A stretch of DNA of 64,000 nucleotides from Ascidiella aspersa (lineage: Eukaryota), in contig OZ004611.1 of NCBI GenBank assembly GCA_963924565.1, positions 1,054,001 to 1,118,000 on the forward strand, given 5' to 3'. Positions 1-64,000 of the stretch are shown here, piece by piece. The notes beneath the pieces are model-generated. The model ran no database searches and had not been told where the DNA came from. It saw only the letters and a list, made by a program, of their open reading frames with translations. Made by a program: the position numbers and the translations under genes. Position 1 is the stretch's first letter, and each line of letters opens with the position of its first letter.

Positions 1-578
1 AATGAAATGCTTAAAACAGAGACACAGTCATTGGAAAACTTTATTTTTTTGCATTTATGTAATTGAAACAGATAAATATATAGTTTAATGGCAAATCCTC
101 ATACGAATGTCACCTTCTATTTAACAGGAATGGCGACTATCACGATTAATTTTTTTTATTCAATATAGGAGTACTTAAAATAAAACTACCAATATATAAC
201 AACTATAAAATCGAAATTTAGTACTTCTTCAAATCTATATGCCTAACACTGGCTTTTCCTCACTGAACAACGTGCTTTGCACCTATATAACCTTTTAAAA
301 CTAATTAGACAAATTGTTTTGTCAGCTTATGATGCAACAAATCAAATTTTCTTTCAGCTTATTTTAAGTTCTGAATAAAAAATAATAAAATTACCATATT
401 ACAAAATAGTTTATTGAATGTGCATTGGGGAAAGTTACTAAATATTGTGTAAAAAACACATTTTATTTTTTATTTTAGCCTAATCTTTATTTCCCTGATA
501 AATACTTACAAACTTTTGGCGACTACAAATGCATTAAAACCTTTTTTTGTTAAATTGCTTCCATCTTGTGTTTTGCAG

Positions 579-599
579 AGCGACAGCGTGCATTTTTAA
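579..599 (+). CDS. Last coding exon (SDSVHF*) of a plus-strand LRR-family paralog whose upstream exons lie left of the window
   Basis: Acceptor 'ccatcttgtgttttgcag' then AGC GAC AGC GTG CAT TTT TAA. Homologous to last exons at 19202(+), 25399(-), 52450(-). Bases 1-540 match the terminal intron of gene B in reverse complement. Confidence 0.6.
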   Translation, partial: SDSVHF

Positions 600-1606
600 T
601 AGTTCAAAGACGGAAGAAACTATTTGATTCTGTGATGTTCATTTTACGCAACACGCTTCAGCTTTCCTGTTCATTTGGTCGCCAACAATCTTCCAATGCT
701 CAACAGTGTTGTGGTTGCTTTCAAACTTAAACCAATGTACTTATCATCGCAATCCTCGTTTAAAAATCTAACTTACACTTAACTATTACGTAACGCCAGG
801 CGCCAATACAGGATTTTTTGTATGGGAGCAATAACTTTTTTTCAAAGATGACGTCAGATTGTTACATATAAACGTGACGTCATTAAGAAGTAACCTTATA
901 AGGGGGAGCAACAATAAAATACCGTAACCAGAATAAGGCAGTACTACTACGAATAGATTTTCGAATAAAAAAGTGAGGCATTTTTTGGCATTTTAACTTT
1001 GGTGACGTAGTGCTGATTTATTCACGAAATTATAACGTAAACACGACGTCATAAATGGGGGGGGGGGTGTATGGTCATGTGTCTAGACACTTCATTACAA
1101 CCGTAGCAGCTGAAAGCATTGCGTGTCTTTCCTAAATTGTCAAAGTTATCTAATTCTTTCACCAAACGCATCTCGCTCAATAGACTGTCAGAGGTTGATT
1201 CCTAAACCACAATAGACCAATAGTTATTGACCTGTAGTTGTAAATTACCGACTGAAGCCAGCCTCGCCATTTCCTCAACATCTTTCTTCACAGCTATACC
1301 TTCCCTTTCTATGCTTGTGCCTATTGGCCTGGCATTAATTCTCAACTTTCCGTTGAACGCTTAACACTTGTGTTGAAGTTTATGCTTGGATCAGCCCACA
1401 TATGTTTGTAGCCACATGACAACGTCTTGAAAATTTACTCAATGGCGTTAACAATTGTGTTGTACGTGTGAAATAATAAATGAATTCTCGTTCATAAGTT
1501 ATAGTCGTTTCGCATTCTGTAATCTATTAACTTTCTGCCATATGAACACTTTTAAATGATTTGTGAAATAAATATGAATGGCTGTTTGATAATCACTGAA
1601 AATGCT

Positions 1607-4600
1607 CACTGTCAGAACGGTGTTTAAATTTGAACACCAAAACGGTCTATGCACGTTTAAAATCTAAACACTTAAACACCTAATTTAAGCACCTTCGTGT
1701 TTAATTTTAGTTTTGGTGTTTAAATTATAAACACCTGAACGATTTTATGTTAAACACCTGATATTTTGACGTGTTTAACAACTATTGTTGGGTGATTTTA
1801 AGCACAATTGACGAATTTAAACATGTTTACGAATAAACACTTCATATTTTAACACGTCAATTATTAGACATGTTTAATTCGATACATTCTTGTAAAGCAA
1901 TAGCTCAAGCCATTTATGTTGACGTTAAAGATGTTGATTAGGGGTATTGGTATTTTAAAGCACTAAACAGTTGTCTTATGTACGATTTCGTCAAATATTT
2001 AACTATACAAGTTTGCATGTATGATCGATTGATCGTAACAGATCACAATAAACGGAATAACTTAATTCATGGTTTCACTTAACATCTGTACGGTTTATTA
2101 GGCGTGATTTCATTTTTTAAATATAACGACAATCATGAAAATACGGGTTTGTGTTCTTGACGTGCCATTAAATCCAATATTTGACTTCCTTATGTAGCTT
2201 GCGAATAACCTTGTACCACCCAAGTAAAAAGCGAAGCTGTGCGGTCTTGCGCCGCCATGACCTACTTAAATTGCGCCAGCAATAAAATACGCGTGACGAA
2301 CACAATCTTTGGGAAGGACTTTTTCTAGGGCAATGCTGTATCGCCGTGAAGGTTATATATTTTTCAATTTTAAATTGTTTAACGTATGACGAATAGTAAG
2401 TATTATTTATTAAATGTTTGATTTACGATATATTTTAACTATTTATAGTAAATTTTGTTTTGTTATAAAACAAGTTTTTGTCATATTGTACATATTAAGT
2501 ACATTCAATAAATCAACTCATGATTGAAATTATTTGAAATTGATTCGGTCCGATGAACATCAACAAAGCATATCCACTGGTCTGTGACTGTGACCAACGC
2601 GGGAATTCAAAATGCCGAAAAAAAGTTTGACTTTTAACCAGTACAAGTTATACATTATAGTTAAAGACGGTTTTGCGTATTTTTTGGCTTTCGAGTTACT
2701 AAGATTGATGTTAAAATACTAATGTGTATAGTGGTGATTTATATATATATTATTTATTTTAATTTGCTTTTTCATAAATGTGTAGTGATAATGTTTTATT
2801 AGCTGTGCAAGACGCTTGAAGACGGGCAGGTCTAGAGTGTGAAATTTATGTTTAAAGTTTTCCATGCGAAAACGAAATGTTTGAAATTGGATTTTTGTTT
2901 CAGAATTTTAGGTATTTCATTCATAAATCAGCAAACCATTTGCTCTTTTCAACTTCAGAAAAACTTGGTTCACAGGTGATTAGGTTAAAAATGTAAGTAA
3001 ATTTTACTTACATGTTTTACATTAATATAGTTTATTCCCATTTGGCTTTTATTTTGTTAGTAGCAGCCAGCAAATTATTTTTTTTTATCTCTGTAAAATT
3101 TCTGAAGTACTTTAATATGTGTTTTAGTTTTAATTTATCATTTCCATAGTTTAAATCTTACATTGAAGCTTTAAATGTAAAATTTAATATGTAGTACTTT
3201 TGGTATGCTACTGACGCTTTAATAAAATGATATAGTTTACATAATTAGAGTTTTTATTTATTTACAGGAATTTTAACTGCAGTGTAAGATGGTAAAATAA
3301 AAGTCTGTGACAAAGTTCAAGTGGAAAACAACAAAAGAGTATAGATCTACTAAAATTGATACACAAGGTAAACAAACTAAAATTTTCTTCTTCCCAAGTT
3401 CATTTATCGAACCTTAAAATTTGTGGTAAATACATATAATTGAATAGATATTTAATTTATGTGTTGTGTTCCATAACTTGTGCATAATGTTTGGTCTGCA
3501 TGTCCCAGTAATGGGCGACTTTTTTTGGTCAGATTGTTTATCACTAGTTTAAGCAATTATTTTAATAAAACATAATGGCCAATGCAATATTCTGGCTCAC
3601 ATATTTACTTTTTATCTGAAATTATTTAATGATTTAATTGGGTTTTCATAGTAGGGTGAACCTTTTTTTTTATTTTAGTGGGTCATGAAGATATTAATAC
3701 AATAAAAATGAACTTGTTTTGTAATCATTGAGCTGTCTTAGGTTACAGTGTAACATAAATAATACATTTTCTAATGCCATGCTCAAAGAGTACATTGCCA
3801 CCAAACCTAGTACATGTCATAATAATATGCTTTTGTAGTGATTGGTGACAAACTAAAACATATTTTTATGACATGACATGTAGTGGTTCTGGTGGATAAC
3901 TTGAAAAATTTACTATGAGCAAATGAATAAAGAGTTGTTCAGTGACAGTGTATAATTTATTCACTGCAGTGTATTATATTGATCTAAATTTTATTTCTTA
4001 TAGGCAGCCATGCTCAACTCGTCTTCTAAAAAGAAAAGCTCTTCCAGGCCTTTATTGGGCAAACCTTTGGGGTGGACGGCACAGCAGCTTTTCTGCATTG
4101 GTATATTAGTGGATGGAATGGACATTTGTGGACGAACAACACTTGTTGAACAAATTGTTAAATTATATTTCATTGATATTCGAGCCTGTTACACGGGATT
4201 TAAGTTATGGATATGTTTTTAAACAATGTACGAAAAGCCCCACCTTGAAAATTTGCCAAACATAGCAATTATAAATATTAAAAAAAGGTTTCAAATTTGT
4301 AATATATCTTCTTTTTCTCTGTTTTTCTTTTTATCACATACGCATTTTTGTTTGCATAAACACCTGCATAGTATTAAATATGCGATATTTATATTATTAT
4401 TCGCTTTTGTTTGGTATAATAAAATTGTATACCTTAAAGCGGATGGTGCTTTATTGCGTAGCTGCGACATGGTTAAGTTAAGGTAAAAAGGTAGCAAAAG
4501 CACAAACACGCGTTTATAAATATACAATTGCGAAATAGGAAAAAAGGCGATCTGCACGCTTCGATGAACGTGGATGCACATCGGTTATAGGTTCGCTACA

Positions 4601-5839
4601 GAACCCCCCTCCAGAAGCGGGCATGTGTGAAGTTGCGTAGGTTGCAGGGAAGTTTGTCGGGTTGCTTCGTTGCGACTATATGCATGTGGGCGAGTTCAAT
4701 TCGCTCTCAAGTACGCCACGTCGGTGACGTAGTGAATATTGCGGGTTGCATCGACGGCGAAAATAGTTGGCGAGCTTGCATAGGCTGTCTTGGGAACGGA
4801 TCCTTTGAAGGGTTTGTGCGACGTTCGAGACGAGCGAGGAAGAGCTAGTACCAAACGCAGGTAGGCTAGCTTCCATTAGCGGTCTTAAGAACGGAACCCT
4901 GTGGATTGGTGCGACGTTCAAGACGAACGTGAAAGCAGCAGCTTTCTTCAGCGGCTTTGCCAATCGAATATCCTCCGGCATGTGTTGTAGCCACCAGGGA
5001 CGAGCGTGCCAACGAGAAAACGTCTCGAGTAGAGCGGGCATCTACTCTCGTGAAACAGGTGTTTCTGTTCGCCCGAGAAAACGTGTTTATAAACAAAAAA
5101 GTCGCGCTTCAAGTTCCTACCGGGAACGGGTAGAAAATGGAAGAAATGAACGCTGCCTCTTGATTGTCCAGATAGTGAAGTTGAATAGTTGCGCTGCCGT
5201 TCCTGCCGGGAAAGAATAAACAACTAAAGCGAAGAGCATTGCGTCTTGGTTGTCCCAAAGTGAAGGCATGCTGATTAGCTGCTGCGTTGCGCGTTCCTAT
5301 AGGGAAAGCGCAGATGCCGAAAGCAAGCGCTCTTCGATTGCGTTGTGTCGAGCCAAGTAGCCAAAATCCTAGCTGTGTTTCCCATAACGTGGGAAGCTTT
5401 GTAGAACAGGCGATAGTCATTCAACTAACTTTGCTTAGACTCCAGTTGTTCAATTTCTTCTTTTGACCTTCAAAAAACGTTTTGAAGACGCGGGGTCACC
5501 AGTAAAGCGGATGGTGCTTTATTGCGTAGCTGCGACATGGTTAAGTTAAGGTAAAGAGGTAGCAAAAGCACAAACACGCGTTTATAAATATACAATTGCG
5601 AAATAGGAAAAAAGACGATCTGCACGCTTCGATGAACGTGGATGCACATCGGTAGGTTCGCTACAACCTCATAATATATTGTGAAATTTGTTTGGAAACA
5701 CTGAATACTAGCATTAAACACCTGGCAGAATAAACGGCAAAAGCCTAAACACCTGGAATTTAAACATGTTTAATTTTAAACGTGCTGACATTTCGCCCCT
5801 TTCAGGTGTTTAATTTTGGTGTTTAATCGAATGACAGTA
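1607..5839. mobile_element. Non-autonomous DNA transposon, CACTA/EnSpm-like (~3 kb plus nested LTR element)
   Basis: Termini CACTGTCA...TGACAGTA with many subterminal AAACACC/GGTGTTT repeats at both ends. The flanks (aaaatgct / gtcttttcatgcatttgtg) are contiguous in paralogous empty sites near 19875 and 51780. No intact transposase. Confidence 0.55.
4435..5665 (-). mobile_element. Short non-autonomous LTR retroelement (TRIM-like or internally deleted Gypsy)
   Basis: Direct repeats 4435-4600 and 5503-5665 (2 substitutions plus a 3-bp indel). ACCT TSD at 4431-4434 and 5666-5669. On the minus strand: PBS TGGTGACCCCG (tRNA-Trp-like), PPT GGAGGGGGG, and a degenerate gag-like start (KLPTLW) near 5420. 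Confidence 0.85.
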
Positions 5840-7399
5840 TAGTCTTTTCATGCATTTGTGTTTTCTTGCTTATATCTTTATATGCTTTTTGGTATTAAAT
5901 CTAGGTCGAATGACCTTTCAAAGACAAAAAAGATCTAATCATTTTTGTTATCAAAATAGATATTGCGTCATTTTTGTTGTTACGTTTTTTCCGAATTCAC
6001 GTATAATTATTATCTACTGTCCCCTTTTCAGGCGATGAAATATGTTCGGCCTAATTCACACGAATGTACAAAACACTAAATTAAAATTGACTTGTTATCA
6101 CATTTATAGAACTCCCAAAACTAAAGCATTGAGCCTTTAATTCTTTCACCAAACGCATCTCGCTCAATTGATTAGCAGAGGTTGATTTCTAAACCACTAT
6201 AGACCGATAGATATTAACTTGTCGTTGTATATTGCTATTTAATTAAAACCAGGTCGCTCTTATATTAGCATCTGATCATGTCAACAGTATTTAATTTGTT
6301 TCCAGAGCTTGTTGCGCAACATAGGAAAGGTTAGTAACAGCTTATCATAAAAACACAGAATGAATAAAACGCTAGCGATCCAATGAAATATGCACCAAAT
6401 ATCTTGTGATTTCTGTTGTATAAGAATCATGATTCAAATTCATCAGTTGAAGTTTAATTTGCAAACATTCAAAGTTATGTTTTGAATGTTTTTTATTCCA
6501 GACATGTTTTTTTTGCTTAAATCCACTTTTTTAATTGTATTTGATAAAACTGTATTTGTTCGGATTTGCGACGGTTTGAAATATATTGCTGTATTTTTGC
6601 TCATGTCACTTTTTGCTCATCTAAAATTAAAAAAAAACAATTGTTTGTTAATCTTTGAAATATTGTATTGCCGTGTTTTTTGTATTTTTTATAATGTTGG
6701 CTGTAAACAAGGTCGTTTGAAAACCAATATCCTATTGTGTTGGTGTGTTTTTGGTCAATAAAAACATATAGAAGATATAATAAAAACATATAGAAGAAGT
6801 ATAAAACATATAGAAGAAGTTCGCGCAAAGCGCGAAAAAATAGCGTTTGCATTGAAATTTGTCAAAAATAATATTTTTAGGGGGCCTGCTCTAATGCTCT
6901 TAGCCAATCTATTGACCAGCAATGGAAGACGAATGTCTGTCTGGCCTATAGCATAAAAACCCCGTCTAATTTTTAGACCTGTCTCAAAGTTCCAAATTAA
7001 GCATTTTTTTTCTATACTGGCATTTGTTTTAAATTTCGTGCAAGTTTTTATTACATTGCCAAAAAAAAAAAAAAAACAATTATTCATCGACGGCCGCAGG
7101 TTGGACACCGTTGGCCTAGTCATTGGGGACCGAATAAATGTTAGAAAGGAAAGAAATGTAGTGAGGGTAAATGTTTGCGGACTATAGGTACAACTCTTTT
7201 GTCGAACTTTATTAACTTGATATCGTTCAACGAAGGAAAAATAAGAAAGCATGAAATGAAAACTGTAATGAGGCTTAAAAAGTCTAAAATTAGGACAAAC
7301 TAAGCACACAACTCAAAAATAAGCACGTTTCTTAGAAATAAGCATATTTGTGTTTTCTAAGACACTGCAAAAAAATAAGCACAAACCTTAGAAATAAGC

Positions 7400-8340
7400 A
7401 CGGTATGGCAACCCTGGGAATAAGAGGAAAGCAGGTTTTCTTTCAAAAGATGATGTCACGTGGGACCGAGTAGAGCGCCCCCCTAGGGGTGCGCCCAGGA
7501 ATTCTAAGGGGGGCGCGAGCTCGACTTTATATATTTTTAATTTTTGCAGTGATTTTAATGGTTTCGTTTGGGTTAGGCATAATTCCTACATACAAACTCT
7601 GTTTTTTGCCAACTTTAACATTAAAACTGCAAAAATTTTCGCGCTGCGCGCGAATCTTATAGTTCCCTTTTAGAAAATCCATGGTATCACCGTCCTATTA
7701 AATTAACTTATAGATAAACGATAAAAGCTATCGCCCTTTCGGACTATTTTTCATCCATATTTTATATATGATAACAGGCTATAGCAACAGGGGGAGTCGA
7801 ACTTTTTTTGCGCGAAACTATATTGTTTTTGCAATATTGCCGTTGTATTGTGTGTCGTTACATCTTTTGAAACACGATAACGCAATGTTTAATATTTGCG
7901 CTTGACATTTTTGCGCTCGACATAATAACTCTTACAACTGTGGAGTAAATGCCCTCGCAACACGTTTGTCAAAATCAGCTCGATAAAATCAATGTGTCGA
8001 GCTCGCGCAATTTGTTGCGTGCCCAATGCGAAACGCCTCTTCGGTTGCAGTTTAGCCAATTCGACCAACTAAAACTCAAAATTTTTCGCGCTTCGCGCGA
8101 CCAACAATCCCTTCCTTCACTATTTTCCTGTTTTCTCAGTGATATTTAATTGCAAAATGTCGAAATATTAGGGGGGCGCAAGGCATGAGAAAATTACCAA
8201 AGGGGGGCGCGGCTGAAAAAAGGTTAAGAACCACTGAGTTAAAGTTTGAGATATTCTGGTAAGGTGTAACTTAGGTGGTACATCAACACTGTACAAAAGC
8301 TCAAAATGGTTCGCGAGAAAAAAAGTTTGGGAATCACTGC
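7400..8340. mobile_element. Cluster of hAT-like MITE fragments
   Basis: TIR-like ends 'tggcaaccctg' (~7405), 'ggttaagaaccactg' (~8222) and 'tttgggaatcactg' (~8326). Related CAGTGGTTCTTAACC ends recur at ~9159, ~9935, ~10731, ~21950, ~22637 and ~48939. Confidence 0.5.
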
Positions 8341-8343
8341 CTT

Positions 8344-11300
8344 AAGGGTTCAAAGTGAACATTAGTGTAAGAATAATTGTCACGTTGTTAGTGAATTGGA
8401 TTTTAATGTAATAACAAAAATGTCCTGCGATTTTTTTCTTAGTGTACCGCAAGAAAATAAACCTTGATAACATTGTTTTTGATCGTAGCTATAATAACAA
8501 TATATTTGGAAGCCTTACTCAAGTATATTGAAATACCTGCATCCACTTTCAAACAATTATTGCAGTGGATAGGATTTCTAGAACATTGTCCGGCTTCTGA
8601 AATTTCGTTAAGTTTGCAAAACCGCAAATTTAGAATATGAGGGAATGTAACAGTTAACTTTTAGGTGCCTTAGGCAGTTTGATCATGAAAATTTAAAATT
8701 AACGTGAAATTGCATTTACAAACCCAGGTAGAAAGTGCAATTTAAAGCTGAGTGTAAAAATAAGAAGACCTTCCCATATTTTTGTCTATTATAAGGCAAA
8801 TACATCTAAAAAAATGTTAAAAAGTTTTAAAATTGAACTTTATTCGAAGAAAGTCATTGTTATTCGTGTTTGATGTAAAGTTATTGTTTTCGCTAGTTTC
8901 ACAAACCTAACCTAAGATAATTATAGAAACTAACCTAAGCTAGATGACTAAAACACTATAGACAGCTGTATTTTTTACCTGATCTAATATGGAATAATAG
9001 AAAAAACCTTCATATATTGCTTTGATGGAGCCGAAGCAACCAGACAAGCAGTTCACGTGCAAGTGAACAAGCAACATCCCACCTCGTGTCGCAGCTGGTC
9101 ATGGTTTGTGTGGTGAGCAGGCAAGTCCCTACCACTCCATTTGCGATAAGCTCAACGTCAGTGGTTCTTAACCTGGAGGCGCCAACTAATTCTTGAGGTC
9201 TACTCCAATATTTAAACTTTTGAAAGGATTTAAATTGCAAAAAAAAGCTTTTATGTTGTTTAAGTTTTTATTTCCGAGGGTTAAAGGATACGAAAAAGAC
9301 CTTTAAGCTACAAAGATTTTATCCTTATGGGCTAAGACATACAAGCAAACGAATTAATATTCTTGCTTCTAGGTAATAAAATAAGTAGGCAAAATACAGA
9401 TTTTTTTGCTCAATGACGAAAACGACTTTAAAATTTCCGGTGTACGAAAAATGTTTAAAGGAAGTTTCCGGGTACCAGGGATTTGCGAAATGATCAAAAG
9501 CATTCCACTACATAAATGACATCAGTAGAATGAGTAGCGATACTACAACTTGGCATCGGGTATCGGCTTTGATCAGATATCTTTGCACATACCTAGTTTT
9601 AATCGCATTTTGCAGTTTGTAACCTTTGAAAAATCAAAAATAAACATCTTTATGTTCTATATGTCATTTCTGTATATACACACCACCCCTGCAGCCCTTC
9701 ACGCTAAAAATCCTAAAAATTTATCAAATCACTTATGCAAAGTGGTAGTATCGGTAGTTGTCCGTTGCGTAAGTAATGACTGACTTTAAGTCATTGTTGT
9801 ACTTTTAACGAAAATGGTATTGTAATGTTGACAAGCTTTCTCACAACCGTGCATCACATCAGAAGCTCGGGTTGCCGTCTTACCGATAAATTATTAAACC
9901 TCCCATACCACTCCATTTGCGATAATATCAACGTCAGTGGTTCTTATCCTGGATGGCGCCAATGTTTAAACTTTTGTAAGGTTTTAATTTGTCCCATGTT
10001 GCGTTTGTTGTTAATTCTGTCTGAATGTTGTCCTATGCTTTACTGCAAAATAACAAAGGTGTATCTAAGTAACCGAAAAAAATGGTTCATGATTTTGCGA
10101 TTTGCGAACTTTTGGTCTGTTAACTTTTAATAGTTTCTTGGTTTTTGGATTTATCTGCCACTAATTATAGATTAGGGCTGTGTTTAGTCAGAACAGTGTG
10201 GTATGTTAAAGTGGTTGGGCACTATACCACCTTCACAATGTGTTTTTGCCAACTTCAACAATAAAACTGCGAAAATGTTTTGCGCTCATTTCATATATCA
10301 CAACTGTTTAGCGCCGGGGTACTCAGAATTTTTGCGCGAATTTGTAATGTTATTTGTATTATGGTCATTGCATTGTGTGTCACCACATATTTTAAAACAC
10401 GTTTTATGCAATGTTTAATGTTTGCGCTCCGGGCGACATTTCGACGTGGTTTCTTTGCAGCCTTGACTGTGAGTAAATGTCCTCACAACATTTTTGTCAA
10501 AATCAGATCAAAATTAACATATCGCGCACGGGCAAACAATCCCAGTGCGCCAGGTTCTATATTAAAGTTTACCCATTTCAAATCAAATAAACGATTAGAG
10601 TGTACTTTGTTGTTTTCATGTTACCTCATTGATATGTTATCGAAAAATAACGCTTTTAGTATGATATATTTAAGACCTACGGGGGGCGCAAGACTCAGGA
10701 GAATTAACAAAGGTGGGCGCGGTAGAAAATGATTAAGAACCACTGTTCTACGTCGGCAGGAACAAGTAATCAAACACCCGTGTGTTCATTGTGGCCGGTC
10801 GGTATTTAAGGCACTTTTTTGCTCTTCCGTATAAGATCCTGTAATTTGGGGATTTTTTCTCACATATTGTGCAGGAAAATATTCACTCCCAAGCTATTCA
10901 AACTTTTGCGTTCCAAACTTCCTACTGCGTTAGGCACCAGTCAAATAAACCGGTTCCGTACAGAGGGCGGTCCTGGTCAAACGTGAAACGCGTTAATTAT
11001 TATCGCATGTTTAAAGAAATGCGCTATAGCGAGGCAAAAATAAAACACAGCTTTTTAACGATACTTAAACGAGTACTGCAATTCGTTATCATTAAAAAGC
11101 TATGTTTTGCAATTTTATATTGATTGTTTGCAAATACTAAAGCTAAAGCTGAGCAAAGCGCCAGGTGAGTATAAATATTATTTACAAATTAATAAAATGG
11201 GAAAGTTGATAATATTTAACATTGAACTCGCCAAACTATTTCCTCATAATTGTAAAAATAAATTGAAAAAAAATGCTACAAATTTGTATTGCGCTTACGG

Positions 11301-13099
11301 TTTTCTGCGTAGTACTTTATTTTTAACAACGCAAATTTAAAAAATAAACTATAATCGACAGCAATTGTTTGCCTTGTTTAAAAAGCTGCAACGAAAACAA
11401 GTGTCGCCGTAGATTCAAAACACTTTTCATGCATTTCTCTTTCTTTTTTTGTAAATAATGAGCACAATAGTCACCATTTTAACTGACAGAACGTTTACTT
11501 GTAGCGTTTATGAGCAGCCGTGTTGTTTTTGCTCCTTTATAGTTTTTGAGTATTGCGTTATAACTCAGTCAGTTGCTGCTCGAAACGGTTTGCTAGAATA
11601 TTTATTTGTGTTCGATGCGGCAGTTCATAGCAAACGCTAAATAAAAAAGGTCAAACTTTCGCGCAAAAATCCATAACTTAACCTCTTAACAAAACAAAAT
11701 CGAAACATTCCAAAAAATCACAACATGGTTGTAAGAGCCGCATATAATTGGGTGAAGAGCCGCGTGCTGCTCGCGAGCCGCGTGTTGGCCACCCCTGTTA
11801 TATGATAAGCTCTTACAACGACAGGTCAATAACTATCGGCCAATTGTGGTGTAGGAATCAACCTCTGACAGTCTATTGAGCGAGATGCTTTAAAGTCATA
11901 TAACTCTGATAATTTTAATTTGGTGTAACTTTGTACATTCGTGAATTAGGCCGAAAATAATATGTCTTTAACTAGTAATTTCAGGAAATTACTGAAACCT
12001 TTTGTTAAAGCCGCCAGTGAGTTCTTAATTCGGATATTAAATAACCTAGTAAGGAAAGTTTATATTAAAAAACAGAACACTTAACCCAATGTACAGATTT
12101 ATTAGATGCAAGAGTTAAAAACTACCACACCACAAACAATTGTTATACTTGGACGCAATTACTCACAAACAATCAAATGACAAAGCATATAACACCTAAC
12201 GTCTTACTCGCTAAATGCACCAGGCCTAGCCCAAGCGTCTACTAAAATCTAGGCGGCAGTCGCTCATTAATATATTCTGTTCAAAACTTCTCTCTCACGG
12301 GCACTTAGGCGCTGCAGGGGATCTACGGCCGCTGGTTTACAGGGTGGTTGTCTCGTGGAAAGATTACATGGCGGCCATTTCCTAGAAATTTAAACCCAGC
12401 TATAGGCCCGGCGGAATACGGGCGTTAATAATGGGCGTGAAATTTGCAGATTGTTTAGAGATAGAAAATAACATGTCCGGAGTCCAATTAAACACGCGAA
12501 CAGCACACGAGAGAACACGAAACCATTACGTCATTGTATATGTCCCGAAATGCGAAAACTTAATTCCTAACCCTATATTTAAGAGTAAAGGGGCAAATTA
12601 ATAATGAATGTCAGAATCTACAGTCGGCGTAATTAGCAACAGTTCATAACGCTGTAGTGGTAAATAAAAAAAAGTAACAATTATTTATTGCCTAACAGCA
12701 CAAAAAAACTAAAATAACGCTAATTTATGTACATTGATAAAAAATGATTAGATCTCATTCCTGTCATTGAAAAGTCGTTTGGTTTGACCTAGATTTGATA
12801 CAAAAAAGAATATAAAAATACAAGAAAACACAAATGCATGAAAAGACATTGGAGCATTTTTCAGTGTTATCAAATGGCCTTTCATATTTATTTAACAAAT
12901 AATTTAATATACTTCATATGGCAGCCCTAGGTTAATAGATTACATAAAACAAAACGACTATGTTCATATAAAGCTTATGAACAAAGATGCATTTATAATG
13001 TCACATATACAACACAATTGATAACGCCAATGTGTAAATTTCCACGCTGTTGTACGCGCTACACAGGCTTAGAAAGGATCGAGTCGAGAAACCTCTCCG
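8344..13099 (+). repeat. Arm of large inverted segmental duplication (partner 19629-23575); partly also matches 48150-52030
   Basis: Both ends and internal blocks match in reverse complement. The same spurious ORF (MSTIVTILTDR...) appears at 11458(+), 21241(-) and 50412(+). Confidence 0.85.
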
Positions 13100-14473
13100 A
13101 TTTATCAGGGAAATAAAGATTAAACAAAATTCAAGAATAAAATGTGTTTTGTAAAATATTCAGTGACTTTTCCCAATGCACATTCAATAAACTATTTTGT
13201 AATATGATAATTTTATTAATTTTTATTCAGAATTTATAATTAGCTGAAAGAAAAAATTGATTTGTTGCATCATAAACAGACAAAATAATTTGTCTAATTA
13301 GATTTTTTTGCTTGTTCATGTAAAATTTTGGTGTAAAATTTTCCCCAAATGTTGTTAATATTGTTACACAAATTACGAATTTCAGCCAAGACCAGTATGG
13401 CAAACTATGCAATAGAATGAGCCAGAAAACCGAAGAAATTGACCGAAATGTGTATGAACATTACGCCCTACAATTGGCAGGAAATATTCTTTTCATTCTG
13501 AAAAAGGTTATATAAATGCGAAGCACGTTGTTTGGTGAGGAAAAGCCAGTGTTAGGCATATAGATTTGAAGAAGTACGCAATTCGATTTTATAGTTGTTA
13601 TGTGTTGGTTCCAAGTATACTCTTATATTGAATAAAAATTAATCATGATAGTCGCCATTCCTGTTAAATAGACAGGTGACATTCGCATGAGGATTTATCA
13701 TTGAACTATATATTTGGCTGTTTCAATTATATAAACTCCCAAAACAAAGTTTTGCAATCATTGTGTCTCTGTTTTAAGCATTACATTCAGCCTGACTGTG
13801 TGACTTTACCCTCGGCAAAAATATTAATACGGATTATAAATATTGTTATTTCGAGCAGTATATGTTGAAAAATTCTCCCAATTTACCCGGAAAAATTTGT
13901 TTCACACTTTTAAATCTGATTTTGAGCTGCATGTTGAAACAGCTTATCTATGTAACAGTGTTATAGTACAAGAAATGCAGACATGTGCACCCTCAGGCCC
14001 AAGTTTGTTCTATAGCATACCCCTTATGTATTTGGTAATAGGCTTGTTTACCACTTATAAATGGTAAGGCTGATACATTCCTTAGGCGAACAGAGCATTT
14101 AGGTTTAAGGAGCGCGACCAAAAAACCGAATAATTTAGTCCCAAAACACTCTTCACCAGAAAAGGCTGGCAAGATTCTTCCTGCCTTTTCTTATCCTGGC
14201 CGAGACAAACAAAACCGCTTTAGCTCAAGGCAATAATTTTTCTTGCGGCAGTAACTTATTCGTAGAATATAAATATAAAAGTTACGTCTCGCTATTTGAC
14301 ACATTACTTTAAATTTTTGCCGCAATAATGTTTTACACTTCTCCCCGGATTTATTTCTTTTTTAGGCGCCTCTAGTGGTTGGTGTTAGATCAAATTATTT
14401 ACATTGAGACGTAACACAATGGCTTCTCGTGCCAGTGATGTAGGTTTTTAATTTATTTATTGTTGTTACTCAC

Positions 14474-14635
14474 GTCAAGTCCAAGTTCTCTCAGTTTCGA
14501 TCTGATCACCTCTTTGCCTTCCTCAGTGATGCCACAATCATCGACCCACAACTGCTTGATGTTTGGAAGGACGCGAGAAAGCTCAAGAGCTCCTTCGTCG
14601 CCGATGCGGTTATTAGTCAGATCCAGCCGCTTGAT
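14474..14635 (-). pseudogene. Orphan terminal-type LRR exon (cassette D): IKRLDLTNNRIGDEG...LRELGLD
   Basis: 162 bp, open, ttcag acceptor and gtgagt donor. No upstream exons before the orientation switch at ~15130-15410. The last exon appears removed by a deletion junction at ~13100. Confidence 0.7.
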
Positions 14636-16037
14636 CTGAAACAACAAATTGACGAGCGGAATAAATTTTGAAAGCTCGATTAATGTGAGCCACAAGATCA
14701 AGGTCGAATCGTGCTTTCAACACGTTTAAAGTAAAATAGTAAAGTTTGTCGCCGTTAGAAATGTTCAAAGTAGAATATCGGATCCTTAGATTTGAATTCA
14801 ATTTTGCCGTTTATTTCGGGTAATTGCGACCAATTACTTCGCGTCTTGCGATAACCTTCGCCTGATAATTAAGTGTTTTGGGGCGAGCGTCTAACCTAAC
14901 TTGTATTGCCAATGCAGGGATTTTGCAATTTCCATAAATGCAACTTAAATGCAAGTTGCAAAAGTAATATTCCATCGTAAAACGTGCTGGCCTTGGACAA
15001 AACGCGTTACGGGGTTACTCAAGGTCAACTTTAGGACAATATTTAGCGAGGTTACTCACAGCGTAATTGTTAAGTAATAGTAACGCATTACTTGCAGTAG
15101 TAACGTTGTATTCTTTACATCATAATGTTTGACCAGCCTAGCAAAAAATTCCCAAAATCGATATTATAAGTTTTTTTTTTCTGTTCCGTAAATAGCTTAC
15201 GAAGACATGACTAACATTAATGAAAATAAAATCGAAACTATAATGTTAACGTCCTTCGGTTTTGTTCGCTTACAATGTTCAATGGCCGCCAAAGCTTTTG
15301 CTTCATATTTAAGGAGCCGCGAAAAAAGGTTGAAAAACACTGTTTTAAATTAATGATTAATGAAAGTTTAACACCTGTCCCAAATGGCTGTGGTAAGTTA
15401 TTTGGGTCAGTAAACTCACAAGTGAAATGCGAGCAAAGTATTCATGCTTAAAAATGGTAAAATGAATGCAAAGGAGAGTTTTTAGTTTGCAAGCCAGACA
15501 GAATTGTCTCAGTTTCATGCAAAGGTATATCGCTGACTTAAATCACATCTTGGTTTTTATAAACATAGCAAAGCAGTAAAAGGTGTTTCAGGGTCAGCTA
15601 AGGTGACGAAATATTTTGCCACAACAGGAAGTAAGGCGGAGGATGACGTCACTGCTGACGAGGGTACTTGTGCTTTTCACACAGTTAAGCACCACAATAA
15701 CTTTTATGTATGAATTATACGTCATCTTTGCTGAAGAAACAACTAAATTCTTTGCCAATTTTACAATAGAAATGCCGTGTGTCTCATCGCACCCTCGAAA
15801 ATAAATATTTGTTCAACTATGCGAAGCCAATTTTTGCGCTACACGCGAGAAGCGAGTGTTTTCCGTCTTTTTAATATAAATACGTCACGTTTTGTAACTT
15901 TATGACGTAACTTGTGACGTCCCCTGATCTGGAGTTGGTGAAATGCAACCGAAGTAAGCTTGTCCAGGATTTCTCGTTTCAAAACATGGAAACCCTACCT
16001 TTCAAAATCTAATCCGCTCGCCAACTCGTTGTTTCAG

Positions 16038-19000
16038 ATCAGTTGGCTTGTTCTGAGTTATAACCGCATCGACGACGAAGGAGCTCTTGAGCTTTCTCGC
16101 GTCCTCCCAAACATCGAGAAGTTGTATCTGATGGACTGCAACCTGACAAGTCAAGGTTTCAAACACATTTGCAAAGGAATCGGGATAATGACGCACAAGG
16201 TAAAGTGCTTTATTGTCGGCATTTTGTTGTTAAATGTTACCGCGACTAGAAATGTTCAAAGTGGAATTCCAAAGATTCTAGAATTATAGCTTTCGAATCC
16301 AGAATAATGAATCAAGAGGTTTGAATCCCAGTGTTTGGTGAAATATTTATAATATATATATAGGCGTTAACGACTCCGCAATTAATCATAAAATGTTTCT
16401 GACATATCGATATAGTAATCAAAATTTTAATTACAGAAGATTTACATTCTAAACAACTGTCATTTAAAGCAGTTGTTTAAATTGCATTATTGTAGGAAAA
16501 AAACAAACCAGGTTGTTGCCCCAACTTAATTTTAAGTAAATATAGTAAGTGAAATGCACCACAATAAATTCTTTACAAATTCTGTTCGTTTTTATAAGGT
16601 ATTGTTGTGATTTAGTTTTAGTTTACTACAAACGTCTTCCGTCAATAAGCCGGTAAAACATTATGATGTAAAGAATACAAAGTTACTACTGCCAGTAATG
16701 CGTTACTAACACTGCTGACGAGGGCACTTATGCTTTTCACACAGTTAAACACCACAATAACTTTTATCAATGAATTGTACGTCATCTTTGCTAAAGAAAC
16801 TTTTCCCGATTCTGTATAGCAATGACCCCCCGCGAACTAAATTTTTTGCCAATTTTACAATAGAAATGCCGTGTGTCTCATCGCAGCCTCAAAAATAAAA
16901 GTTTAGTCAACTATACCCACTTTCGCTCTACACGCGAGACGCGAGTGTTTTCCGTCTTTTCAATATAAATACGTCACGTTTTGTAACTTTATGACGTAAC
17001 TTGTGACGTCCTCTGATCTGGAGTTGGCCAGTTCAACCGTATTAAGTTTGTCCAGAATTTATCGTTTCAAAATATGGCAACCCTACCATTTAAAATCTAA
17101 CCTCGCTCGTCAACTCGTTGTTTCAGATCACGTTGCTGGATCTGAGTGATAACCGCATCGACGACGAAGGAGCTCTTGAGCTTTCTCGCGTCCTTTCAAA
17201 CATCGTGCAGTTGTATCTGCGGGACTGCAACCTGACAAGTCAAGGTTTGAAACACATTTGCAAAGGAATCGGGGAAATGACTCACGAGGTAAAGTGCTTT
17301 ATTTTCGACATTTTGTTGTTCAATGTTACCGCGACTAGGAATGTTCAAAGTAGAATCCCAAGGTATTCTAGAATAAAAGCTTTGGAATCCAGAATAACTA
17401 ATCCTTGTGCATTTGTTAGAAATTATTTACCTTTTGTTTTTTTGGTCAAATATTCATAATATATATAATCTTAAACGACTCAGCAATTAATCATAAAACT
17501 TGCCAATATAGTAATGAAATACAACTTAATAAATTCTTCACAAATTCTGTTCGTTATTTATAATTTATTGTTGTGATTTAGTTTTAGTTTACTACAAATG
17601 TGATCTGTCAATAAGACGGTCAAACATTGTGATGTAAACAATGAAGTCATTAATGCTAGTAATGCGTTGTCACTTAACAATTACGCTATGAGCAACTTCG
17701 CTAAATATTGGCCTAAAGTTGACCTTAAGTAACCTCGCAACTCGTTTTGTCCACAACCACAGATGCTGTTTCTGAATAATAACGACTTCGGCGACGAAGG
17801 AGCTCTTGAGCTTTCTCGCGTCCTCCCAAACATCGAGGATTTGTGGGTCAATGGTTGTGGCATCACTTGGGAAGTCAAGAAGGTGATCAGATCGAAACTG
17901 AAAGAACTTGGACGTGCCGTGAGTAACAACAATAAATAAACCAATAACCTAATTTACTGACACGAAAAGCCACTGTGTTACGTCACAATATAAATAATTT
18001 GATCTGACACCAACCACTAGAGGCGCCAAAAAAGAAATAAATAAAAAAGGGCGAGAACAATATATTGTTATTATGATAAAAGGAATAATTAGGTTTTTCG
18101 TCTAAAATATAAATGTATCTGTAGTTGTAACTGTTAAACTTCTCTGAAACAAAAATTAAAATATAAAGTATGTTAAAAAGCGAAACATAACTTTTTATAT
18201 TTATATTTTACGACTAATTTACTAGCGCAAGAAAAACACTTGTTGCTTTGAGCCAATGCAGTTTTGTTTATCTTGGCATAGAGTCACAGTTTCTGGAATA
18301 ATATTAACAACACTTTGGAAAAATGGTAGCTTTTATTCAAACTGTTTGTATGACACTGCAAAATAGCAGCAAATTATAAATCCCTGATAAAAATTGATAA
18401 AATTCCCATGTTACAAAATAAATATACGGAACAGCATATTAAATGTGCATTAGGAAAAGTCACTAAATTATCTGTAAAAAACACACATTTTATTTGTAAA
18501 TTTATTTTAATCTTTATTTTCCACATAATTTCAAACCAAATTTTCTCTAATAAATCACATTCTAAATAACAACTCAAGTTTCCCATCCAGCGATTAAATC
18601 TAAGTTCAAGGCTCGGAAACCTAAGGTTCGTTTAATAATGTAATCCCTATCGCAGATAAATCTAAGCTATAACTTGTCATCATGACTCGAAAAAAGCTGC
18701 GCGCAACCGTGATCATTTTGAAACAGTAACTATTACACCTAAAAAAAGTATTACCCCAAAACCTGTTTGTTTTTTCGCGGCTGTTAGTTTATTGAGTCTC
18801 TTTGCATCCATGGCCTTGTTCGTACCACGGCACACCGTAATCAAAGTTTTGTAAACTTTAATTTCGCCTAATATGCTATCTTTTTAAACGATCACTATTT
18901 TTGCCAACCTAAACTAGATGCTAAATTATATGACCCTCCTGTAAATACTCACAAATTAATGGTCGTCACACTTTGGAAAGGCCAAAAAAAAATTGGAAAT

Positions 19001-19225
19001 AAATTCCTTATTTTCCGTTTTACCTTATCTTAAGGAGCAATAGATATTCGCTACTCACTCAATAATCCGAGCAGCTATGCTTATTCTTATTAATTTGACT
19101 CCGTGATGTCTTGCGTTAAATAAGCTGAAAAGGAAACAGAAGTTACACTTGCATTGAAACCTTTTACAGCATTTGAATTGCTTCCATCTTGTATTTTACA
19201 GATGAACCGCCGCGTGTATTTTTAA
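16038..19225 (+). pseudogene. Headless LRR cassette C: exons 16038-16199, 17127-17288, 17763-17918, 19202-19225
   Basis: All exons are open, phase 0 and AG/GT bounded, and splice to ~167 aa ending MNRRVYF*. No copy of the family's 5' exons is seen upstream on the plus strand. Confidence 0.7.
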
Positions 19226-19556
19226 TAGTTCAAAGACGGAAGAAACTATTTGATTCTGTGATGTTATTTTTACGCAACACGCTTCAGCCTTCCTGTTCAT
19301 TTGGTTGCCGACAACCTTCCAATGCTCAACAGTGCTGTGGTTGTATTGAAACTTAAACCAATGTACTTTTCATCGCAATCTTCGTTTAAAATCTAACTTA
19401 TACTTAACTGAATGAGACATGCACACACATATGTGTGGTTACAACTGTGATCTAGCCCCTCTGAAACTGCTTTTTTTCAAACGATTACGGTTTACGTGTA
19501 ATTAGTACACCCGAAAAGCCATAGCAGACTCACTAAATCTGTTGATCTATTAAATA

Positions 19557-19628
19557 GCCTGCAGTGAGGTTCAAACTCACGACCCCTGATTATACAGAAT
19601 ATCGCTCTACCAACTGAGCTACACAAGC
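19557..19628 (-). ncRNA. tRNA-like sequence (tRNA pseudogene or SINE head)
   Basis: 72 nt with A box TAGCTCAGTTGG, D-stem GCTC/GAGC and T-stem GTGAG/CTCAC. Anticodon position reads GTA but the anticodon stem does not pair. Confidence 0.55.
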
Positions 19629-22600
19629 TCGGAGAGGTTACTCGACTCGCTCCTTTCTAAGCCTGTGTAGCGCGTATAACAGCGTGGAAATTTACACATT
19701 GGCGTTATCAATTACGTTGTATATGTGACATTATAAATGCATCTTTGTTCATCAGCTGTTTACATAAGAACATAGTCGTTTTGTTTTATGTAATCTATTA
19801 ACCTAGGGCTGCCATATGAAGTATATTAAAAGATTTGTAAAATAAATATGAAAGGCCATTTGATAACACTGAAAAATGCCCAACTGTCTTTTCATGCATT
19901 TGTGTTTTCTTGTATTTTTATGTTTTTATTTGCTTTTTGGTATGAAATCTAGGTCAAACCAAATGACTTTTAAATGACAGGGATGAGAACTAATAAATTT
20001 TTTTATCAATGTACATAAATTTGCGTTATTTTATTTTTTGTGTGCTGTTGGGTGATAAATAATTGTTACGTGTTTTATTTTCCACTACAACGTTATCACC
20101 GGTTGCTGATTATGCCGACTGTAGATTCTGACATTCATTATTGATTTGCGCCTTTACTCTTAAACATAGGGTTAAGAATTAAGTTTTCGCATTTCGGGAC
20201 ATATACAATGACGTAATGGTTTCGTGCTGTCTCATGTGCTGTTCGCGTGTTTAATTGGACTCCGGACATGTTATTTTCTATCTCTAAACAATCTGCAAAT
20301 CTCACGCCCATTATTATCGCCCGTATTCCGCCTTGATAGCTGGGTTTACCTTTCTAGGAAATGGCCTTCCATGTAATCTTTCCACGAGACAACCACCCTG
20401 TAAACCAGCGGCCGTGGGTTCCCGACAGCGCGTTCCGACAAAAAAAAAAAAAAAAAAAAAAGTTTTTGAATAGTGTGTAGACTTTAGTAGACGCTTGGGC
20501 TGCGCCTGGTGCATTTAGCGAGTAAGACGTTAGGTGTTTATGCTCTGTCATTTCATTGTTTTTGAGTAATTTTGTCCTAGTATAACAATTGTTTGTGGTG
20601 TGGTAGTTTTCGACTCTTGCATCTATACATTAGGTTAATTGTTGTGGTCTTTAATATAAACTTTCATTACTAGGTTATTTAATATCCGAATTAAGAACTC
20701 ACTGGCGACTTTAACAAGAGGTTTTGGTAATTCTCAAAAATTACTAGTTAAAGACGTTGTTTTCGGCCTAATTGGCGAATGTACAAAGTTACACCAAATT
20801 AAAATTATCAGAGTTATATAACTTTAAAGCAGCTCGCTCAATAGACTGTCAGAGGTTGATTCCTACACCACAATTGGCCGATAGTTATTGACCTGTCGTT
20901 CTAAGAGCTTATCATATAACAGGGGTGGCCAACACGCGGCTCTTCACCCAGTTATATTCGGTTCTTACATTCATGTTGTAATTTTTTAGAATGTTCCGAT
21001 TTTGTTTTGTTAGGAGGTTAAGTTATGGATTTTTGCGCGAAAGTTTGAGCTTTTTTATTTAGCGTTTGCTATGAACTACCGCTTCGAACACAAATAAATA
21101 TTCTAGCAAACCGTTTCGAGCAGCAACTGACTGAGTTATAACGCAATACTCAAAAAATACAAAGGAGCAGAAACAACACGGCTGCTCATAAACGCTACAA
21201 GTAAACGTTCTGTCAGTTAAAATGGTGACTATTGTGCTCATTATTTACAAAAAAGAGAAATGGATGAAAAGTTTTTTGAACACTTGTTTTCGTTGCAGCT
21301 TTTCAAACAAGGCAAACAATTGCTGTCGATTGTAGTTTATTTTTTAAATTTGCGTTGTTAAAAATAAAGTACTACGCAGAAAACCGTAAGCGCAGTAGAA
21401 TTTTTTAGCAATTTTTTGCAGTTTTAGACATTTTTGTTGCAATTTATTTTTACAATTATGAGGAAATTAGTTTGGCGAGTTCAATGTTAAATATTATCAA
21501 CTTTCCAATTTTATTATTTCTAAATAATATTATACTCACCTGGCGCTTTGCTCAGCTTTAGCTTTAGATTTGCAAACAATAATATAAAATTGCAAAATAT
21601 AGCTTTTTAATGATAACGAATTGCAGTACTCGTTAAAGTATCGTTAAAAAGCTGTGTTTTATTTTGCTATAGCGCATTTCTTTAAACATGCGATAATAAT
21701 TAACGCATTTCACGTTTGACCAGGACCGCCCTATGTACGGAACCGGTTTATTTGACTGGTGTCCAACGCAATAGGAAGTTTGGAACGCAAAAGTTTAAAT
21801 AGCTTACGAGTGAATATTTTCCAGCACAATATGTGAGAAAAAATCCCAAATAGCAGGATCTTATACGGAAGAGCAAAAAAGTGCCTTAAATACCGAACTG
21901 CCACAATGAACACACGGGTGTTTGATTACTTGTTCCTGCCGACGTAGAACAGTGGTTCTTAACCTATTTCTACCCTTTTGGTAATTGTCCTGTGCCTTGC
22001 GCCTCCCGTGGGTCTTAAATAACTTTAATATAGGAGACCTGGCGCACTGGGATTGTTTGCCCGTGCGCGATATGTTAATTTTTATCTGATTTTAACAAAC
22101 ATGTTGTGAGGACATTTACTCACAGTTAAGGCTGCAAAGAAACACGTCAGAATGTCTCTCGAAGCGCAAACATTAATCATTGCATAAAACGTGTTTTGAA
22201 ATATGTGATGACACACAATGCAATGACCATAATACAAATAACATTACAATTTCGCGCAAAAAAAGAGTACCCCTGCGCTAAACAGTTGTGATATATGAAA
22301 TGAGCGCAAAACATTTTCGCAGTTTTATTGTTAAAGTTGGCAAAAACACATTGTGGAGGTGGTATAGTGCTCAACTCCTTTGAAATATCATACTGTTCTG
22401 ACTAAACACAGCCCCAATCTGTAGTTAGTGGCAGATAAATCTAAGAACTGAGAAACTATTAAAAGTTAGCAGCCCAAAAGTTCGCAAATCGCAAAATCAT
22501 GAACCATTTTTCCTCGGTTACTTACACATGTGTTATTTTGCAGTAAAGCATAGGACAACTTACAGGCAGAATTAACAACAAACGCAACATGGGACAATCT

Positions 22601-23575
22601 AAATTCTTACAAAAGTTTCAATATTGGCGCCAACCAGGTTAAGAACCACTGACGTTTGGGGCTTACCTGCCCACCACACAAACCATGACCAGCTGCGACA
22701 CGGGGTTGGTGAAATGTTGTTCACTTGCATGTGAACTGCTTGTCTGGTTGCATCGGCTCCATCAAAGCAATATACGAAGTATTTTCTATTATTCCATATT
22801 AGATTGGTTAAAAATTAGAGCTGTTTATAGTGTTTTAGTTATCTGGCTTAGGTTAGTTTATATAGTTATCTTAGGTTAGGTTTGTAAAACTAGCGAAAAC
22901 AATAACTTTAACCAAACCCCGAAATAAGAATGACTTTATGCTATGTTGAAAATGAATAAAGATTTATTGGAAACGTCCAAAATGCTACCTACTTCTGTAT
23001 GGGCTTTGATATTCTTATTACGTCTTACTACAACCTCCAACCATTATGCTCCAAAGAATGACTTTCGTCCAATAAAGTTCAGTTTTAAAACTTTTTAACA
23101 TTTTTTTAGATGTATTTGCCTTATAATAAACAAAAATATGGGAAGGTCTTTTAATTTTACACTCAGCTTTAAATTGCAATTTCTAACTGGGTTTGTAAAT
23201 GCCCATTTCACTATAATCTCAAACTTTTATGATCAAACTGCCTAAGGCGTCTAAATGTTAACTGTTACATTCCATCATATTCTAAATTTGCGGTTTTGCA
23301 AACTTAACCAAATTTCAGAAGCCGGACAACGTTCTAGAAATCCTATCCCCTGCAATAATTGTTTGAAAGTGGATGCAGGTGTTTCAATATACTTGAGTAA
23401 GGTGTCTCCCAAATGTATTGTTATTATAGCTACGATCAATAACAATGTTGTCAAGTTTATTTTCTTGCGGTACACTAAGAAAAAAATCGCAGGACATTTT
23501 TGTTATTACATTAAAATCCAATTCAATAACAACGCGACAATTATCCTTACACTAATGTTCACTTTGAACCCTTGA
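19629..23575 (-). repeat. Inverted partner arm of 8344-13099
   Basis: Reverse-complement match at both ends and internally. Confidence 0.85.
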
Positions 23576-25366
23576 GGCCAACAAAGATTTTTTGTAAATT
23601 AAAACAGTTTAAAAGAGATTGATACAAAAACAGTATAAATTTTACGAAAAAGGAAGATTGGCAAATGTTCTTGTTTCTTTTATCGAGTTGTAGAAAGTTT
23701 CCAACTATTCTTTTGTGGCAATTCTACATTAAGTTACCTGCAAAATTAATTGATATAAGCGTGTTTTGTAAATAGACCCAGCTACTTGCCGACTCCAAGT
23801 TATAATTGGATCAACGGCAAATCATAAATTAGCTTCATATTTTAATGTTTCTGTTACTTGCTAAATTTTTTACTTTTTTAATCTTCTAATGTAATCAAAA
23901 ACAGAGTTACGAGTAACGTAAACTATTTGTCATATTTCTTTTAAATTTCCCGAAAAAAAAACGTTTATGTTTTAACAGTTGTATTATAAATAAAAGTAAA
24001 CTGAAATCAGGTATTGATCCAACTCTAGTCCCTCTCACCGTGTTTTCTTTTCTTTGTAGATGCTAGCCCTGCTTGTACCTTTTCTGTATGGAGTAAAGCT
24101 GGCAAGTGAGATTCTCTTTGTTCACTTTTAAATATTGTGGACTTAAGTGCAATAGTAGAGGGTTGTACAGTTATTCAGTTGCGGCGTTGTGAAGTAGAAC
24201 GAGTTTATATTTTTAATAAGACTTTTGAAATCTTTTTTTTCATTTTTGAAATTGTTAACTGTGAAGATTAATTTTGTTTTGCAGAACAGACATCTAGTCG
24301 AGCAGGGCAACTAAAGACTAGAACTTAAAATGTCTATTAAATAACATAAAAAGTACATGAAAACATTATATTGGTGAAAATAACACGAGCAAAAACACAG
24401 CAGCACAATAAGAGATTGTTTTTCAAACGAGCTTATTTACAGCCAATATTATAAAAAAAAAATCAAAAACACGGCAATACAATCTTTCAAAAATTAACAA
24501 ACAATTGTTTTTTTTTAATTATATATGAGCAAAAATACAGCAATAGATTTCAAACCGTCGCAAATCCGATCAACAACAGTTTTATTAAATAAAATTAAAA
24601 AGGTGGATTTAAGCAAAACATGTCTGGAATAAAAACATGCTTTTAAATGTTTACAAATTAAACTTTAACTGATGAATTTAAATTATGATTCTTATGCAAC
24701 AGAATTCACAAGATATTTGGTGCATATTTCATTGGATCGCTAGCGTTTTATGCATTCTGTGTTTATGTGAGGACCGATTATATAATAAGCTCTTACTAAC
24801 CTTTCCTAAGTTACACAATAGGCTCTGGAAACAAATTAAATACTGATGACGTGATCAGATGCTAATATAAGAGCGACCTGGTTTTAGTCAAATAGCAATT
24901 TACAACGACAGGTCAATAACTATTGGTCTATCGTGGTTTAGGAATCAACCTCTGCTTACGAGATGCTTGGACCATACCCCAACCTCTGCTAACGAGATGC
25001 TTTGGACCATACCCTCCCCCCCCCCCCCATTGCCTTTTTTTGGTCACGGTATTTTATTGTTGCTCCCCCCTCTTAAGGTAGGTTACTTCTTTATGACGTC
25101 AAGCTTATATGTAACATTATGACGTCATATCTGAAAAAATTCAAAAAATCCTGTATTGGCGCCTGGTGTTGACTAATACGTAACAGTTGAGTGTAAGTTA
25201 GATTTTAAAACGAGGATTGCGATGATAAGTTCATTGGTTTAAGTTTCAAAACAACCACAACACTGTTGAGCATTGGAAGGTTGTTGGCGACCAAATGAAC
25301 AGGAAGGCTGAAGCGTGTTGCGTAAAAAGAACATCACAGAGTCAAATAGTTGCTTCCCTCTTTGAA

Positions 25367-28300
25367 CTATTGAAAGAAGCCAAAATCCACGCTGTCCATC
25401 TGCAAAACACAAGATAAAAGTAATTGTTGTAAAAGGTTTTTATGCATAAGTAACTTTTGTTCCTTTTCAGCCTATTTAACACCACGGAGTCCAATTAACA
25501 TGAAAAAGCAGATTATTGAGTAATTAGATTATTTCTAAAAAAAAAAACTATGCGTCCATGGCACCGACACAAGATACCAGGGAATAAAAAGACAAATAGA
25601 TCAAAAACTTTTACATTTACGATGTGATTTAGTTGCCAAAAGTTGTTTAGGATTTATCAGGGAAATAAAGATTAAGCTAAATCAACAAATACAATTTCCC
25701 AAAGCACATTCAATAAACTATTTTGTAATATGGTAATCTTATTAATTTTTATTTATAATTTATCATTAGCTGAAAGAAAAAAATGATTTGTTGCATCATA
25801 AGCTGACAAAATAATTTGTCTAATTACTTTGTTTTTGCTTAGTCATGCAAACTTTTGAGTAAAACCAAACATTTTCCCCAAATGTTTTTAATATTATTCC
25901 AGAAATTACGAATCTAAACCAATTCGATTTTATAGTTGTTATGTGTTGGCAGTTTTATTTTAAGTACTCCTATATTGAATAAAAGAATTAATCATGATAG
26001 TCGCCATTCCTGTTAAATAGACAGGTGACATTCGCATGTGGATTTACCATTAAACTATATATTTGGATGTTTCAATCTGATTTTGAGCTGCATGTTGAAA
26101 CAGCTTATCTATGTAACAGTGTTAGAGTACAAGAAAAACAGACATGTGCACCTTCAGGCCCCAGTTTGTACTATAGCATACCCCTTATGTATTAGGTAAT
26201 AGGCCTAGTTTACCACCTCTACATGGCAATGCTGATACATTCCTTAGGCAAACACATCAGTTAAGTTTAGCGGCGCGAACAAAAAAAAGAATAATTTAGG
26301 CGCAAAAATATTCTTCACCAGAAAAGGCTGGCCCAGACAAACAAAACCGCATTAGCTCAAGGCAATAATTTTTTAACGCCAGTTTTTTAATTATTCGTAA
26401 AATAGAAAATAAATATAAAAAGTTACGTCTCGCTATTTGACACATTACTTTAAATTTTTGCCGCAATAATGTTTTACACTTCTCCCCGGATTTATTTGTT
26501 TTTTTTAGAGCCTCTAGTGTTGGTGTTAGACCAACTTATTTACATTGTGACGTAACACAGTGACTTCTCGTGTCAGTGATGTAGGTTTTTAATTAATTTA
26601 TTGTTGTTACTCACGTCACGTCCAAGTTTTCTCAGTTTCGATCTGATTACCTCCCTGCCTTCCTTAGTGATGCCACAATCATTGACCCACAACTTCTCGA
26701 TGTTTGTGAGGACGCGAGAAAGCTCAAGAACTCCTTCGTCGTCGATGCGGTTAGCAGTCAGATACAGCCACTTGATCTGAAACAACAAATTGACGAGCGA
26801 ATTTAGATTTTAAAAGGTAGGGTTGCCATATTTAGAAACGAAAAATCCTGGAAAAACTTACTACGGTTGAATTTTGACCAACTCCAGATCAGGGACGTCA
26901 CAAGTTACGTCATAAAGTTACAAAACGTGACGTATTTATATTAAAAAGACGGAAAACACTCGCGTCTCGCGTGTAGAGCGTAAATTGGCTCAGTATAGTT
27001 GAACAAAATTTATTTTCGAGGGTGCGATGAGAGACAGGGCATTTGTATTGTAAAATTGGCAAATAATTTAGTTCGTGGGGGGTGTAGCGTGTTTTTCTTG
27101 TCATTTTGTCAACTGCGAATTCTAACTTTAATTATTAATTTGCGCCTTACTTTAAAAATAGGGATTAGGGACTTGGGTTCATATTTCGAAATGTATTAAA
27201 CTGTAACATCTTATTTTGGTTGGTATGTGTTTAATCTGTTTGTGCACACGGCCCTTTTTAAGCCAGTTTAACATTCTCTGCACACGGGACATTTAATGGT
27301 GCGTTTCTCGTATTCTTTCTAATCTGACCTCTGGCGATTCTCCACTGGACTTTTAAATTTAATGACTGCCAATTTCGCAAGTAATGGTCACGTTGTTCTG
27401 ATCTAATCTTTTCGCTGGCGCCAGCCGTCCTCGGACCGAAGAATTAATCTGTTTTGCCATCGCTATAACTTTACTGTCTTTATTAAATTGCGTGCTTTCC
27501 TATAACTCGTTGACGCCCTTCCCGCACTTCCAGTTCTTGCGTAACTGCTTTTTAGAAGGTGTCTATATTAATCGGCGTCAGAGCGTCTCTTTTGTCCAGT
27601 ATTTGGGAAGTGGGCCATTGCGTTTAGAGGTCAGCACGTTTTTGTGTAGTGTCCTGTCTGTAAGTAACTTTTGCTCACGTATTAAGCGTTGGTGTGGTGT
27701 TTGACATTTTGGTTCATCTAATACACTTAGTTGCTTGGGTTAAGTTGTGTGGTCTGTAGAATAAACTTAGGCATTGAGGCAAATAACTCCCGATTATCTT
27801 TTAAGAACTCATTGCGGTTGCGTCCTGTCGGACAAGTATAGGTTAGGCGGTAGATTCTAATATACTAGGGCGCGGCAGGGCGTAACACGTTTGGTGCCCC
27901 GGTGTTTGTGGTTGCTATTTGCTTCCGGAATAAGGTATTCGGGTATAAGATTTTGTTGCGCAAAATTTGGTTGTGTTTTGTGTTGCGAACGTGTGTTTGT
28001 CGGAATTTTTGAAGCGTGAATTGGGCGTTTGTGTTGGTGAGAGTTGAAAGAAGTCTAGTCTGAAACCTTTTCGCGTTTGTAAAATCATGGAAAAATTAAC
28101 GTCTGTTTTGGCGTCTTTAAACAAGCCGGTGGGAACTAGCGAAGGTTCGGGCGTGTCGCATCAGGACCGCAAAATGCAAGCACAGAATTATATTGCTGAA
28201 ATTGAAAGACTTAATCTTGAGTTGGACTTGTTGCGTTCTTCTAGACAAGATCATTGCATAGCCCTTGAGAAATCTCGCGATATGGCAAAGGGAATCGAGC

Positions 28301-31300
28301 AGCAATTAAGGATTGATCAAAAAGCGCACAAGTTAACTTCTAACGCTAAGGAGGCGGAAATTAAGGCTTTGCAAAAGTTATTCAAAGACGATTCAGCAGT
28401 AAAATCGTCCACTTTGGTTGCGTTGGCGTCTAGGCCAGTTTCATATGATGTAGAGGATGTGAAAGATGTCTCGTTAGAAAGTCCAGCGCCTCCGTATGTT
28501 TCGAATTTGTATCCGGGATTGGGCGATAAGCAAAGCGATGTTCCTGGCGATGTGCCAGCTGAATCGGTGAAACCAGTGTTGGTAGGTGAGAAATTTACCG
28601 AGGATTCTTACAATGCTTTAACGCCTCCGTCGAGCTACATACCGCGAACGAGCGTTTCAGATCCACCTCGCTTACCTCGTTTTAGCTTTGAAACCCCATG
28701 GGCTAATCCGCAGAAGTTAAAGTTTGACAATTCCACTAAGAAGCGCGTTGACTTGGCACAATTAATGCGCGCCGCTCCAGGAAAGGAACTTCAATGGCTC
28801 GAGTTAAATGTCCGCCAGTTAAGGCAATTAGGTTTAAATAACGAAAATTTGTTGACAACGCTGTTGGCGACTTGTGACACGCATTTGTCTCTACAATCTT
28901 TTTTACAAGCTTTGCTTTTGAATATAAACATGACCAGTGAACAAAAGCTAACGACCCTGCAGGAGCACGTAAAGGCAACGTTTAAAAAATCTCATCTGGC
29001 ATTGATCAGTCATTTGCGCGCTTTGTTGGAGAATGTAAGATATGACAATGTCGTTGTAAACCCAGTTCAGGCGATAACTACGGCTTTTGCTCAGGAAGGC
29101 ATTTTGTTGGATGACTTGGCAAGCGACAGTCCGTTTTTGCGTTTAGTTGAGGAGGTGTTGTTAAAGAAATTGCCTACCAGTGTTGCGTTGCAAATTGAAG
29201 GCGAGCCTTGGAGAAATATGCAGAAAATATTACACCGCTATTTCACCTTATCTACAGCCCGTTCCAGCAGCTCGGATCCTGTCAAGAAAGTTTTGGTCTC
29301 GCATTTTGATGACGGTAAGACTGTTTTATCTGATAATAATGAGGAGTTGAAAAAACTAACTGAAAAGGTTTCACATTTAAGCGGGTTGGTGTTGCAGAAA
29401 ACTATTGATGAAAAAAACGATAGGACTAACAATTGTGAATCGAATCAGCAATCTAATATGTTATCTAATGATATAAGGTCTCGTTCTAAATGTTTCTTTT
29501 GTCAGGTTGAGGGCCACTTTGCTCGTGACTGCGATTTGAAGCGGTTGTTTCGTGCAAATGGTTGGAACGTGTATTCAAGAACAGGTGACGAAGTTTTTTT
29601 GTCCTCGAGATCTGCGGGCCGTGGCGGCGGAAGATCGACCTCTGCAGGCCCGTGGAGAGATGGGCGTTGGTCTCGGCAACCGACCTCGGCTCGGGACTCG
29701 GACAACGGCGGGAACTCGCAACGTTTTTCCGGCCGAGGGCGGGCGCTGGGTCGTTCTGACCAACAGGTACCTCGTTTCAATTCATTCAATCGTTCAAATA
29801 CCTTTCGGAATAATGATTACTCACAAAACGCCTTTTCAAAAAACTAGATTCAGGCTGGGGCTGCAATGAACCGCCGCAACCTCAGCCTTCTCGAATGACG
29901 ACACAATTGAATCACGTTTTGACTTCACCTAATGGCACTGCGCATTTCTTTGTAACAGATAACGTGACTTGTCAACCATTTCTTTTAGATACGGGTGCTG
30001 GGGCTAACATAATACATCCTTCTGCGTTGCCTAAGTCTATAAAGATAAGCCCTTCGAATGCTAAATTTTCGACTTTAGATGGGACACGCAGTGCTTTGAA
30101 ATCACAAGGAACAGTCTCTGTTCCGATTATGATCTCTTCCACTACTATAACTCTTGAGTTTGAAGTTTTAGATCAGACGCCTTATAATATCATTGGAATT
30201 GCTGACATCATTCAACACGACTTGCTGAACAAAGGAACTCTTGAGATTCGTGGTTCGTATAACGACGCGGTACAGGTATTGTCTGCTTTGCGTTGTGATC
30301 CATCAGAGGCGTTTGATAACCAAAAAAAGTTGACTTACGAACAGGCAGCAAAAATGGCTTCAGATCGTCTTCCTCAGGCGGCGATTGAGCCATCCGTAAA
30401 AACTTTAATAGCTCCTGAAAAGTTTGACGAAATCTTAAACAAATTTCCGCATATCTCTGATTTAAAATATAATCTGCAGCAACCGTATAAGCTGCCTTAT
30501 AAATTGTCCATTCAATTAAAACCTGGCAGCCATCGGCCAATAACTGGCCCCATATATAGCACTGGTCCCGAGCAAATGGCGGTTTTACACAAATGGCTAG
30601 AAGAATTTTTAGACCTAGGAATTTTGAAACGGGATTCCACTCCTTGGCGGAATCCAGTATTTTTGGTAAAGAAAAAGCCATCAGGATACAGAGTCGTTGT
30701 TGATTTTCGCGCTTTGAATAGCATTTTAACTCAGGATGATTACAGTTTGCCTCGTGTTGACTCAGTTCCGAAATATATACAAGGTAAAAAATTTTTCAGT
30801 GCAATTGACTTAACAAAAGCTTTTCACCATGTACAGGTGGATGAGGATTCCACACGTTATCTGGGGTTAGCTACGGAATTCGGATCAGCTTCGTGGTCTA
30901 ATTGCCCTCTTGGGGTTAAATCCGCCCCAGGCGTCTTCCAGGCCAACATGGATGAGTTGAGCAAGGAAATCTTGATTCGTTACAATGAGTGGAGACAGTC
31001 GAGAGGTTTGAGTGTTGTTTGTGAAGCTGTAAAATGTTATATTGATGATATTCTTATTGCCACTGAGACTGAATCTGAACATTTGAAACTAATTGACATC
31101 GCTTTAGGAGTTTTGTCTGAATACAATTTAACTGTAAATAAGGACAAATGCGTTTTTGGGAAAGATAGAGTCCGTTTCCTGGGTCATGTCGTTTCTGAGG
31201 AGGGTCAGCGACCGCTCTACTCTCGTTTACAAGGTTTACTTGAGATTCCTTTGCCTAAAACGGTGCATGATTTACGTCAATTTTTGGGTGTGGTAAGATA

Positions 31301-34300
31301 CGAAAAGAAACATGTGCCGCATTTAGCCGCTCTTACGTGTTCATTGGATCAGATCGGTAAAAATGTACCTGCTAAAATGTCTTCCAAAGTTTTGATAGAT
31401 TGGACCGCAGCTCTTTTAGAGGCATATTTAGAAACTCGGCAAGCTATGATGAGCGCAACGACACTGCGCTCTTACGACCCCTCGCGGAGGTTGCACATCG
31501 CCACAGACGCGTCAGATAAGGCCGCTGGCGCTGTTTTGTTTCAGTTCAACCATAAAAATGAAATGGAACCATTAGGGTATTTCAGTCAATCATTAAACAA
31601 AGCTCAACGGTGTTATTCGGCTTTTGTTAAAGAGCTTTTGGCGTTGCGTTTGGGTTTGCATTATTTTCGGAATCATTTAGAAAGTAATCATTTTACGATA
31701 CACACCGATCATCAGCCTCTTGTCCGAGCGATAGAAAATGGTCATTCGCCTTTAAAAGGTCTTTCGGCAAGACAACGTGATTGGATAGGCCAGATTTTGG
31801 AATTTGATTTTGACATACAGCATGTAAAGGGTTGTGACAATGTTATCGCCGACTATTTTAGTCGTGAAGGCTGTACAGTCTCATCTGTAAATGAAAAACC
31901 CCTTTTGTATTTCGCTAGAACACAGTTTCCTTCAGCTTTGTCCCTAGATCGTTTGTATGAACTACAGAAATCGTCTTTTTGCGACTGCACGACAACGACT
32001 TGCGACAAGCGTCATGTAAAACAGGGCCGACTAGCTAAATTTCACAACGGTTCATTAATAATGTGCGATGTTCCTGGTTCGTTAGATCTGGTTCTCTTGC
32101 CAAATGTGGAATCGCAGAAGTATGTTTTTAAGTCATATCATGACTACACTCATCACAGTGCGCGTGTAACCTGGAATGCGCTTCGTAATATCTATTGTGG
32201 TCCTAAATTTCGCAAAAATATCTTGCGTTGGTCAGCGGAATGTTCGGTTTGCATCAAAAATCGTCCCAAACGTTTAGAGCAGGTCGCTTTACAGCCTTTC
32301 CAGTATCCGAATGGGCGCCTTCGAACTTGTCATATGGATGTGTTTTCGCTACAAGCTTCTAATACTCAGCCAAGCTATCATAAATTATAAACTATGATCG
32401 ATCGCGAGACGACCTTTGTTGTGTTAGCTCCCTTGCTACATGAGACCGCTGAACATACGATTGATGCGTTTAGAAAATATTGGATTGCTTATTTGGGTTC
32501 ACCGGAAGTCCTTGTAACAGACAATGGAGGGAATTTTAGGTCTATGGCGTTTCATAACTTTTGTACGGAACATAATATCGATCATAGATACAGCACACCT
32601 TATAATCCACGGTGTCAAGGAAAAATTGAGCGTTTTCATCGGTCTTTGCGTGATCTTGTTTCAACCCAGCCGGTTCCCGAGAATTGGCTGCAGAACCTCG
32701 CATGGCTACAGTTGGCATTAAACTCCATGTGGCGAGGACACATGGATTCGTCGCCTTTCAAAGCTTTAGTGGGCATGACTCCGAGAACTCCTGTAAGTGT
32801 AACTGCGCCTTTAGTGTCTGGATTTGCTCCCGAAAATCTTGATTCGGAGCCCGGAATTGTACATAGTCGATTGCCTTCTCGCAGAACGGTGCGAACGGTT
32901 CCGTCAAAATGGGAGGACGCTACGCACGCTTATTTGCCCGTTCGCTCAAGGTCAAATAAAATCTCTCCACTGCGGGAAGGGCCATTTGAAATTGTTCGCT
33001 TGACAAGGACTAACGTGACTGTTGATTTGTCTCAAGGAGAATTACGCAAGCAGCCTCGCGATCAGGCATTTCCTGTAACATTATCCGTTGATGAGTAGGA
33101 GAATTTGAATTCAGATGTATGTTGTTTGTCATTGCAATTGCTTGTTTTCGTTTTGGCTAACCTTTAATGTTCGATAAGTCCTTTGGGTTTCTGTTGTTTG
33201 AAATGTCCGAATTTTTCGGGTATAAATGTTTTGCTCGTGATTTGTTGTTTTGGGCGCGTGGTCATGGAAATATGGTTTCCAATGCCTAAACTAATGCTCG
33301 GAATTATTGTTTTTGGAATTCTGATGTTTTTGAAAATATGAGCGCTGTAATTTTCCCCAATGGAGTTTCTTGATAATTGCGTCAGTTTTTGATTTCATCG
33401 TTTATTGGTGATTAGAATGTTTGCAATCTTGCGTTTGTCTGCTGTGTGATGGCGAATGTGATTTTTGGTGTTCTGCGAAATTTGTGTCTTTCAGTTGGTG
33501 TGCAGGACTGCGCGTTGTGCAAACTGATTGCGGTGATGTAAATATTGAAATAAAAAAAAAGGGTTATAATGATAAATTTTCCCTTAAAAAAAAAATATAG
33601 CCGTAGGAAGGACTTGGGAAGTTCCTTTAGCGGCGAAGGAGGTCGACTTATCCCTCCTAAATTGAAGTGCGGCGGTAGGGTTGGTAGGATTCCCTTAGAC
33701 GCGCACTATATTTTTGCATATTGAAGTGGTAGGGCCGAATTGCCTCACAAATATGTATCTGGGGAGTGGAGAGTCCCCTTTCGTGCTAGTGTCGCACAAT
33801 TGACGCGTTCTTGAGTAAATGTGGTAGGGCCGGGTAGCCTCACATGTGATAAAATAAGAGAAGTAGCATTCCTCTTAGTGATAAAAAAGAGACGTAAAAT
33901 TCCTCTTAGCGATTTAGAGTCGAAGATGATGACGAGTAATTCCATCTGACGACGATAGGACAGGGTTATGGTCCTTCTAGACGTTGTGTCTGATATTCGC
34001 CGGCGAGTTTATTAACGTGGCAGTTGTATATTTGTTAATTGTTTTTTTTAACCTATTAAAAATTAAGTGTTAACCAGGTTTTGGTATACCTAAACGTTTT
34101 TGCATAAAGACTGATCATCTTATGTTGCAGCGTTTTTAAGATCTAGGGTTCATTGGATTGTGCACGTCCTTTGAAACGATAACCTGAACACTAAACAAAA
34201 AAAATTAACCTGTAAATAATGCATATCATGAAGTTGGGATGTGTTCCTATGTTTTTCCTGGTTTGTTTTTGGACATGTAATTCCGTGTCCAATATAAGAG

Positions 34301-37300
34301 CATGGAGGATAAAACGTTTTGTGGAAAACGGGACAAATTCGGTAATGCGTTGTACCCCGTGTACGGCATCCTGTGGAAATAGTTCCAGGATTTGTGAAAA
34401 CGGGATTCGTTTACCCTGTGTTCTGGCAAAATGTCCTGTTTCATGCCCCAAATGCTCTTCTGCTCCAGGTTCGTTGGGAAAGCAGAATTTTCGTTTAATT
34501 CAAGGACGTCAGGTAAAATGTTCAGTGTGTTTACCTACCTGGACCTTATGGAGTGAGTGGTCTGCATGTCACTCTATAAATAAACAGATAAGGTCACGCA
34601 ATTTTTTTGCGATGCGTGGTTCGGTTTTACGCCCTATTGCTGGTGAAAGTCAGCAAATCCGAAATTGCACCAGTAATGGTCAAATAGTCAATGTAAATGA
34701 CACAACTAATATATCGGTCCATCCTCATTCTGTAGCGGTTATTGCTGTTATAATGCCACTAACTGTATTAGCATTTGTTGTAATTTGTCTGTTTTGTTTG
34801 AGGGCATATAACCGGAGCCGTCGACTCCGGGTGCCTCGGATTTAATACCTTGTTTTGTTGTGTAGGTTTAACAATGAATTGGATTTTGTTTTCATTTTTA
34901 TTTTTAAAATTAGGGGTGGTTTTCACTCAGAATATCCAATTGAACGATGTGGCGGTGACTGATGCGTCCAATCTGGACGCATTAAAGTTAAAAGCAATGG
35001 TTCATCCGGAGTCCAATGCATCTCAAACTTCCATTCCGCTTCATCAGCTGCAGACGAACTTTAGCTCCAATGGGTCAACATTTTTTTCACCCATTTTTGG
35101 CAATTTCAGGTCTGCAGCCAAGACTTGGACCGAGTACCATTATCCTACAGGAAAGTATTATGCAACGCCGAAGGAGTACGCGGAGGAATGCACATGTGAT
35201 AGACAACGACAATTGGTAACATTTCGGGTGGGGGTTAATCACATTAGGCTATCAAGCCTACATGAAACCTATCTAGAAGTGAATTCGGAATCCCACACCG
35301 ATGTATACGGAAAGGTCCACGACCTAAGATCGGCGTATAGTCTGTTAACACTTTTCCTATGCACTCTTTTCCCAAAATATGAAAGAATAAAGGCCGTCGT
35401 AACTTTAAATCATGAGCCTTATAATTATCCATCCAAGGCCAAATTAGCTGATTGGTGGCCTGTTCAAGATTATTATGATTTGCATGAGTTAACTCGTTTT
35501 CGTGTTTTAAATAGCGCTACGCCTTGTGCTGAGACGGGTTGTTTGGGCACTATGGCTGTTTCTGTCCCTGTAGGAAATCCTAGACTTTTCGATAAAGACC
35601 CTCGTGCTTCTTCGACCGATTTTATTTTTCCGAATGATACAAACATTCGTGGTCATCATAACGAACATATAATACGCACTCCCGGATGTTTGCTTTATAG
35701 TCAGTTTGGAACTAACGGGTTTTGGGCTCCCTTTAATCAAACCACTCCCGTTGACACTATTGGCTTGCGTATGAATGTACATATATCTGTTTTTAACCTT
35801 AGACTCGCTCATTTTTCTAACAAGGGTTTGATTGTAAAATTACCGTATTATAGGCTCGGTGATAAGTTTTCAATATTGTTCGCGTCTTATCCAATTAATT
35901 GGTTTCCTAATGAGACCATTTTCGCTGATGGTGATGGTCCTCCTGTCCATGATTTGGTATTAGATTTCCAAATCAAGAAAAACTCTTGTGATCATAATGT
36001 ATCTGTCCCTTATCAAGTTTACAATTTTTATGACACTTATCCATTAAATCTTGCAGGTGATACCGCCTGTCAAGCTAGGGCATCAAGGTCTGTTTGCACC
36101 TCGGCAACAGGCTCATTAGAGGTTTCTTTGATGCATAAGATTCCACACGCGCCGTTTGAAAATGAACGTAATATCCCTGTAGCCCCTGTACAATTTTTGC
36201 CCACTCATTTTCGTCAAAAACGTTTTTTCTTTGTTGCCTTACTCGCTTGTTTATTTTCTGAAGCCGTAATCCATTTCGAAATGCGAAAATTAGAGAACGA
36301 ATTTGCTATTCGTCTAAATAAGCTGCAGTCGGAGATAGACGACAAATTTAACCGAGTTGCAGCTCAAATGAAACAATTTGCGGTCTTATTAACCCAGAGT
36401 AATTTGTCTCTGGAAGATTTACAGAATACGCAGTTGGCATTGGCACTTGATTTAAGACGCTTCGAGTATATGCAGCTAAATGAAGATCGTTTACTCTTAC
36501 ACGAGATTCAAAAGAATAGAATGCTGATACTACAAACTCAAAAGTCTGCCCTCGAAAATACACGCGCTACCCTGGGTTCCTCCATTGCGCAGTCGCATGC
36601 CATACGGGCATGTCTTCGATCGTTGAACACTTTGCAAGCACTTAAAGCCGATAATACGTCGCTTTATTCCCTAGCGATTACTCGCGGCCAAGTTCGTCTT
36701 CGCAGATTAGCTACTCTGGAGTTGCGACAGCTAAACAACTCGATGGCAAACGATTCATTAAGCCTGGACGAAGCTGTTCTCAACAATCGAACGAGCGTTG
36801 TTCATCGAGACCTCGATCGTGACATCTCAGCTCTGCAAAACGTCAGCGTCGCAACGAGCTTCACGCTACATCCGCTTGTGTTCACGGAAGACCCATCACT
36901 GTTCAAGTTTTCCAACAGCGGTTTCCTTGGCGATGTCGGAGCTGGTTTAAATTCATTGGAAAACGTCGCGATCCATGGGCTAGATGATGTGCGGCAGGTG
37001 GTTACATCGACTATTGATGATGCCACTGGAATTCTTGGCAAACCTCTTCTTGTGCTTGCCATTTTTGGAGGAGCTGCAGCTGCTGTCATCCTCATCCTGT
37101 TGACTAGCTGCTACGCGTACAGACATTTTCGTGCCAGGAATGACGCTGTTTATTCACGTGGCATGCCAATTATTAAATGAACTTTTTAAAGGCGGAAGGA
37201 AATGTAGCGTGTTTTTCTTGTCATTTTGTCAACTGCGAATTCTAACTTTAATTATTAATTTGCGCCTTACTTTAAAAATAGGGATTAGGGACTTGGGTTC

Positions 37301-39097
37301 ATATTTCGAAATGTATTAAACTGTAACATCTTATTTTGGTTGGTATGTGTTTAATCTGTTTGTGCACACGGCCCTTTTTAAGCCAGTTTAACATTCTCTG
37401 CACACGGGACATTTAATGGTGCGTTTCTCGTATTCTTTCTAATCTGACCTCTGGCGATTCTCCACTGGACTTTTAAATTTAATGACTGCCAATTTCGCAA
37501 GTAATGGTCACGTTGTTCTGATCTAATCTTTTCGCTGGCGCCAGCCGTCCTCGGACCGAAGAATTAATCTGTTTTGCCATCGCTATAACTTTACTGTCTT
37601 TATTAAATTGCGTGCTTTCCTATAACTCGTTGACGCCCTTCCCGCACTTCCAGTTCTTGCGTAACTGCTTTTTAGAAGGTGTCTATATTAATCGGCGTCA
37701 GAGCGTCTCTTTTGTCCAGTATTTGGGAAGTGGGCCATTGCGTTTAGAGGTCAGCACGTTTTTGTGTAGTGTCCTGTCTGTAAGTAACTTTTGCTCACGT
37801 ATTAAGCGTTGGTGTGGTGTTTGACATTTTGGTTCATCTAATACACTTAGTTGCTTGGGTTAAGTTGTGTGGTCTGTAGAATAAACTTAGGCATTGAGGC
37901 AAATAACTCCCGATTATCTTTTAAGAACTCATTGCGGTTGCGTCCTGTCGGACAAGTATAGGTTAGGCGGTAGATTCTAATATACTAGGGCGCGGCAGGG
38001 CGTAACAGGGGGTCATGGCTATAGAGAACCGGAAAATATTTCTTCAGCTAAGATGACGTACAATTCATTGATTGATTCGTGATATTAAAGTAACATGTAA
38101 TAATTTGACAATAATATTGTAAGTAGATTTGTATTATGCCGAATATTAATACCTCTCGTTTGGTGATAGTTATTAGCGCTCATCTTTAATCCATAACCCA
38201 ATATATCCTAAAATGGTACAATTGTGGTGTTTGATTTTCCCAAGGACAAAAAAAGGTGTATCATCTCCCGAATAGGACTCACTAGCGACTTTAGGTTTAT
38301 TACTTATTAAACTAATATATGATATCACCATAGGTTTCTCAACATAACTAAAATTCGCTACAGCAGTGACGTCATCTTCCTCCTTACTTCCTGTTGTGGC
38401 AAAATATTTCGTCACCTTAGCTAACCCTGAAACTCCTTTAACTGCTATGCTATGTTTATAACAACCAAGATGAGATTTTAAATCCCCGCTACCTTTGCAT
38501 GAAACTGAGACAAATGTGGCTGGGTTGAAAACTAAACACTCTCCTTTCCATTCATTTTTACCATTTTCGAAGCATGAATATTTCGCTACCTTAAATGCGT
38601 CAAGTTGAAAAGTAATATTCCATCGTAAAACGTGCTGGCCTTAGACAAAACGCGTTATGAGGTTACTTAAGGTCAACTTTAGGCCAATATTTAGCGAGGT
38701 TACTCACAGCGTAATTGTTAAGTAATAGTAACGCATTACTTGCAGTAGTAACTTTGTATTCTTTACATCATGATACTTAAACGGCTTATTGACAGAAGAC
38801 GTTTGTAGTAAACTAAAACTAAATCACAACAATACCTTATAAAAACGAACAGGACTTGTGAAGAATTCATTGTGTTGCATTTTACTTATTATATTTACTA
38901 AAAATTAAACGGGGCAACAACCTGGTTTTTATAATTATGTTGTTTAATGTTCTTGTTCGTGCAGTTATGCATCTCAATTTAAACAACAACTTTAAATGGC
39001 AGTTGTTTAGAATGTAAATCATCTGTAATTTAATTTTTCGATTACAATATCGATATGTTGGAAAAAGTTTTATGATTAATTGCGAAGTCGCTAAAGG

Positions 39098-39140
<43 letters not shown>

Positions 39141-41885
39141 GAATATTACAACAAAAAATAGAAGGCAAATAGTTAATAACAAATACACTGGGATTCGAAA
39201 TTCTGGTTCGTTATTCTGTATTCGAAACCTATTGTTCAAGGATACTTTTTTTTCCACTTTGAACATTTCTAGTCGCGTTAACATTGAACAACACAAAGTC
39301 GACAATAAAGCACTTTACCTTGTGCGGCATTTTCCCGATTCCTTTGCAAATGTGTTTCAAACCTTGACTTGTCAGGTTGCAGCCCATCAGATTCAACTCC
39401 ACGATGTTTGGGAGGACGCGAGAAAGCTCAAGAGCTCCTTTGTCGTCGATGTAGTTATAACTCAAAACCAGACATTTGATCTAAAAACAACAAATTGATA
39501 AGCGGATTTAGATTTTAAAAGGTAGGATTGCTATATTTTGAAACGATAAATCCTGGACAAGCTTACTACGGTTGCATTTGACCAACTCAAGATCAGGAGA
39601 CGTCACAAGTTACGTCATAAAGTTACAAAACGTGACGTATTTTTATTAAAAGACGGAAAACACTCGCGTCTCGCGTGTAGAGCGAAAGTGGCTTCGTATA
39701 GTTGAAAAAAAAAATTATTTTCGTGGGTGCGATGAGACACACGGCATTTCTATTGTAAAATTGGCAAAAAAATATTTAGTTCGCGGGGGGTTATCGGTAA
39801 ACGTTTTTTTAGCAAAGATGACGTACAATTTATTGTGGGTGCTTAACTGTGTGAAAAGCATAAGTACCCTCATAAGCAGTGACGTCATCTTCCGCCTTAC
39901 TTCCTGTTGTGGCAAAATATTTCGCCACCTTGGCTGACCCTGAAACATTTTTAACTGCTTTGCTATGTTTATAACAACCAAGATGTGATTTAAGTCAGCG
40001 ATATACCTTTGCATGAAACTGAGACAATTGTGCCTGGCTTGCAAACTAAACACTCTTTTCATTCATTTTTACTATTTGTGAAGCAATTAATAATTTGCCC
40101 GCATTCCACTCGTGGGTTTACAACTTCTCATGCCATTTTGTTCCATAAAGCTACAAGGTCAATTTTAGATTTAGATGTTAGCAGTAAATAACATTGTACG
40201 CAACAGTTATGTCCTTTGAATACTAAGCTCATTACGAAACAGGAAAAAAATTCAACTACTTTTAGTAATCATTATCATTTTTGCGAATTTATTGGCGACA
40301 TATATATTACACAGTACGGTTAAATTCCAGACATATAAACAGATCATTCCTCCCTGACACAGATTTGAACCTATTGAAAGTCACCTAATATGAGCCAAGT
40401 GAATTATAAAAGTTGGTCGCGGTAACATTGAACAAAAAAATGTTCACAATAATAAACATTCCTAGTCGCGTTAACATTCAACAACAAATAATCGACAACA
40501 AAGCACTTTACCTTGTGAGTCATTTTCCCGACTCCTTCGCAAATGTGTTCCAAACCTTGACTTGTCAGGTCGCTGCCCATCAGATTCAACTCCTTGATTG
40601 GTTTGTCGACATGCTGGAGCATCCGTCCCAAGGCGTGGAATGAACTTGTTCCGATGGGTTGGCTGCCAAAATAAGCCTCCACAGGGAAGTGCTTTGCGAA
40701 ACATTGGAGCACTGCTTCATTGCATTCTTGCAAATCAACAATCTTTCCAATATCTAAACACAACTTTATATTTAACAAATATTAAAAACAAGCAACAAAG
40801 AAACAACAAACAAATATAGTAAACGGTCATTGTGGCATCACAAGTGCGAAAACAATCGTGTTTTATTGACGGATGTAAAAATTAAAATAAATTAGCAGAG
40901 TAGAAATATCACAAAGTAACAGAAATGTTATATTCTTACCTTCAGGTTTTTGTTTGAATTCCTCGAGAAAGTGTTCGTAGAACATCTCAGCCTTGACTGC
41001 AAACATGGAAATCATTACTAATAATCATAGCTGTTTACTGTTGTTTTAACACATAAATGCGTCTACTATAACTGTTTACTTCATCGACATTTGCTTGTTA
41101 TTTACACGATTGTTTGACCACAAGGTGTCAGCAGACTAGAATGTTTTGACATTAGTTTTCGCCTTGTCTAATCTCATGCTTATTGCTGTGTTTCATTATA
41201 TATGTTTGTTGTGTAAGATGTTTACAGTACCAATAAATACATAAATTGAATCTTATAATTAACAATGCCAGGTCGGACAACTTAATTTACAGAAAAAAAA
41301 TCAGGATTTAAAAATTCAGTTTAAATGATAACCTCTGACTGGATTAAATTTGTCATTTCACCTTTAACATCGGCTTTAAACAAATAACTTACATTATCCG
41401 CTTAAAATGCAGCTGAAAATTACTAACAAAAACATAGTAATTAATTTAAAAGCATGTTAGCACACTAAGTATATTCTAGTACTGCAATGTTTGGCCATTT
41501 CAGTTATTCTTGTTGAAAACAAGTTTAAGTATAGCCAAGTTTAAAAATTGCCACTTACTTTTATTTTGTTGGTTCTGCGAATTGTTAGTTAAGGTTTGAT
41601 CGACATCAGATTGACTTGGTTGAGTGGCAGATGTTGATGGTTGTTGATTGACAACCTGCATACGAACATAGCTACTTGCCCTAATACCACAAAAACTGTT
41701 AATAAATATTGAGTTAAATGTTTGTGCCAGCATTGTGGATCCAATACCTTGAAACAGTAGTCAAATTTTTCAGGCCACAAAGTAGATTTTGGGGTCGCTG
41801 CGTACCACTTGCTTTTTTCCAGTTTTCAAAATTTTTAATTTTATATTCTTTATTATAGTAAATATTAAATAAATTTGCAAGTTGG
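25367..41885 (-). CDS. LRR gene B (RI/NLR-type LRR), possibly disabled; exons (41748-41885 damaged), 41559-41655, 40940-40996, 40512-40753, 39319-39480, 26615-26776, 25367-25399
   Basis: GT-AG boundaries with compatible phases from 41655 onward, ending MDSVDFGFFQ*. The first visible exon has AA instead of the AG acceptor and a 23-bp insertion relative to gene A. A 10.9-kb retroelement sits in the penultimate intron. Confidence 0.7.
27083..27887 (+). repeat. 5' LTR (805 bp)
   Basis: TGTAGCG...GTAACA. No differences from the 3' LTR seen by eye (constant offset 10120). AATAAA at 27760. Confidence 0.97.
27892..27905 (+). promoter_or_regulatory. Primer binding site TGGTGCCCCGGTGT (resembles complement of elongator tRNA-Met 3' end)
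   Basis: Starts 4 nt after the LTR. The first 10 nt complement the ...CGGGGCACCA end of vertebrate elongator tRNA-Met as recalled. Confidence 0.6.
28087..29847 (+). CDS. gag: Gag (586 aa)
   Basis: First ORF after the PBS. N-terminal coiled-coil-like segment, CCHC knuckle CFFCQVEGHFARDC and RG-rich tail. Confidence 0.92.
   Translation: MEKLTSVLASLNKPVGTSEGSGVSHQDRKMQAQNYIAEIERLNLELDLLRSSRQDHCIALEKSRDMAKGIEQQLRIDQKAHKLTSNAKEAEIKALQKLFKDDSAVKSSTLVALASRPVSYDVEDVKDVSLESPAPPYVSNLYPGLGDKQSDVPGDVPAESVKPVLVGEKFTEDSYNALTPPSSYIPRTSVSDPPRLPRFSFETPWANPQKLKFDNSTKKRVDLAQLMRAAPGKELQWLELNVRQLRQLGLNNENLLTTLLATCDTHLSLQSFLQALLLNINMTSEQKLTTLQEHVKATFKKSHLALISHLRALLENVRYDNVVVNPVQAITTAFAQEGILLDDLASDSPFLRLVEEVLLKKLPTSVALQIEGEPWRNMQKILHRYFTLSTARSSSSDPVKKVLVSHFDDGKTVLSDNNEELKKLTEKVSHLSGLVLQKTIDEKNDRTNNCESNQQSNMLSNDIRSRSKCFFCQVEGHFARDCDLKRLFRANGWNVYSRTGDEVFLSSRSAGRGGGRSTSAGPWRDGRWSRQPTSARDSDNGGNSQRFSGRGRALGRSDQQVPRFNSFNRSNTFRNNDYSQNAFSKN
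29838..29888 (+). promoter_or_regulatory. -1 programmed ribosomal frameshift signal
   Basis: A AAA AAC heptamer directly before the gag TAG, 7-nt spacer, then stem AGGCTGGGG/CCTCAGCCT. The -1 frame is open into pol. Confidence 0.85.
29844..33098 (+). CDS. pol: Pol (protease, reverse transcriptase, RNase H, integrase), interrupted by an in-frame TAA at 32388-32390
   Basis: LLDTGA protease, YIDD RT, TDAS...TDH RNase H, HHCC zinc finger and DDE core (HMDVF, TDNG, KIER). ORFs 29895-32390 and 32394-33098 are in the same frame. Confidence 0.95.
33559..33975 (+). other. Array of ~12 short hairpins in the pol-ORF3 intergenic region
   Basis: Consecutive inverted repeats, e.g. AGGAGG/CCTCCT, AGTGCG/CGCACT, GGGGA/TCCCC, TAAGAG/CTCTTA, AGGAC/GTCCT. 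Confidence 0.6.
34219..34845 (+). CDS. Accessory type I membrane glycoprotein with TSP1-like Cys-rich ectodomain (208 aa)
   Basis: Signal-like N-terminus, PCTASCG and WTLWSEWSAC...RSR motifs, several N-x-S/T sequons, TM VAVIAVIMPLTVLAFVVICLFCL and a basic tail. Confidence 0.8.
   Translation: MHIMKLGCVPMFFLVCFWTCNSVSNIRAWRIKRFVENGTNSVMRCTPCTASCGNSSRICENGIRLPCVLAKCPVSCPKCSSAPGSLGKQNFRLIQGRQVKCSVCLPTWTLWSEWSACHSINKQIRSRNFFAMRGSVLRPIAGESQQIRNCTSNGQIVNVNDTTNISVHPHSVAVIAVIMPLTVLAFVVICLFCLRAYNRSRRLRVPRI
34874..37180 (+). CDS. env: Env-like fusion glycoprotein (768 aa from ATG 34874)
   Basis: Signal peptide, RQKR furin site at 36212-36223 followed by hydrophobic FFFVALLACLF, long heptad-rich region, C-terminal TM and short tail. 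Located immediately before the PPT. Confidence 0.88.
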   Translation: MNWILFSFLFLKLGVVFTQNIQLNDVAVTDASNLDALKLKAMVHPESNASQTSIPLHQLQTNFSSNGSTFFSPIFGNFRSAAKTWTEYHYPTGKYYATPKEYAEECTCDRQRQLVTFRVGVNHIRLSSLHETYLEVNSESHTDVYGKVHDLRSAYSLLTLFLCTLFPKYERIKAVVTLNHEPYNYPSKAKLADWWPVQDYYDLHELTRFRVLNSATPCAETGCLGTMAVSVPVGNPRLFDKDPRASSTDFIFPNDTNIRGHHNEHIIRTPGCLLYSQFGTNGFWAPFNQTTPVDTIGLRMNVHISVFNLRLAHFSNKGLIVKLPYYRLGDKFSILFASYPINWFPNETIFADGDGPPVHDLVLDFQIKKNSCDHNVSVPYQVYNFYDTYPLNLAGDTACQARASRSVCTSATGSLEVSLMHKIPHAPFENERNIPVAPVQFLPTHFRQKRFFFVALLACLFSEAVIHFEMRKLENEFAIRLNKLQSEIDDKFNRVAAQMKQFAVLLTQSNLSLEDLQNTQLALALDLRRFEYMQLNEDRLLLHEIQKNRMLILQTQKSALENTRATLGSSIAQSHAIRACLRSLNTLQALKADNTSLYSLAITRGQVRLRRLATLELRQLNNSMANDSLSLDEAVLNNRTSVVHRDLDRDISALQNVSVATSFTLHPLVFTEDPSLFKFSNSGFLGDVGAGLNSLENVAIHGLDDVRQVVTSTIDDATGILGKPLLVLAIFGGAAAAVILILLTSCYAYRHFRARNDAVYSRGMPIIK
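37188..37202 (+). promoter_or_regulatory. Polypurine tract
   Basis: AAAGGCGGAAGGAAA abutting the 3' LTR. Confidence 0.85.
37203..38007 (+). repeat. 3' LTR (805 bp)
   Basis: Matches the 5' LTR; followed by GGGGG. Confidence 0.97.
39099..39135. repeat. (TA)n microsatellite
   Basis: Directly visible; an expanded version of a short TA run present in paralogous introns. Confidence 0.9.
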
Positions 41886-43721
41886 TTGCATATATATATA
41901 TAGATACACATTGCATCATAACAAGCAAAATTATAATCCAATACTTTGTATAGCAGTAAAGCCAGCTTCAATCAGAGCCCTATTCAATCAGTATACAGCC
42001 TATGCAAATAAACATTAGGCGCATGTTGTACTGTAACGCGAAATTCGGTCTGGAGCCAAAACTGATCCGGTCGGATCTATTTTGGCGTTGGAACAATCGC
42101 TAAAACAGGTCCGGCTAGGCCAAAACTGGTCCGGCCTTCAAAATCGCTTATTTATCCTTAAAAAATAAGAAGCCTGAAAAAAGTCCACATGGTTGAAGTA
42201 AACTATGCTTAGAGTAAATATACTAAATATTACCGTAAAATCGAAAAGAAATTATCGAAAGCTAATGATAAGGGACGGATTAAGCCGGGGGCTGAAGGGG
42301 TTGCAGCCCCAGGCAAACCAAAAAAAATAGGCCCACCACCACTGGCAACTTGATAAGACCAACTGATATTATCTTTGTGAAAAAGGTATATTTCAGAGAT
42401 ATCATCACATCTTGTCGTTTAAACTAAATATAGCGAATATTACCGTAAAATCGATATAATATATATGCTCTGCGTAGGCTAAAGTAATAGCGATTTTTTC
42501 TTGGGGGTGGGGGGAGGTTAAAAAAGGACTTTTCATTCATTGTATATTTTGATTAAATGAGGTTAGATTATATATTCTCACATATTTCTCAAATAAAACC
42601 ATTAACAACCCCAAATAAAACCATTACCAAATCATCAGTTAAAGTTTAATTTGCAAACATTTAAAGTTATGTTTTGAATGTTTTTTTACCTAATTCCAGT
42701 TTTTTAAATTCTATTTAAATTAGTCTGTGGATGATTCGAAACGTTTTTTAATGTATCGCTGTATTTTTGCTCATGTCACTTTTTGCTCATCTATAATTTA
42801 AAAAAATCAATATTTTTTTAATGTTTGAAATATTGTAAAATATTGTATTGCCCTGTTTTTGTATTATTTTGTAATATTATCTGTAAACAAGCTCGTTTGA
42901 AAACCAATATCTTATTGTGTTGCTGTGTTTTTGCTCGTGTTATTTTCACCAATATAATGTTTTGTTGTACTTTTTATGTTGTTTAATAGACATTTTAAGT
43001 TCCAGGCTTTAGTTGCTCTGCTCGACTAAATGTCTTACATCTCCGTAAGTTGTGCCGCTAATTAGCCTAAAAGTTTACACAGTCCTTGTATTGGCTTTAA
43101 CAATTCAGCAATCACAATATTAGCGAAAATATAGACAAAATATTAATAGTTTGAGTTTAGAATTTCGACATTTACCTACAGTTGTACTCTCATCCATGAC
43201 CGCATTTCTAGAAAGAAATCGTTAAAAAATGCGTTCAGCCTCGAATATTTAGTCAAACACGCCAAAAATTCAGTCGCGCTTTACGGGTTTCACTCAGTAG
43301 CACGTACCACCGAATGTTTTACCTGATTCAATGCATTACAACCGCATGAAAGAGTACTAATAAAGCGGCAACACCGACATGTACCACAGTGGCTACAAGA
43401 ATATTGAGCATCTTCGTTAAATACAAAGCAGCTTACTAAAAAAACAAAGTTAACCGACCAAACTAGAACTTCTAAAAGTGAAATCAACGAGCATTTGTTT
43501 TGACACGTGACCGAAATTACTCAGCGGAACGAGCGCTTCCATGATAAATCATGCGTGACGCACTCGATAATATTTCACGAAAGGGACTCCAGCCATAAGA
43601 CCGAAAAAACGTCGGGATAAAACACAGTTGGGAATAAGACCAAAGTGGGACTACTATCTAATAGTCAGAATAACGTTTAAATTCGAATAAGATCGAAATC
43701 CGTCGACATGAGAACTATACG

Positions 43722-43785
43722 TTAGGCCTGTACAATATTTTAATTAGGCCTGTACAATATTTTAATTAGGCCTGTACAATATTTT
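43722..43785. repeat. Tandem repeat, ~3 x 22 bp (ttaggcctgtacaatattttaa)
   Basis: Directly visible. Confidence 0.85.
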
Positions 43786-43920
43786 ACTGTAAGTTTATGG
43801 TAGCAGCTAGAAAATTTGCTTTCACACTTACGTGTTATGATGTCTGTGTTATTTTGCAACATTGCATTGTGTGCAGATTTATTTCTCTTTCGCATTTTGA
43901 TATCGAAGCAATGTTAATCT

Positions 43921-44250
43921 CCAGTGTTGTAAACAAGTCATATGAAATGACTTAAGTCCAAGTCAAGTCATTTGTGAAATAACTTAAGTCCAAGTCAAGT
44001 CATTTGAAAAATAACCCAAGTCCAATTCAAGTCATTTGTGAAAATAACAAGTCAAATCATTATGAGATCAAGTCAATTTCAAGTCATGTCGTCCCATTAT
44101 GAGCAATATTTTAACTAAAATATAACACAACCGCAATATACAGCAATAGAATTGTTTAATGTGCAAAACTAGAGATAAATTTTAATTAAAAACACTTTAT
44201 TTAATCTCACGATATTTGACAAATAAACTGAAGTCCAAGTCAAGTCATCC
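43921..44250. repeat. CAAGT-rich repeat, probable MITE fragment
   Basis: Multiple aagtccaagtcaagtca units after a CAGTGTTG start. Confidence 0.5.
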
Positions 44251-44316
44251 GGATCCCTTGGGGGTCCGTGAACTAGTTTTAGGGAGTCCATCAACGCCTA
44301 ATTTAAATACAGCAAG

Positions 44317-44400
44317 TAGGTTGATTTACCTACTAGAAGAACTCCCAGAAGAAGAAAAATACGCCACAATCAAGCAGCGTCTTTTGAGTGTATTTAGTAC
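44317..44400 (+). pseudogene. Gypsy gag-like remnant
   Basis: LIYLLEELPEEEKYATIKQRLLSVF resembles Gypsy capsid segments; very short. Confidence 0.4.
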
Positions 44401-44554
44401 ATCAAGTGGTTTGCAATCAACCCGAAATGACATTTCGCTTTCGCATTCTACACTGTATACGCGCATTATGATCAAAAACTCCTTAAATGCAACAATATAA
44501 TACGCTGTATATAGATATTTGGTTCTCAATCTCCCCTATCGTCGCGTTGAACCT

Positions 44555-45885
44555 TTATTTACTTATTTTTGTTTACCTTTATTTACTTATTTTTGTTTAT
44601 TTTTGTTTTTTTTTGTTTAAGAAATAGATACGAAAAAGCAATGTAAAACTAGCAAAAAACGATAAGGTCAGAAGGTACTATACAACGGTTACGTACTGCA
44701 GGATTTATTTTAAATCTGTGCCTTCGCACGTGTCTGTGCGACTTCGCCTACGGCTGGCAATTATTAGTAATAGTAATAAAATTAGTGGTAAATAATAAGT
44801 AAAATGGTTGTTGACCAATTTGTAAACCTCGGGCAGCGTCTGCTCCGTTGTTTACATTTAGTTGTCATGGTGAGAAAATAAACAAAATCAATAGAAGATG
44901 ATTAAGCTGTATTTAATACGATTGCAATAGTTGCGATTTCACACTGTCTTGGAAGTGTTTAAAGGTGATATTTTTTTGTTCGTGACGTAAGGTTGCCCAT
45001 ATTTTAGGTCCTATATATTTAAGCTGTTTTTGGCCCGAGATCCTACGTATTTTTTCAACATAGTAATTTTTTGCGTCTCCCAGTCTAGTGTTATGCCTAT
45101 GTATCTCAGATAAAGGTCTTGAAAAATTTTGAAACAAAGCTGGAAGTAAGTTATTTTTGTAATGGTACATGAATTTAAGAATTTCCAATTGTGTTATATC
45201 TTGTATTTGTAGTATTTTGTTTTCTTTGAAGATTGTTTTTGTATGGATATGACTGTAATTGCTGATTCCAGATATGACTCTCAATGCTCTGTTCTGGAGT
45301 ATTTGTAAATGCTGAAGGTGTGATTGGCTAGCTCGTCCCCAGTTTATTATTCCATATTGCAGGTGGGAGTGAATAAAGGCGTAGTATAGCAATAATAATG
45401 TGTTTTTATTTATGTATCGTTTAATTGTGTATAGTACTCCAATGTACTGCGAGACCCTGGATGATACTGCTGTAATGTGTTGTGACCAGTTGACTTTGTC
45501 ATCCATGACAATTCCTAAATATTTAACTGAGTTGCTTCTGTGGAGTTCTACATTATTTATATGAAGTGAAAAATCTGCAATTTTTAGGTTTTAATTGTGT
45601 GTTATTACATATTGAGTTTTTGTATAATTTAGTGATAGTTTATTTGTCCTCATCCAGTCATCTACTTTAATTATTTCCTGTTGCATTTGTTTTTGTAGGT
45701 CCTTTGATTCAAGAGAGGCTGCATAAAATGGTATCATCAGCATACATTTTACATGACATGTCTGTGACATTTGGTAAATCATTTGTGTATATTTGGAATA
45801 ATATTGGAGATAGGATAGAACCTTGTGGTAAGCCACATTTTACTTGTAAGTATTGTGATTTGCGTTGTCTGGTAATTGTAGATAA
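44555..45885 (-). mobile_element. 5'-truncated LINE (CR1/L2-like) with decayed RT
   Basis: GLPQGSILSP, YADDT, KYLG and a C-terminal ORF at 44913-45506, with a frameshift and a stop. Tandem A-rich 3' tail near 44555-44600. Confidence 0.85.
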
Positions 45886-46147
45886 TAATAGTATACAAGG
45901 GTTTAATTCATAAAAAAAACGAAAAGGCCTAAAAGTTTTATTGAAATAGGCCGCGGGCTGGGCTAAATTACTTGACGGGCCGGATATTTATTTAAGCTGT
46001 AAATGCTATTAGGTACAATTATTCGAAAGTAGTTTTATTACCCCAAAAAAATATTGGACGACCGCACGAATAAACCAAATAATTTTTTAAACAGAAACAA
46101 AAATAGTGTTTTGAGCACAGGTAACCCAATTAGTTTACAGTGTATTG

Positions 46148-46450
46148 TGTTTGTTCCTAGGTATACGTACCTTGCCCAAAGAAGACCTGAAGACCTCCAG
46201 CGCCGAATTGGTTTACGGCTCAACCATTCCAATTCCAGGAGATTTCATCCCACCTACGCACGAGGAACCCCCGCCGATCGAATATGTACGAACGTTGCGC
46301 AAGGCACTGTGCAAATTGCTACCAGTGCCAACATCACGCCATTGTAACACTGAACATTCTGTACCGCAATTGTTACTACACAGTCATTTGGTTTTCGTTC
46401 GTAAAGACTCTTACAGACCCCCACTGAATCCACCATATGAAGGTCGTTTT
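46148..46450 (+). pseudogene. Gypsy integrase C-terminal remnant
   Basis: LGIRTLPKEDLKTSSAELVYG...VFVRKD...PPLNPPYEG (GPY/F-type module). Confidence 0.8.
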
Positions 46451-49101
46451 ACATATCATTACCTTTCACAGTACGTCGTAAGCCATCGCAGACTAACCGG
46501 CTCTGTCGATCAGCGATGCAAGCAATGAAATACAGTTTAGAAAAACTATCATTAATCCAGAGGTCCGGTTAGTTTGCGATGGCTTTGTATGAATTTGAAT
46601 AGAACGACATTCACCATGAGGAATATATTTTCAAAAAGATAATAAAGTCAAATACGAAGTCATATCCACGACAGAATAAGATCGAAATCTGCTTCATCGA
46701 AAAACGCCTAGGAAAGAAGTATGAGACGATCGGGCGTTTTGGTGTTTGTCGTTTGGCGGCCTAGTTTGACCGGCACCGTTTTAGAAAAGGTTTAGGGTTG
46801 AAATTATAAAGGGAGATAGTGATGTACTTATGGGTAAGGTTTGGGAGTTCGATAAAATATTGTATAGGCTTGATTTCACCATTTAGTAGGACTTATTAGG
46901 ATTTAGACGTTACTACGACTATTCCGTATTATAACTGTGCTTTATTCCGACGTTGATGTTGCTCTTATTGCGGCCTTATGGCTGGAATCCAATAATCCTA
47001 CGGCGCGAATTGCTGTTAACTTACTCCACTTCAAGTAACCTCATCCACCATCTATCTTCTACATGTTTTACGTCAAACTACTTGGTGATTATGATTAAAA
47101 AATACACCGAAATCTAAATATTAGGCAAACGTTTTTATCTTTAGTAAAAATTAAAATTGATTATTATTACTTTGCATATTAACGCTGGTTTGCTATGTAT
47201 ACGTTGACTGCAAACAGTTAACAATCAACAACAAAGTAGAAAAAAACTATTATAAAACGTTTGTTTTAATCATCCAGGGCACGACGTTGTGTCAGGAGTA
47301 GAGGGTCGGCTCGATAGCCAGCAGAAAATCTGTTTTTCTAAGGAAAGTCTGAGGAAAATCTGAAAATCTGTTTTTCTAACCGCCGTATCGAACACAAATA
47401 AATATGCTACCAACGTTTCGAGCAGCAACTGACCGAGTTTTAACGCAATACTCAAAAAAACATTCAAAATACAAAAACTGTCTAAAAGTAGTAAAACTAC
47501 ATTAATGTATAACGTAATATTCCTACATCGTTTGTGACGTAACAGTCATGGCAATTGAATGTGCGGCATGTATTGCGTTCTTTCACCTTGTCGTTTGTTA
47601 AGTTGGCAGGTGGTAGAGTTGAACGAACAAGACAGCGGGAAGCTTCTAGAAAGTTTGGACGATTAGTAGAAGATGAAGGTTCGAGAACTTCTTCTCAGCC
47701 AACATGTATCTGAATCGAACTAAAGAAACTAAAGGCATGATTCGAAAATTAGTCAAAATGTACGCTTAAGACTCAGGGAACAGGCGCGGTTTAGGTTAAA
47801 TAGCAATTTCAAAAAAGGTACAAATTATACTGTTTTTACAACGAAGGATTAGGTACCATTTATCTAAAAATACACCCAAAGGCAAATACATATAAAGCAT
47901 GAAAAAAAAGGTACCGTTTGAAATGTGCTGTATATTTAAAACCGGATAGAAAATTTACGGTTTAAAAGTAAAGTGGAGTGGGCGTTTTAAAACCCAGGAA
48001 AAAAAGCGCTTAATGCTGGGTGTAAAATTATGGCTCAGGTAAAACGTACAGTCCGAAATTTAAGCGAGAAGTACGTTTGAAAATTTAGAAACGAATAAGC
48101 CACTGTAAAAAGGTGGTCAGGAAATATGTACAAAAGTCAATACATCTAAAACTACAAATACAACTAAATATACATCCAAAAAAATGTTAGAAGTTGTAAA
48201 ATTGAACTTTATTGGAAAAAGTCATTCTTGTCGGGTTTTAGTTAAAGTTATTGTCTTTGTTATTTTACAAAACTAACCTAAGATAATTAAACTAACCTAT
48301 TTTTGCGATTTTCGAACTTTTGGGCTACTAACCTTTTAATAGTTTCTTGGTTTTCTCGATTTGTCTGCCACTAACTATAGATTAGGGATGTGTTTAGTCA
48401 GAACAGTATGATATGGCAAAGAAGTTGAGCACTATACCACCTTCACAATGTGTTTTTGCCAACTCTAACAATAAAACTGCGAAAATGTTTTGCGCTCATT
48501 TCATATATTCACAACTGTTTAGCGCCGGGGTTCTCAGACTTTTTGCGCGCATTTGTAATTTTACTTGTATTACATTACATTGTGTGTCATCACATATTTT
48601 AAACACGTTTTATGCAATGGTTAATGTTTGCGCTCCGGGTGACATTTTGACGTGGTTTCTTTGCAGCCTTAACTGCAAGTAAATGTCCTCAAAACATGTT
48701 TGTCAAAATCAGATGAAAATTAACAGATCGCGCACGGGCAAACAATCCCAGTGCGCCAGGTCTCCTATATTAAAATTTAACCATTTCAAATCAAATAAAC
48801 GATTAGAGTGTACTTTGTGTTTTCATGTTGCCTCATTGATATGTTATCGAAAAATAACGTTTTTAGTATGATATATTTAAGACCCACGGGAGGCGCAAGC
48901 CACAGAACAATTCCCAAAGGGTGGGCGCGGTAGAAAATGGTTAAGAACCACTGTTCTACGTCGGCAGGAACAAGTAGGCCTAATCAAACGCCTGTGTGTT
49001 CATTGAGGCAGTTCGGTGTTTAAGGACTTTTTGTATTTCGGTAAAAAATCCTGGATTTTGGGATTTTTCTCACATGCTGGAAAATATGCACTCCTAAGCA
49101 A

Positions 49102-49867
49102 TTTTTTTTTTTATTGATTTAACGACAATCTGGTGGCAGTCTTACGACTGAAGAAAATCACACCAATTATAACGAAGAACAAACAATTTTAAGGAACAAC
49201 ACGTAATGAATTAATACTGGACACTGGAAAGAATTTGCATCAAAATCTACGAGAAGCTAACAAAAAGTCATGTACAGCGTTAAATAAAATGAGAGATTCA
49301 GAGCAAATTAAATCAGGATGTCCGAACAGAATGTAATTCAACAAAGTAGCATTAGACAAAGAATACAACGCAGTCGGTGACATTCGACTAACAGAGAACA
49401 AATTGCGCTCATTAAAACGGACCTTTCGGCGGTTAATAGTGGACACTCAAAAAACAAATGTATTGGAGTTTCAGAAGCTCCGCAAATACAAGTACGAAAC
49501 GTATATGTTATATTCAGTGGACTGTATATGTTATTATTCAGTGGCCTAATCTCAACATACAAAGAACAGCAGTAATTTTAGGATTATTTCCGTAAAGGTG
49601 GTGTGTATTGGTCGATTTACAGAAAAAATGACGTTTAATATTTTTTTTAAATATTGAAACTGAAGATACAGCCCGTAATTTCGCCGGGAGACCATTCCAG
49701 AGTCGAATTGACTTGCAAACAAACGAGTTATGTATCATTTGGGTTTTCGAGCGGACTACGGGCATTGTTAATGGGTAGCGAAACTCGTAGCTAACAATAT
49801 CTTTTATAAATTTAGGTATGTATGATTGTAGATACGATGGTCCAATGTGATGAATTAACTTAAAGAA
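49102..49867 (-). mobile_element. 3' LINE fragment with poly(A) tail
   Basis: LRLGH...CICG..ET..HLFFEC C-terminal motif with a frameshift. AATAAA/poly(A) end and imperfect TSD taagcaatt/taagctatt. Absent from paralogous sites near 10895 and 21800. Confidence 0.8.
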
Positions 49868-52031
49868 TAAGCTATTTCTTACTGCGTTGGACACCAGTCA
49901 AATAACCCGGTTCCGTGCAGTTCAGAGGCTGGACCTATTCAAATGTGACACGTGTAAATTATTATCGCATGTTTAAAGAAATGCGCTATAGTGCGGCAAA
50001 AATAAAACACAGCTTTTTAACGATACTTTAACGGGTACTGCAATTCGTTATCATTAAAAAGCTATGTTTTGCTATTTTATATTGATTGTTTGCAAAAACT
50101 AAAGCTAAAGCTGAGCAAAGCGCCAGGTGATTATAATATTACAAAATAATAAAATGGGAAAGTTGATAATATTTAACATTGAACTCGCCAAACTAATTTC
50201 CTCATAATTGTAAAAATAAACTGCAAAACAATGCTACCAATTTGAATTGCGCTTACGGTTTTCTGCGTAGTACTTTATTTTTAACAACGCAAATTAAAAT
50301 AATAAACTATAATCGACAGCAATTGTTTGCCTTGTTTAAAAAGCTGCAACGAAAACAAGTGTCGCCGTACATTTAAAAAAACTTTTCATCCATTTCTCTT
50401 TTTTGTAATTAATGAGCACAATAGTCACCATTTTAACTGACAGAACGTTTACTTGTAGCGTTCATGAGCAGCCGTGTTGTTTTTGCTCCTTTATAGTTTT
50501 TAAGTATTGCGTTATAACTCAGTCAGTTGCTGCTCGAAACGGTTTGCTAGAATATTTATTTGTGTTCGATGCGGCAGTTCATAGCAAACGCTAAATAAAA
50601 AAGTTCAAACTTTCGCGCAAAAATCCATAACTTAACCTCCTAACAAAACAAAATTGAAACATTCTAAAAAATCATAACATGAATGTAAGAGCCGCATGTA
50701 ATTGGGTGAAGAGCCGAGTGTTGGCCACACCTGTTATATGATAAGCTCTTACAACGACAGGTCAATAACTATCGGCCAATTGTGGTGTAGGAATCAACCT
50801 CTGACAGTTTATTGAGTGAGCTGCTTTAAAGTTATATAACTCTGATAATTTTAATTTGGTGTAACTTTGTACGTTCGTGAATTATGCCGAACATAATTAA
50901 CACATCTTTAACTAGTAATTTTTGATAATTACTAAAACCTCTTGTTAAAGTCGCCAGTGACTTCTTAATTCGGATATTTAATAACCTAGTAAGGAAAGTT
51001 TATATTAAAGACCAGAACACTTAACCCAAAGTACAGATTTATTAGATGCAAGAGTTGAAAACTACCACACCACAAACAATTGTTATACTTGGACGCAATT
51101 ACTCACAAACAATCAAATGACAAAGCATATAACACCTAACGTCTTACTCTCTAAATGCACCAGGCCTAGCCCAAGCGTCTACTAAAATCTATACACTGTT
51201 CGAAAACTCTTTCTCACGGGCACTTAGGCGCTGCCGGGGACTCACGGCCGCTGGTTTACAGGGTGGTTGTCTCGTGGAAAGATTACATGGCGGCCATTTC
51301 CTAGAAAGTTAAACCCAGCTATTAACCCTGCGGTATACGGGCGATAATAATGGGCGTGAGATTTGCAGATTGTTGAGATAGAAAATAACAGTCCGGAGTC
51401 CAATTAAACACTCGAACATTTTTCAAATGGTTCATTATCACCAATCGAATTTTGTATTGTCTCATCTAGCGTTCGCTCTGCTTTTAAACAATAGATTGAA
51501 ACGACGTAAGGTTTTGCGTTTCTGAGAATTTCCAAGAAAATTTTCCAAGCTTTTGCGTTTCTCAGCCATTTCCAAGAAAGTTAAATCCTATAGGCCGGCG
51601 GTATAATGGGCGTGAGATTTGCAGATTGTTTTGAGACAGGTTCGTAGTCCAATTAAAGACGCGAACAGCACACGAGACAGCACGAAAACATTACGTCATT
51701 GTATATGTACCAAACAGCGAAAACTTAATTCTTAAACCTATAAAATATAAGCAAGAAAACACAGATGCATGAAAGACATTTGAGCATTTTTCAGTGATTA
51801 TCAAATGGCCATTCATATTTATTTCACAAATTATTTAATAGAGTTCATATGGCAGCCCTAGGTTAATAGATTACATAAAACAAAACGACTATATTCATAT
51901 AAAGCTTATGAACGACGATGCATTTATAATGTCACATATACAACACAATTGATAACGCCAATGTATAAATTTCCACGCTGTTGTACGCGCTACACAGGAT
52001 AAGAAATGAGCGAGTCGAGAAACCTCTCCGA

Positions 52032-52103
52032 GCTAGTGTAGCTCAGTTGGTAGAGCGATATTCTGTATAATCAGGGGTCGTGAGTTCGAACCTCACTGCA
52101 GGC
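52032..52103 (+). ncRNA. tRNA-like sequence (tRNA pseudogene or SINE head), paralog of 19557-19628
   Basis: A box plus perfect B box GTTCGAACC; acceptor and anticodon stems imperfect. Confidence 0.55.
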
Positions 52104-52417
52104 TATTTAATAGATCAACAGATTTAGTGAGTCTGCGATGGCTTTCGGTTTACTAATTACACGTAAACCCTAATCGTTTGAAAAAAGGGGCTAGATCACA
52201 GTTGCAAACACACACATATGTGTGCATGTTTCATTCAGGTAAGTATAAGTTAGATTTTAAACGAGGATTGCGATGATAAGTACATTGGTTTAAGTTTCAA
52301 AACAACCACAACACTGTTGAGCATTGGAAGGTTGTTGGCGACTAAATGAACAGAAAGGCTGAAGCGTGTTGCATAAAAAGAACATCACAGAGTCAAATAG
52401 TTGCTTCCCTATTTGAA

Positions 52418-55400
52418 CTATTGAAATAAGCCAAAACCCACGCTGTCCATCTGCAAAACACAAGATGGAAGCAATTCAAATGCTGTAAAAGGTTTCAATG
52501 CAAACTTCTGTTTCCTTTTCAGCCTAATTAACGCAAGACATCACGGAGTCAAATTAACAAGAATAAGCATAGCTGCTGCTCGGATTATTGAATGAGTAGC
52601 GAATACCTCTCGCCCCTTAAGATAAGGTAAAACGGAGGATAAGGAATTTATTTCCAATTTCTTTTTGGCCTTTCCAAAGTGGGACGATCATTGATTTGTG
52701 AGTATTTAAATGAGGGTCATATAACTCATCATCTAGTTTAGGTTGGCAAAAATAGTGATCGTTTAAAAAGATAACATATTAGGCGAATAAAAAATAAATT
52801 TGCTAAGTTTACAAAACTTTGATTACGGTGTGCCGTGGTACGAACAAGGCCTTGGATGCAAAGAGACTCAATAAACTAACAGCCGCGAAAAAACAAACAG
52901 GTTTTAGGGCAATACTTTTTTTAGGTGTAATAGTTACTGTTTCAAAATGATCACGGTTGCGCGCAGCTTTCTTCGAGTCATGATGACAAGTTATAGCTTA
53001 GATTTATCTGCGATAGGGATTACATTATTAAACGAACCTTAGGTTTCCGAGCCCTAAACTTAGATTTAATCGATGGATGGGAAACTTGAGTTCTTATTTA
53101 GAATGTGATTTATTAGCGAAAATTTGGTTTGAACTTATGTGGAAAATAAAGATTAAAATAAATTATCAAATGAAATGTGTGTTTTTTACAGATAATTTAG
53201 TTACTTTTCCTAATGCACATTTAATATGCTGTTCACGTATATTTATTTTGTAACATGGGAATTTTATCAATTTTTATCAGGGATTGATAATTTGCTGCTA
53301 TTTTGCTGTGTCATACAAACAGTTTGAATAAAAACTACCATTTTTCCAAAGTGTTGTTAATATTATTCCAGAAACTGTCACTCCATGCCAAGATAAACAA
53401 AACTGCATTGGCTCAAAGCAACAAGTGTTTTTCTTGCGCTAGTAAATTAGTCGTAAAACATAAATATAAAAATTATGTTTCGTTTTTTAACACACTTTAT
53501 ATTTTAATTTTTGTTTCAGAGAAGTTTAACAGTTACAACCACAGATATATTTATATTTTAGGCGAAAAACCTAATTATTTCTATTATCATAATAACAACA
53601 TATTGTTCTCGCCCTTTTTTTATTTATTTATTTTTTAGGCGCCTCTAGTGGTTGGTGTCAGATCAAATTATTTATATTGTGACGTATCACAGTGGCTTCT
53701 CGTGTCAGTGATGTAGGTTTTTTATTTATTATTGTTGTTACTTACGTTACGTCCAAGTTCTCTCAGTTTCGATCTGATCACCTCCTCGCCTTCCTCAGTG
53801 ATGCCACAACCATTGACCCACAACTTCTCGATGTTTGGGAGGACGCGAGAAAGCTCAAGAGCTCGTTCGTCGTCGATGCGGTTCCCACTCAGACTCAGCT
53901 TCTTGATCTGAAACAACAAATTGACGAGCGGATTAGATTTAAAAGGTCGATTAATGTGAGCCACAAGGTCAAGGTCAAATCGTGCTTTCAACATGTTTTT
54001 AAGTAGAATATTGGATCCTTAGTTTCGAATCCAATTTAGCCGTTTGTTTTAAAAGATAATCAATACAGAAACATGATATATGCAGCATTGCTCTACACGT
54101 TGTTCCCATAATTATTATTTCGTAACAACGCGGTTAAACACGATACAAAAACAGAAAAATTAAATAAATGTAAACATAAATAAAATATTGTTAAAGTTAG
54201 GTGAGTTTATGGTTTGTTATTTCATGCATTTTTATTGGTGGGTAGGGATGTTCAAAGTAGAATACCAGATCCTTACAATATCGGGCTCCTCATCCTTATA
54301 TTCGGATCCAATTTTGCCCTGTATGTCGGGTAATTGGAACCAATATAAATTACTCGTTTCACTGCAAGTTTGTAGCGGTGGCGAAAGAAATACTGCGCTT
54401 GCTTTAAATGTATTCATGTAGTGCGTGGTACGGGTTTTTGTGCGACCAATTACTTGCCATTAACCTTCGTGTATTGATTATTTGCAAGGCAAGTGTTATT
54501 GGGCGAGCGACTAACGTGTAATGCCAATGCAGGGATTTCGCAATTTCCTTGAATGCGACAAGTTGCAAAAGTAACATTCCATCGTAAAATGTGCTGGTTT
54601 TGGACAAAACGTGTTGCGAGGTTACTCAAGGTCAACTTTAGGCCAATATTCAGCGAAGTTACTCATAGCGTAATTGTTAAGTGACAACGCATTACTAGCA
54701 TCAATGACTTTATTCTTTACATCACAATGTTTGACCGTCTTATTGACAGATCACATTTGTAGTAAACTAAAACTAAATCACAACAATACCTTATAAATAA
54801 CGAACAGAATTTGTGAAGAATTTATTAAGTTGTGTTTCACTTACTATATTGGCAAGTTATATGATTAATTGCTGAGTCGTTTAAGATTATATATATTATG
54901 AATATTTCACCAAAAAAACAAAAGGTAAATAATTTATTACAAATGCACAAGGATTCGAAACCTTTTATTCTAGAAAACTTTTTTTTTCTTTTTATTTATA
55001 CTTTTGGATTCTACTTTGAACATTCCTAGTCGCGGTAACATTGAACAATAAAATGTCGAAAATAAAGCACTTTACCTTGTGAGTTATTTTCCCGATTGCT
55101 TTGCAAATGTGTTCCAAACCTTGACTTGTCAGGTTGCAGCTCCACAGATACAACTCCACGATGTTTGGGAGGACGCGAGAAAGCTCAAAAGCTCCTTCGT
55201 CGTCGATGCGGTTAAGACTCAGATTCAGCCGCTTGATCTGAAACAACAAATTGACGAGCGGATTAGATTTTAAATGGTAGGGTTACCATATTTTGAAACG
55301 ACAAATTCTGGACAAACTTAATACGGTTGAATTGGCCAACTCCAGATCAGAGGACGTCACAAGTTACGTCATAAAGTTACAAAACGTGACGTATTTATAT

Positions 55401-58400
55401 TGAAAAGACGGAAAACACTCGCGTCTCGCGTGTAGAGCGAAAGTGGGCTTCGTATAGTTGACTAAACTTTTCGAGGCTGCGATTAGACACACGGCATTTC
55501 TATTGTAAAATTGGCAAAAAATTTAGTTCGTCGGGGGTCATGGCTGTACAGAACCGGGAAAAGTTTCTTTAGCAAAGATGACGTACAATTCATTGATAAA
55601 AAGTTATTGTGGTGCTTAACTGTGTGAAAAGCATAACCCTCGTCAGCAGTGTTAGTAACGCATTATTGGCAGTAGTAACTTTGTATTGTTTACATCATAA
55701 TATTTGACCGGCTTATTGACAGAAAACGTTTGTAGTAAATTAAAACTAAATCACAACAATACCTTATAAAAACGAACAGAATTTGTGAAGAATTTATTGT
55801 GGTGCACTTCACTTACTATATTTACTAAAAATTAAGTTGGGGCAACAACCCGGTTTGTATAATTATTATTTTTTTTTGGTTTTTTCCTACAATAATGTAT
55901 CGCAATTTAAACAACTGCTTTAAATGACAGTTGTTTAGAATGTAAATCATCTGTAATTTAAATTTTATATATCGATATGTCAGAAAAATTTTATGATTAA
56001 TTGCTGATTTGTCGTTAACCCCTATACATATATATTATGAATATTTCACCAAAAAAATAGAACTAAAATAATTTACTACAAATGCACTGGGATTCAAGAC
56101 TCTTGATTCATTATTCTGGATTCGAAAGCTATTATTCTAGAATACTTTGGGATTCTACTTTAAATATTCCTAGTCGCGATAACATTGAACAACAAAATGT
56201 CGACAATAAAGCACTTTACCTTGTGAGTTATTTTCCCGATTGCTTTGCAAATGTGTTTCAAACCTTGACTTGTCAGCTTGCAGTCCATCAGATCCAACCC
56301 TTCGATGTTTGGGAGGACGCGAGAAAGCTCAAGAGCTCCTTCGTCGTCGATGCGGTTCTTACTCAGATCCAGCCGCTTGATCTAAAAACAACAAATTGAC
56401 GAGCGGATTAGATTTTGAAAAGTAGGGTTGCCATATTTACTACGGTTGCATTAACCAACTCCAGATCAGAGGACGTCACTAGTTACGTAACAAAGTTACA
56501 AAACGTGACGTATTTATATCAAAAAGACATAAAAACACTCGCGTCACGCGTGTAGAGCGAAAAATGGCTTCGCATAGTTGACAAAATATTTATTTTCGAG
56601 GGTGCGATGAGACACGCCGCAATCTTATTGTAAAATTGGCAAAATTTAGTTCGTGGGGGGTCATTGTTATACAGAATCGGGAAACGTTTCTTCAGCAAAG
56701 ATGACGTACAACTCATTGATAAAAAGTTATTGTGGTGCTTATTTGTGTTAAAAGCACAAATACCCTCATAAGCAGTGACGTCATCTTTCGCCTTACTTCC
56801 TGTTGTGGCAAATAATTTCGCCACCTTAGCTGACCCTGAAACACCTTTAACTGCTTTGCTATGTTTATAACAACCAAGATGTGATTTTAAATCCCCGCTA
56901 CCTTTGCATGAAACTGAGACAAATGTGGCTGGCTTGAAAACTAAACACTCTCATTTCCATTAATTTTTATCATTTTTGAAGCATGAATATTTAGCAATTT
57001 CCTTAAATGCGACAAGTTGCAAAAGTATCATTCCATCGTAAAACGTGCTGGCCTTAGACAAAACGCGTTACGGGGTTACTTAAGGTCAACTTTAGGGCAA
57101 TATTTAGCGAGGTTACTCACAGCGTAATTGTTAAGTAATAGTAATGCATTACTGGCACTATAGTAACTTTGTATTCTTTACATCATAATGTTTGACCGGC
57201 TTATTGACGGAAGACGTTTGTAGTAAACTAAATCTAAATCACAATAATACTTTATAAAAACGAACAGAATTTGTGTAGAATTTATTGTGGTGCATTTCAC
57301 TTACTATATTTACTAAAAATTAAGTTGGGGCAACAACCCGGTTTGTATAATTATTATTTTTTTTTGTTTTTTTCCTACAATAATGTAACGCAATTTAAAC
57401 AACTGCTTTAAATGACAGTTGTTTAGAATGTAAATCATCTGTAATTTAAATTTTCTATTAGTATATCGATATTACAGAACAATTTTATGATTAATTGCTG
57501 ATTTGTCGTTAACGCCTATACATATATATTATGAATATTTCTCCAAAAAAATAGAACGTAAATAATTTACGACAAATGCACTGGGATTCAAGACTCTTGA
57601 TTCATTATTCTGGATTCGAAAGCTATTATTCTAGAATACTTTGGGATTCTACTTTGAACATTCCTAGTCGCGGTAACATTGAACAACAAAATGTCGACAA
57701 TAAAGCACTTTACCTTGTGAGTTATTTTCCCGATTGCTTTGCAAATGTGTTTCAAACCTTGACTTGTCAGGTTGCAGCTCCACAGATACAACTGCTCGAT
57801 GTTTGGGAGGACGCGAGAAAGCTCAAGAGCTACTTCGTCTTCGATGCGGTTAAGACTCAGAAAAAGCCCCTTGATCTGAAACAACAAATTGACGAGCGGA
57901 TTAGATTTTGAAAAGTAGGGTTGCCATATTTACTACGGTTGCATTAACCAACTCCAGATCAAAGGACGTCACTAGTTACGTAACAAAGTTACAAAACGTG
58001 ACGTATTTATATTAAAAAGACGGAAAACACTCGCGTCTCGCGTGTAGGGCGAAAAAAGGCTTCGAATAGTTGAACAAATATTTATTTTCGAGGGTGCGAT
58101 GAGACACGCCGCAATCCTATTGTAAAATTGGCAAATCTTTTGTTCGTGGTGGGGTTATGGATATATATAATCGGTAAACGTTTTTTCAGCAAAGATGACG
58201 TACAACTCATTGATAAAAAATTATTGTAGTGCTTATTTGTGTTAAAAGCATAAGTACCCTCATAAGCAGTGACGTCATCTTTCGCCTTACTTCCTGTTGT
58301 GGCAAAATATTTCGTCACCTTAGCTGACCCTGAAACACCTTTTACTGCTTTGCTATGTTTATAACAACCAAGATGTGATTTTAAATCCCCGCTACCTTTG

Positions 58401-61400
58401 CATGAAACTGAGACAAATGTGGCTGGCTTGAAAACTAAACACTCTCATTTCCATTAATTTTTATCATTTTTGAAGCATGAATATTTTGCAATTTCCTTAA
58501 ATGCGGCAAGTTGCAAAAGTATCATTCCAGCGTAAAATGTGCTGGCCTTAGACAAAACGCGTTACGGGGTTACTTAAGGTCAACTTTAGGGCAATATTTA
58601 GCGAGGTTACTCACAGCGTAATTGTTAAGTAATAGTAATGCATTACTGGCACTATAGTAACTTTGTATTCTTTACATAATGTTTAACCGGCTTATTGACG
58701 GAAGAAGTTTGTAGTAAACTCAAACTAAATCACAACAATACCTTATAAAACGAACAGAATTTGTGTAGAATTTATTGTGGTGCATTTCACTTACTATATT
58801 TACTAAAAATTAATTGGGGCAACAACCTGTTTTTTATAATTATGTTTTTCTCTGTTTTTTTTTTCTGCAGTTATGTATTACAATTTAAAAAACTGCTTCA
58901 AATGGCAGTTGTTTAGAATGTAAATCATCTGTAATTTGAATTTTGCTATTAATATATCGATATGTAAGAACAATTTTATGATTAATTGCTGAGTCCCTAT
59001 AGGCTATATATACATTATGAATATTTTACCAAAAAAATATAAGGTAAATAGTTAATACAAATACACTGGGATTCGAAATTCTGGTTCGTTATTCTGTATT
59101 CGAAACCTATTGTTCAAGGATACTTTTTTTTCCACTTTGAACATTCCTAGTCGCGGTAACATTGAACAACAAAATGTCGACAATAAAGCACTTTACCTTG
59201 TGAATCATTTTCCCGATTGCTTTGCAAATGTGTTTCAAACCTTGACTAGTCAGGTTGCAGTTGAGCAGATTCAACTCCTCGATGTTTGGGAGGACGCGAG
59301 AAAGCTCAAGAGCTACTTCGTCGTCGATGTAGTTAGCAGTCAGATCCAGCAACTTGATCTGAAACAACAAATTGACGAGCGGATTAGATTTTAAATGGTA
59401 GGGTTACCATATTTTGAAACGACAAATTCTGGACAAACTTAATACGGTTGAACTGGCCAACTCCAGATCAGAGGACGTCACAAGTTACGTCATAAAGTTA
59501 CAAAACGTGACGTATTTATATTGAAAAGACGGAAAACACTCGCGTCTCGCGTGTAGAGCGAAAGTGGGCTTCGTATAGTTGACTAAACTTTTCGAGGCTG
59601 CGATTAGACACACGGCATTTCTATTGTAAAATTGGCAAAAAATTTAGTTCGTGGGGGTTCATGGCTGTACAGAACCGGGAAACGTTTTTAGCAAAGATGA
59701 CGTACAATTCATTGATAAAAAGTTATTGTGGTGCTTAACTGTGAGAAAAGCATAACGGCCCTCGTCAGCAGTGTTAGTAACGCATTATTGGCAGTAGTAA
59801 CTTTGTATTCTTTACATCATAATATTTGACCGGCTTATTGACAGAAGACGTTTGTAGTAAACTAAATCTAAATCACAACAATACCTTATAAAAACGAACT
59901 GAATTTGTGAAGAATTTATTGTGTTGCATTTCATTTACTATATTAACTAAAAATTAAGTTGGGGCAACAAACTGTTTTGTATAATTATTATTTTTTTTGT
60001 TTTTGTCCTACAATAATGTATCTCAATTTAAACAACTGCTTTAAATGACAGTTGTTTAGAATGTAAATCATCTGTAATTTAATTTTCTATTAGTATATCG
60101 ATATGTCAGAAAAATTTTATGATTAAATGCTGATTTGTCGTTAACGCCTATATATATTATAAATATTTCAGTAAAAAAATAGAACGTAAATAATTTACGA
60201 CAAATGCACTGGGATTCAAGACTCTTGATTCATTATTCTGGATTCGAAAGCTATTATTCTAGAATATTTTGGGATTATACTTTTAACATTCCTAGTCGCG
60301 GTAACATTGAACAACAAAATGTCGACAATAAAGCACTTTACCTTGTGAGTTATTTTCCCGATTCCTTTGCAAATGTGTTCCAAACCTTGACTTGTCAGGT
60401 TGCACTCCCCCACATCCAACTTCTCGATGTTTGGGAGGACGCGAGAAAGCTCAAGAGCTCCTTCGTCTTCGATGCGGTTATAACTCAGATCCAGCATCTC
60501 GATCTGAAACAACGAAGTGACGAGCGGATTAGATTTTGAAAAGTATAGGGTTGCCATATTTACTACGGTTGCATTAACCAACTCCGGATCAGAGGACGTC
60601 ACTAGTTACGTAACAAAGTTACAAAACGTGACGTATTTATATCAAAAAGACAAAAAACACTCGCGTCACGCGTGTAGAGCGAAAATTGGCTTCGCATAGT
60701 TGACCAAAATTTTATTTTCGAGGGTGCGATGAGACACACGGCATTTCTATTGTAAAATTGGCAAAATTTAGTTCGTGGGGGGCCATGGATATAGAGAATT
60801 GGGAAACGTTTCTTCAGCAAAGATGACGTACAACTCATTGATAAAAAGTTATTGTAGTGCTTATTTGTGTTAAAAGCATAAGTAGCCTCGTCAGCAGGGA
60901 CGTCATCTTTCGCCTTACTTCCTGTTGTGGCAAAATATTTCGTCACCTTAGCTAACCCTGAAACACTTTTAACTGCTTTGCTATGTTGATAACAACCAAG
61001 ATGTGATTTAAATCCTCGCTATCTTTGCATGAAACTAAGATAATTGTAGCTGGCTTGAAAACTAAACACTCTCCTTTCCATTAATTTTTATCATTTTTGA
61101 AGCATGAATATTTTGCTTGCATTTCACTCGTGTGTTTACATACTTCGCTTCCTTAAATGCGACAAGTTGCAAAAGTATCATTCCATCGTAAAATTTGCTG
61201 GCCTTGGACAAAACGCGTTACGGGGTTACTCAAGGTCAACTTTAGGCCAATATTCAGCGAGGTTACTGGCGTAATTTTTAATTAATAGTAACGCATTACT
61301 GGCAGTAGTAACTTAGTATTCTTTGCATCATAATGTTTGACCGGCTTATTCACAGAAGACGTTTGTAGTAAATTAAACTAAATCACAAACAATAACTTAT

Positions 61401-63828
61401 AAAAACGAACAGAATTTGTGAAGAATTTATTGTGTTGCATTTCACTTGCTATATTTACTAAAAATTAATTGGGGCAACAACCTGTTTTTTATAATTATAT
61501 GTTTCTCTGTTGTTTTTTTTTCTGCAGTTGTGTATCGCAATTTAAACAACTGCTTCAAATGGCAGTTGTTTAGAATGTAAATCATCTGTAATTTAATTTG
61601 TCGATTACTATATCGAGTTAGAAAACGCTTTCTGATTGATTGCTGAGTCGCTAAAGACCTGTATATATATTATGAATATTATATATTAAGAATAACAAAA
61701 ATAGAAGGAAAATAGTTAATAACAAATACACTGGGATTCAAAATTCTGGTTCGTTATTCTGGATTCGAAACATATTGTTCAAGGATACTTTTTTTTCCAC
61801 TTTGAACATTCCTAGTCGCGGTAACATTGAACAACAAAATGTCGAAAATAATGCACTTTACCTTGTGAGTCATTTTCCCGATTCCTTTGAAAATGTGTTT
61901 CAAACCTTGACTTGTCAGGTTGCAGCCAGTCAGATCCAACTGCTCGATGTTTGGGAGGACGCGAGAAAGCTCAAGAGCTACTTCGTCTTCGATGCGGTTG
62001 TTACCCAGATCCAGAATCTTGATCTGAAAGGGAAACAAATTAACGAGCAGATTAAATTAACGAAGTGAGCCACAAGGTCGAATCGTGATTAATCATTTTA
62101 AAGTAATCAGAATTTTCTACTGATGGAAACCGACTTGAGTTTTTAGATGTTCTCCATGTTACCAAAACGTCTTCACAATGTGGTTTTATCACAAAGACTA
62201 CACCACACCAACAGCCTTTGATCGATGTTTTATTATCTGTGGTTGTTACGTCATTTTGCTGACTACATTTTATTTAGTTGCGGCTTGCCCACTTGCCTAG
62301 AACAGGTGCTTTAGTTTTTTATTAGGGTTAATCTTAATTTATATTTTGTCATTTTTTACATACTGACGCTTAATCTTTATCATTGTTTAAAAGTAAAATA
62401 TAAAAGATGGTGGCGGTAATATTCAACAACAAAATGTCGACAATAAAGCACTTTACCTTGAGAGGCATTTTCCCGATTGCTTCGCAAATGTGTTTTAAAC
62501 CTTGACTTGTCAGTTTGCAGCTCCACAGACGCAACAACTCGATTGGTTTGTCGACATGCTGGAGCATCCGCCCCAAAGCGTGGCATGAACTTGTACCGAT
62601 TGGTCGGCGGCTAAAATCAGCCCTCACAGGGAAGTGCTTTGCGAAAGATTGGAGCACTGCTTCATTGCATTCTTGCAAATCAACAATCATTTCAACAATA
62701 CCTAAACACAACTTTATATTTATTAAATATTAAAAAAAAGAAACAAAGAAACAACAAACAAATGAGGTGTTAACCAGTAATGGGGATTGTGACATCACAA
62801 GTGCAAAAACAATGGTGTTTTGTTAACGGGTGTAAAAAATTAAAATAAATCAGCCGAGTAAAAATATCACAAAGTAACCGAATGGTTATATTCTTACTTT
62901 TGGGGTTTCGTTTGAATTCCTCGAGAAAGTGTTCGTAGAACATCTCAGCCTTGACTGTGAACATGGAAATCATTATTAATAATCAGAACGGTTTACTGTT
63001 GTTTTAGCAGTTATGTGTGTCTTACTATAAATGTTTGACTTTGTCGCTATTTACTTGTTATTTACACGACTATTTAACCACAATATGGCAGCAGACTAGT
63101 GAATGTTTTGATGTTAGTTGTCGCGTTGTCTAATCTCATTCTTATTGCTGTGTTTTATTAAATATGTTTGTTGTGTAAAATGTTTACAGTAACAATAAAT
63201 ACATAAAGTGGATTAAATCTTATAATTAACAATGCCAGGTTGGACAACTTAATTTATATAAAAAAGTCAGGATTTAAAAGCCAGTTTAAATAATAACCAC
63301 TGACTGGATTAAATTGTCAGTTCAGCTGAAACAGTAGCTTTCAGCAAATAACCTACATTTTCCGAAATTCTGCTGAAAACCACTAACATAATTAAAAACA
63401 TGGTAATTAATTTGAAAGCATATTAGCACACTAAGTATATTCTAGTACTGCAATGTTTGGCCATTTCAGTTATTCTTGTTGAAAACAAGTTTAAGTATAG
63501 CCAAGTTTAAAAATTGCCACTTACTTTTATTTTGTTGGTTCTGCGAATTGTCGGTTAAGGTTTGATCGACACCAGATTGACTTGGTTGAGTGGCAGATGT
63601 TGATGGTTGTTGATTGACAACCTGCATACAAACATAGCTACTTGACCTTATACCACAAAAACTGTTAATAAATATTAAGTTAAATGTTTGTGCCAGCATT
63701 GTGGATCCAATACCTTGAAAGAGTAGTCAAATTTTTCAGGCCACAAAGTAGATTTTGGGGTCGCTGCGTACCACTTGCTTTTTTCATATTCTTTATTATA
63801 GTAAATATTAAATAAATTTGCAAGTTGG
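52418..63828 (-). CDS. LRR gene A (RI/NLR-type LRR, ~560 aa visible, probably 5'-incomplete); exons 63714-63828, 63525-63621, 62898-62954, 62457-62701, 61862-62023, 60342-60503, 59197-59358, 57714-57875, 56220-56381, 55076-55237, 53746-53907, 52418-52450
   Basis: All boundaries are GT-AG, phases are compatible and there are no internal stops. Alternating LxLxxN / LxLxxC repeats; ends MDSVGFGLFQ*. Confidence 0.8.
55076..62023 (-). repeat. Tandem array of six exon+intron modules (periods 1520, 1145, 1483, 1494, 1144 bp)
   Basis: Intron sequence recurs nearly verbatim around each 162-bp exon. Confidence 0.92.
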
Positions 63829-64000
63829 CTGCATATATATATATAGATACACATTGCATCATAACAAGCAAAATTATAACCCAATACTTTGTATAGCATT
63901 AAAGCCAGCTTTAGTCAGAGCCCAATTCAATCAGTACACAGCTTATGCAAGTAAACATTAGGCGCATGTTGTACTGTAACGCGAAATTTGGTCCGGCGCC

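Follow-up and report, generated by a model that had tools for sequence, protein, structure and literature searches.

The 64,000-nt stretch of Ascidiella aspersa DNA analysed here (the window) carries a series of closely similar exons, each encoding two LRRs, which raises the question of which genes these exons belong to and whether they encode a diversifying receptor. Thirteen copies of their core motif lie in the window, ten on the minus strand and three on the plus strand. All 13 two-LRR exons listed in the preliminary description were present, each lying between AG and GT in phase 0 and lacking stop codons; twelve measured 162 bp and one 156 bp, via a shifted acceptor (17763-17918), and the listed first- and second-strand words agreed throughout with the re-extracted exon sequences. 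The 162-bp exon encodes 25 + 29 amino acids, with its boundary just ahead of the strand. The picture of a single modular exon family had to be amended, however: only nine exons are of the internal type, four are capping exons with a different second half, and the 13 are spread over at least four distinct tails or fragments rather than forming a single array. Mean column identity was 84% (30 exons) and DNA identity 84-94%. A 17-nt core pattern (at most one mismatch) matched the genome 123 times, compared with 0 times for the reversed control, and no stop codon was found in 58 internal, 26 capping and 21 pre exons of the family. Behind an intact gene, the window contains a pair of complete headless tails, each made up of linker, HD2-like, LRR and stop exons, and in addition some fragments; NACHT exons are absent from its 64 kb and sit outside it. 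In window coordinates, the features are:

63525..63621, minus strand: tail 2 (headless), exon X, Q/S/T-rich linker with a phase 0 acceptor
62898..62954, minus strand: tail 2, exon Y (KAEMFYEHFLEEFKRNPK), putative piece of HD2
62457..62701, minus strand: tail 2, pre exon, putative HD2 end plus first two LRRs, x positions hypervariable (strand word ELLRLWSC)
61862..62023, minus strand: tail 2, internal two-LRR exon 1
60342..60503, minus strand: tail 2, internal exon 2
59197..59358, minus strand: tail 2, internal exon 3
57714..57875, minus strand: tail 2, internal exon 4
56220..56381, minus strand: tail 2, internal exon 5
55076..55237, minus strand: tail 2, internal exon 6, predicted strand-helix-strand-helix (structure model)
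53746..53907, minus strand: tail 2, capping LRR exon
52418..52450, minus strand: tail 2, stop exon (MDSVGFGLFQ*)
41559..41655, minus strand: tail 3 (headless), exon X
40940..40996, minus strand: tail 3, exon Y
40512..40753, minus strand: tail 3, pre exon
39319..39480, minus strand: tail 3, internal two-LRR exon
27083..38007, plus strand: LTR retroelement within a tail 3 intron, not receptor sequence
26615..26776, minus strand: tail 3, capping LRR exon
25367..25399, minus strand: tail 3, stop exon (MDSVDFGFFQ*)
16038..16199, plus strand: partial tail, internal exon
17127..17288, plus strand: partial tail, second internal exon
17763..17918, plus strand: partial tail, 156-bp capping exon
19202..19225, plus strand: partial tail, stop exon (MNRRVYF*)
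14474..14635, minus strand: lone capping exon
579..599, plus strand: stop exon (SDSVHF*) of the neighbouring plus-strand NLR gene

The plus-strand partial tail lies downstream of a plus-strand NLR gene with its NACHT exon at C5:1039888. A search for a stop exon belonging to the lone capping exon (14474..14635) found none, and this exon is likely a rearrangement remnant. Two upstream LRR (pre) exons, two X, two Y and four stop exons in the window had been overlooked previously.

Judged by sequence, the two-LRR exons are LRR exons of NACHT-LRR (NLR) genes. Upstream, on the same strand, is a NACHT exon (C5:1136910-1135555) from which in-phase exons run down to the stop exon; the NACHT exon matched Pfam PF05729 (E=2.8e-18, 66.7 bits, cut-off 26.7) with an intact GKT. 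Among 119 candidates scored in the genome, 14 close NACHT paralogues (84-100%) and 41 more distant ones were found; 12 of the 14 retain the Walker A GKT and two carry K to N. The closest named relatives were ascidian NLRs of Phallusia, Ciona, Clavelina and Styela (10 of 150 matches looked up), with 33-43% NACHT identity for the top ascidian matches. Behind the NACHT, the NOD2_WH profile scored below cut-off (E=0.0034), and HD2 is a putative assignment through Phallusia P0002 (residues 581-658 align to the tail 2 pre exon), whose own HD2 match falls below cut-off. The C-terminal LRRs exceeded the cut-off for PF13516, with splice phases compatible with the NACHT reading frame; the NACHT-to-LRR exon junctions of this subfamily are those predicted from DNA. 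The two-LRR module matched ribonuclease-inhibitor and NLRP LRRs among PDB matches, while Foldseek with the 54-residue module model gave no match at E<=0.001. A sister subfamily shares only 70% NACHT DNA identity, yet 91-93% in pre and capping exons (one pair compared).

Exons upstream of the NACHT are of low complexity, with Q/H-rich and PSTSQQ repeats; they gave no Pfam or Atlas match and no death-fold domain, and the five genome-wide matches of the Death profile all lay away from the locus. A RHIM/amyloid motif at the N-terminus was discarded (no Pfam match in 14 proteins, no Atlas match), as was a candidate short first exon ~500 bp upstream of the NACHT, whose reading frame is lost across paralogues. 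A search for longer homologues returned one distant match only. The ascidian NACHT-LRR proteins of Phallusia, Ciona, Clavelina and Styela, annotated as uncharacterised, likewise have mostly low-complexity N-termini, and ascidian NLRs are reported to lack CARD (PMC11508797). Since ascidian NLRs are reported without an N-terminal effector domain, we place the family with the effector-less NLR type; its members are likely ascidian cytosolic sensors.

Variation among the exons was concentrated in the strands. Over 55 intact internal exons, entropy reached 1.6-3.3 bits at codons 3, 5, 7, 8, 28, 30, 32 and 33, whereas most core positions stayed at 0-0.3 bits. With the concave set defined as the x positions of the preliminary description, fixed after the entropy table was known, dN/dS was 0.70/0.20 for nine window exons and 0.75/0.25 for all 55, compared with dN 0.05 and dS 0.24 at the core positions beside them; for the NACHT exon, pN was 0.052 and pS 0.095. 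In the proposed comparison with introns, concave dN was about threefold the local dS and four- to sixfold intron divergence. Model M2a was favoured over M1a (2dlnL=221, omega 5.6), with posterior 1.0 at codons 3, 5, 8, 28, 30, 32 and 33; omega was 5.6 on the exon tree and 11 on another tree, tree-based values being inflated by recombination and branch lengths scaled, not re-optimised. The pre exons are hypervariable at x positions like the internal exons: between that of tail 2 and one paralogue, none of 201 framework sites differ, as against 12.5 of 26 nonsynonymous concave sites. Variability, claimed to be restricted to the binding face, indeed falls mostly at strand and loop x positions, but codons 15 and 42 also score as selected and codons 12, 47 and 51 are dimorphic. 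As to structure, codons 3-5 and 28-30 lie in strands of a single-module model (pLDDT 84). The horseshoe and the surface on which these sites would lie are predictions from this model and the LRR consensus.

Support from dN/dS and M2a for excess amino-acid change at the x positions was not matched by a conservative minimum-spanning allele count, which gave N/S 0.96 within concave codons (p=0.62); measured against all synonymous sites of the exon, the same count gave a concave N/S of 2.3 (p=5e-6). Synonymous change was about threefold higher in and beside the strands, and local mutation may contribute to strand-codon change. One could regard the pattern as largely mutational: recent duplication and conversion would homogenise the helices, relaxed constraint or local hypermutation would act on the strand codons, and selection for new specificities would not be required. 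Raised synonymous change and the N/S near 1 within concave codons speak for this explanation, as do a framework dN close to dS and multi-nucleotide codon changes between copies with 1-2% flank divergence. We nevertheless consider it improbable: concave dN clearly exceeds local dS and intron divergence, the interleaved L/N/C positions remain fixed, the variable codons never become stops, and a Phallusia NLR, judged on just four repeats, displays a like contrast, with 75% difference at x positions and 19% in the helix part.

The helices had been described as almost invariant. The framework is near-identical between copies, but dN (0.065) was close to dS (0.063) among window copies and framework omega was ~0.87, indicating weak purifying selection on helices, so that their invariance is better read as homogenisation more than constraint. 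Introns of window copies, reported as near-identical, are so only near the exon (6% differences at nt 7-60), reaching 12% at nt 7-120, with indels. Several observations point to exchange between copies. Distances at strand 1 and strand 2 were uncorrelated (r=0.03, p=0.24) and those of the two flanks correlated (r=0.45); four of five shared strand-1 and four of five shared strand-2 DNA haplotypes occurred with different partners, in different genes; and 125 of 210 site pairs failed the four-gamete test. Module number varies by recombination, as had been suggested, with 0 to 7 internal exons per tail; this range was seen among paralogues only, and contigs of runs X1 and X2 were fragmentary. We propose that selection, unequal crossover and gene conversion diversify the predicted binding face in the germline. 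Conserved helix DNA may provide the homology track for exchange, strands 1 and 2 would be exchanged as units, and selection would retain new concave combinations. In other NLRs, ligand binding at the LRR frees the NACHT for ATP-driven oligomerisation; by analogy, a ligand on the LRR horseshoe would here cause NACHT release and ATP-driven oligomerisation.

Five headless X-to-stop tails all begin inside the linker-X intron and carry an acceptor in phase 0, the phase that the donors of the head also have. They derive from two independent breakpoints; in tail 2 the duplicated segment starts ~1.1 kb upstream of exon X, just beyond the window edge. In one gene of the sister family, three capping-plus-stop tails that differ in their concave residues stand in tandem, which makes a third origin; in all, multi-tail layouts have originated no fewer than three times in the Ascidiella aspersa genome. 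No hidden NACHT or first exon was found ahead of the headless tails. Tails with 0.7-0.9% flank divergence differ at 10-13 of 26 nonsynonymous concave pre-exon sites. Among the headed genes compared, exact copies existed for 3/19 and 2/19 headless-tail strands (16-11%), too few to establish a donor role. The headless tails are likely young 3' duplicates serving as a putative sequence reservoir.

They might instead be working alternative 3' ends, one head being spliced to several tails, which would leave receptor identity and selection unchanged. The conserved acceptor phase, the repeated origins, headless exons without any stop and concave differences between near-identical flanks are all compatible with such use. 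The index searched listed no RNA data set containing this stretch. RNA evidence came from about 6% of one raw run carrying the same species label, where reads stemmed mostly from the sister subfamily; the present subfamily had few sense reads, which covered its X, Y and stop exons at a depth of 0.6-1.7. Paralogue reads used the GT donor of the capping exon, joining the short stop exon; read-through of the capping exon to a stop was ruled out, as the loose ends of RNA reads continue into a stop exon that is separate and spliced on. No joint of a NACHT head to a spare tail, nor any RNA joint, was seen in this ~6%. Moreover, the tails are young: for the four of type A no more than about two disabling changes would be expected (an estimate), so their intactness is not significant; every upstream tail ends in a stop exon of its own; duplication of 3' parts should do no harm and could recur without need of function; and tail 3 contains an 11-kb retroelement. 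We regard alternative 3' ends as possible but doubtful. Equally tentative is the wider idea that a NACHT head with alternatively 3'-spliced whole LRR tails, each diversifying independently, is combined with strand-level exon shuffling; if true, the invertebrate sister group of vertebrates would possess a combinatorial repertoire of intracellular receptors.

Lamprey VLRs and plant hypervariable NLRs are diversified at the same concave LRR positions. Plant NLRs have NB-ARC domains; lamprey VLRs are surface or secreted proteins, somatically assembled into an incomplete gene, at loci with flanking donor cassettes. Here, by contrast, the genes are complete and NACHT-type, the cassettes are spliceable, intron-containing exons, and the LRRs follow a NACHT exon; we found neither an incomplete germline gene filled from intronless cassettes nor an extracellular LRR-only receptor. 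The suggested VLR likeness therefore does not extend beyond the diversified surface, while NLR genes and concave excess change sustain the notion of a diversifying immune-type receptor. Somatic rearrangement, VLR- or class-switch-like, by deletion between repeats or templated copying from spare tails could draw on the 2-kb, 98.6% identical direct repeats ahead of tails 1 and 2 (C5:1132764-1130760 and 1118722-1116722) and on intact downstream cassettes with a common framework. It is highly improbable in our judgement, given that headed genes are complete in the assembly, cassettes retain introns and splice sites, and DNA joints in runs X1 and X2 are indistinguishable from paralogue contigs. Together, these data make it fairly probable that the exons are LRR domains of a recently expanded NLR family, likely ascidian sensors, with a binding face likely diversified in the germline and headless tails likely acting as a reservoir.

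The closest working analogue, rather than lamprey VLRs, is provided by fungal high-internal-conservation (HIC) NLRs such as Podospora HNWD. These are NACHT-type NLRs whose sensor repeats are 80-100% identical and carry a few hypervariable positions under selection; repeats are gained and lost, exchanged between genes and subject to concerted evolution. The repeats discussed there are mainly WD40, ANK and TPR, and some of the genes have a proven allorecognition role (PMC13449251). The exons here likewise exceed 80% repeat identity (the 84% mean column identity of the 30 exons), have few hypervariable diversifying positions, although the most conservative count does not confirm this, and exchange repeats within and between genes (shared strand haplotypes, different partners). 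Unlike HIC NLRs, they encode RI-type LRRs, one exon per pair, with whole tails duplicated behind one head. Human NLRP3 also has two LRRs per exon, its frame-preserving 171-bp exons permitting exon skipping (PMC6642158); here, exons are 162 bp, copies 85-94% DNA-identical, the concave face hypervariable and the number variable, with no PYD/CARD found. Points in common with the zebrafish NLR-B30.2 genes (bioRxiv 10.1101/027151) are the large expansion of NLRs in a chordate, a frequent position close to chromosome ends, variable two-LRR repeats (0-6 of them) ahead of a single last repeat that is fixed, peptide repeats at the N-terminus and conversion of C-terminal parts across NACHT groups. The zebrafish LRRs are described there as little variable, with selection on B30.2, whereas the present family is without B30.2 and the LRR strands themselves hold the signal. 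Brown algal ROCO genes (PMC11378527) share exon-per-repeat LRRs, shuffling, diversifying selection and LRR-only reservoir sequences, but they encode ROC-COR GTPases, give each single LRR an exon of 72 bp and are documented to be alternatively spliced; the genes here encode NACHT ATPases. Among 28 relatives scanned, only P0002 had near-identical two-LRR modules; the motif scan gave few repeats in most.

No invertebrates are more closely related to vertebrates than the tunicates, which are generally credited with few specific receptors. A literature search, with subscription journals largely outside its scope, found no account of such a system in a tunicate. In this family the LRR face of an animal NLR bears the diversity signature familiar from the NLRs of plants and fungi, whereas zebrafish NLRs have LRRs described as little variable. 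Eight defined codons are the likely specificity determinants, and reassortment occurs within one 162-bp exon.

The two-LRR exons of the window belong to an effector-less NLR family. As the preliminary description had stated, the window (C5:1054001-1118000) holds 13 two-LRR exons in phase 0, 162 bp long except for one of 156 bp. Ten copies of the motif lie on the minus strand and three on the plus; every exon is AG/GT-bounded and stop-free, and nine are internal and four capping exons. A profile from 30 modules hit the LRRs of ribonuclease inhibitor and NLRP1/9/14, and an AlphaFold model of the module (pLDDT 84) has strands at 3-5 and 28-30 and helices at 13-25 and 38-47. Across the 308.6 Mb of assembly searched, at least 96 NACHT matches were obtained (96 of 283 candidates scored), with C5:1136170 (minus) and C5:1040155 (plus) on either side of the window. 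As read from the DNA, the intact minus-strand gene runs from a first exon through a Q/H-rich exon, PSTSQQ-repeat exons, NACHT and three linker exons into a 3' exon set, or tail, consisting of X (a Q/S/T-rich linker exon), Y (putative part of HD2), pre (putative end of HD2 plus the first two LRRs), five internal exons, capping and stop; all exon phases are mutually compatible. Selection on the NACHT exons is mildly purifying (pN 0.052, pS 0.095). At least 14 close and at least 41 more distant NACHT paralogues were found in the genome, the latter mostly close to contig ends, and the named relatives are NLRs from Phallusia, Ciona, Clavelina and Styela, making an ascidian host probable.

Searching the N-terminus of window-type genes for a death-fold or other Pfam domain revealed none, consistent with a survey in which ascidian NLRs are described as lacking CARD (PMC11508797). 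One might speculate on amyloid-type signalling by the Q/H-rich N-terminus; its comparison with Pfam and Atlas gave nothing supporting such a role. The Q/H-rich exon (L003:4962-5360, minus; C5:1143360-1142962) contains IQHQxV-like pseudo-repeats, and N-termini rich in N/Q/V/I occur in many tunicate relatives. Among NACHT relatives, P0020 (Clavelina) carries a BIR domain C-terminal and P0034 a TIR domain N-terminal to NACHT. The Walker A lysine is replaced by asparagine in two paralogues, C5:782035, the head of a three-tail locus, and C5:824674, where Y and pre exons are missing as well. Several NACHT exons have long simple-repeat arrays in the introns 5' of them (C5:1138500-1147000, 933500-936700 and 784500-788000).

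In LRRs, the x positions of LxxLxLxxN/C point to the concave surface and the neighbouring loop. Among 55 intact internal exons from approximately 680 kb of DNA including the window (58 found; one of 165 bp, one with its acceptor lost and one with its donor lost were excluded from counts), diversity peaked at codons 3, 5, 7, 8, 28, 30, 32 and 33, and L4, L6, N9, L29, L31 and C34 were invariant or almost so. Pairwise dN and dS at these eight concave codons were 0.70 and 0.20 for the nine window exons and 0.75 and 0.25 for all 55; the corresponding framework dN/dS values were 0.065/0.063 and 0.070/0.097. Conserved strand positions gave dN 0.05 and dS 0.24, and flanking introns differed by 6-18%. 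Our own implementation of codon models (54 distinct exons) favoured M2a over M1a (2dlnL = 221, omega 5.6; posterior 1.0 at codons 3, 5, 8, 28, 30, 32 and 33, with 42 and 15 also picked and 7 not selected) and yielded fixed-partition omegas of 6.7 (concave) and 0.87 (framework), such tests being inflated by recombination. A minimum-spanning count, which is biased toward synonymous paths, gave N/S ratios of 2.3 against all exon synonymous sites and 0.96 within concave codons. We cautiously take omega of about 3 for the concave codons. The predicted excess of dN over dS at the strand positions is seen in the pairwise counts and the codon models but not in the minimum-spanning ratio within concave codons, and the proposal that only the binding face varies fits the eight peaks but not codons 42 and 15. 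P0002 of Phallusia mammillata contains two near-identical two-LRR modules that differ at the same strand positions.

A check for a NACHT or first exon inside the window found none; its headless tails (tails without NACHT) and related features are as follows.

63621-52418, minus strand: tail 2 (X, Y, pre, six internal, capping, stop), 3' of the intact gene's own tail (tail 1)
41655-25367, minus strand: tail 3, with one internal exon and a retroelement within an intron
27083-38007, plus strand: LTR retroelement in the tail 3 intron
16038-19225, plus strand: partial tail
14474-14635, minus strand: lone capping exon

Tail 2 is 98.6% identical to tail 1 over the first 2 kb, and an intact gene with headless tails recurs elsewhere, with two extra tails at C5:782k and a single one at C5:872k. 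Four headless tails share a breakpoint approximately 930 bp 5' of X; that of tail 2 is separate, approximately 1100 bp 5' of X. The 26 tails and fragments mapped have 0-7 internal exons each. Flanks of type A headless tails (one class, n = 4) diverge by 0.7-0.9%, indicating that spare tails are young, so that intact frames are weak proof. A gene of the sister subfamily (related NLR genes elsewhere in the assembly) at C2:103881-173700 (L064-L071) has three tandem capping-plus-stop tails with differing strand residues; one additional lone stop exon was seen there. The 805-bp LTRs of the retroelement are identical and its insertion is thus very recent. It encodes a gag with zinc knuckle, a pol with protease, RT, RNase H, integrase and a single in-frame stop (32388-32390), and two further ORFs, one of 209 aa and an envelope-like one of 792 aa, the latter without a Pfam match and weakly resembling viral class I fusion proteins in Atlas. 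LINE reverse transcriptase-like and LTR integrase-like fragments were noticed by eye between tails 2 and 3 (44913-45590 and 46115-46528, minus).

In 42 exons of the cluster, distance at strand 1 did not correlate with distance at strand 2 (r = 0.03, p = 0.24); distances in the intron flanks on either side were correlated (r = 0.45). Of 210 informative site pairs, 125 were incompatible with a single tree. The same 27-bp strand sequences reappear beside other partners, in other genes. Eleven non-independent pairs with flanks 1.6% apart gave concave pN 0.22 and pS 0.15, with framework values of about 0.04. Between the pre exons of tails 2 and 1, 12 of the 26 nonsynonymous sites in concave codons differ, with 0.4% difference over 750 bp upstream; this exceeds what point mutation alone would give and is consistent with conversion from other copies. 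A purely mutational origin of the pattern is very improbable. Sister and window subfamilies are 70% identical in NACHT DNA and 91-93% in pre and capping exons (one pair), and the gene at C5:1951k joins a window-type start to a sister-type NACHT.

Of RNA run X3, approximately 6% was read and 467 reads mapped to 51001-64000, with depths of 18 on the pre and 10.8 on the capping exon and every read oriented as minus-strand RNA. Loose read ends at these exons (29 and 62 reads) match Y and stop exons of the sister subfamily, indicating that the bulk of this signal is not the window subfamily's; in the bins where the window subfamily has its Y, X and stop exons, depths were 1.7, 0.6 and 1.1, all from sense reads. 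No RNA joints, including any that reach a spare tail or skip an exon, were reported in these reads (51001-64000, about 6% of the run). That the spare tails, found in tandem with intact genes, act as alternative 3' ends is conceivable but rather unlikely. The sister subfamily, more highly expressed, is clustered less than about 1 Mb from contig ends of C1 to C5 and apparently has pre and capping as its sole LRR exons.

In its way of working the window family would most resemble fungal HIC NLRs, which, according to PMC13449251, likewise combine near-identical repeats, a few hypervariable selected positions and exchange across genes; the paper reports HIC NLRs in animals too, with tunicates absent from its main text. 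Frame-preserving two-LRR exons were already known from human NLRP3 (PMC6642158), brown algal ROCO genes have shuffled and selected LRR exons with LRR-only reservoirs (PMC11378527), and zebrafish NLRs share variable two-LRR repeats and cross-group conversion, but selection there acts on B30.2, not LRRs (10.1101/027151). The literature searched yielded no tunicate report of such an NLR family and none of tandem alternative NLR tails. Beyond the diversified surface, likeness to lamprey VLRs is not supported: headed genes are complete, their cassettes are spliceable exons, and the LRRs follow a NACHT exon. Somatic rearrangement of the locus is hardly credible.

We consider it probable that these genes form a sensor NLR family diversified by crossover, conversion and selection, with spare tails most likely a reservoir. 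The predicted products would likely be cytosolic sensors; near-identical helix DNA probably favours both unequal crossover, changing exon number, and conversion, swapping strands, with new concave surfaces likely kept by selection.

Follow-up and report, generated by a model that had tools for sequence, protein, structure and literature searches.

An apparently young Ty3/gypsy element of Ascidiella aspersa with a predicted class I Env of a candidate new family and a thrombospondin-repeat-like membrane gene

Introduction

Gypsy elements bearing env genes occur widely across metazoans, and the survey of Chary and Hayashi (eLife 2026, PMC13524379) divided 1,512 of them into 1,291 elements with F-type and 221 with gB-type Env proteins. 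In F-type Envs the head is folded and cysteines are conserved (PMC13524379, section 6; PMC5408684, section 3.2). Given this spread (PMC13524379), the view taken in the initial annotation of the locus described here, that env capture is confined to insects, nematodes and Oikopleura, is outdated. The Oikopleura elements Tor3b and Tor4b show a non-coding gap between pol and env, a furin-cleaved membrane glycoprotein and an env gene possibly driven by its own promoter, and their Env carries the fusion tripeptide F-x-G and, upstream of the TM, seven conserved cysteines (Henriet 2015, PMC4402516, in excerpt). Small extra membrane ORFs are present on bdelloid rotifer LTR elements (PMC5408684, in excerpt) and, as sORF2, on gypsy elements of the MDG1 group (PMC11952523, in excerpt). 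Kuafuorterviruses, including Troyka, are likewise a marine-animal LTR lineage far from familiar elements (PMC11673190).

Here we analyze a 10.9 kb Ty3/gypsy element located at 27083..38007 on the forward strand of a window of A. aspersa contig OZ004611.1, the window being the whole 64-kb stretch of DNA studied. The element shares with the errantiviruses of PMC13524379 the LTR-gag-pol-env organization, the PR-RT-RH-IN order, a tRNA primer-binding site, the furin site and fusion peptide of Env, an invertebrate host and young age. It differs from them in its Env, where a long SU precedes the furin site and the fusion subunit is helical and poor in cysteine, and in an additional gene for a membrane protein with a thrombospondin repeat (TSR) within the 1,775-bp gap between pol and env. 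An env-bearing gypsy element as such is not new, and the present copy is defective. The reading that we favour, by a little over an even chance, is a recent Metaviridae (Ty3/gypsy) insertion of a deep-branching lineage whose Env belongs to an undescribed family of class I fusion proteins, with ORF3 as an accessory protein.

Genomic organization of the element

The element is bounded by two 805-bp LTRs, the 5' copy at 27083..27887, with TG...CA ends, and the 3' copy at 37203..38007. They had been described as apparently identical, and the alignment bears this out, with mismatches at 0 of 805 positions. The primer-binding site (27892..27903) starts 4 nt past the 5' LTR and is tRNA-Met(CAU)-like: in reverse complement it agrees at 11 of 12 nt with a tRNA end that the eLife supplement (PMC13524379) labels Met_CAU. 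Rfam reported two tRNA-like matches in the window, both outside the element, and ARAGORN reported none. A polypurine tract (37188..37202, 14 purines out of 15) abuts the 3' LTR. Comparison of flanking sites identified a 5-bp target-site duplication, GGGGG, with its left copy, part of a G run, at 27078..27082 and its right copy at 38008..38012. This G run is uninterrupted at seven paralogous empty sites within the window, and the element is flanked by 6 G and 5 G versus the 6 G of the best-matching empty sites. Only one full copy of the element is found in the 64-kb window. LTRs with a primer-binding site and a polypurine tract enclose gag and pol, the pol domains follow the order PR-RT-RNase H-IN and env lies downstream of the integrase, in agreement with the definition of Metaviridae that we used for membership (PMC7879559).

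The gag gene (28087..29847) encodes 586 aa with a CCHC knuckle (zf-CCHC, E=1.4e-5) and an RG-rich tail; against PDB sequences the zinc knuckle alone was matched, at E about 0.6. An LYPxL motif at residue 141 is presumably late-domain-like. A putative -1 frameshift signal was located by motif and folding at 29838..29891, where an A-AAA-AAC heptamer (29838-29844) stands just 5' of the gag stop codon, pol occupying the -1 frame, and is followed about 7 nt downstream by a hairpin. The hairpin has z -2.66 and is equalled in 3 of 200 shuffles, and 12 of 1,654 sliding 51-mers fold equally well.

The pol gene (29838..33098) encodes PR, RT (YIDD), RNase H and IN (HHCC, DD35E and GPF) according to domain and PDB matches, and it is interrupted by a single in-frame stop (32388..32390) in the integrase core, past the first catalytic aspartate and before the second. 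The Pol sequences on either side of this codon align with consecutive parts of protein P0001, up to residue 754 and from residue 768 onward. Because the stop prevents a whole integrase, the copy is not autonomous, and its interpretation as an autonomous or infectious endogenous retrovirus is not supported. This interruption was overlooked in the initial annotation, whose account of the anatomy otherwise largely stands: ORF and domain order confirm the layout gag-(frameshift)-pol, 1.1-kb spacer, membrane protein and Env, and the gag and env frames, of 586 and 768 aa, are open as stated. Its proposal that the element is young, bears env and represents an undescribed Ty3/gypsy lineage is also supported. 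Pol is no more than 36% identical to any protein found.

Among PDB sequences Pol matched Ty3 Gag-Pol best (E=7e-66), followed by foamy virus (9e-21) and MLV-type (8e-18) proteins. By these E-values the RT is nearer to Ty3/gypsy than to retroviruses, as expected of Metaviridae, and judged by its sequence Pol places the element in Ty3/gypsy and not in the retroviral type. In an RT tree of the window and 34 of 35 mostly unnamed matches (P0031 was dropped as too short), the window element pairs with the long-branch P0001 with support of 100/100; the tree has no named references, and in it this pair adjoins a 13-row clade whose motifs we take to be CsRN1-like. Assignment to Kuafuorterviridae was rejected, since these elements have IADD, VADD or LADD motifs, are mostly 5-6 kb long and, in Troyka, make 3-bp duplications (PMC11673190), versus YIDD, 10.9 kb and 5 bp here.

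The spacer and ORF3

The 1,775 bp separating pol from env contain ORF3 and, ahead of it, a non-coding spacer of 1,120 bp (33099..34218) with short internal repeats, whose longest ATG-initiated ORFs are 51 aa on the forward and 66 aa on the reverse strand. This spacer is a candidate internal promoter or splice-acceptor region, and its position is like that of the non-coding gap of Tor3b and Tor4b. Splice-acceptor-like sites occur at 34130 and 34865, and there are 18 ATGs from the start of ORF3 to the start of env.

ORF3 (34219..34845, forward strand) ends 28 nt upstream of env and encodes a predicted type I membrane protein of 208 aa with a signal peptide, an ectodomain, a TM at about 170-193 and a basic tail. 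Its length is above chance, as none of 1,000 shuffles of 33099-34873 reached it (shuffle maximum 149 aa), and its codon-position base use resembles that of pol and env. The ectodomain, of about 147 residues, is Cys-rich and basic (19 K/R versus 5 D/E, pI 9.8) and includes a single TSR-like repeat at residues 108-150. Thrombospondin repeats carry the motif WxxWxxWxxC, an RxR and a terminal RxC, and compared with their canonical cysteine consensus several cysteines are absent from ORF3. The pattern W-x2-W-x2-W-x2-C...R-x-R...R-x-C, which was written after the sequence had been seen, appeared in 0 of 200,000 shuffles, and its W/C part alone in 26 of 200,000. The earlier description of ORF3 as TSP1-like, with which the repeat motif agrees, finds no counterpart in Pfam, where there was no match, TSP_1 included, even at E<=1; in the PDB there was a weak match to UNC5B (E=7), whose repeat aligns with that of ORF3. 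Atlas look-alikes scored 0.86-0.90.

If our favoured reading is correct, ORF3 would be a TSR membrane protein of host origin through which particles or producer cells adhere better to sulfated glycans, acting as an accessory and not as a trigger. A less probable but serious alternative is that ORF3 is a captured host fragment without a role in entry, either a passenger or an effector of host immunity or cell behaviour, and that Env works alone. The protein does resemble a cut-down multi-TSR host protein, with one recognisable repeat and canonical cysteines missing, but its frame is open, it retains a signal peptide and a TM, it shares base use with pol and env and it lies next to the latter. 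TSR adhesins are known to bind glycans, and the basic TSR ectodomain fits this activity. The passenger explanation gains from the additional ORFs known between pol and env in LTR elements (PMC6431247, in excerpt), and from a distant relative of the window Env, P0037, whose signal peptide is preceded by a different membrane protein showing no similarity to ORF3. An accessory surface protein of the TSR kind was not found for Metaviridae in the literature searched, and the excerpt of PMC4402516 mentions no TSR gene for Tor3b or Tor4b. As far as the excerpts of PMC5408684 and PMC11952523 go, the small ORF of the bdelloid and MDG1-group elements substitutes for Env, whereas ORF3, with its TSR-like ectodomain, coexists with a full Env.

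The Env family

The env gene (34874..37180, forward strand) encodes 768 aa comprising a signal peptide, an SU (residues 19-450) that ends with the furin site RQKR (447-450), a fusion peptide, a predicted coiled coil (455-587), a second helix at about 595-660 and a TM at about 717-749, with 13 N-glycan sequons. Word-indexed protein searches recovered no relative, either with the Env as query (0 of 4,984 candidates) or with alignment A1 (0 of 7,002). A full HMMER scan of 1.84 billion proteins, the sole search to recover any, gave eight relatives at E<=0.001. The closest is 42% identical over the full length and the eight span 16-43% in the alignment; they could belong to exogenous viruses. In all nine family members [RK]-x-K-R precedes a hydrophobic peptide; the distance from cleavage site to TM is 275-306 residues in eight of them, P0043 being truncated. 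A GKYY-type block with CxC is present in seven, the other two being N-terminally short. Upstream of the furin site, full-length members have a subunit of 430-550 residues. The fusion subunit is nearly all helical, and its residues +21 to +260 include 0-1 Cys. Identity of the SU to that of the closest relative is 50% and 49% at the conserved ends and 30% in the variable middle, where receptor binding is usually located. An SU-only profile was built from six distant members (without the window Env, P0036 and P0042), which had originally been found by means of the window Env; it scored the window SU at 76 bits, the highest score among 300 shuffles (187 reported) being 3.4. Since this profile recognises the window SU, the kinship is not a coiled-coil artefact.

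Searches of described families gave no assignment. Pfam had no match for the window Env at E<=1 and no viral fusion family for the eight relatives at E<=0.1, and NCBIfam returned only weak coiled-coil or unrelated matches for eight proteins. The window Env had one match among PDB sequences (E=0.15), and the Env profile 33 at E<=10, the best at E=0.14 and all short of significance; many were to HA2 (E 0.7-5.6). A scan of prokaryotic genomes for the Env context gave 39 pattern matches, 0 of them confirmed.

That Env is instead a very diverged F-type errantivirus protein, or belongs to a family already catalogued in Repbase, Dfam, GyDB or another paper, seems to us improbable. Class I fusogens do have a deep common core (PMC12583693, in excerpt), F-type elements of tunicates, annelids and molluscs are on record, and the furin site with a hydrophobic fusion peptide after it, present in all nine members, is shared with F-type proteins, but this trait is common to all class I fusogens. 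The F, baculovirus F and gypsy Env profiles of Pfam, and its viral fusion families generally, match 0 of 9 members. Where F-type proteins have conserved cysteines and a Cys-rich folded head after the fusion peptide, this family has a 430-550-residue subunit before the furin site and an almost wholly helical fusion subunit with 0-1 Cys. Among 15 tunicate rows of the survey, nine have LTR coordinates and none corresponds to 805 bp and 10.9 kb.

Other known types were also set aside. On sequence anatomy, a gB-type (class III) Env is rejected by a fusion peptide abutting the furin site, a modelled 133-residue coiled coil and the lack of gB matches in Pfam and PDB. Gamma/beta-type retroviral Envs are defined by CXXC in SU and a CX6CC or CX5-7C loop in TM (PMC9967133, in excerpt); the TM motifs were found in 0 of 9 members and the SU motif in one (P0039). 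Unlike the Env of Tor3b and Tor4b (PMC4402516, in excerpt), the window Env has no F-x-G within 30 residues after cleavage and 1 Cys. It appears to fit neither known gypsy type, F or gB, and is stranger than was first proposed. The literature covered, which leaves out most subscription journals, Repbase, Dfam and GyDB, showed no gypsy element whose Env is spike- or HA-like and none that carries a thrombospondin ORF.

Structural modelling of Env

Single-chain models of Env were poor: pLDDT was 34.7 for the sequence alone and 43.8 when the 9-row alignment was supplied, the SU middle remaining below 50. Residues 451-716 modelled as three copies scored 0.66 versus 0.00 for the best of three controls, in a run where three copies were imposed, which is outside the calibration of the tool and may pass through likeness to solved coiled coils. 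The interface covers residues 455-587 (133 residues) with 3-4 spacing; contacts agree by at least 39% between runs and partner pLDDT is at least 56. In microbes, 21 of 30 solved self-pairs attained this mark versus 0 of 23 single chains; in eukaryotes the figures were 17 of 29 versus 0 of 30, and where an older solved relative is lacking only 1 of 7 did so. Past residue 587, where a trimer of hairpins would have HR2 packed on HR1, there were no confident contacts, and the second helix was not confidently packed back. Heptad periodicity of the window Env alone is weak (149 of 2,000 shuffles) and falls below 5% in only four of nine members.

The nearest Atlas structures were coronavirus spike (0.92) and haemagglutinin (0.90-0.91), a resemblance that is weak because recognition was 1380. 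With the poor models, Foldseek found nothing at E<=0.001 in viral and PDB libraries, and VIA-align found only generic coiled coils (Z<=7.8) and, separately, 3 of 33 chains at Z>=2; both are uninformative on the fold. The window Env is like retroviral Env, influenza haemagglutinin and coronavirus spike in having a receptor subunit first, then cleavage, a fusion peptide, a modelled long trimeric coiled coil and a C-terminal TM, and showed no significant sequence or structure match to them. Its predicted layout is that of class I: SU first, furin cleavage, fusion peptide, a putative trimeric coiled coil and the C-terminal TM. Unlike vertebrate retroviral Envs, its fusion subunit lacks CXXC, CX6CC and a cysteine loop, and the accompanying pol is of Ty3/gypsy type.

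Proposed entry and propagation of the element

The initial annotation proposed a two-component system, and we consider it quite doubtful that ORF3 binds the receptor and obligatorily triggers Env, in the manner of a paramyxovirus attachment protein and F. The two neighbouring type I membrane genes would suit such a system, and P0037 likewise has a membrane protein before its Env signal peptide. Such a pair is disfavoured by the 430-residue surface subunit that Env itself possesses, with conserved ends and a variable centre; the ORF3 ectodomain, moreover, is only about 147 residues long. To our knowledge, partner-dependent F proteins have no such surface subunit. ORF3 is more likely an accessory adhesin. 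That it is a small fusogen of the FAST or sORF2 kind, mediating direct cell-to-cell transfer, is scarcely credible: it does have a single TM followed by a polybasic tail, and certain lepidopteran sORF2 genes lie downstream of pol, but sORF2 proteins are 63-107 aa long, have ectodomains of some 30 residues and usually bear a myristoylation motif (PMC11952523, in excerpt), and ORF3 was rejected on its 208 aa, signal peptide, 147-residue Cys-rich ectodomain and lack of MGxxxS/T.

Returning to the class I reading with ORF3 as accessory, the LTR, primer-binding site, polypurine tract and target-duplication anatomy, the domain order, the integrase stop and the Env family, in which furin site and fusion peptide are conserved, are established at the sequence level. 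In the mechanism that we envisage, -1 frameshifting would make Gag-Pol, and separate spliced or internally promoted mRNAs would yield ORF3 and Env. Furin would split Env in two, an SU that binds the receptor and a fusion subunit, the latter springing into a trimeric coiled coil that bears the fusion peptide, so that particles from somatic cells could enter others, probably germ cells.

Whether this is a third independent env capture by Ty3/gypsy, of an undescribed class I family found across diverse invertebrate elements or viruses, still mobile and here joined by a captured TSR adhesin, we judge to be evenly balanced. A third Env type in a young element would mean that bait-driven surveys missed a whole class. 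A compact class I fusogen without known relatives would also bear on the origin of retroviral Env, haemagglutinin and spike, and the family might represent a branch so far missing from the ancestry of class I fusion proteins. As the present copy is without a whole integrase, it was either integrated by the enzyme of a sibling or hit after insertion, and it could still provide Gag and Env.

Element structure and genomic setting

The element (27083-38007, forward strand) is bounded by two LTRs of 805 bp with TG...CA ends (27083-27887 and 37203-38007). The initial annotation had read them as identical, and the comparison bore this out with no mismatch over 805 bp, bounding their divergence at 0.37% (95%). 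A 5-bp target duplication lies in a G run, and the empty site is visible in seven paralogous repeat units within the window. The primer binding site begins 4 nt past the 5' LTR and matches at 11 of 12 nt the tRNA end labelled Met_CAU in an eLife supplement, while a 15-nt purine tract adjoins the 3' LTR. Because the LTRs are identical, the duplication is accompanied by empty sites and both priming sites are present, the insertion is real and very young. The 64-kb window holds this single copy; two AT-rich stretches of 50-60 bp within host repeats (12566-12617 and 20109-20171) are 79-85% similar to the LTR start.

The element lies antisense between LRR exons 39486-39307 and 26782-26612 of a tandem LRR gene cluster. 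LRR_6 exons recur on both strands, in units of roughly 1.1-1.5 kb, at 14400-17950, 26600-40700 and 53700-62700; the 15 exon-like matches make up an expanded cluster that we take to be NLR-like. The CpG observed/expected ratio is 1.06-1.08 at 35% GC; vertebrate genomes are depleted in CpG through methylation, and the ratio is in keeping with an invertebrate host. Two tRNA-like Rfam matches within a dispersed repeat, 19556-19628 (-) and 52032-52104 (+), were called by ARAGORN in neither case and are probably SINE-like.

Gag and pol

Gag (586 aa) carries a CCHC knuckle and one LYPxL motif, presumably a budding signal. The proposed layout of gag, frameshift and pol stood: pol is in the -1 frame relative to gag, and the heptamer A-AAA-AAC (29838-29844) just before the gag stop has a hairpin downstream of it (z -2.66; 3/200 shuffles and 12/1,654 windows as stable). 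However, that reading made no mention of a stop codon in frame at 32388-32390, which separates the first catalytic aspartate of integrase from the second. Consecutive parts of P0001, a database protein matched by Pol, align to either side of this stop. Together with identical LTRs, such a stop would fit three histories: integration of an already defective genome by the enzyme of a sibling, mutation once the element was in place (compatible with the LTR divergence bound) or an assembly error. The domains follow the Ty3/gypsy order of PR, RT (YIDD), RNase H and integrase (HHCC, D-D35E, GPF), and Ty3 is the closest solved relative of Pol. The element is a genuine, very young member of the Metaviridae with a broken integrase.

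The Pol search gave 35 matches at E<=1e-50 among 7,998 scored candidates, the best being 30% identical, with a maximum of 36% over RT-RNase H. A tree that joined 34 of these 35 matches to the window sequence, built without named reference elements, pairs the latter with the long-branch P0001, beside a clade that we take from its motifs to be CsRN1-like. Elsewhere in the window, 46115-46528 (+) looks like a fragment from the C-terminal integrase region of a second gypsy element and shares motifs with the Pol matches P0002 and P0003, and an open frame of 225 codons at 44913-45590 (-) resembles the C-terminal end of the reverse transcriptase ORF of a LINE; neither has a Pfam match.

The Env family

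Env (34874-37180, 768 aa) has a signal peptide, 13 sequons, a basic RQKR site at 447-450 directly followed by a hydrophobic peptide, and a transmembrane segment near 717-749. It gave no Pfam or NCBIfam match and no significant PDB match. Among 1.84 billion representative proteins eight relatives were found, from E=2e-159 (42% identity) to 6e-4. The basic site and hydrophobic peptide are common to all nine family members, and the distance to the transmembrane segment is kept at 275-306 residues in eight. In the surface subunit (SU), two conserved blocks, about 64-125 (with CxC) and 381-450, flank a variable middle; identity to the relative P0036 is 50% and 49% in the blocks and 30% in the middle. 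Scored with an SU-only profile of six distant members, the window SU reached 76 bits and shuffled sequences no more than 3.4, so that the family is no coiled-coil artefact, although the members had initially been retrieved with the window Env as query. Cysteines number 0-1 in the fusion subunit, and none of the nine members has the retroviral CX6CC or CX5-7C loop. In P0037, another relative, the ORF carries within residues 1-235 about 195 residues, with a transmembrane segment and a basic stretch, ahead of the signal peptide of Env; this leading membrane protein is unrelated to ORF3.

AlphaFold2 with the family alignment gave a mean pLDDT of 43.8, with moderate confidence only in the two SU blocks and the long helices. 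A three-copy model of residues 451-716, with stoichiometry imposed, predicted a continuous coiled coil at 455-587 and left the hairpin unresolved (score 0.66 versus 0.00 for the best of three controls; contact agreement at least 39%, partner pLDDT at least 56). This threshold, calibrated on two copies only, was passed by 21/30 solved self-pairs and 0/23 single chains from microbes and by 17/29 and 0/30 from eukaryotes, yet by just 1/7 proteins without an older solved relative. Hydrophobic residues fill 71% of 38 listed core positions against a 47% background; counter to the coiled coil, simple 3.5-residue periodicity is weak in the window Env (149/2,000 shuffles). The Atlas look-alikes are coronavirus spike (22/30 matches, best 0.92) and haemagglutinin; with a recognition of 1380 they count for little. 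The anatomy of Env is class I, receptor subunit first, the class I fold itself being a candidate.

The survey by Chary and Hayashi (PMC13524379) counts 1,512 elements, 1,291 with F-type and 221 with gB-type Env. As described there, its baits and HHpred filter would, we infer, miss an Env matching neither type. Nine of its 15 tunicate rows give LTR coordinates, and none of these has the LTR length or size of the window element. No account of such an Env type, nor of a thrombospondin type 1 repeat (TSR) gene in an LTR element, was found in the literature within reach, which excluded subscription journals, bioRxiv supplements, Repbase, Dfam and GyDB. Since env-bearing gypsy elements are already known, the element varies on them and forms no separate category; it stands out for its class I Env family, apparently uncatalogued, and for the adjoining TSR gene.

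ORF3 and a proposed mode of spread

ORF3 (34219-34845, 208 aa) is longer than chance (0/1,000 shuffles) and ends 28 nt before env. It encodes a signal peptide, a basic, Cys-rich ectodomain of 147 residues, one transmembrane segment and a basic tail. Residues 108-150 carry a thrombospondin-repeat pattern, drawn up after the sequence was seen, that occurred in 0/200,000 shuffles. The same residues align to a UNC5B repeat at E=7, Atlas places TSP1 clusters at 0.86-0.90, and the repeat falls below the Pfam threshold.

Anatomy and the Env family were observed directly; Env cleavage, fusion, budding and a role for ORF3 are inferred. By a modest margin over even chances, we favour a self-contained Env that would act alone as a class I fusogen, with ORF3 serving as an accessory adhesin and the family passing from somatic cells to germline, as Drosophila errantiviruses do. 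That ORF3 is instead a passenger or an immune modulator is a clearly less probable reading. It is unlikely that Env is an ordinary but diverged protein or one already catalogued. Slightly less likely still is an obligatory form of the two-component system suggested in the initial annotation, since Env has a surface subunit of its own, 430 residues long with a variable centre. A FAST-like ORF3, for a protein with this Cys-rich ectodomain, is highly improbable.

Leaky scanning to env is disfavoured because 18 ATGs lie between the ORF3 and env starts. Separate mRNAs would arise through acceptor-like sites at 34130 and 34865 or from a promoter in the 1,120-bp spacer (33099-34218). A promoter of this kind is reported for Oikopleura Tor3b/4b (PMC4402516). 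Between 33726 and 33913 the spacer carries two copies of a 24-nt repeat (88%) and, in tandem, a 31-nt repeat; both may serve as regulatory sites if an internal promoter is used.

Follow-up and report, generated by a model that had tools for sequence, protein, structure and literature searches.

A conserved gene with thrombospondin type-1-like motifs between pol and env of an Ascidiella aspersa Ty3/gypsy retrotransposon

The 64,000-nucleotide stretch of Ascidiella aspersa DNA analyzed here (the window) contains an env-bearing LTR retrotransposon in which an additional gene, ORF3, is located between pol and env. ORF3 is a genuine element gene, conserved across two element families and under purifying selection. 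Judged from its sequence, its ectodomain is very probably derived from thrombospondin type-1 (TSP1) repeats (TSR), by a homology that is weak to moderate, and it looks like two complementary, degenerate TSRs rather than one canonical repeat. TSR domains serve as adhesion and glycosaminoglycan-binding modules, and the same adhesion module is also used by malaria parasites. A selected, long-kept second glycoprotein of such a host origin would be a concrete candidate for the means by which these elements target cells or evade immunity, and ORF3 is a hint that selection can maintain a TSR even after its reduction to two complementary modules.

An earlier note on this DNA had assigned the ORF to a retrotransposon, and it does lie inside an LTR element (27083-38007, forward strand, as are all features below). 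The 805-bp 5' LTR (27083..27887, TG...CA) is preceded by a G run and is identical to the 3' LTR (37203..38007), which is directly followed by GGGGG, the 5-bp target-site duplication. The primer-binding-site-like sequence TGGTGCCCCG (27892..27901) would presumably accept the elongator tRNA-Met as candidate primer. It is followed by gag (28087..29847; 586 aa, with a CCHC zinc knuckle) and by pol (29895..32390), which comprises protease, reverse transcriptase (RT), RNase H and integrase zinc finger in the Ty3/gypsy order; in the window copy, an in-frame stop precedes the integrase core (rve; 32394..33098), which is in the pol frame. Next come a highly conserved, non-coding leader (34075..34176) with two AG acceptor-like sites at 34076-34077 and 34129-34130, ORF3 itself (34219..34845), the fourth gene of the element, whose 208-aa product is predicted to be a type I membrane glycoprotein, the env-like ORF (34874..37180, 768 aa) and a polypurine tract (37188..37202). 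With its LTR pair, target duplication, primer-binding site, polypurine tract and protease-RT-RNase H-integrase order, this is a young, env-bearing Ty3/gypsy retrotransposon. No sequence found outside the A. aspersa genome exceeds 36.5% identity to its RT. In a quick RT tree, families A and B were joined (100) on a long branch and their clade was left unplaced.

Conservation in related elements and the dN/dS among copies had been named in the earlier note as checks on ORF3, and both turned out in its favor. All ten near-complete copies (at least 186 of the 208 residues, matching at 79-100%) sit directly upstream of an env match, and the second ATG (34228) is retained by copies lacking the first. 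Against the most distant copy, L008, dN/dS was 0.23 (0.15-0.34), indicating purifying selection on the predicted, element-borne type I membrane protein that the note had described; 52 of the 101 differences fell on third codon positions. A chance ORF or a decayed fragment was ruled out by the dN/dS and this third-position bias. The values for gag (0.14) and env (0.13) were both lower than that of ORF3. A sister family (RT 69% identical) is represented by seven broken remnants with a homologous ORF ahead of env sequence, and an intact ORF3 homologue, P0122 on a 3566-base contig, has lost none of the 12 ectodomain cysteines and none of the three ladder tryptophans. HPHS, a juxtamembrane Cys and RVPxI are common to ORF3 and P0122 despite an overall identity of 38%. 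Even in copies without gag-pol, ORF3 and env remain paired. A word-index protein search with ORF3 gave P0001 as sole match, and scans of metagenome contigs with alignment A1 and P0122 returned no relatives.

In RNA data amounting to 6% of one raw-read run, sense depth over ORF3 of a related copy, L019, was 9.7-14.2, versus 0-1.8 antisense and 0.4-5.4 over gag. No splice joint was detected at three or more reads in this sample. Loose read ends near L019:7140, considered as splice donors, were rejected as LTR ends; LTR-ORF3-env-LTR copies were also rejected as retrocopies of spliced RNA, one junction showing a 4-base microhomology and neither being GT-AG. At 100 of 102 nt the leader matches that of a copy in which the spacer as a whole shows 77% identity; the RNA fold of the leader showed nothing unusual (z -0.49).

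All the motifs listed in the earlier note were recovered in the ORF3 protein: the Cys cluster (C45-C79), WTLWSEWSAC (aa 108-117), QIRSR (aa 123-127) and then C150, the stalk sequons (N149, N160 and N164, in addition to N37 and N54), a single hydrophobic transmembrane (TM) segment (around aa 172-193) and a basic tail (6 K/R among 15 residues). The signal peptide also claimed is apparent in the sequence, but its hydropathy stayed below the threshold of 1.6 that the TM segment exceeded. Module 1 (aa 45-79; 34351..34455), a mini-domain of eight cysteines that includes CxxSCG, is likely a TSR cut short, with the Trp strand missing. Module 2 (aa 101-151; 34519..34671), with CxxC, WxxWxxWxxC, RxR and C150, is likely a TSR Trp/Arg ladder keeping just two of the six usual cysteines. 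The C-terminal part (34732..34842) comprises the TM segment with a terminal Cys, the basic tail and the RVPxI also found in P0122. Compared with L008, dN/dS was 0.18 for residues 27-152, 0.11 for module 2 and 0.16 for TM and tail.

Both the WxxWxxWxxC and the RxR strands were present in 9/9 rows of alignment A1 and in P0122. After the Trp strand only C117 and C150 are found, versus the six cysteines (three disulfides) expected in the same TSR repeat. CxxS/TC, the O-fucosylation consensus of TSRs, occurs in every full-length row, but in module 1 and not after the Trp strand. The ORF3 ectodomain is basic (19 K/R versus 5 D/E), that of P0122 less so (11 versus 6). Since WxxWxxW appeared in 0.1% of 200,000 ectodomain shuffles and the ORF is kept under purifying selection, the ORF3 motifs exceed chance.

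The HMM search suggested in the earlier note gave no Pfam match for the window protein (nothing at E<=1), nor for P0122 (nothing at E<=10), and no TSP1 family (PF00090, PF19028, PF19030) passed the cut-off for ORF3, P0122 or the A2 members. On a profile built from 62 host TSP1 repeats, module 2 of P0122 scored 23.1 bits (0/3000 shuffles; reversed, 9.2) over profile positions 7-55 of 66, and module 1 of P0122 10.3 bits (1/3000). The window ORF3 alone was not significant on this profile when composition was corrected (-3.9 bits, 545/2000 shuffles as high) and significant without correction (2/3000). Reversed controls reached 9-17 bits, WxxWxxW being short and near-palindromic. A PF00090 site was among the best non-element matches of a genome search with P0122. 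Out of 969 candidates, the host yielded a TSP1 set of 150 scored matches above the cut-off, and the best host stretches gave only 21-23 bits. The search for the nearest host homolog yielded distant TSP1 exons and no close donor.

Profile A3 had six weak PDB matches at E<=10, four of them TSR proteins: UNC5B (the best, E 0.016), two circumsporozoite fusions and F-spondin. Single-sequence PDB searches returned none for ORF3 and weak rows only for P0122 and A2. In the ESM Atlas, all four ORF3 matches listed were TSP1 clusters, at weak scores (0.86-0.90). The fold prediction that the note had called for gave no confident TSP1 fold: the AlphaFold models were poor (mean pLDDT 38 and 44; residues 41-70 at about 72-77), and with these low-confidence models Foldseek found nothing at E<=0.001 (16 of the 45 weak rows listed have TSR/TSP1 titles) and VIA-align nothing at Z>=2. 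For module 1, a TNFR-like or furin-like identity was backed by no search. Of the TSP1 domain claimed earlier, a likely TSP1 origin is retained, based on the P0122 score and the PDB profile matches; a canonical domain is not, given the missing Pfam match and the features split over two modules. Its capture from the host is something we infer, because no close donor was found.

The env-like protein carries RQKR (447-450), then a hydrophobic peptide and a helical region, with a TM around 718-745 and an N-terminal subunit of its own of about 430 residues. Searches of Pfam, PDB and databases gave no relatives; ESM Atlas features, at 0.90-0.92 and with low recognition, pointed to fusogens of class I, spike S2 and haemagglutinin. 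The protein is class I fusogen-like, and not evidently of F or gB type, because no Pfam fusion family matched and the cleavage site lies at 450/768.

We propose, with a confidence slightly short of even, that the TSR-derived glycoprotein encoded by ORF3, an accessory gene both conserved and transcribed, is displayed beside Env and tethers particles or producer cells to target cells before fusion. A host transcript with two tandem TSRs would have been captured long ago by the element. ORF3 would be expressed from a subgenomic RNA, a step in which the leader with its AG acceptor-like sites may play a role, and the glycoprotein would reach the surface of particles or producer cells, next to Env. 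Its ectodomain would then hold particles or cells to glycans or receptors of the target cell, after which Env would fuse the membranes. If the rest of this explanation is granted, adhesion as the job of ORF3 is about an even bet. Against this explanation stand the Env N-terminal subunit, which could bind receptors unaided, the less basic ectodomain of P0122, the dN/dS of ORF3 above those of gag and env, the non-significant corrected score of the window ORF3 alone, and the lack of a splice joint in the sampled reads, of a Pfam or fold match and of a close host donor. More doubtful is the broader picture of a deep-branching Ty3/gypsy lineage with a two-glycoprotein envelope, made of an unclassified class I fusogen and an attachment protein rebuilt from host TSRs split into complementary half-domains.

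Conservation and TSR evidence would fit equally with an immune or host modulator, which would mimic host TSR proteins (properdin/complement-like, or receptor ligands) on expressing cells or particles and damp recognition or signaling rather than attach. Such a role, which we consider unlikely, would suit the large host TSP1 repertoire (150 scored matches, 969 candidates), and crocodilian ERVs keep a captured KIT-ligand in the pol-env slot under purifying selection (PMC4299795); yet ORF3 resembles no particular host TSR protein (best host stretches at 21-23 bits), and the low ectodomain dN/dS, a pairwise estimate blind to site-level selection, offers no hint of an arms race. A little less likely again is an intracellular Env helper (chaperone, sorting, assembly), whose tail (Cys, basic stretch, RVPxI) would recruit Gag or the trafficking machinery. 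The dN/dS of TM and tail (0.16), the HPHS, juxtamembrane Cys and RVPxI common to P0122, and the ORF3-env pairing persisting in copies without gag-pol all agree with it; the ectodomain would then be mainly structural, whereas the 12 cysteines kept without exception and the two TSR glycosylation motifs suggest an outer surface that is folded and under selection.

With its single TM, its Cys next to the membrane and its polybasic tail, ORF3 also recalls a cell-contact protein for direct soma-to-germline hand-over without free particles, like Drosophila sORF2 at protrusions, a precedent for small TM proteins in LTR elements (PMC11952523). This is improbable, as sORF2 elements are without Env, unlike the present one, and ORF3 has a 150-residue disulfide-rich ectodomain with an apparent signal peptide. 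Still less probable is an element-born or viral Cys-rich glycoprotein that acquired WxxW and CxxC by convergence: neither Pfam nor fold searches matched, the best PDB E value is 0.016 and the near-palindromic WxxWxxW lifts reversed controls to 9-17 bits, but two separate TSR motifs occur in order, P0122 covers profile positions 7-55 of 66, and independent searches converge on TSR proteins.

The canonical TSR has about 60 residues and three disulfides (PMC6954052). Like TSRs (PF00090, PF19028, PF19030; UNC5B, F-spondin, the circumsporozoite alpha-TSR), ORF3 carries WxxWxxWxxC in module 2, with RxR after it, has CxxS/TCG plus more cysteines in module 1, and gives weak profile matches. Unlike them, it distributes these features over two modules, the second with 2/6 Cys and the first without Trp strand, has an extra CxxC...CxxC linking both, and finds no Pfam match. 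In paramyxoviruses and pneumoviruses, the attachment protein gene adjoins the F gene; a pair of neighboring glycoprotein genes, of which one encodes a class I fusogen, would be the shared arrangement, by analogy alone and with no sequence or fold link to ORF3 or Env.

Invertebrate env-carrying Ty3/gypsy elements, 'errantiviruses' in the wide sense, are described as three-gene, one-fusogen elements with F- or gB-type env, target-cell choice being unknown outside Drosophila (PMC13524379). The ORF3 element shares their gag-pol-env order and Ty3/gypsy pol and, like them, has inserted recently and in multiple copies into an animal genome. It differs in having a further ORF, its fourth, in the pol-env interval, and its Env, with the cleavage site at 450/768 and no match to a Pfam fusion family, is not evidently of the F or gB types described there. 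ORF3 of the rotifer elements Vesta4 and Vesta6c (210-230 aa, with Cys; PMC5408684) and Drosophila sORF2 are likewise short membrane proteins of similar size with cysteines, but they occupy the place of env as proposed fusogens (PMC5408684, PMC11952523), whereas the window ORF3 stands beside a full env and carries TSR motifs. No LTR element with a TSR gene turned up in our searches, and the earlier note knew of none either. The crocodilian report (PMC4299795) describes CrocERV29, with a KIT-ligand captured between pol and env, and CrocERV31, with env replaced by nectin3 (~76% identical). As is likely for ORF3, purifying selection there keeps an extracellular protein of host origin at this position; these are vertebrate Retroviridae in which whole host mRNAs are recognizable, whereas ORF3 belongs to a Ty3/gypsy element, has been remodelled heavily and lacks a close donor. 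The capture of a gene into the pol-env interval is already known from crocodilian ERVs.

ORF3, the 208-codon frame at 34219-34845 on the forward strand, lies between pol and env of a Ty3/gypsy LTR element spanning 27083-38007. The two 805-bp LTRs of this element are identical, start with TG, finish with CA and are flanked on either side by GGGGG, so the insertion is recent. Across the genome, 31 LTR matches at 75-100% identity were observed among 40 scored of 82 candidates, some of them apparent solo LTRs. The pol frame opens within the end of gag (29817-29895), near a TTTTCAAAAAAC run, and is probably reached by frameshift; in the window copy it carries an in-frame stop between the integrase core and the remainder. 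Elsewhere in the window, tandem 1.1-1.5-kb repeats at 15942-17459 (+) give leucine-rich-repeat exons in translation, and inverted copies of them occur at 54500-62100 and 38200-40100 (-); together they likely represent a host LRR gene cluster. A 197-aa ORF at 44913-45506 (-) looks, by eye, like the C-terminal region of ORF2 from a non-LTR retrotransposon.

ORF3 is a genuine gene of the element. When the genome was searched, 16 matches at 13 loci were obtained, ten of which are stop-free over at least 186 of the 208 residues and 79-100% identical; all ten are directly upstream of an env match. Two further copies have internal deletions with env still downstream, and one match is a lone fragment. 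Comparison with a 79%-identical relative copy (L008) gave dN 0.11 and dS 0.49, a dN/dS of 0.23 (bootstrap 0.15-0.34) indicative of purifying selection; for the same copy, the ratio was 0.14 in gag and 0.13 in env (codons 1-490). The most constrained part of ORF3 is module 2 (residues 101-151), with 0.11 on 52 codons. Three copies at 83-86% identity gave 0.35-0.39, with intervals up to 0.65, and five near-identical copies gave 0.30-0.89, values resting on only 4-9 changes each.

By sequence comparison, ORF3 is older than the window family. The RT of a sister family is 68.8% identical to that of the window, which reached at best 36.5% identity with the 60 outside proteins tested. A DNA search returned nine matches, seven of which span the ORF3 region; all seven remnants are frameshifted, with a deletion that cuts into env, and align to ORF3 residues 41-135 at 27-40%. 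In two longer sister copies (L017 and L020), ORF3 was lost by a deletion that also takes the env start. When 1.84 billion representatives were searched exhaustively with HMMER, two proteins came up, P0001 (82% identity) and P0122 (E 8e-26, 38%). P0122 is probably an intact sister-type ORF3, since in its first half it shares 66-72% identity with six of the seven sister remnants (48-55% across longer stretches). It retains all 12 ectodomain Cys and all three Trp, together with HPHS ahead of the TM and a terminal RVPxI. That the ORF is element-borne, as the earlier note had it, and that it is kept in related elements were thus borne out by the ten near-complete copies, their dN/dS, the sister remnants and P0122. 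Two LTR-ORF3-env-LTR deletion derivatives without gag and pol (L032:6118-9999 and L036) were also seen, with junctions that are not splice sites; in L019, L023, L026 and L027, drawn from both families, RT and RNase H are deleted, from the protease region to the integrase end.

The earlier note had further read ORF3 as TSP1-like, for which HMM and structure searches gave divided answers. Pfam returned no match for ORF3 or P0122, structure models were poor, and fold searches (Foldseek at E<=0.001, VIA-align at Z>=2) found no match. Against a profile built from 62 host repeats, ORF3 scored -3.9 bits, and 545 of 2000 shuffles scored as high. Without composition correction, its ectodomain outscored all but 2 of 3000 shuffles on the host TSP1 profile. 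With correction, P0122 reached 19.8 bits for the ectodomain and 23.1 bits for module 2 (profile positions 7-55), each equalled by none of 3000 shuffles, and 10.3 bits for module 1 (residues 45-79 in ORF3; one of 3000); these shuffle and profile tests were chosen for TSP1 after the fact. Searches not aimed at TSP1 agree weakly with it: the non-element genome matches of P0122 (six places, E 0.002-1) take in a PF00090 site, four of six PDB hits of an ORF3 profile at E<=10 are TSR proteins, all four Atlas hits listed are TSP1 clusters (0.86-0.90), and 16 of the 45 Foldseek rows listed name TSR, every one at E above 1. We regard a TSR origin of ORF3 as very probable, with an anatomy that is not canonical.

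A canonical TSR, about 60 residues long, combines three disulfides with WxxWxxWxxC and an Arg strand (PMC6954052), whereas ORF3 splits these features over two modules. In module 1 (C45-C79), CxxSCG and eight Cys are present and a Trp strand is absent; both the Trp and the Arg strand lie in module 2, with C117 and C150 as its only Cys. The CxxC at 76-79 and 101-104 may tie the modules together. The ectodomain would consist of two repeats in tandem, each having lost what the other kept. CxxS/TC is the consensus for O-fucosylation. The genome carries many TSP1 exons, which mark the host as an animal; the nearest host homologue found was only distant, the best score among the loci tested being 23 bits, with none close. 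This top match to the ORF3 profile lies in a host locus (L086:1157-9500) where numerous TSP1 exons accompany a trypsin-like one.

A relative of the window ORF3 is transcribed. From a single raw-read run bearing the same species label, of which 6% was read, 320 reads were placed on the window, with a depth of 7.1 in the bin over ORF3 on the sense-expected strand and 0 on the opposite one, the strand call relying on the usual library convention. Within ORF3, 10 of 10 variant letters, among the 40 of 369 places listed, agree with L008. On L019, which is the same copy, ORF3 depth was 9.7-14.2 sense and 0-1.8 opposite, against 4.3-6.5 in the spacer and 0.4-5.4 in gag. The reads placed on the window and L019 contained no splice joint. 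Identity to L019 is 98% across the 102 bases at 34075-34176 and 77% across the whole spacer between pol and ORF3, which suggests a cis signal in the former, e.g. a splice acceptor. At 33590-33990, this 1.1-kb spacer also contains short motifs that recur, GGTAGGGC and TCCTCTTAG among them, and patches about 76-78% conserved with L019; both are possible packaging or regulatory signals.

The env ORF (34874-37180) encodes RQKR at residues 447-450 with a hydrophobic peptide behind it, as well as a TM at the C-terminal end. It had no match in Pfam, PDB or a word-indexed protein search; in Atlas, spike and haemagglutinin clusters appeared at 0.90-0.92, with low recognition. The position of the cleavage site, at residue 450 of 768, resembles a haemagglutinin or retroviral SU/TM arrangement, unlike F.

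While the gene itself is observed, we infer for its product display, binding and a partnership with Env. A subgenomic RNA would serve as template for the ORF3 protein, which would pass into the ER, acquire glycans and arrive at the surface alongside Env. Its ectodomain is basic (19 K/R, 5 D/E) and on target cells would attach to polyanionic glycans or to a TSR receptor, holding the particle or producer cell while Env fuses. TSRs bind glycosaminoglycans, juxtamembrane Cys can be palmitoylated, and in paramyxoviruses an attachment protein stands beside the fusogen, an analogy for ORF3 and Env. The large N-terminal subunit of Env may, however, suffice for attachment and make a separate attachment protein unnecessary. 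For this reason, ORF3 could instead be a TSR-derived modulator of the host or its immunity, or could help Env inside the cell.

Taken together, the element represents a Ty3/gypsy lineage with env and four genes in all, one of which encodes a second glycoprotein that is under selection and probably TSR-derived. Among the open papers listed, no LTR element or virus carrying a TSR gene turned up. A survey of env-bearing Ty3/gypsy elements across animals (PMC13524379) names F-type and gB-type env, to which the present env possibly adds a third type. The word thrombospondin does not occur in its main text, and four short motifs of the element and its sister had no match in seven of its supplements; the element may still be in its source-data alignments. 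Among known systems, rotifer elements carry small TM ORF3s (PMC5408684, with no mention of thrombospondin in the part available), Drosophila sORF2 is described in PMC11952523, and crocodilian ERVs carry a KIT-ligand between pol and env and a nectin3 replacing env (PMC4299795).
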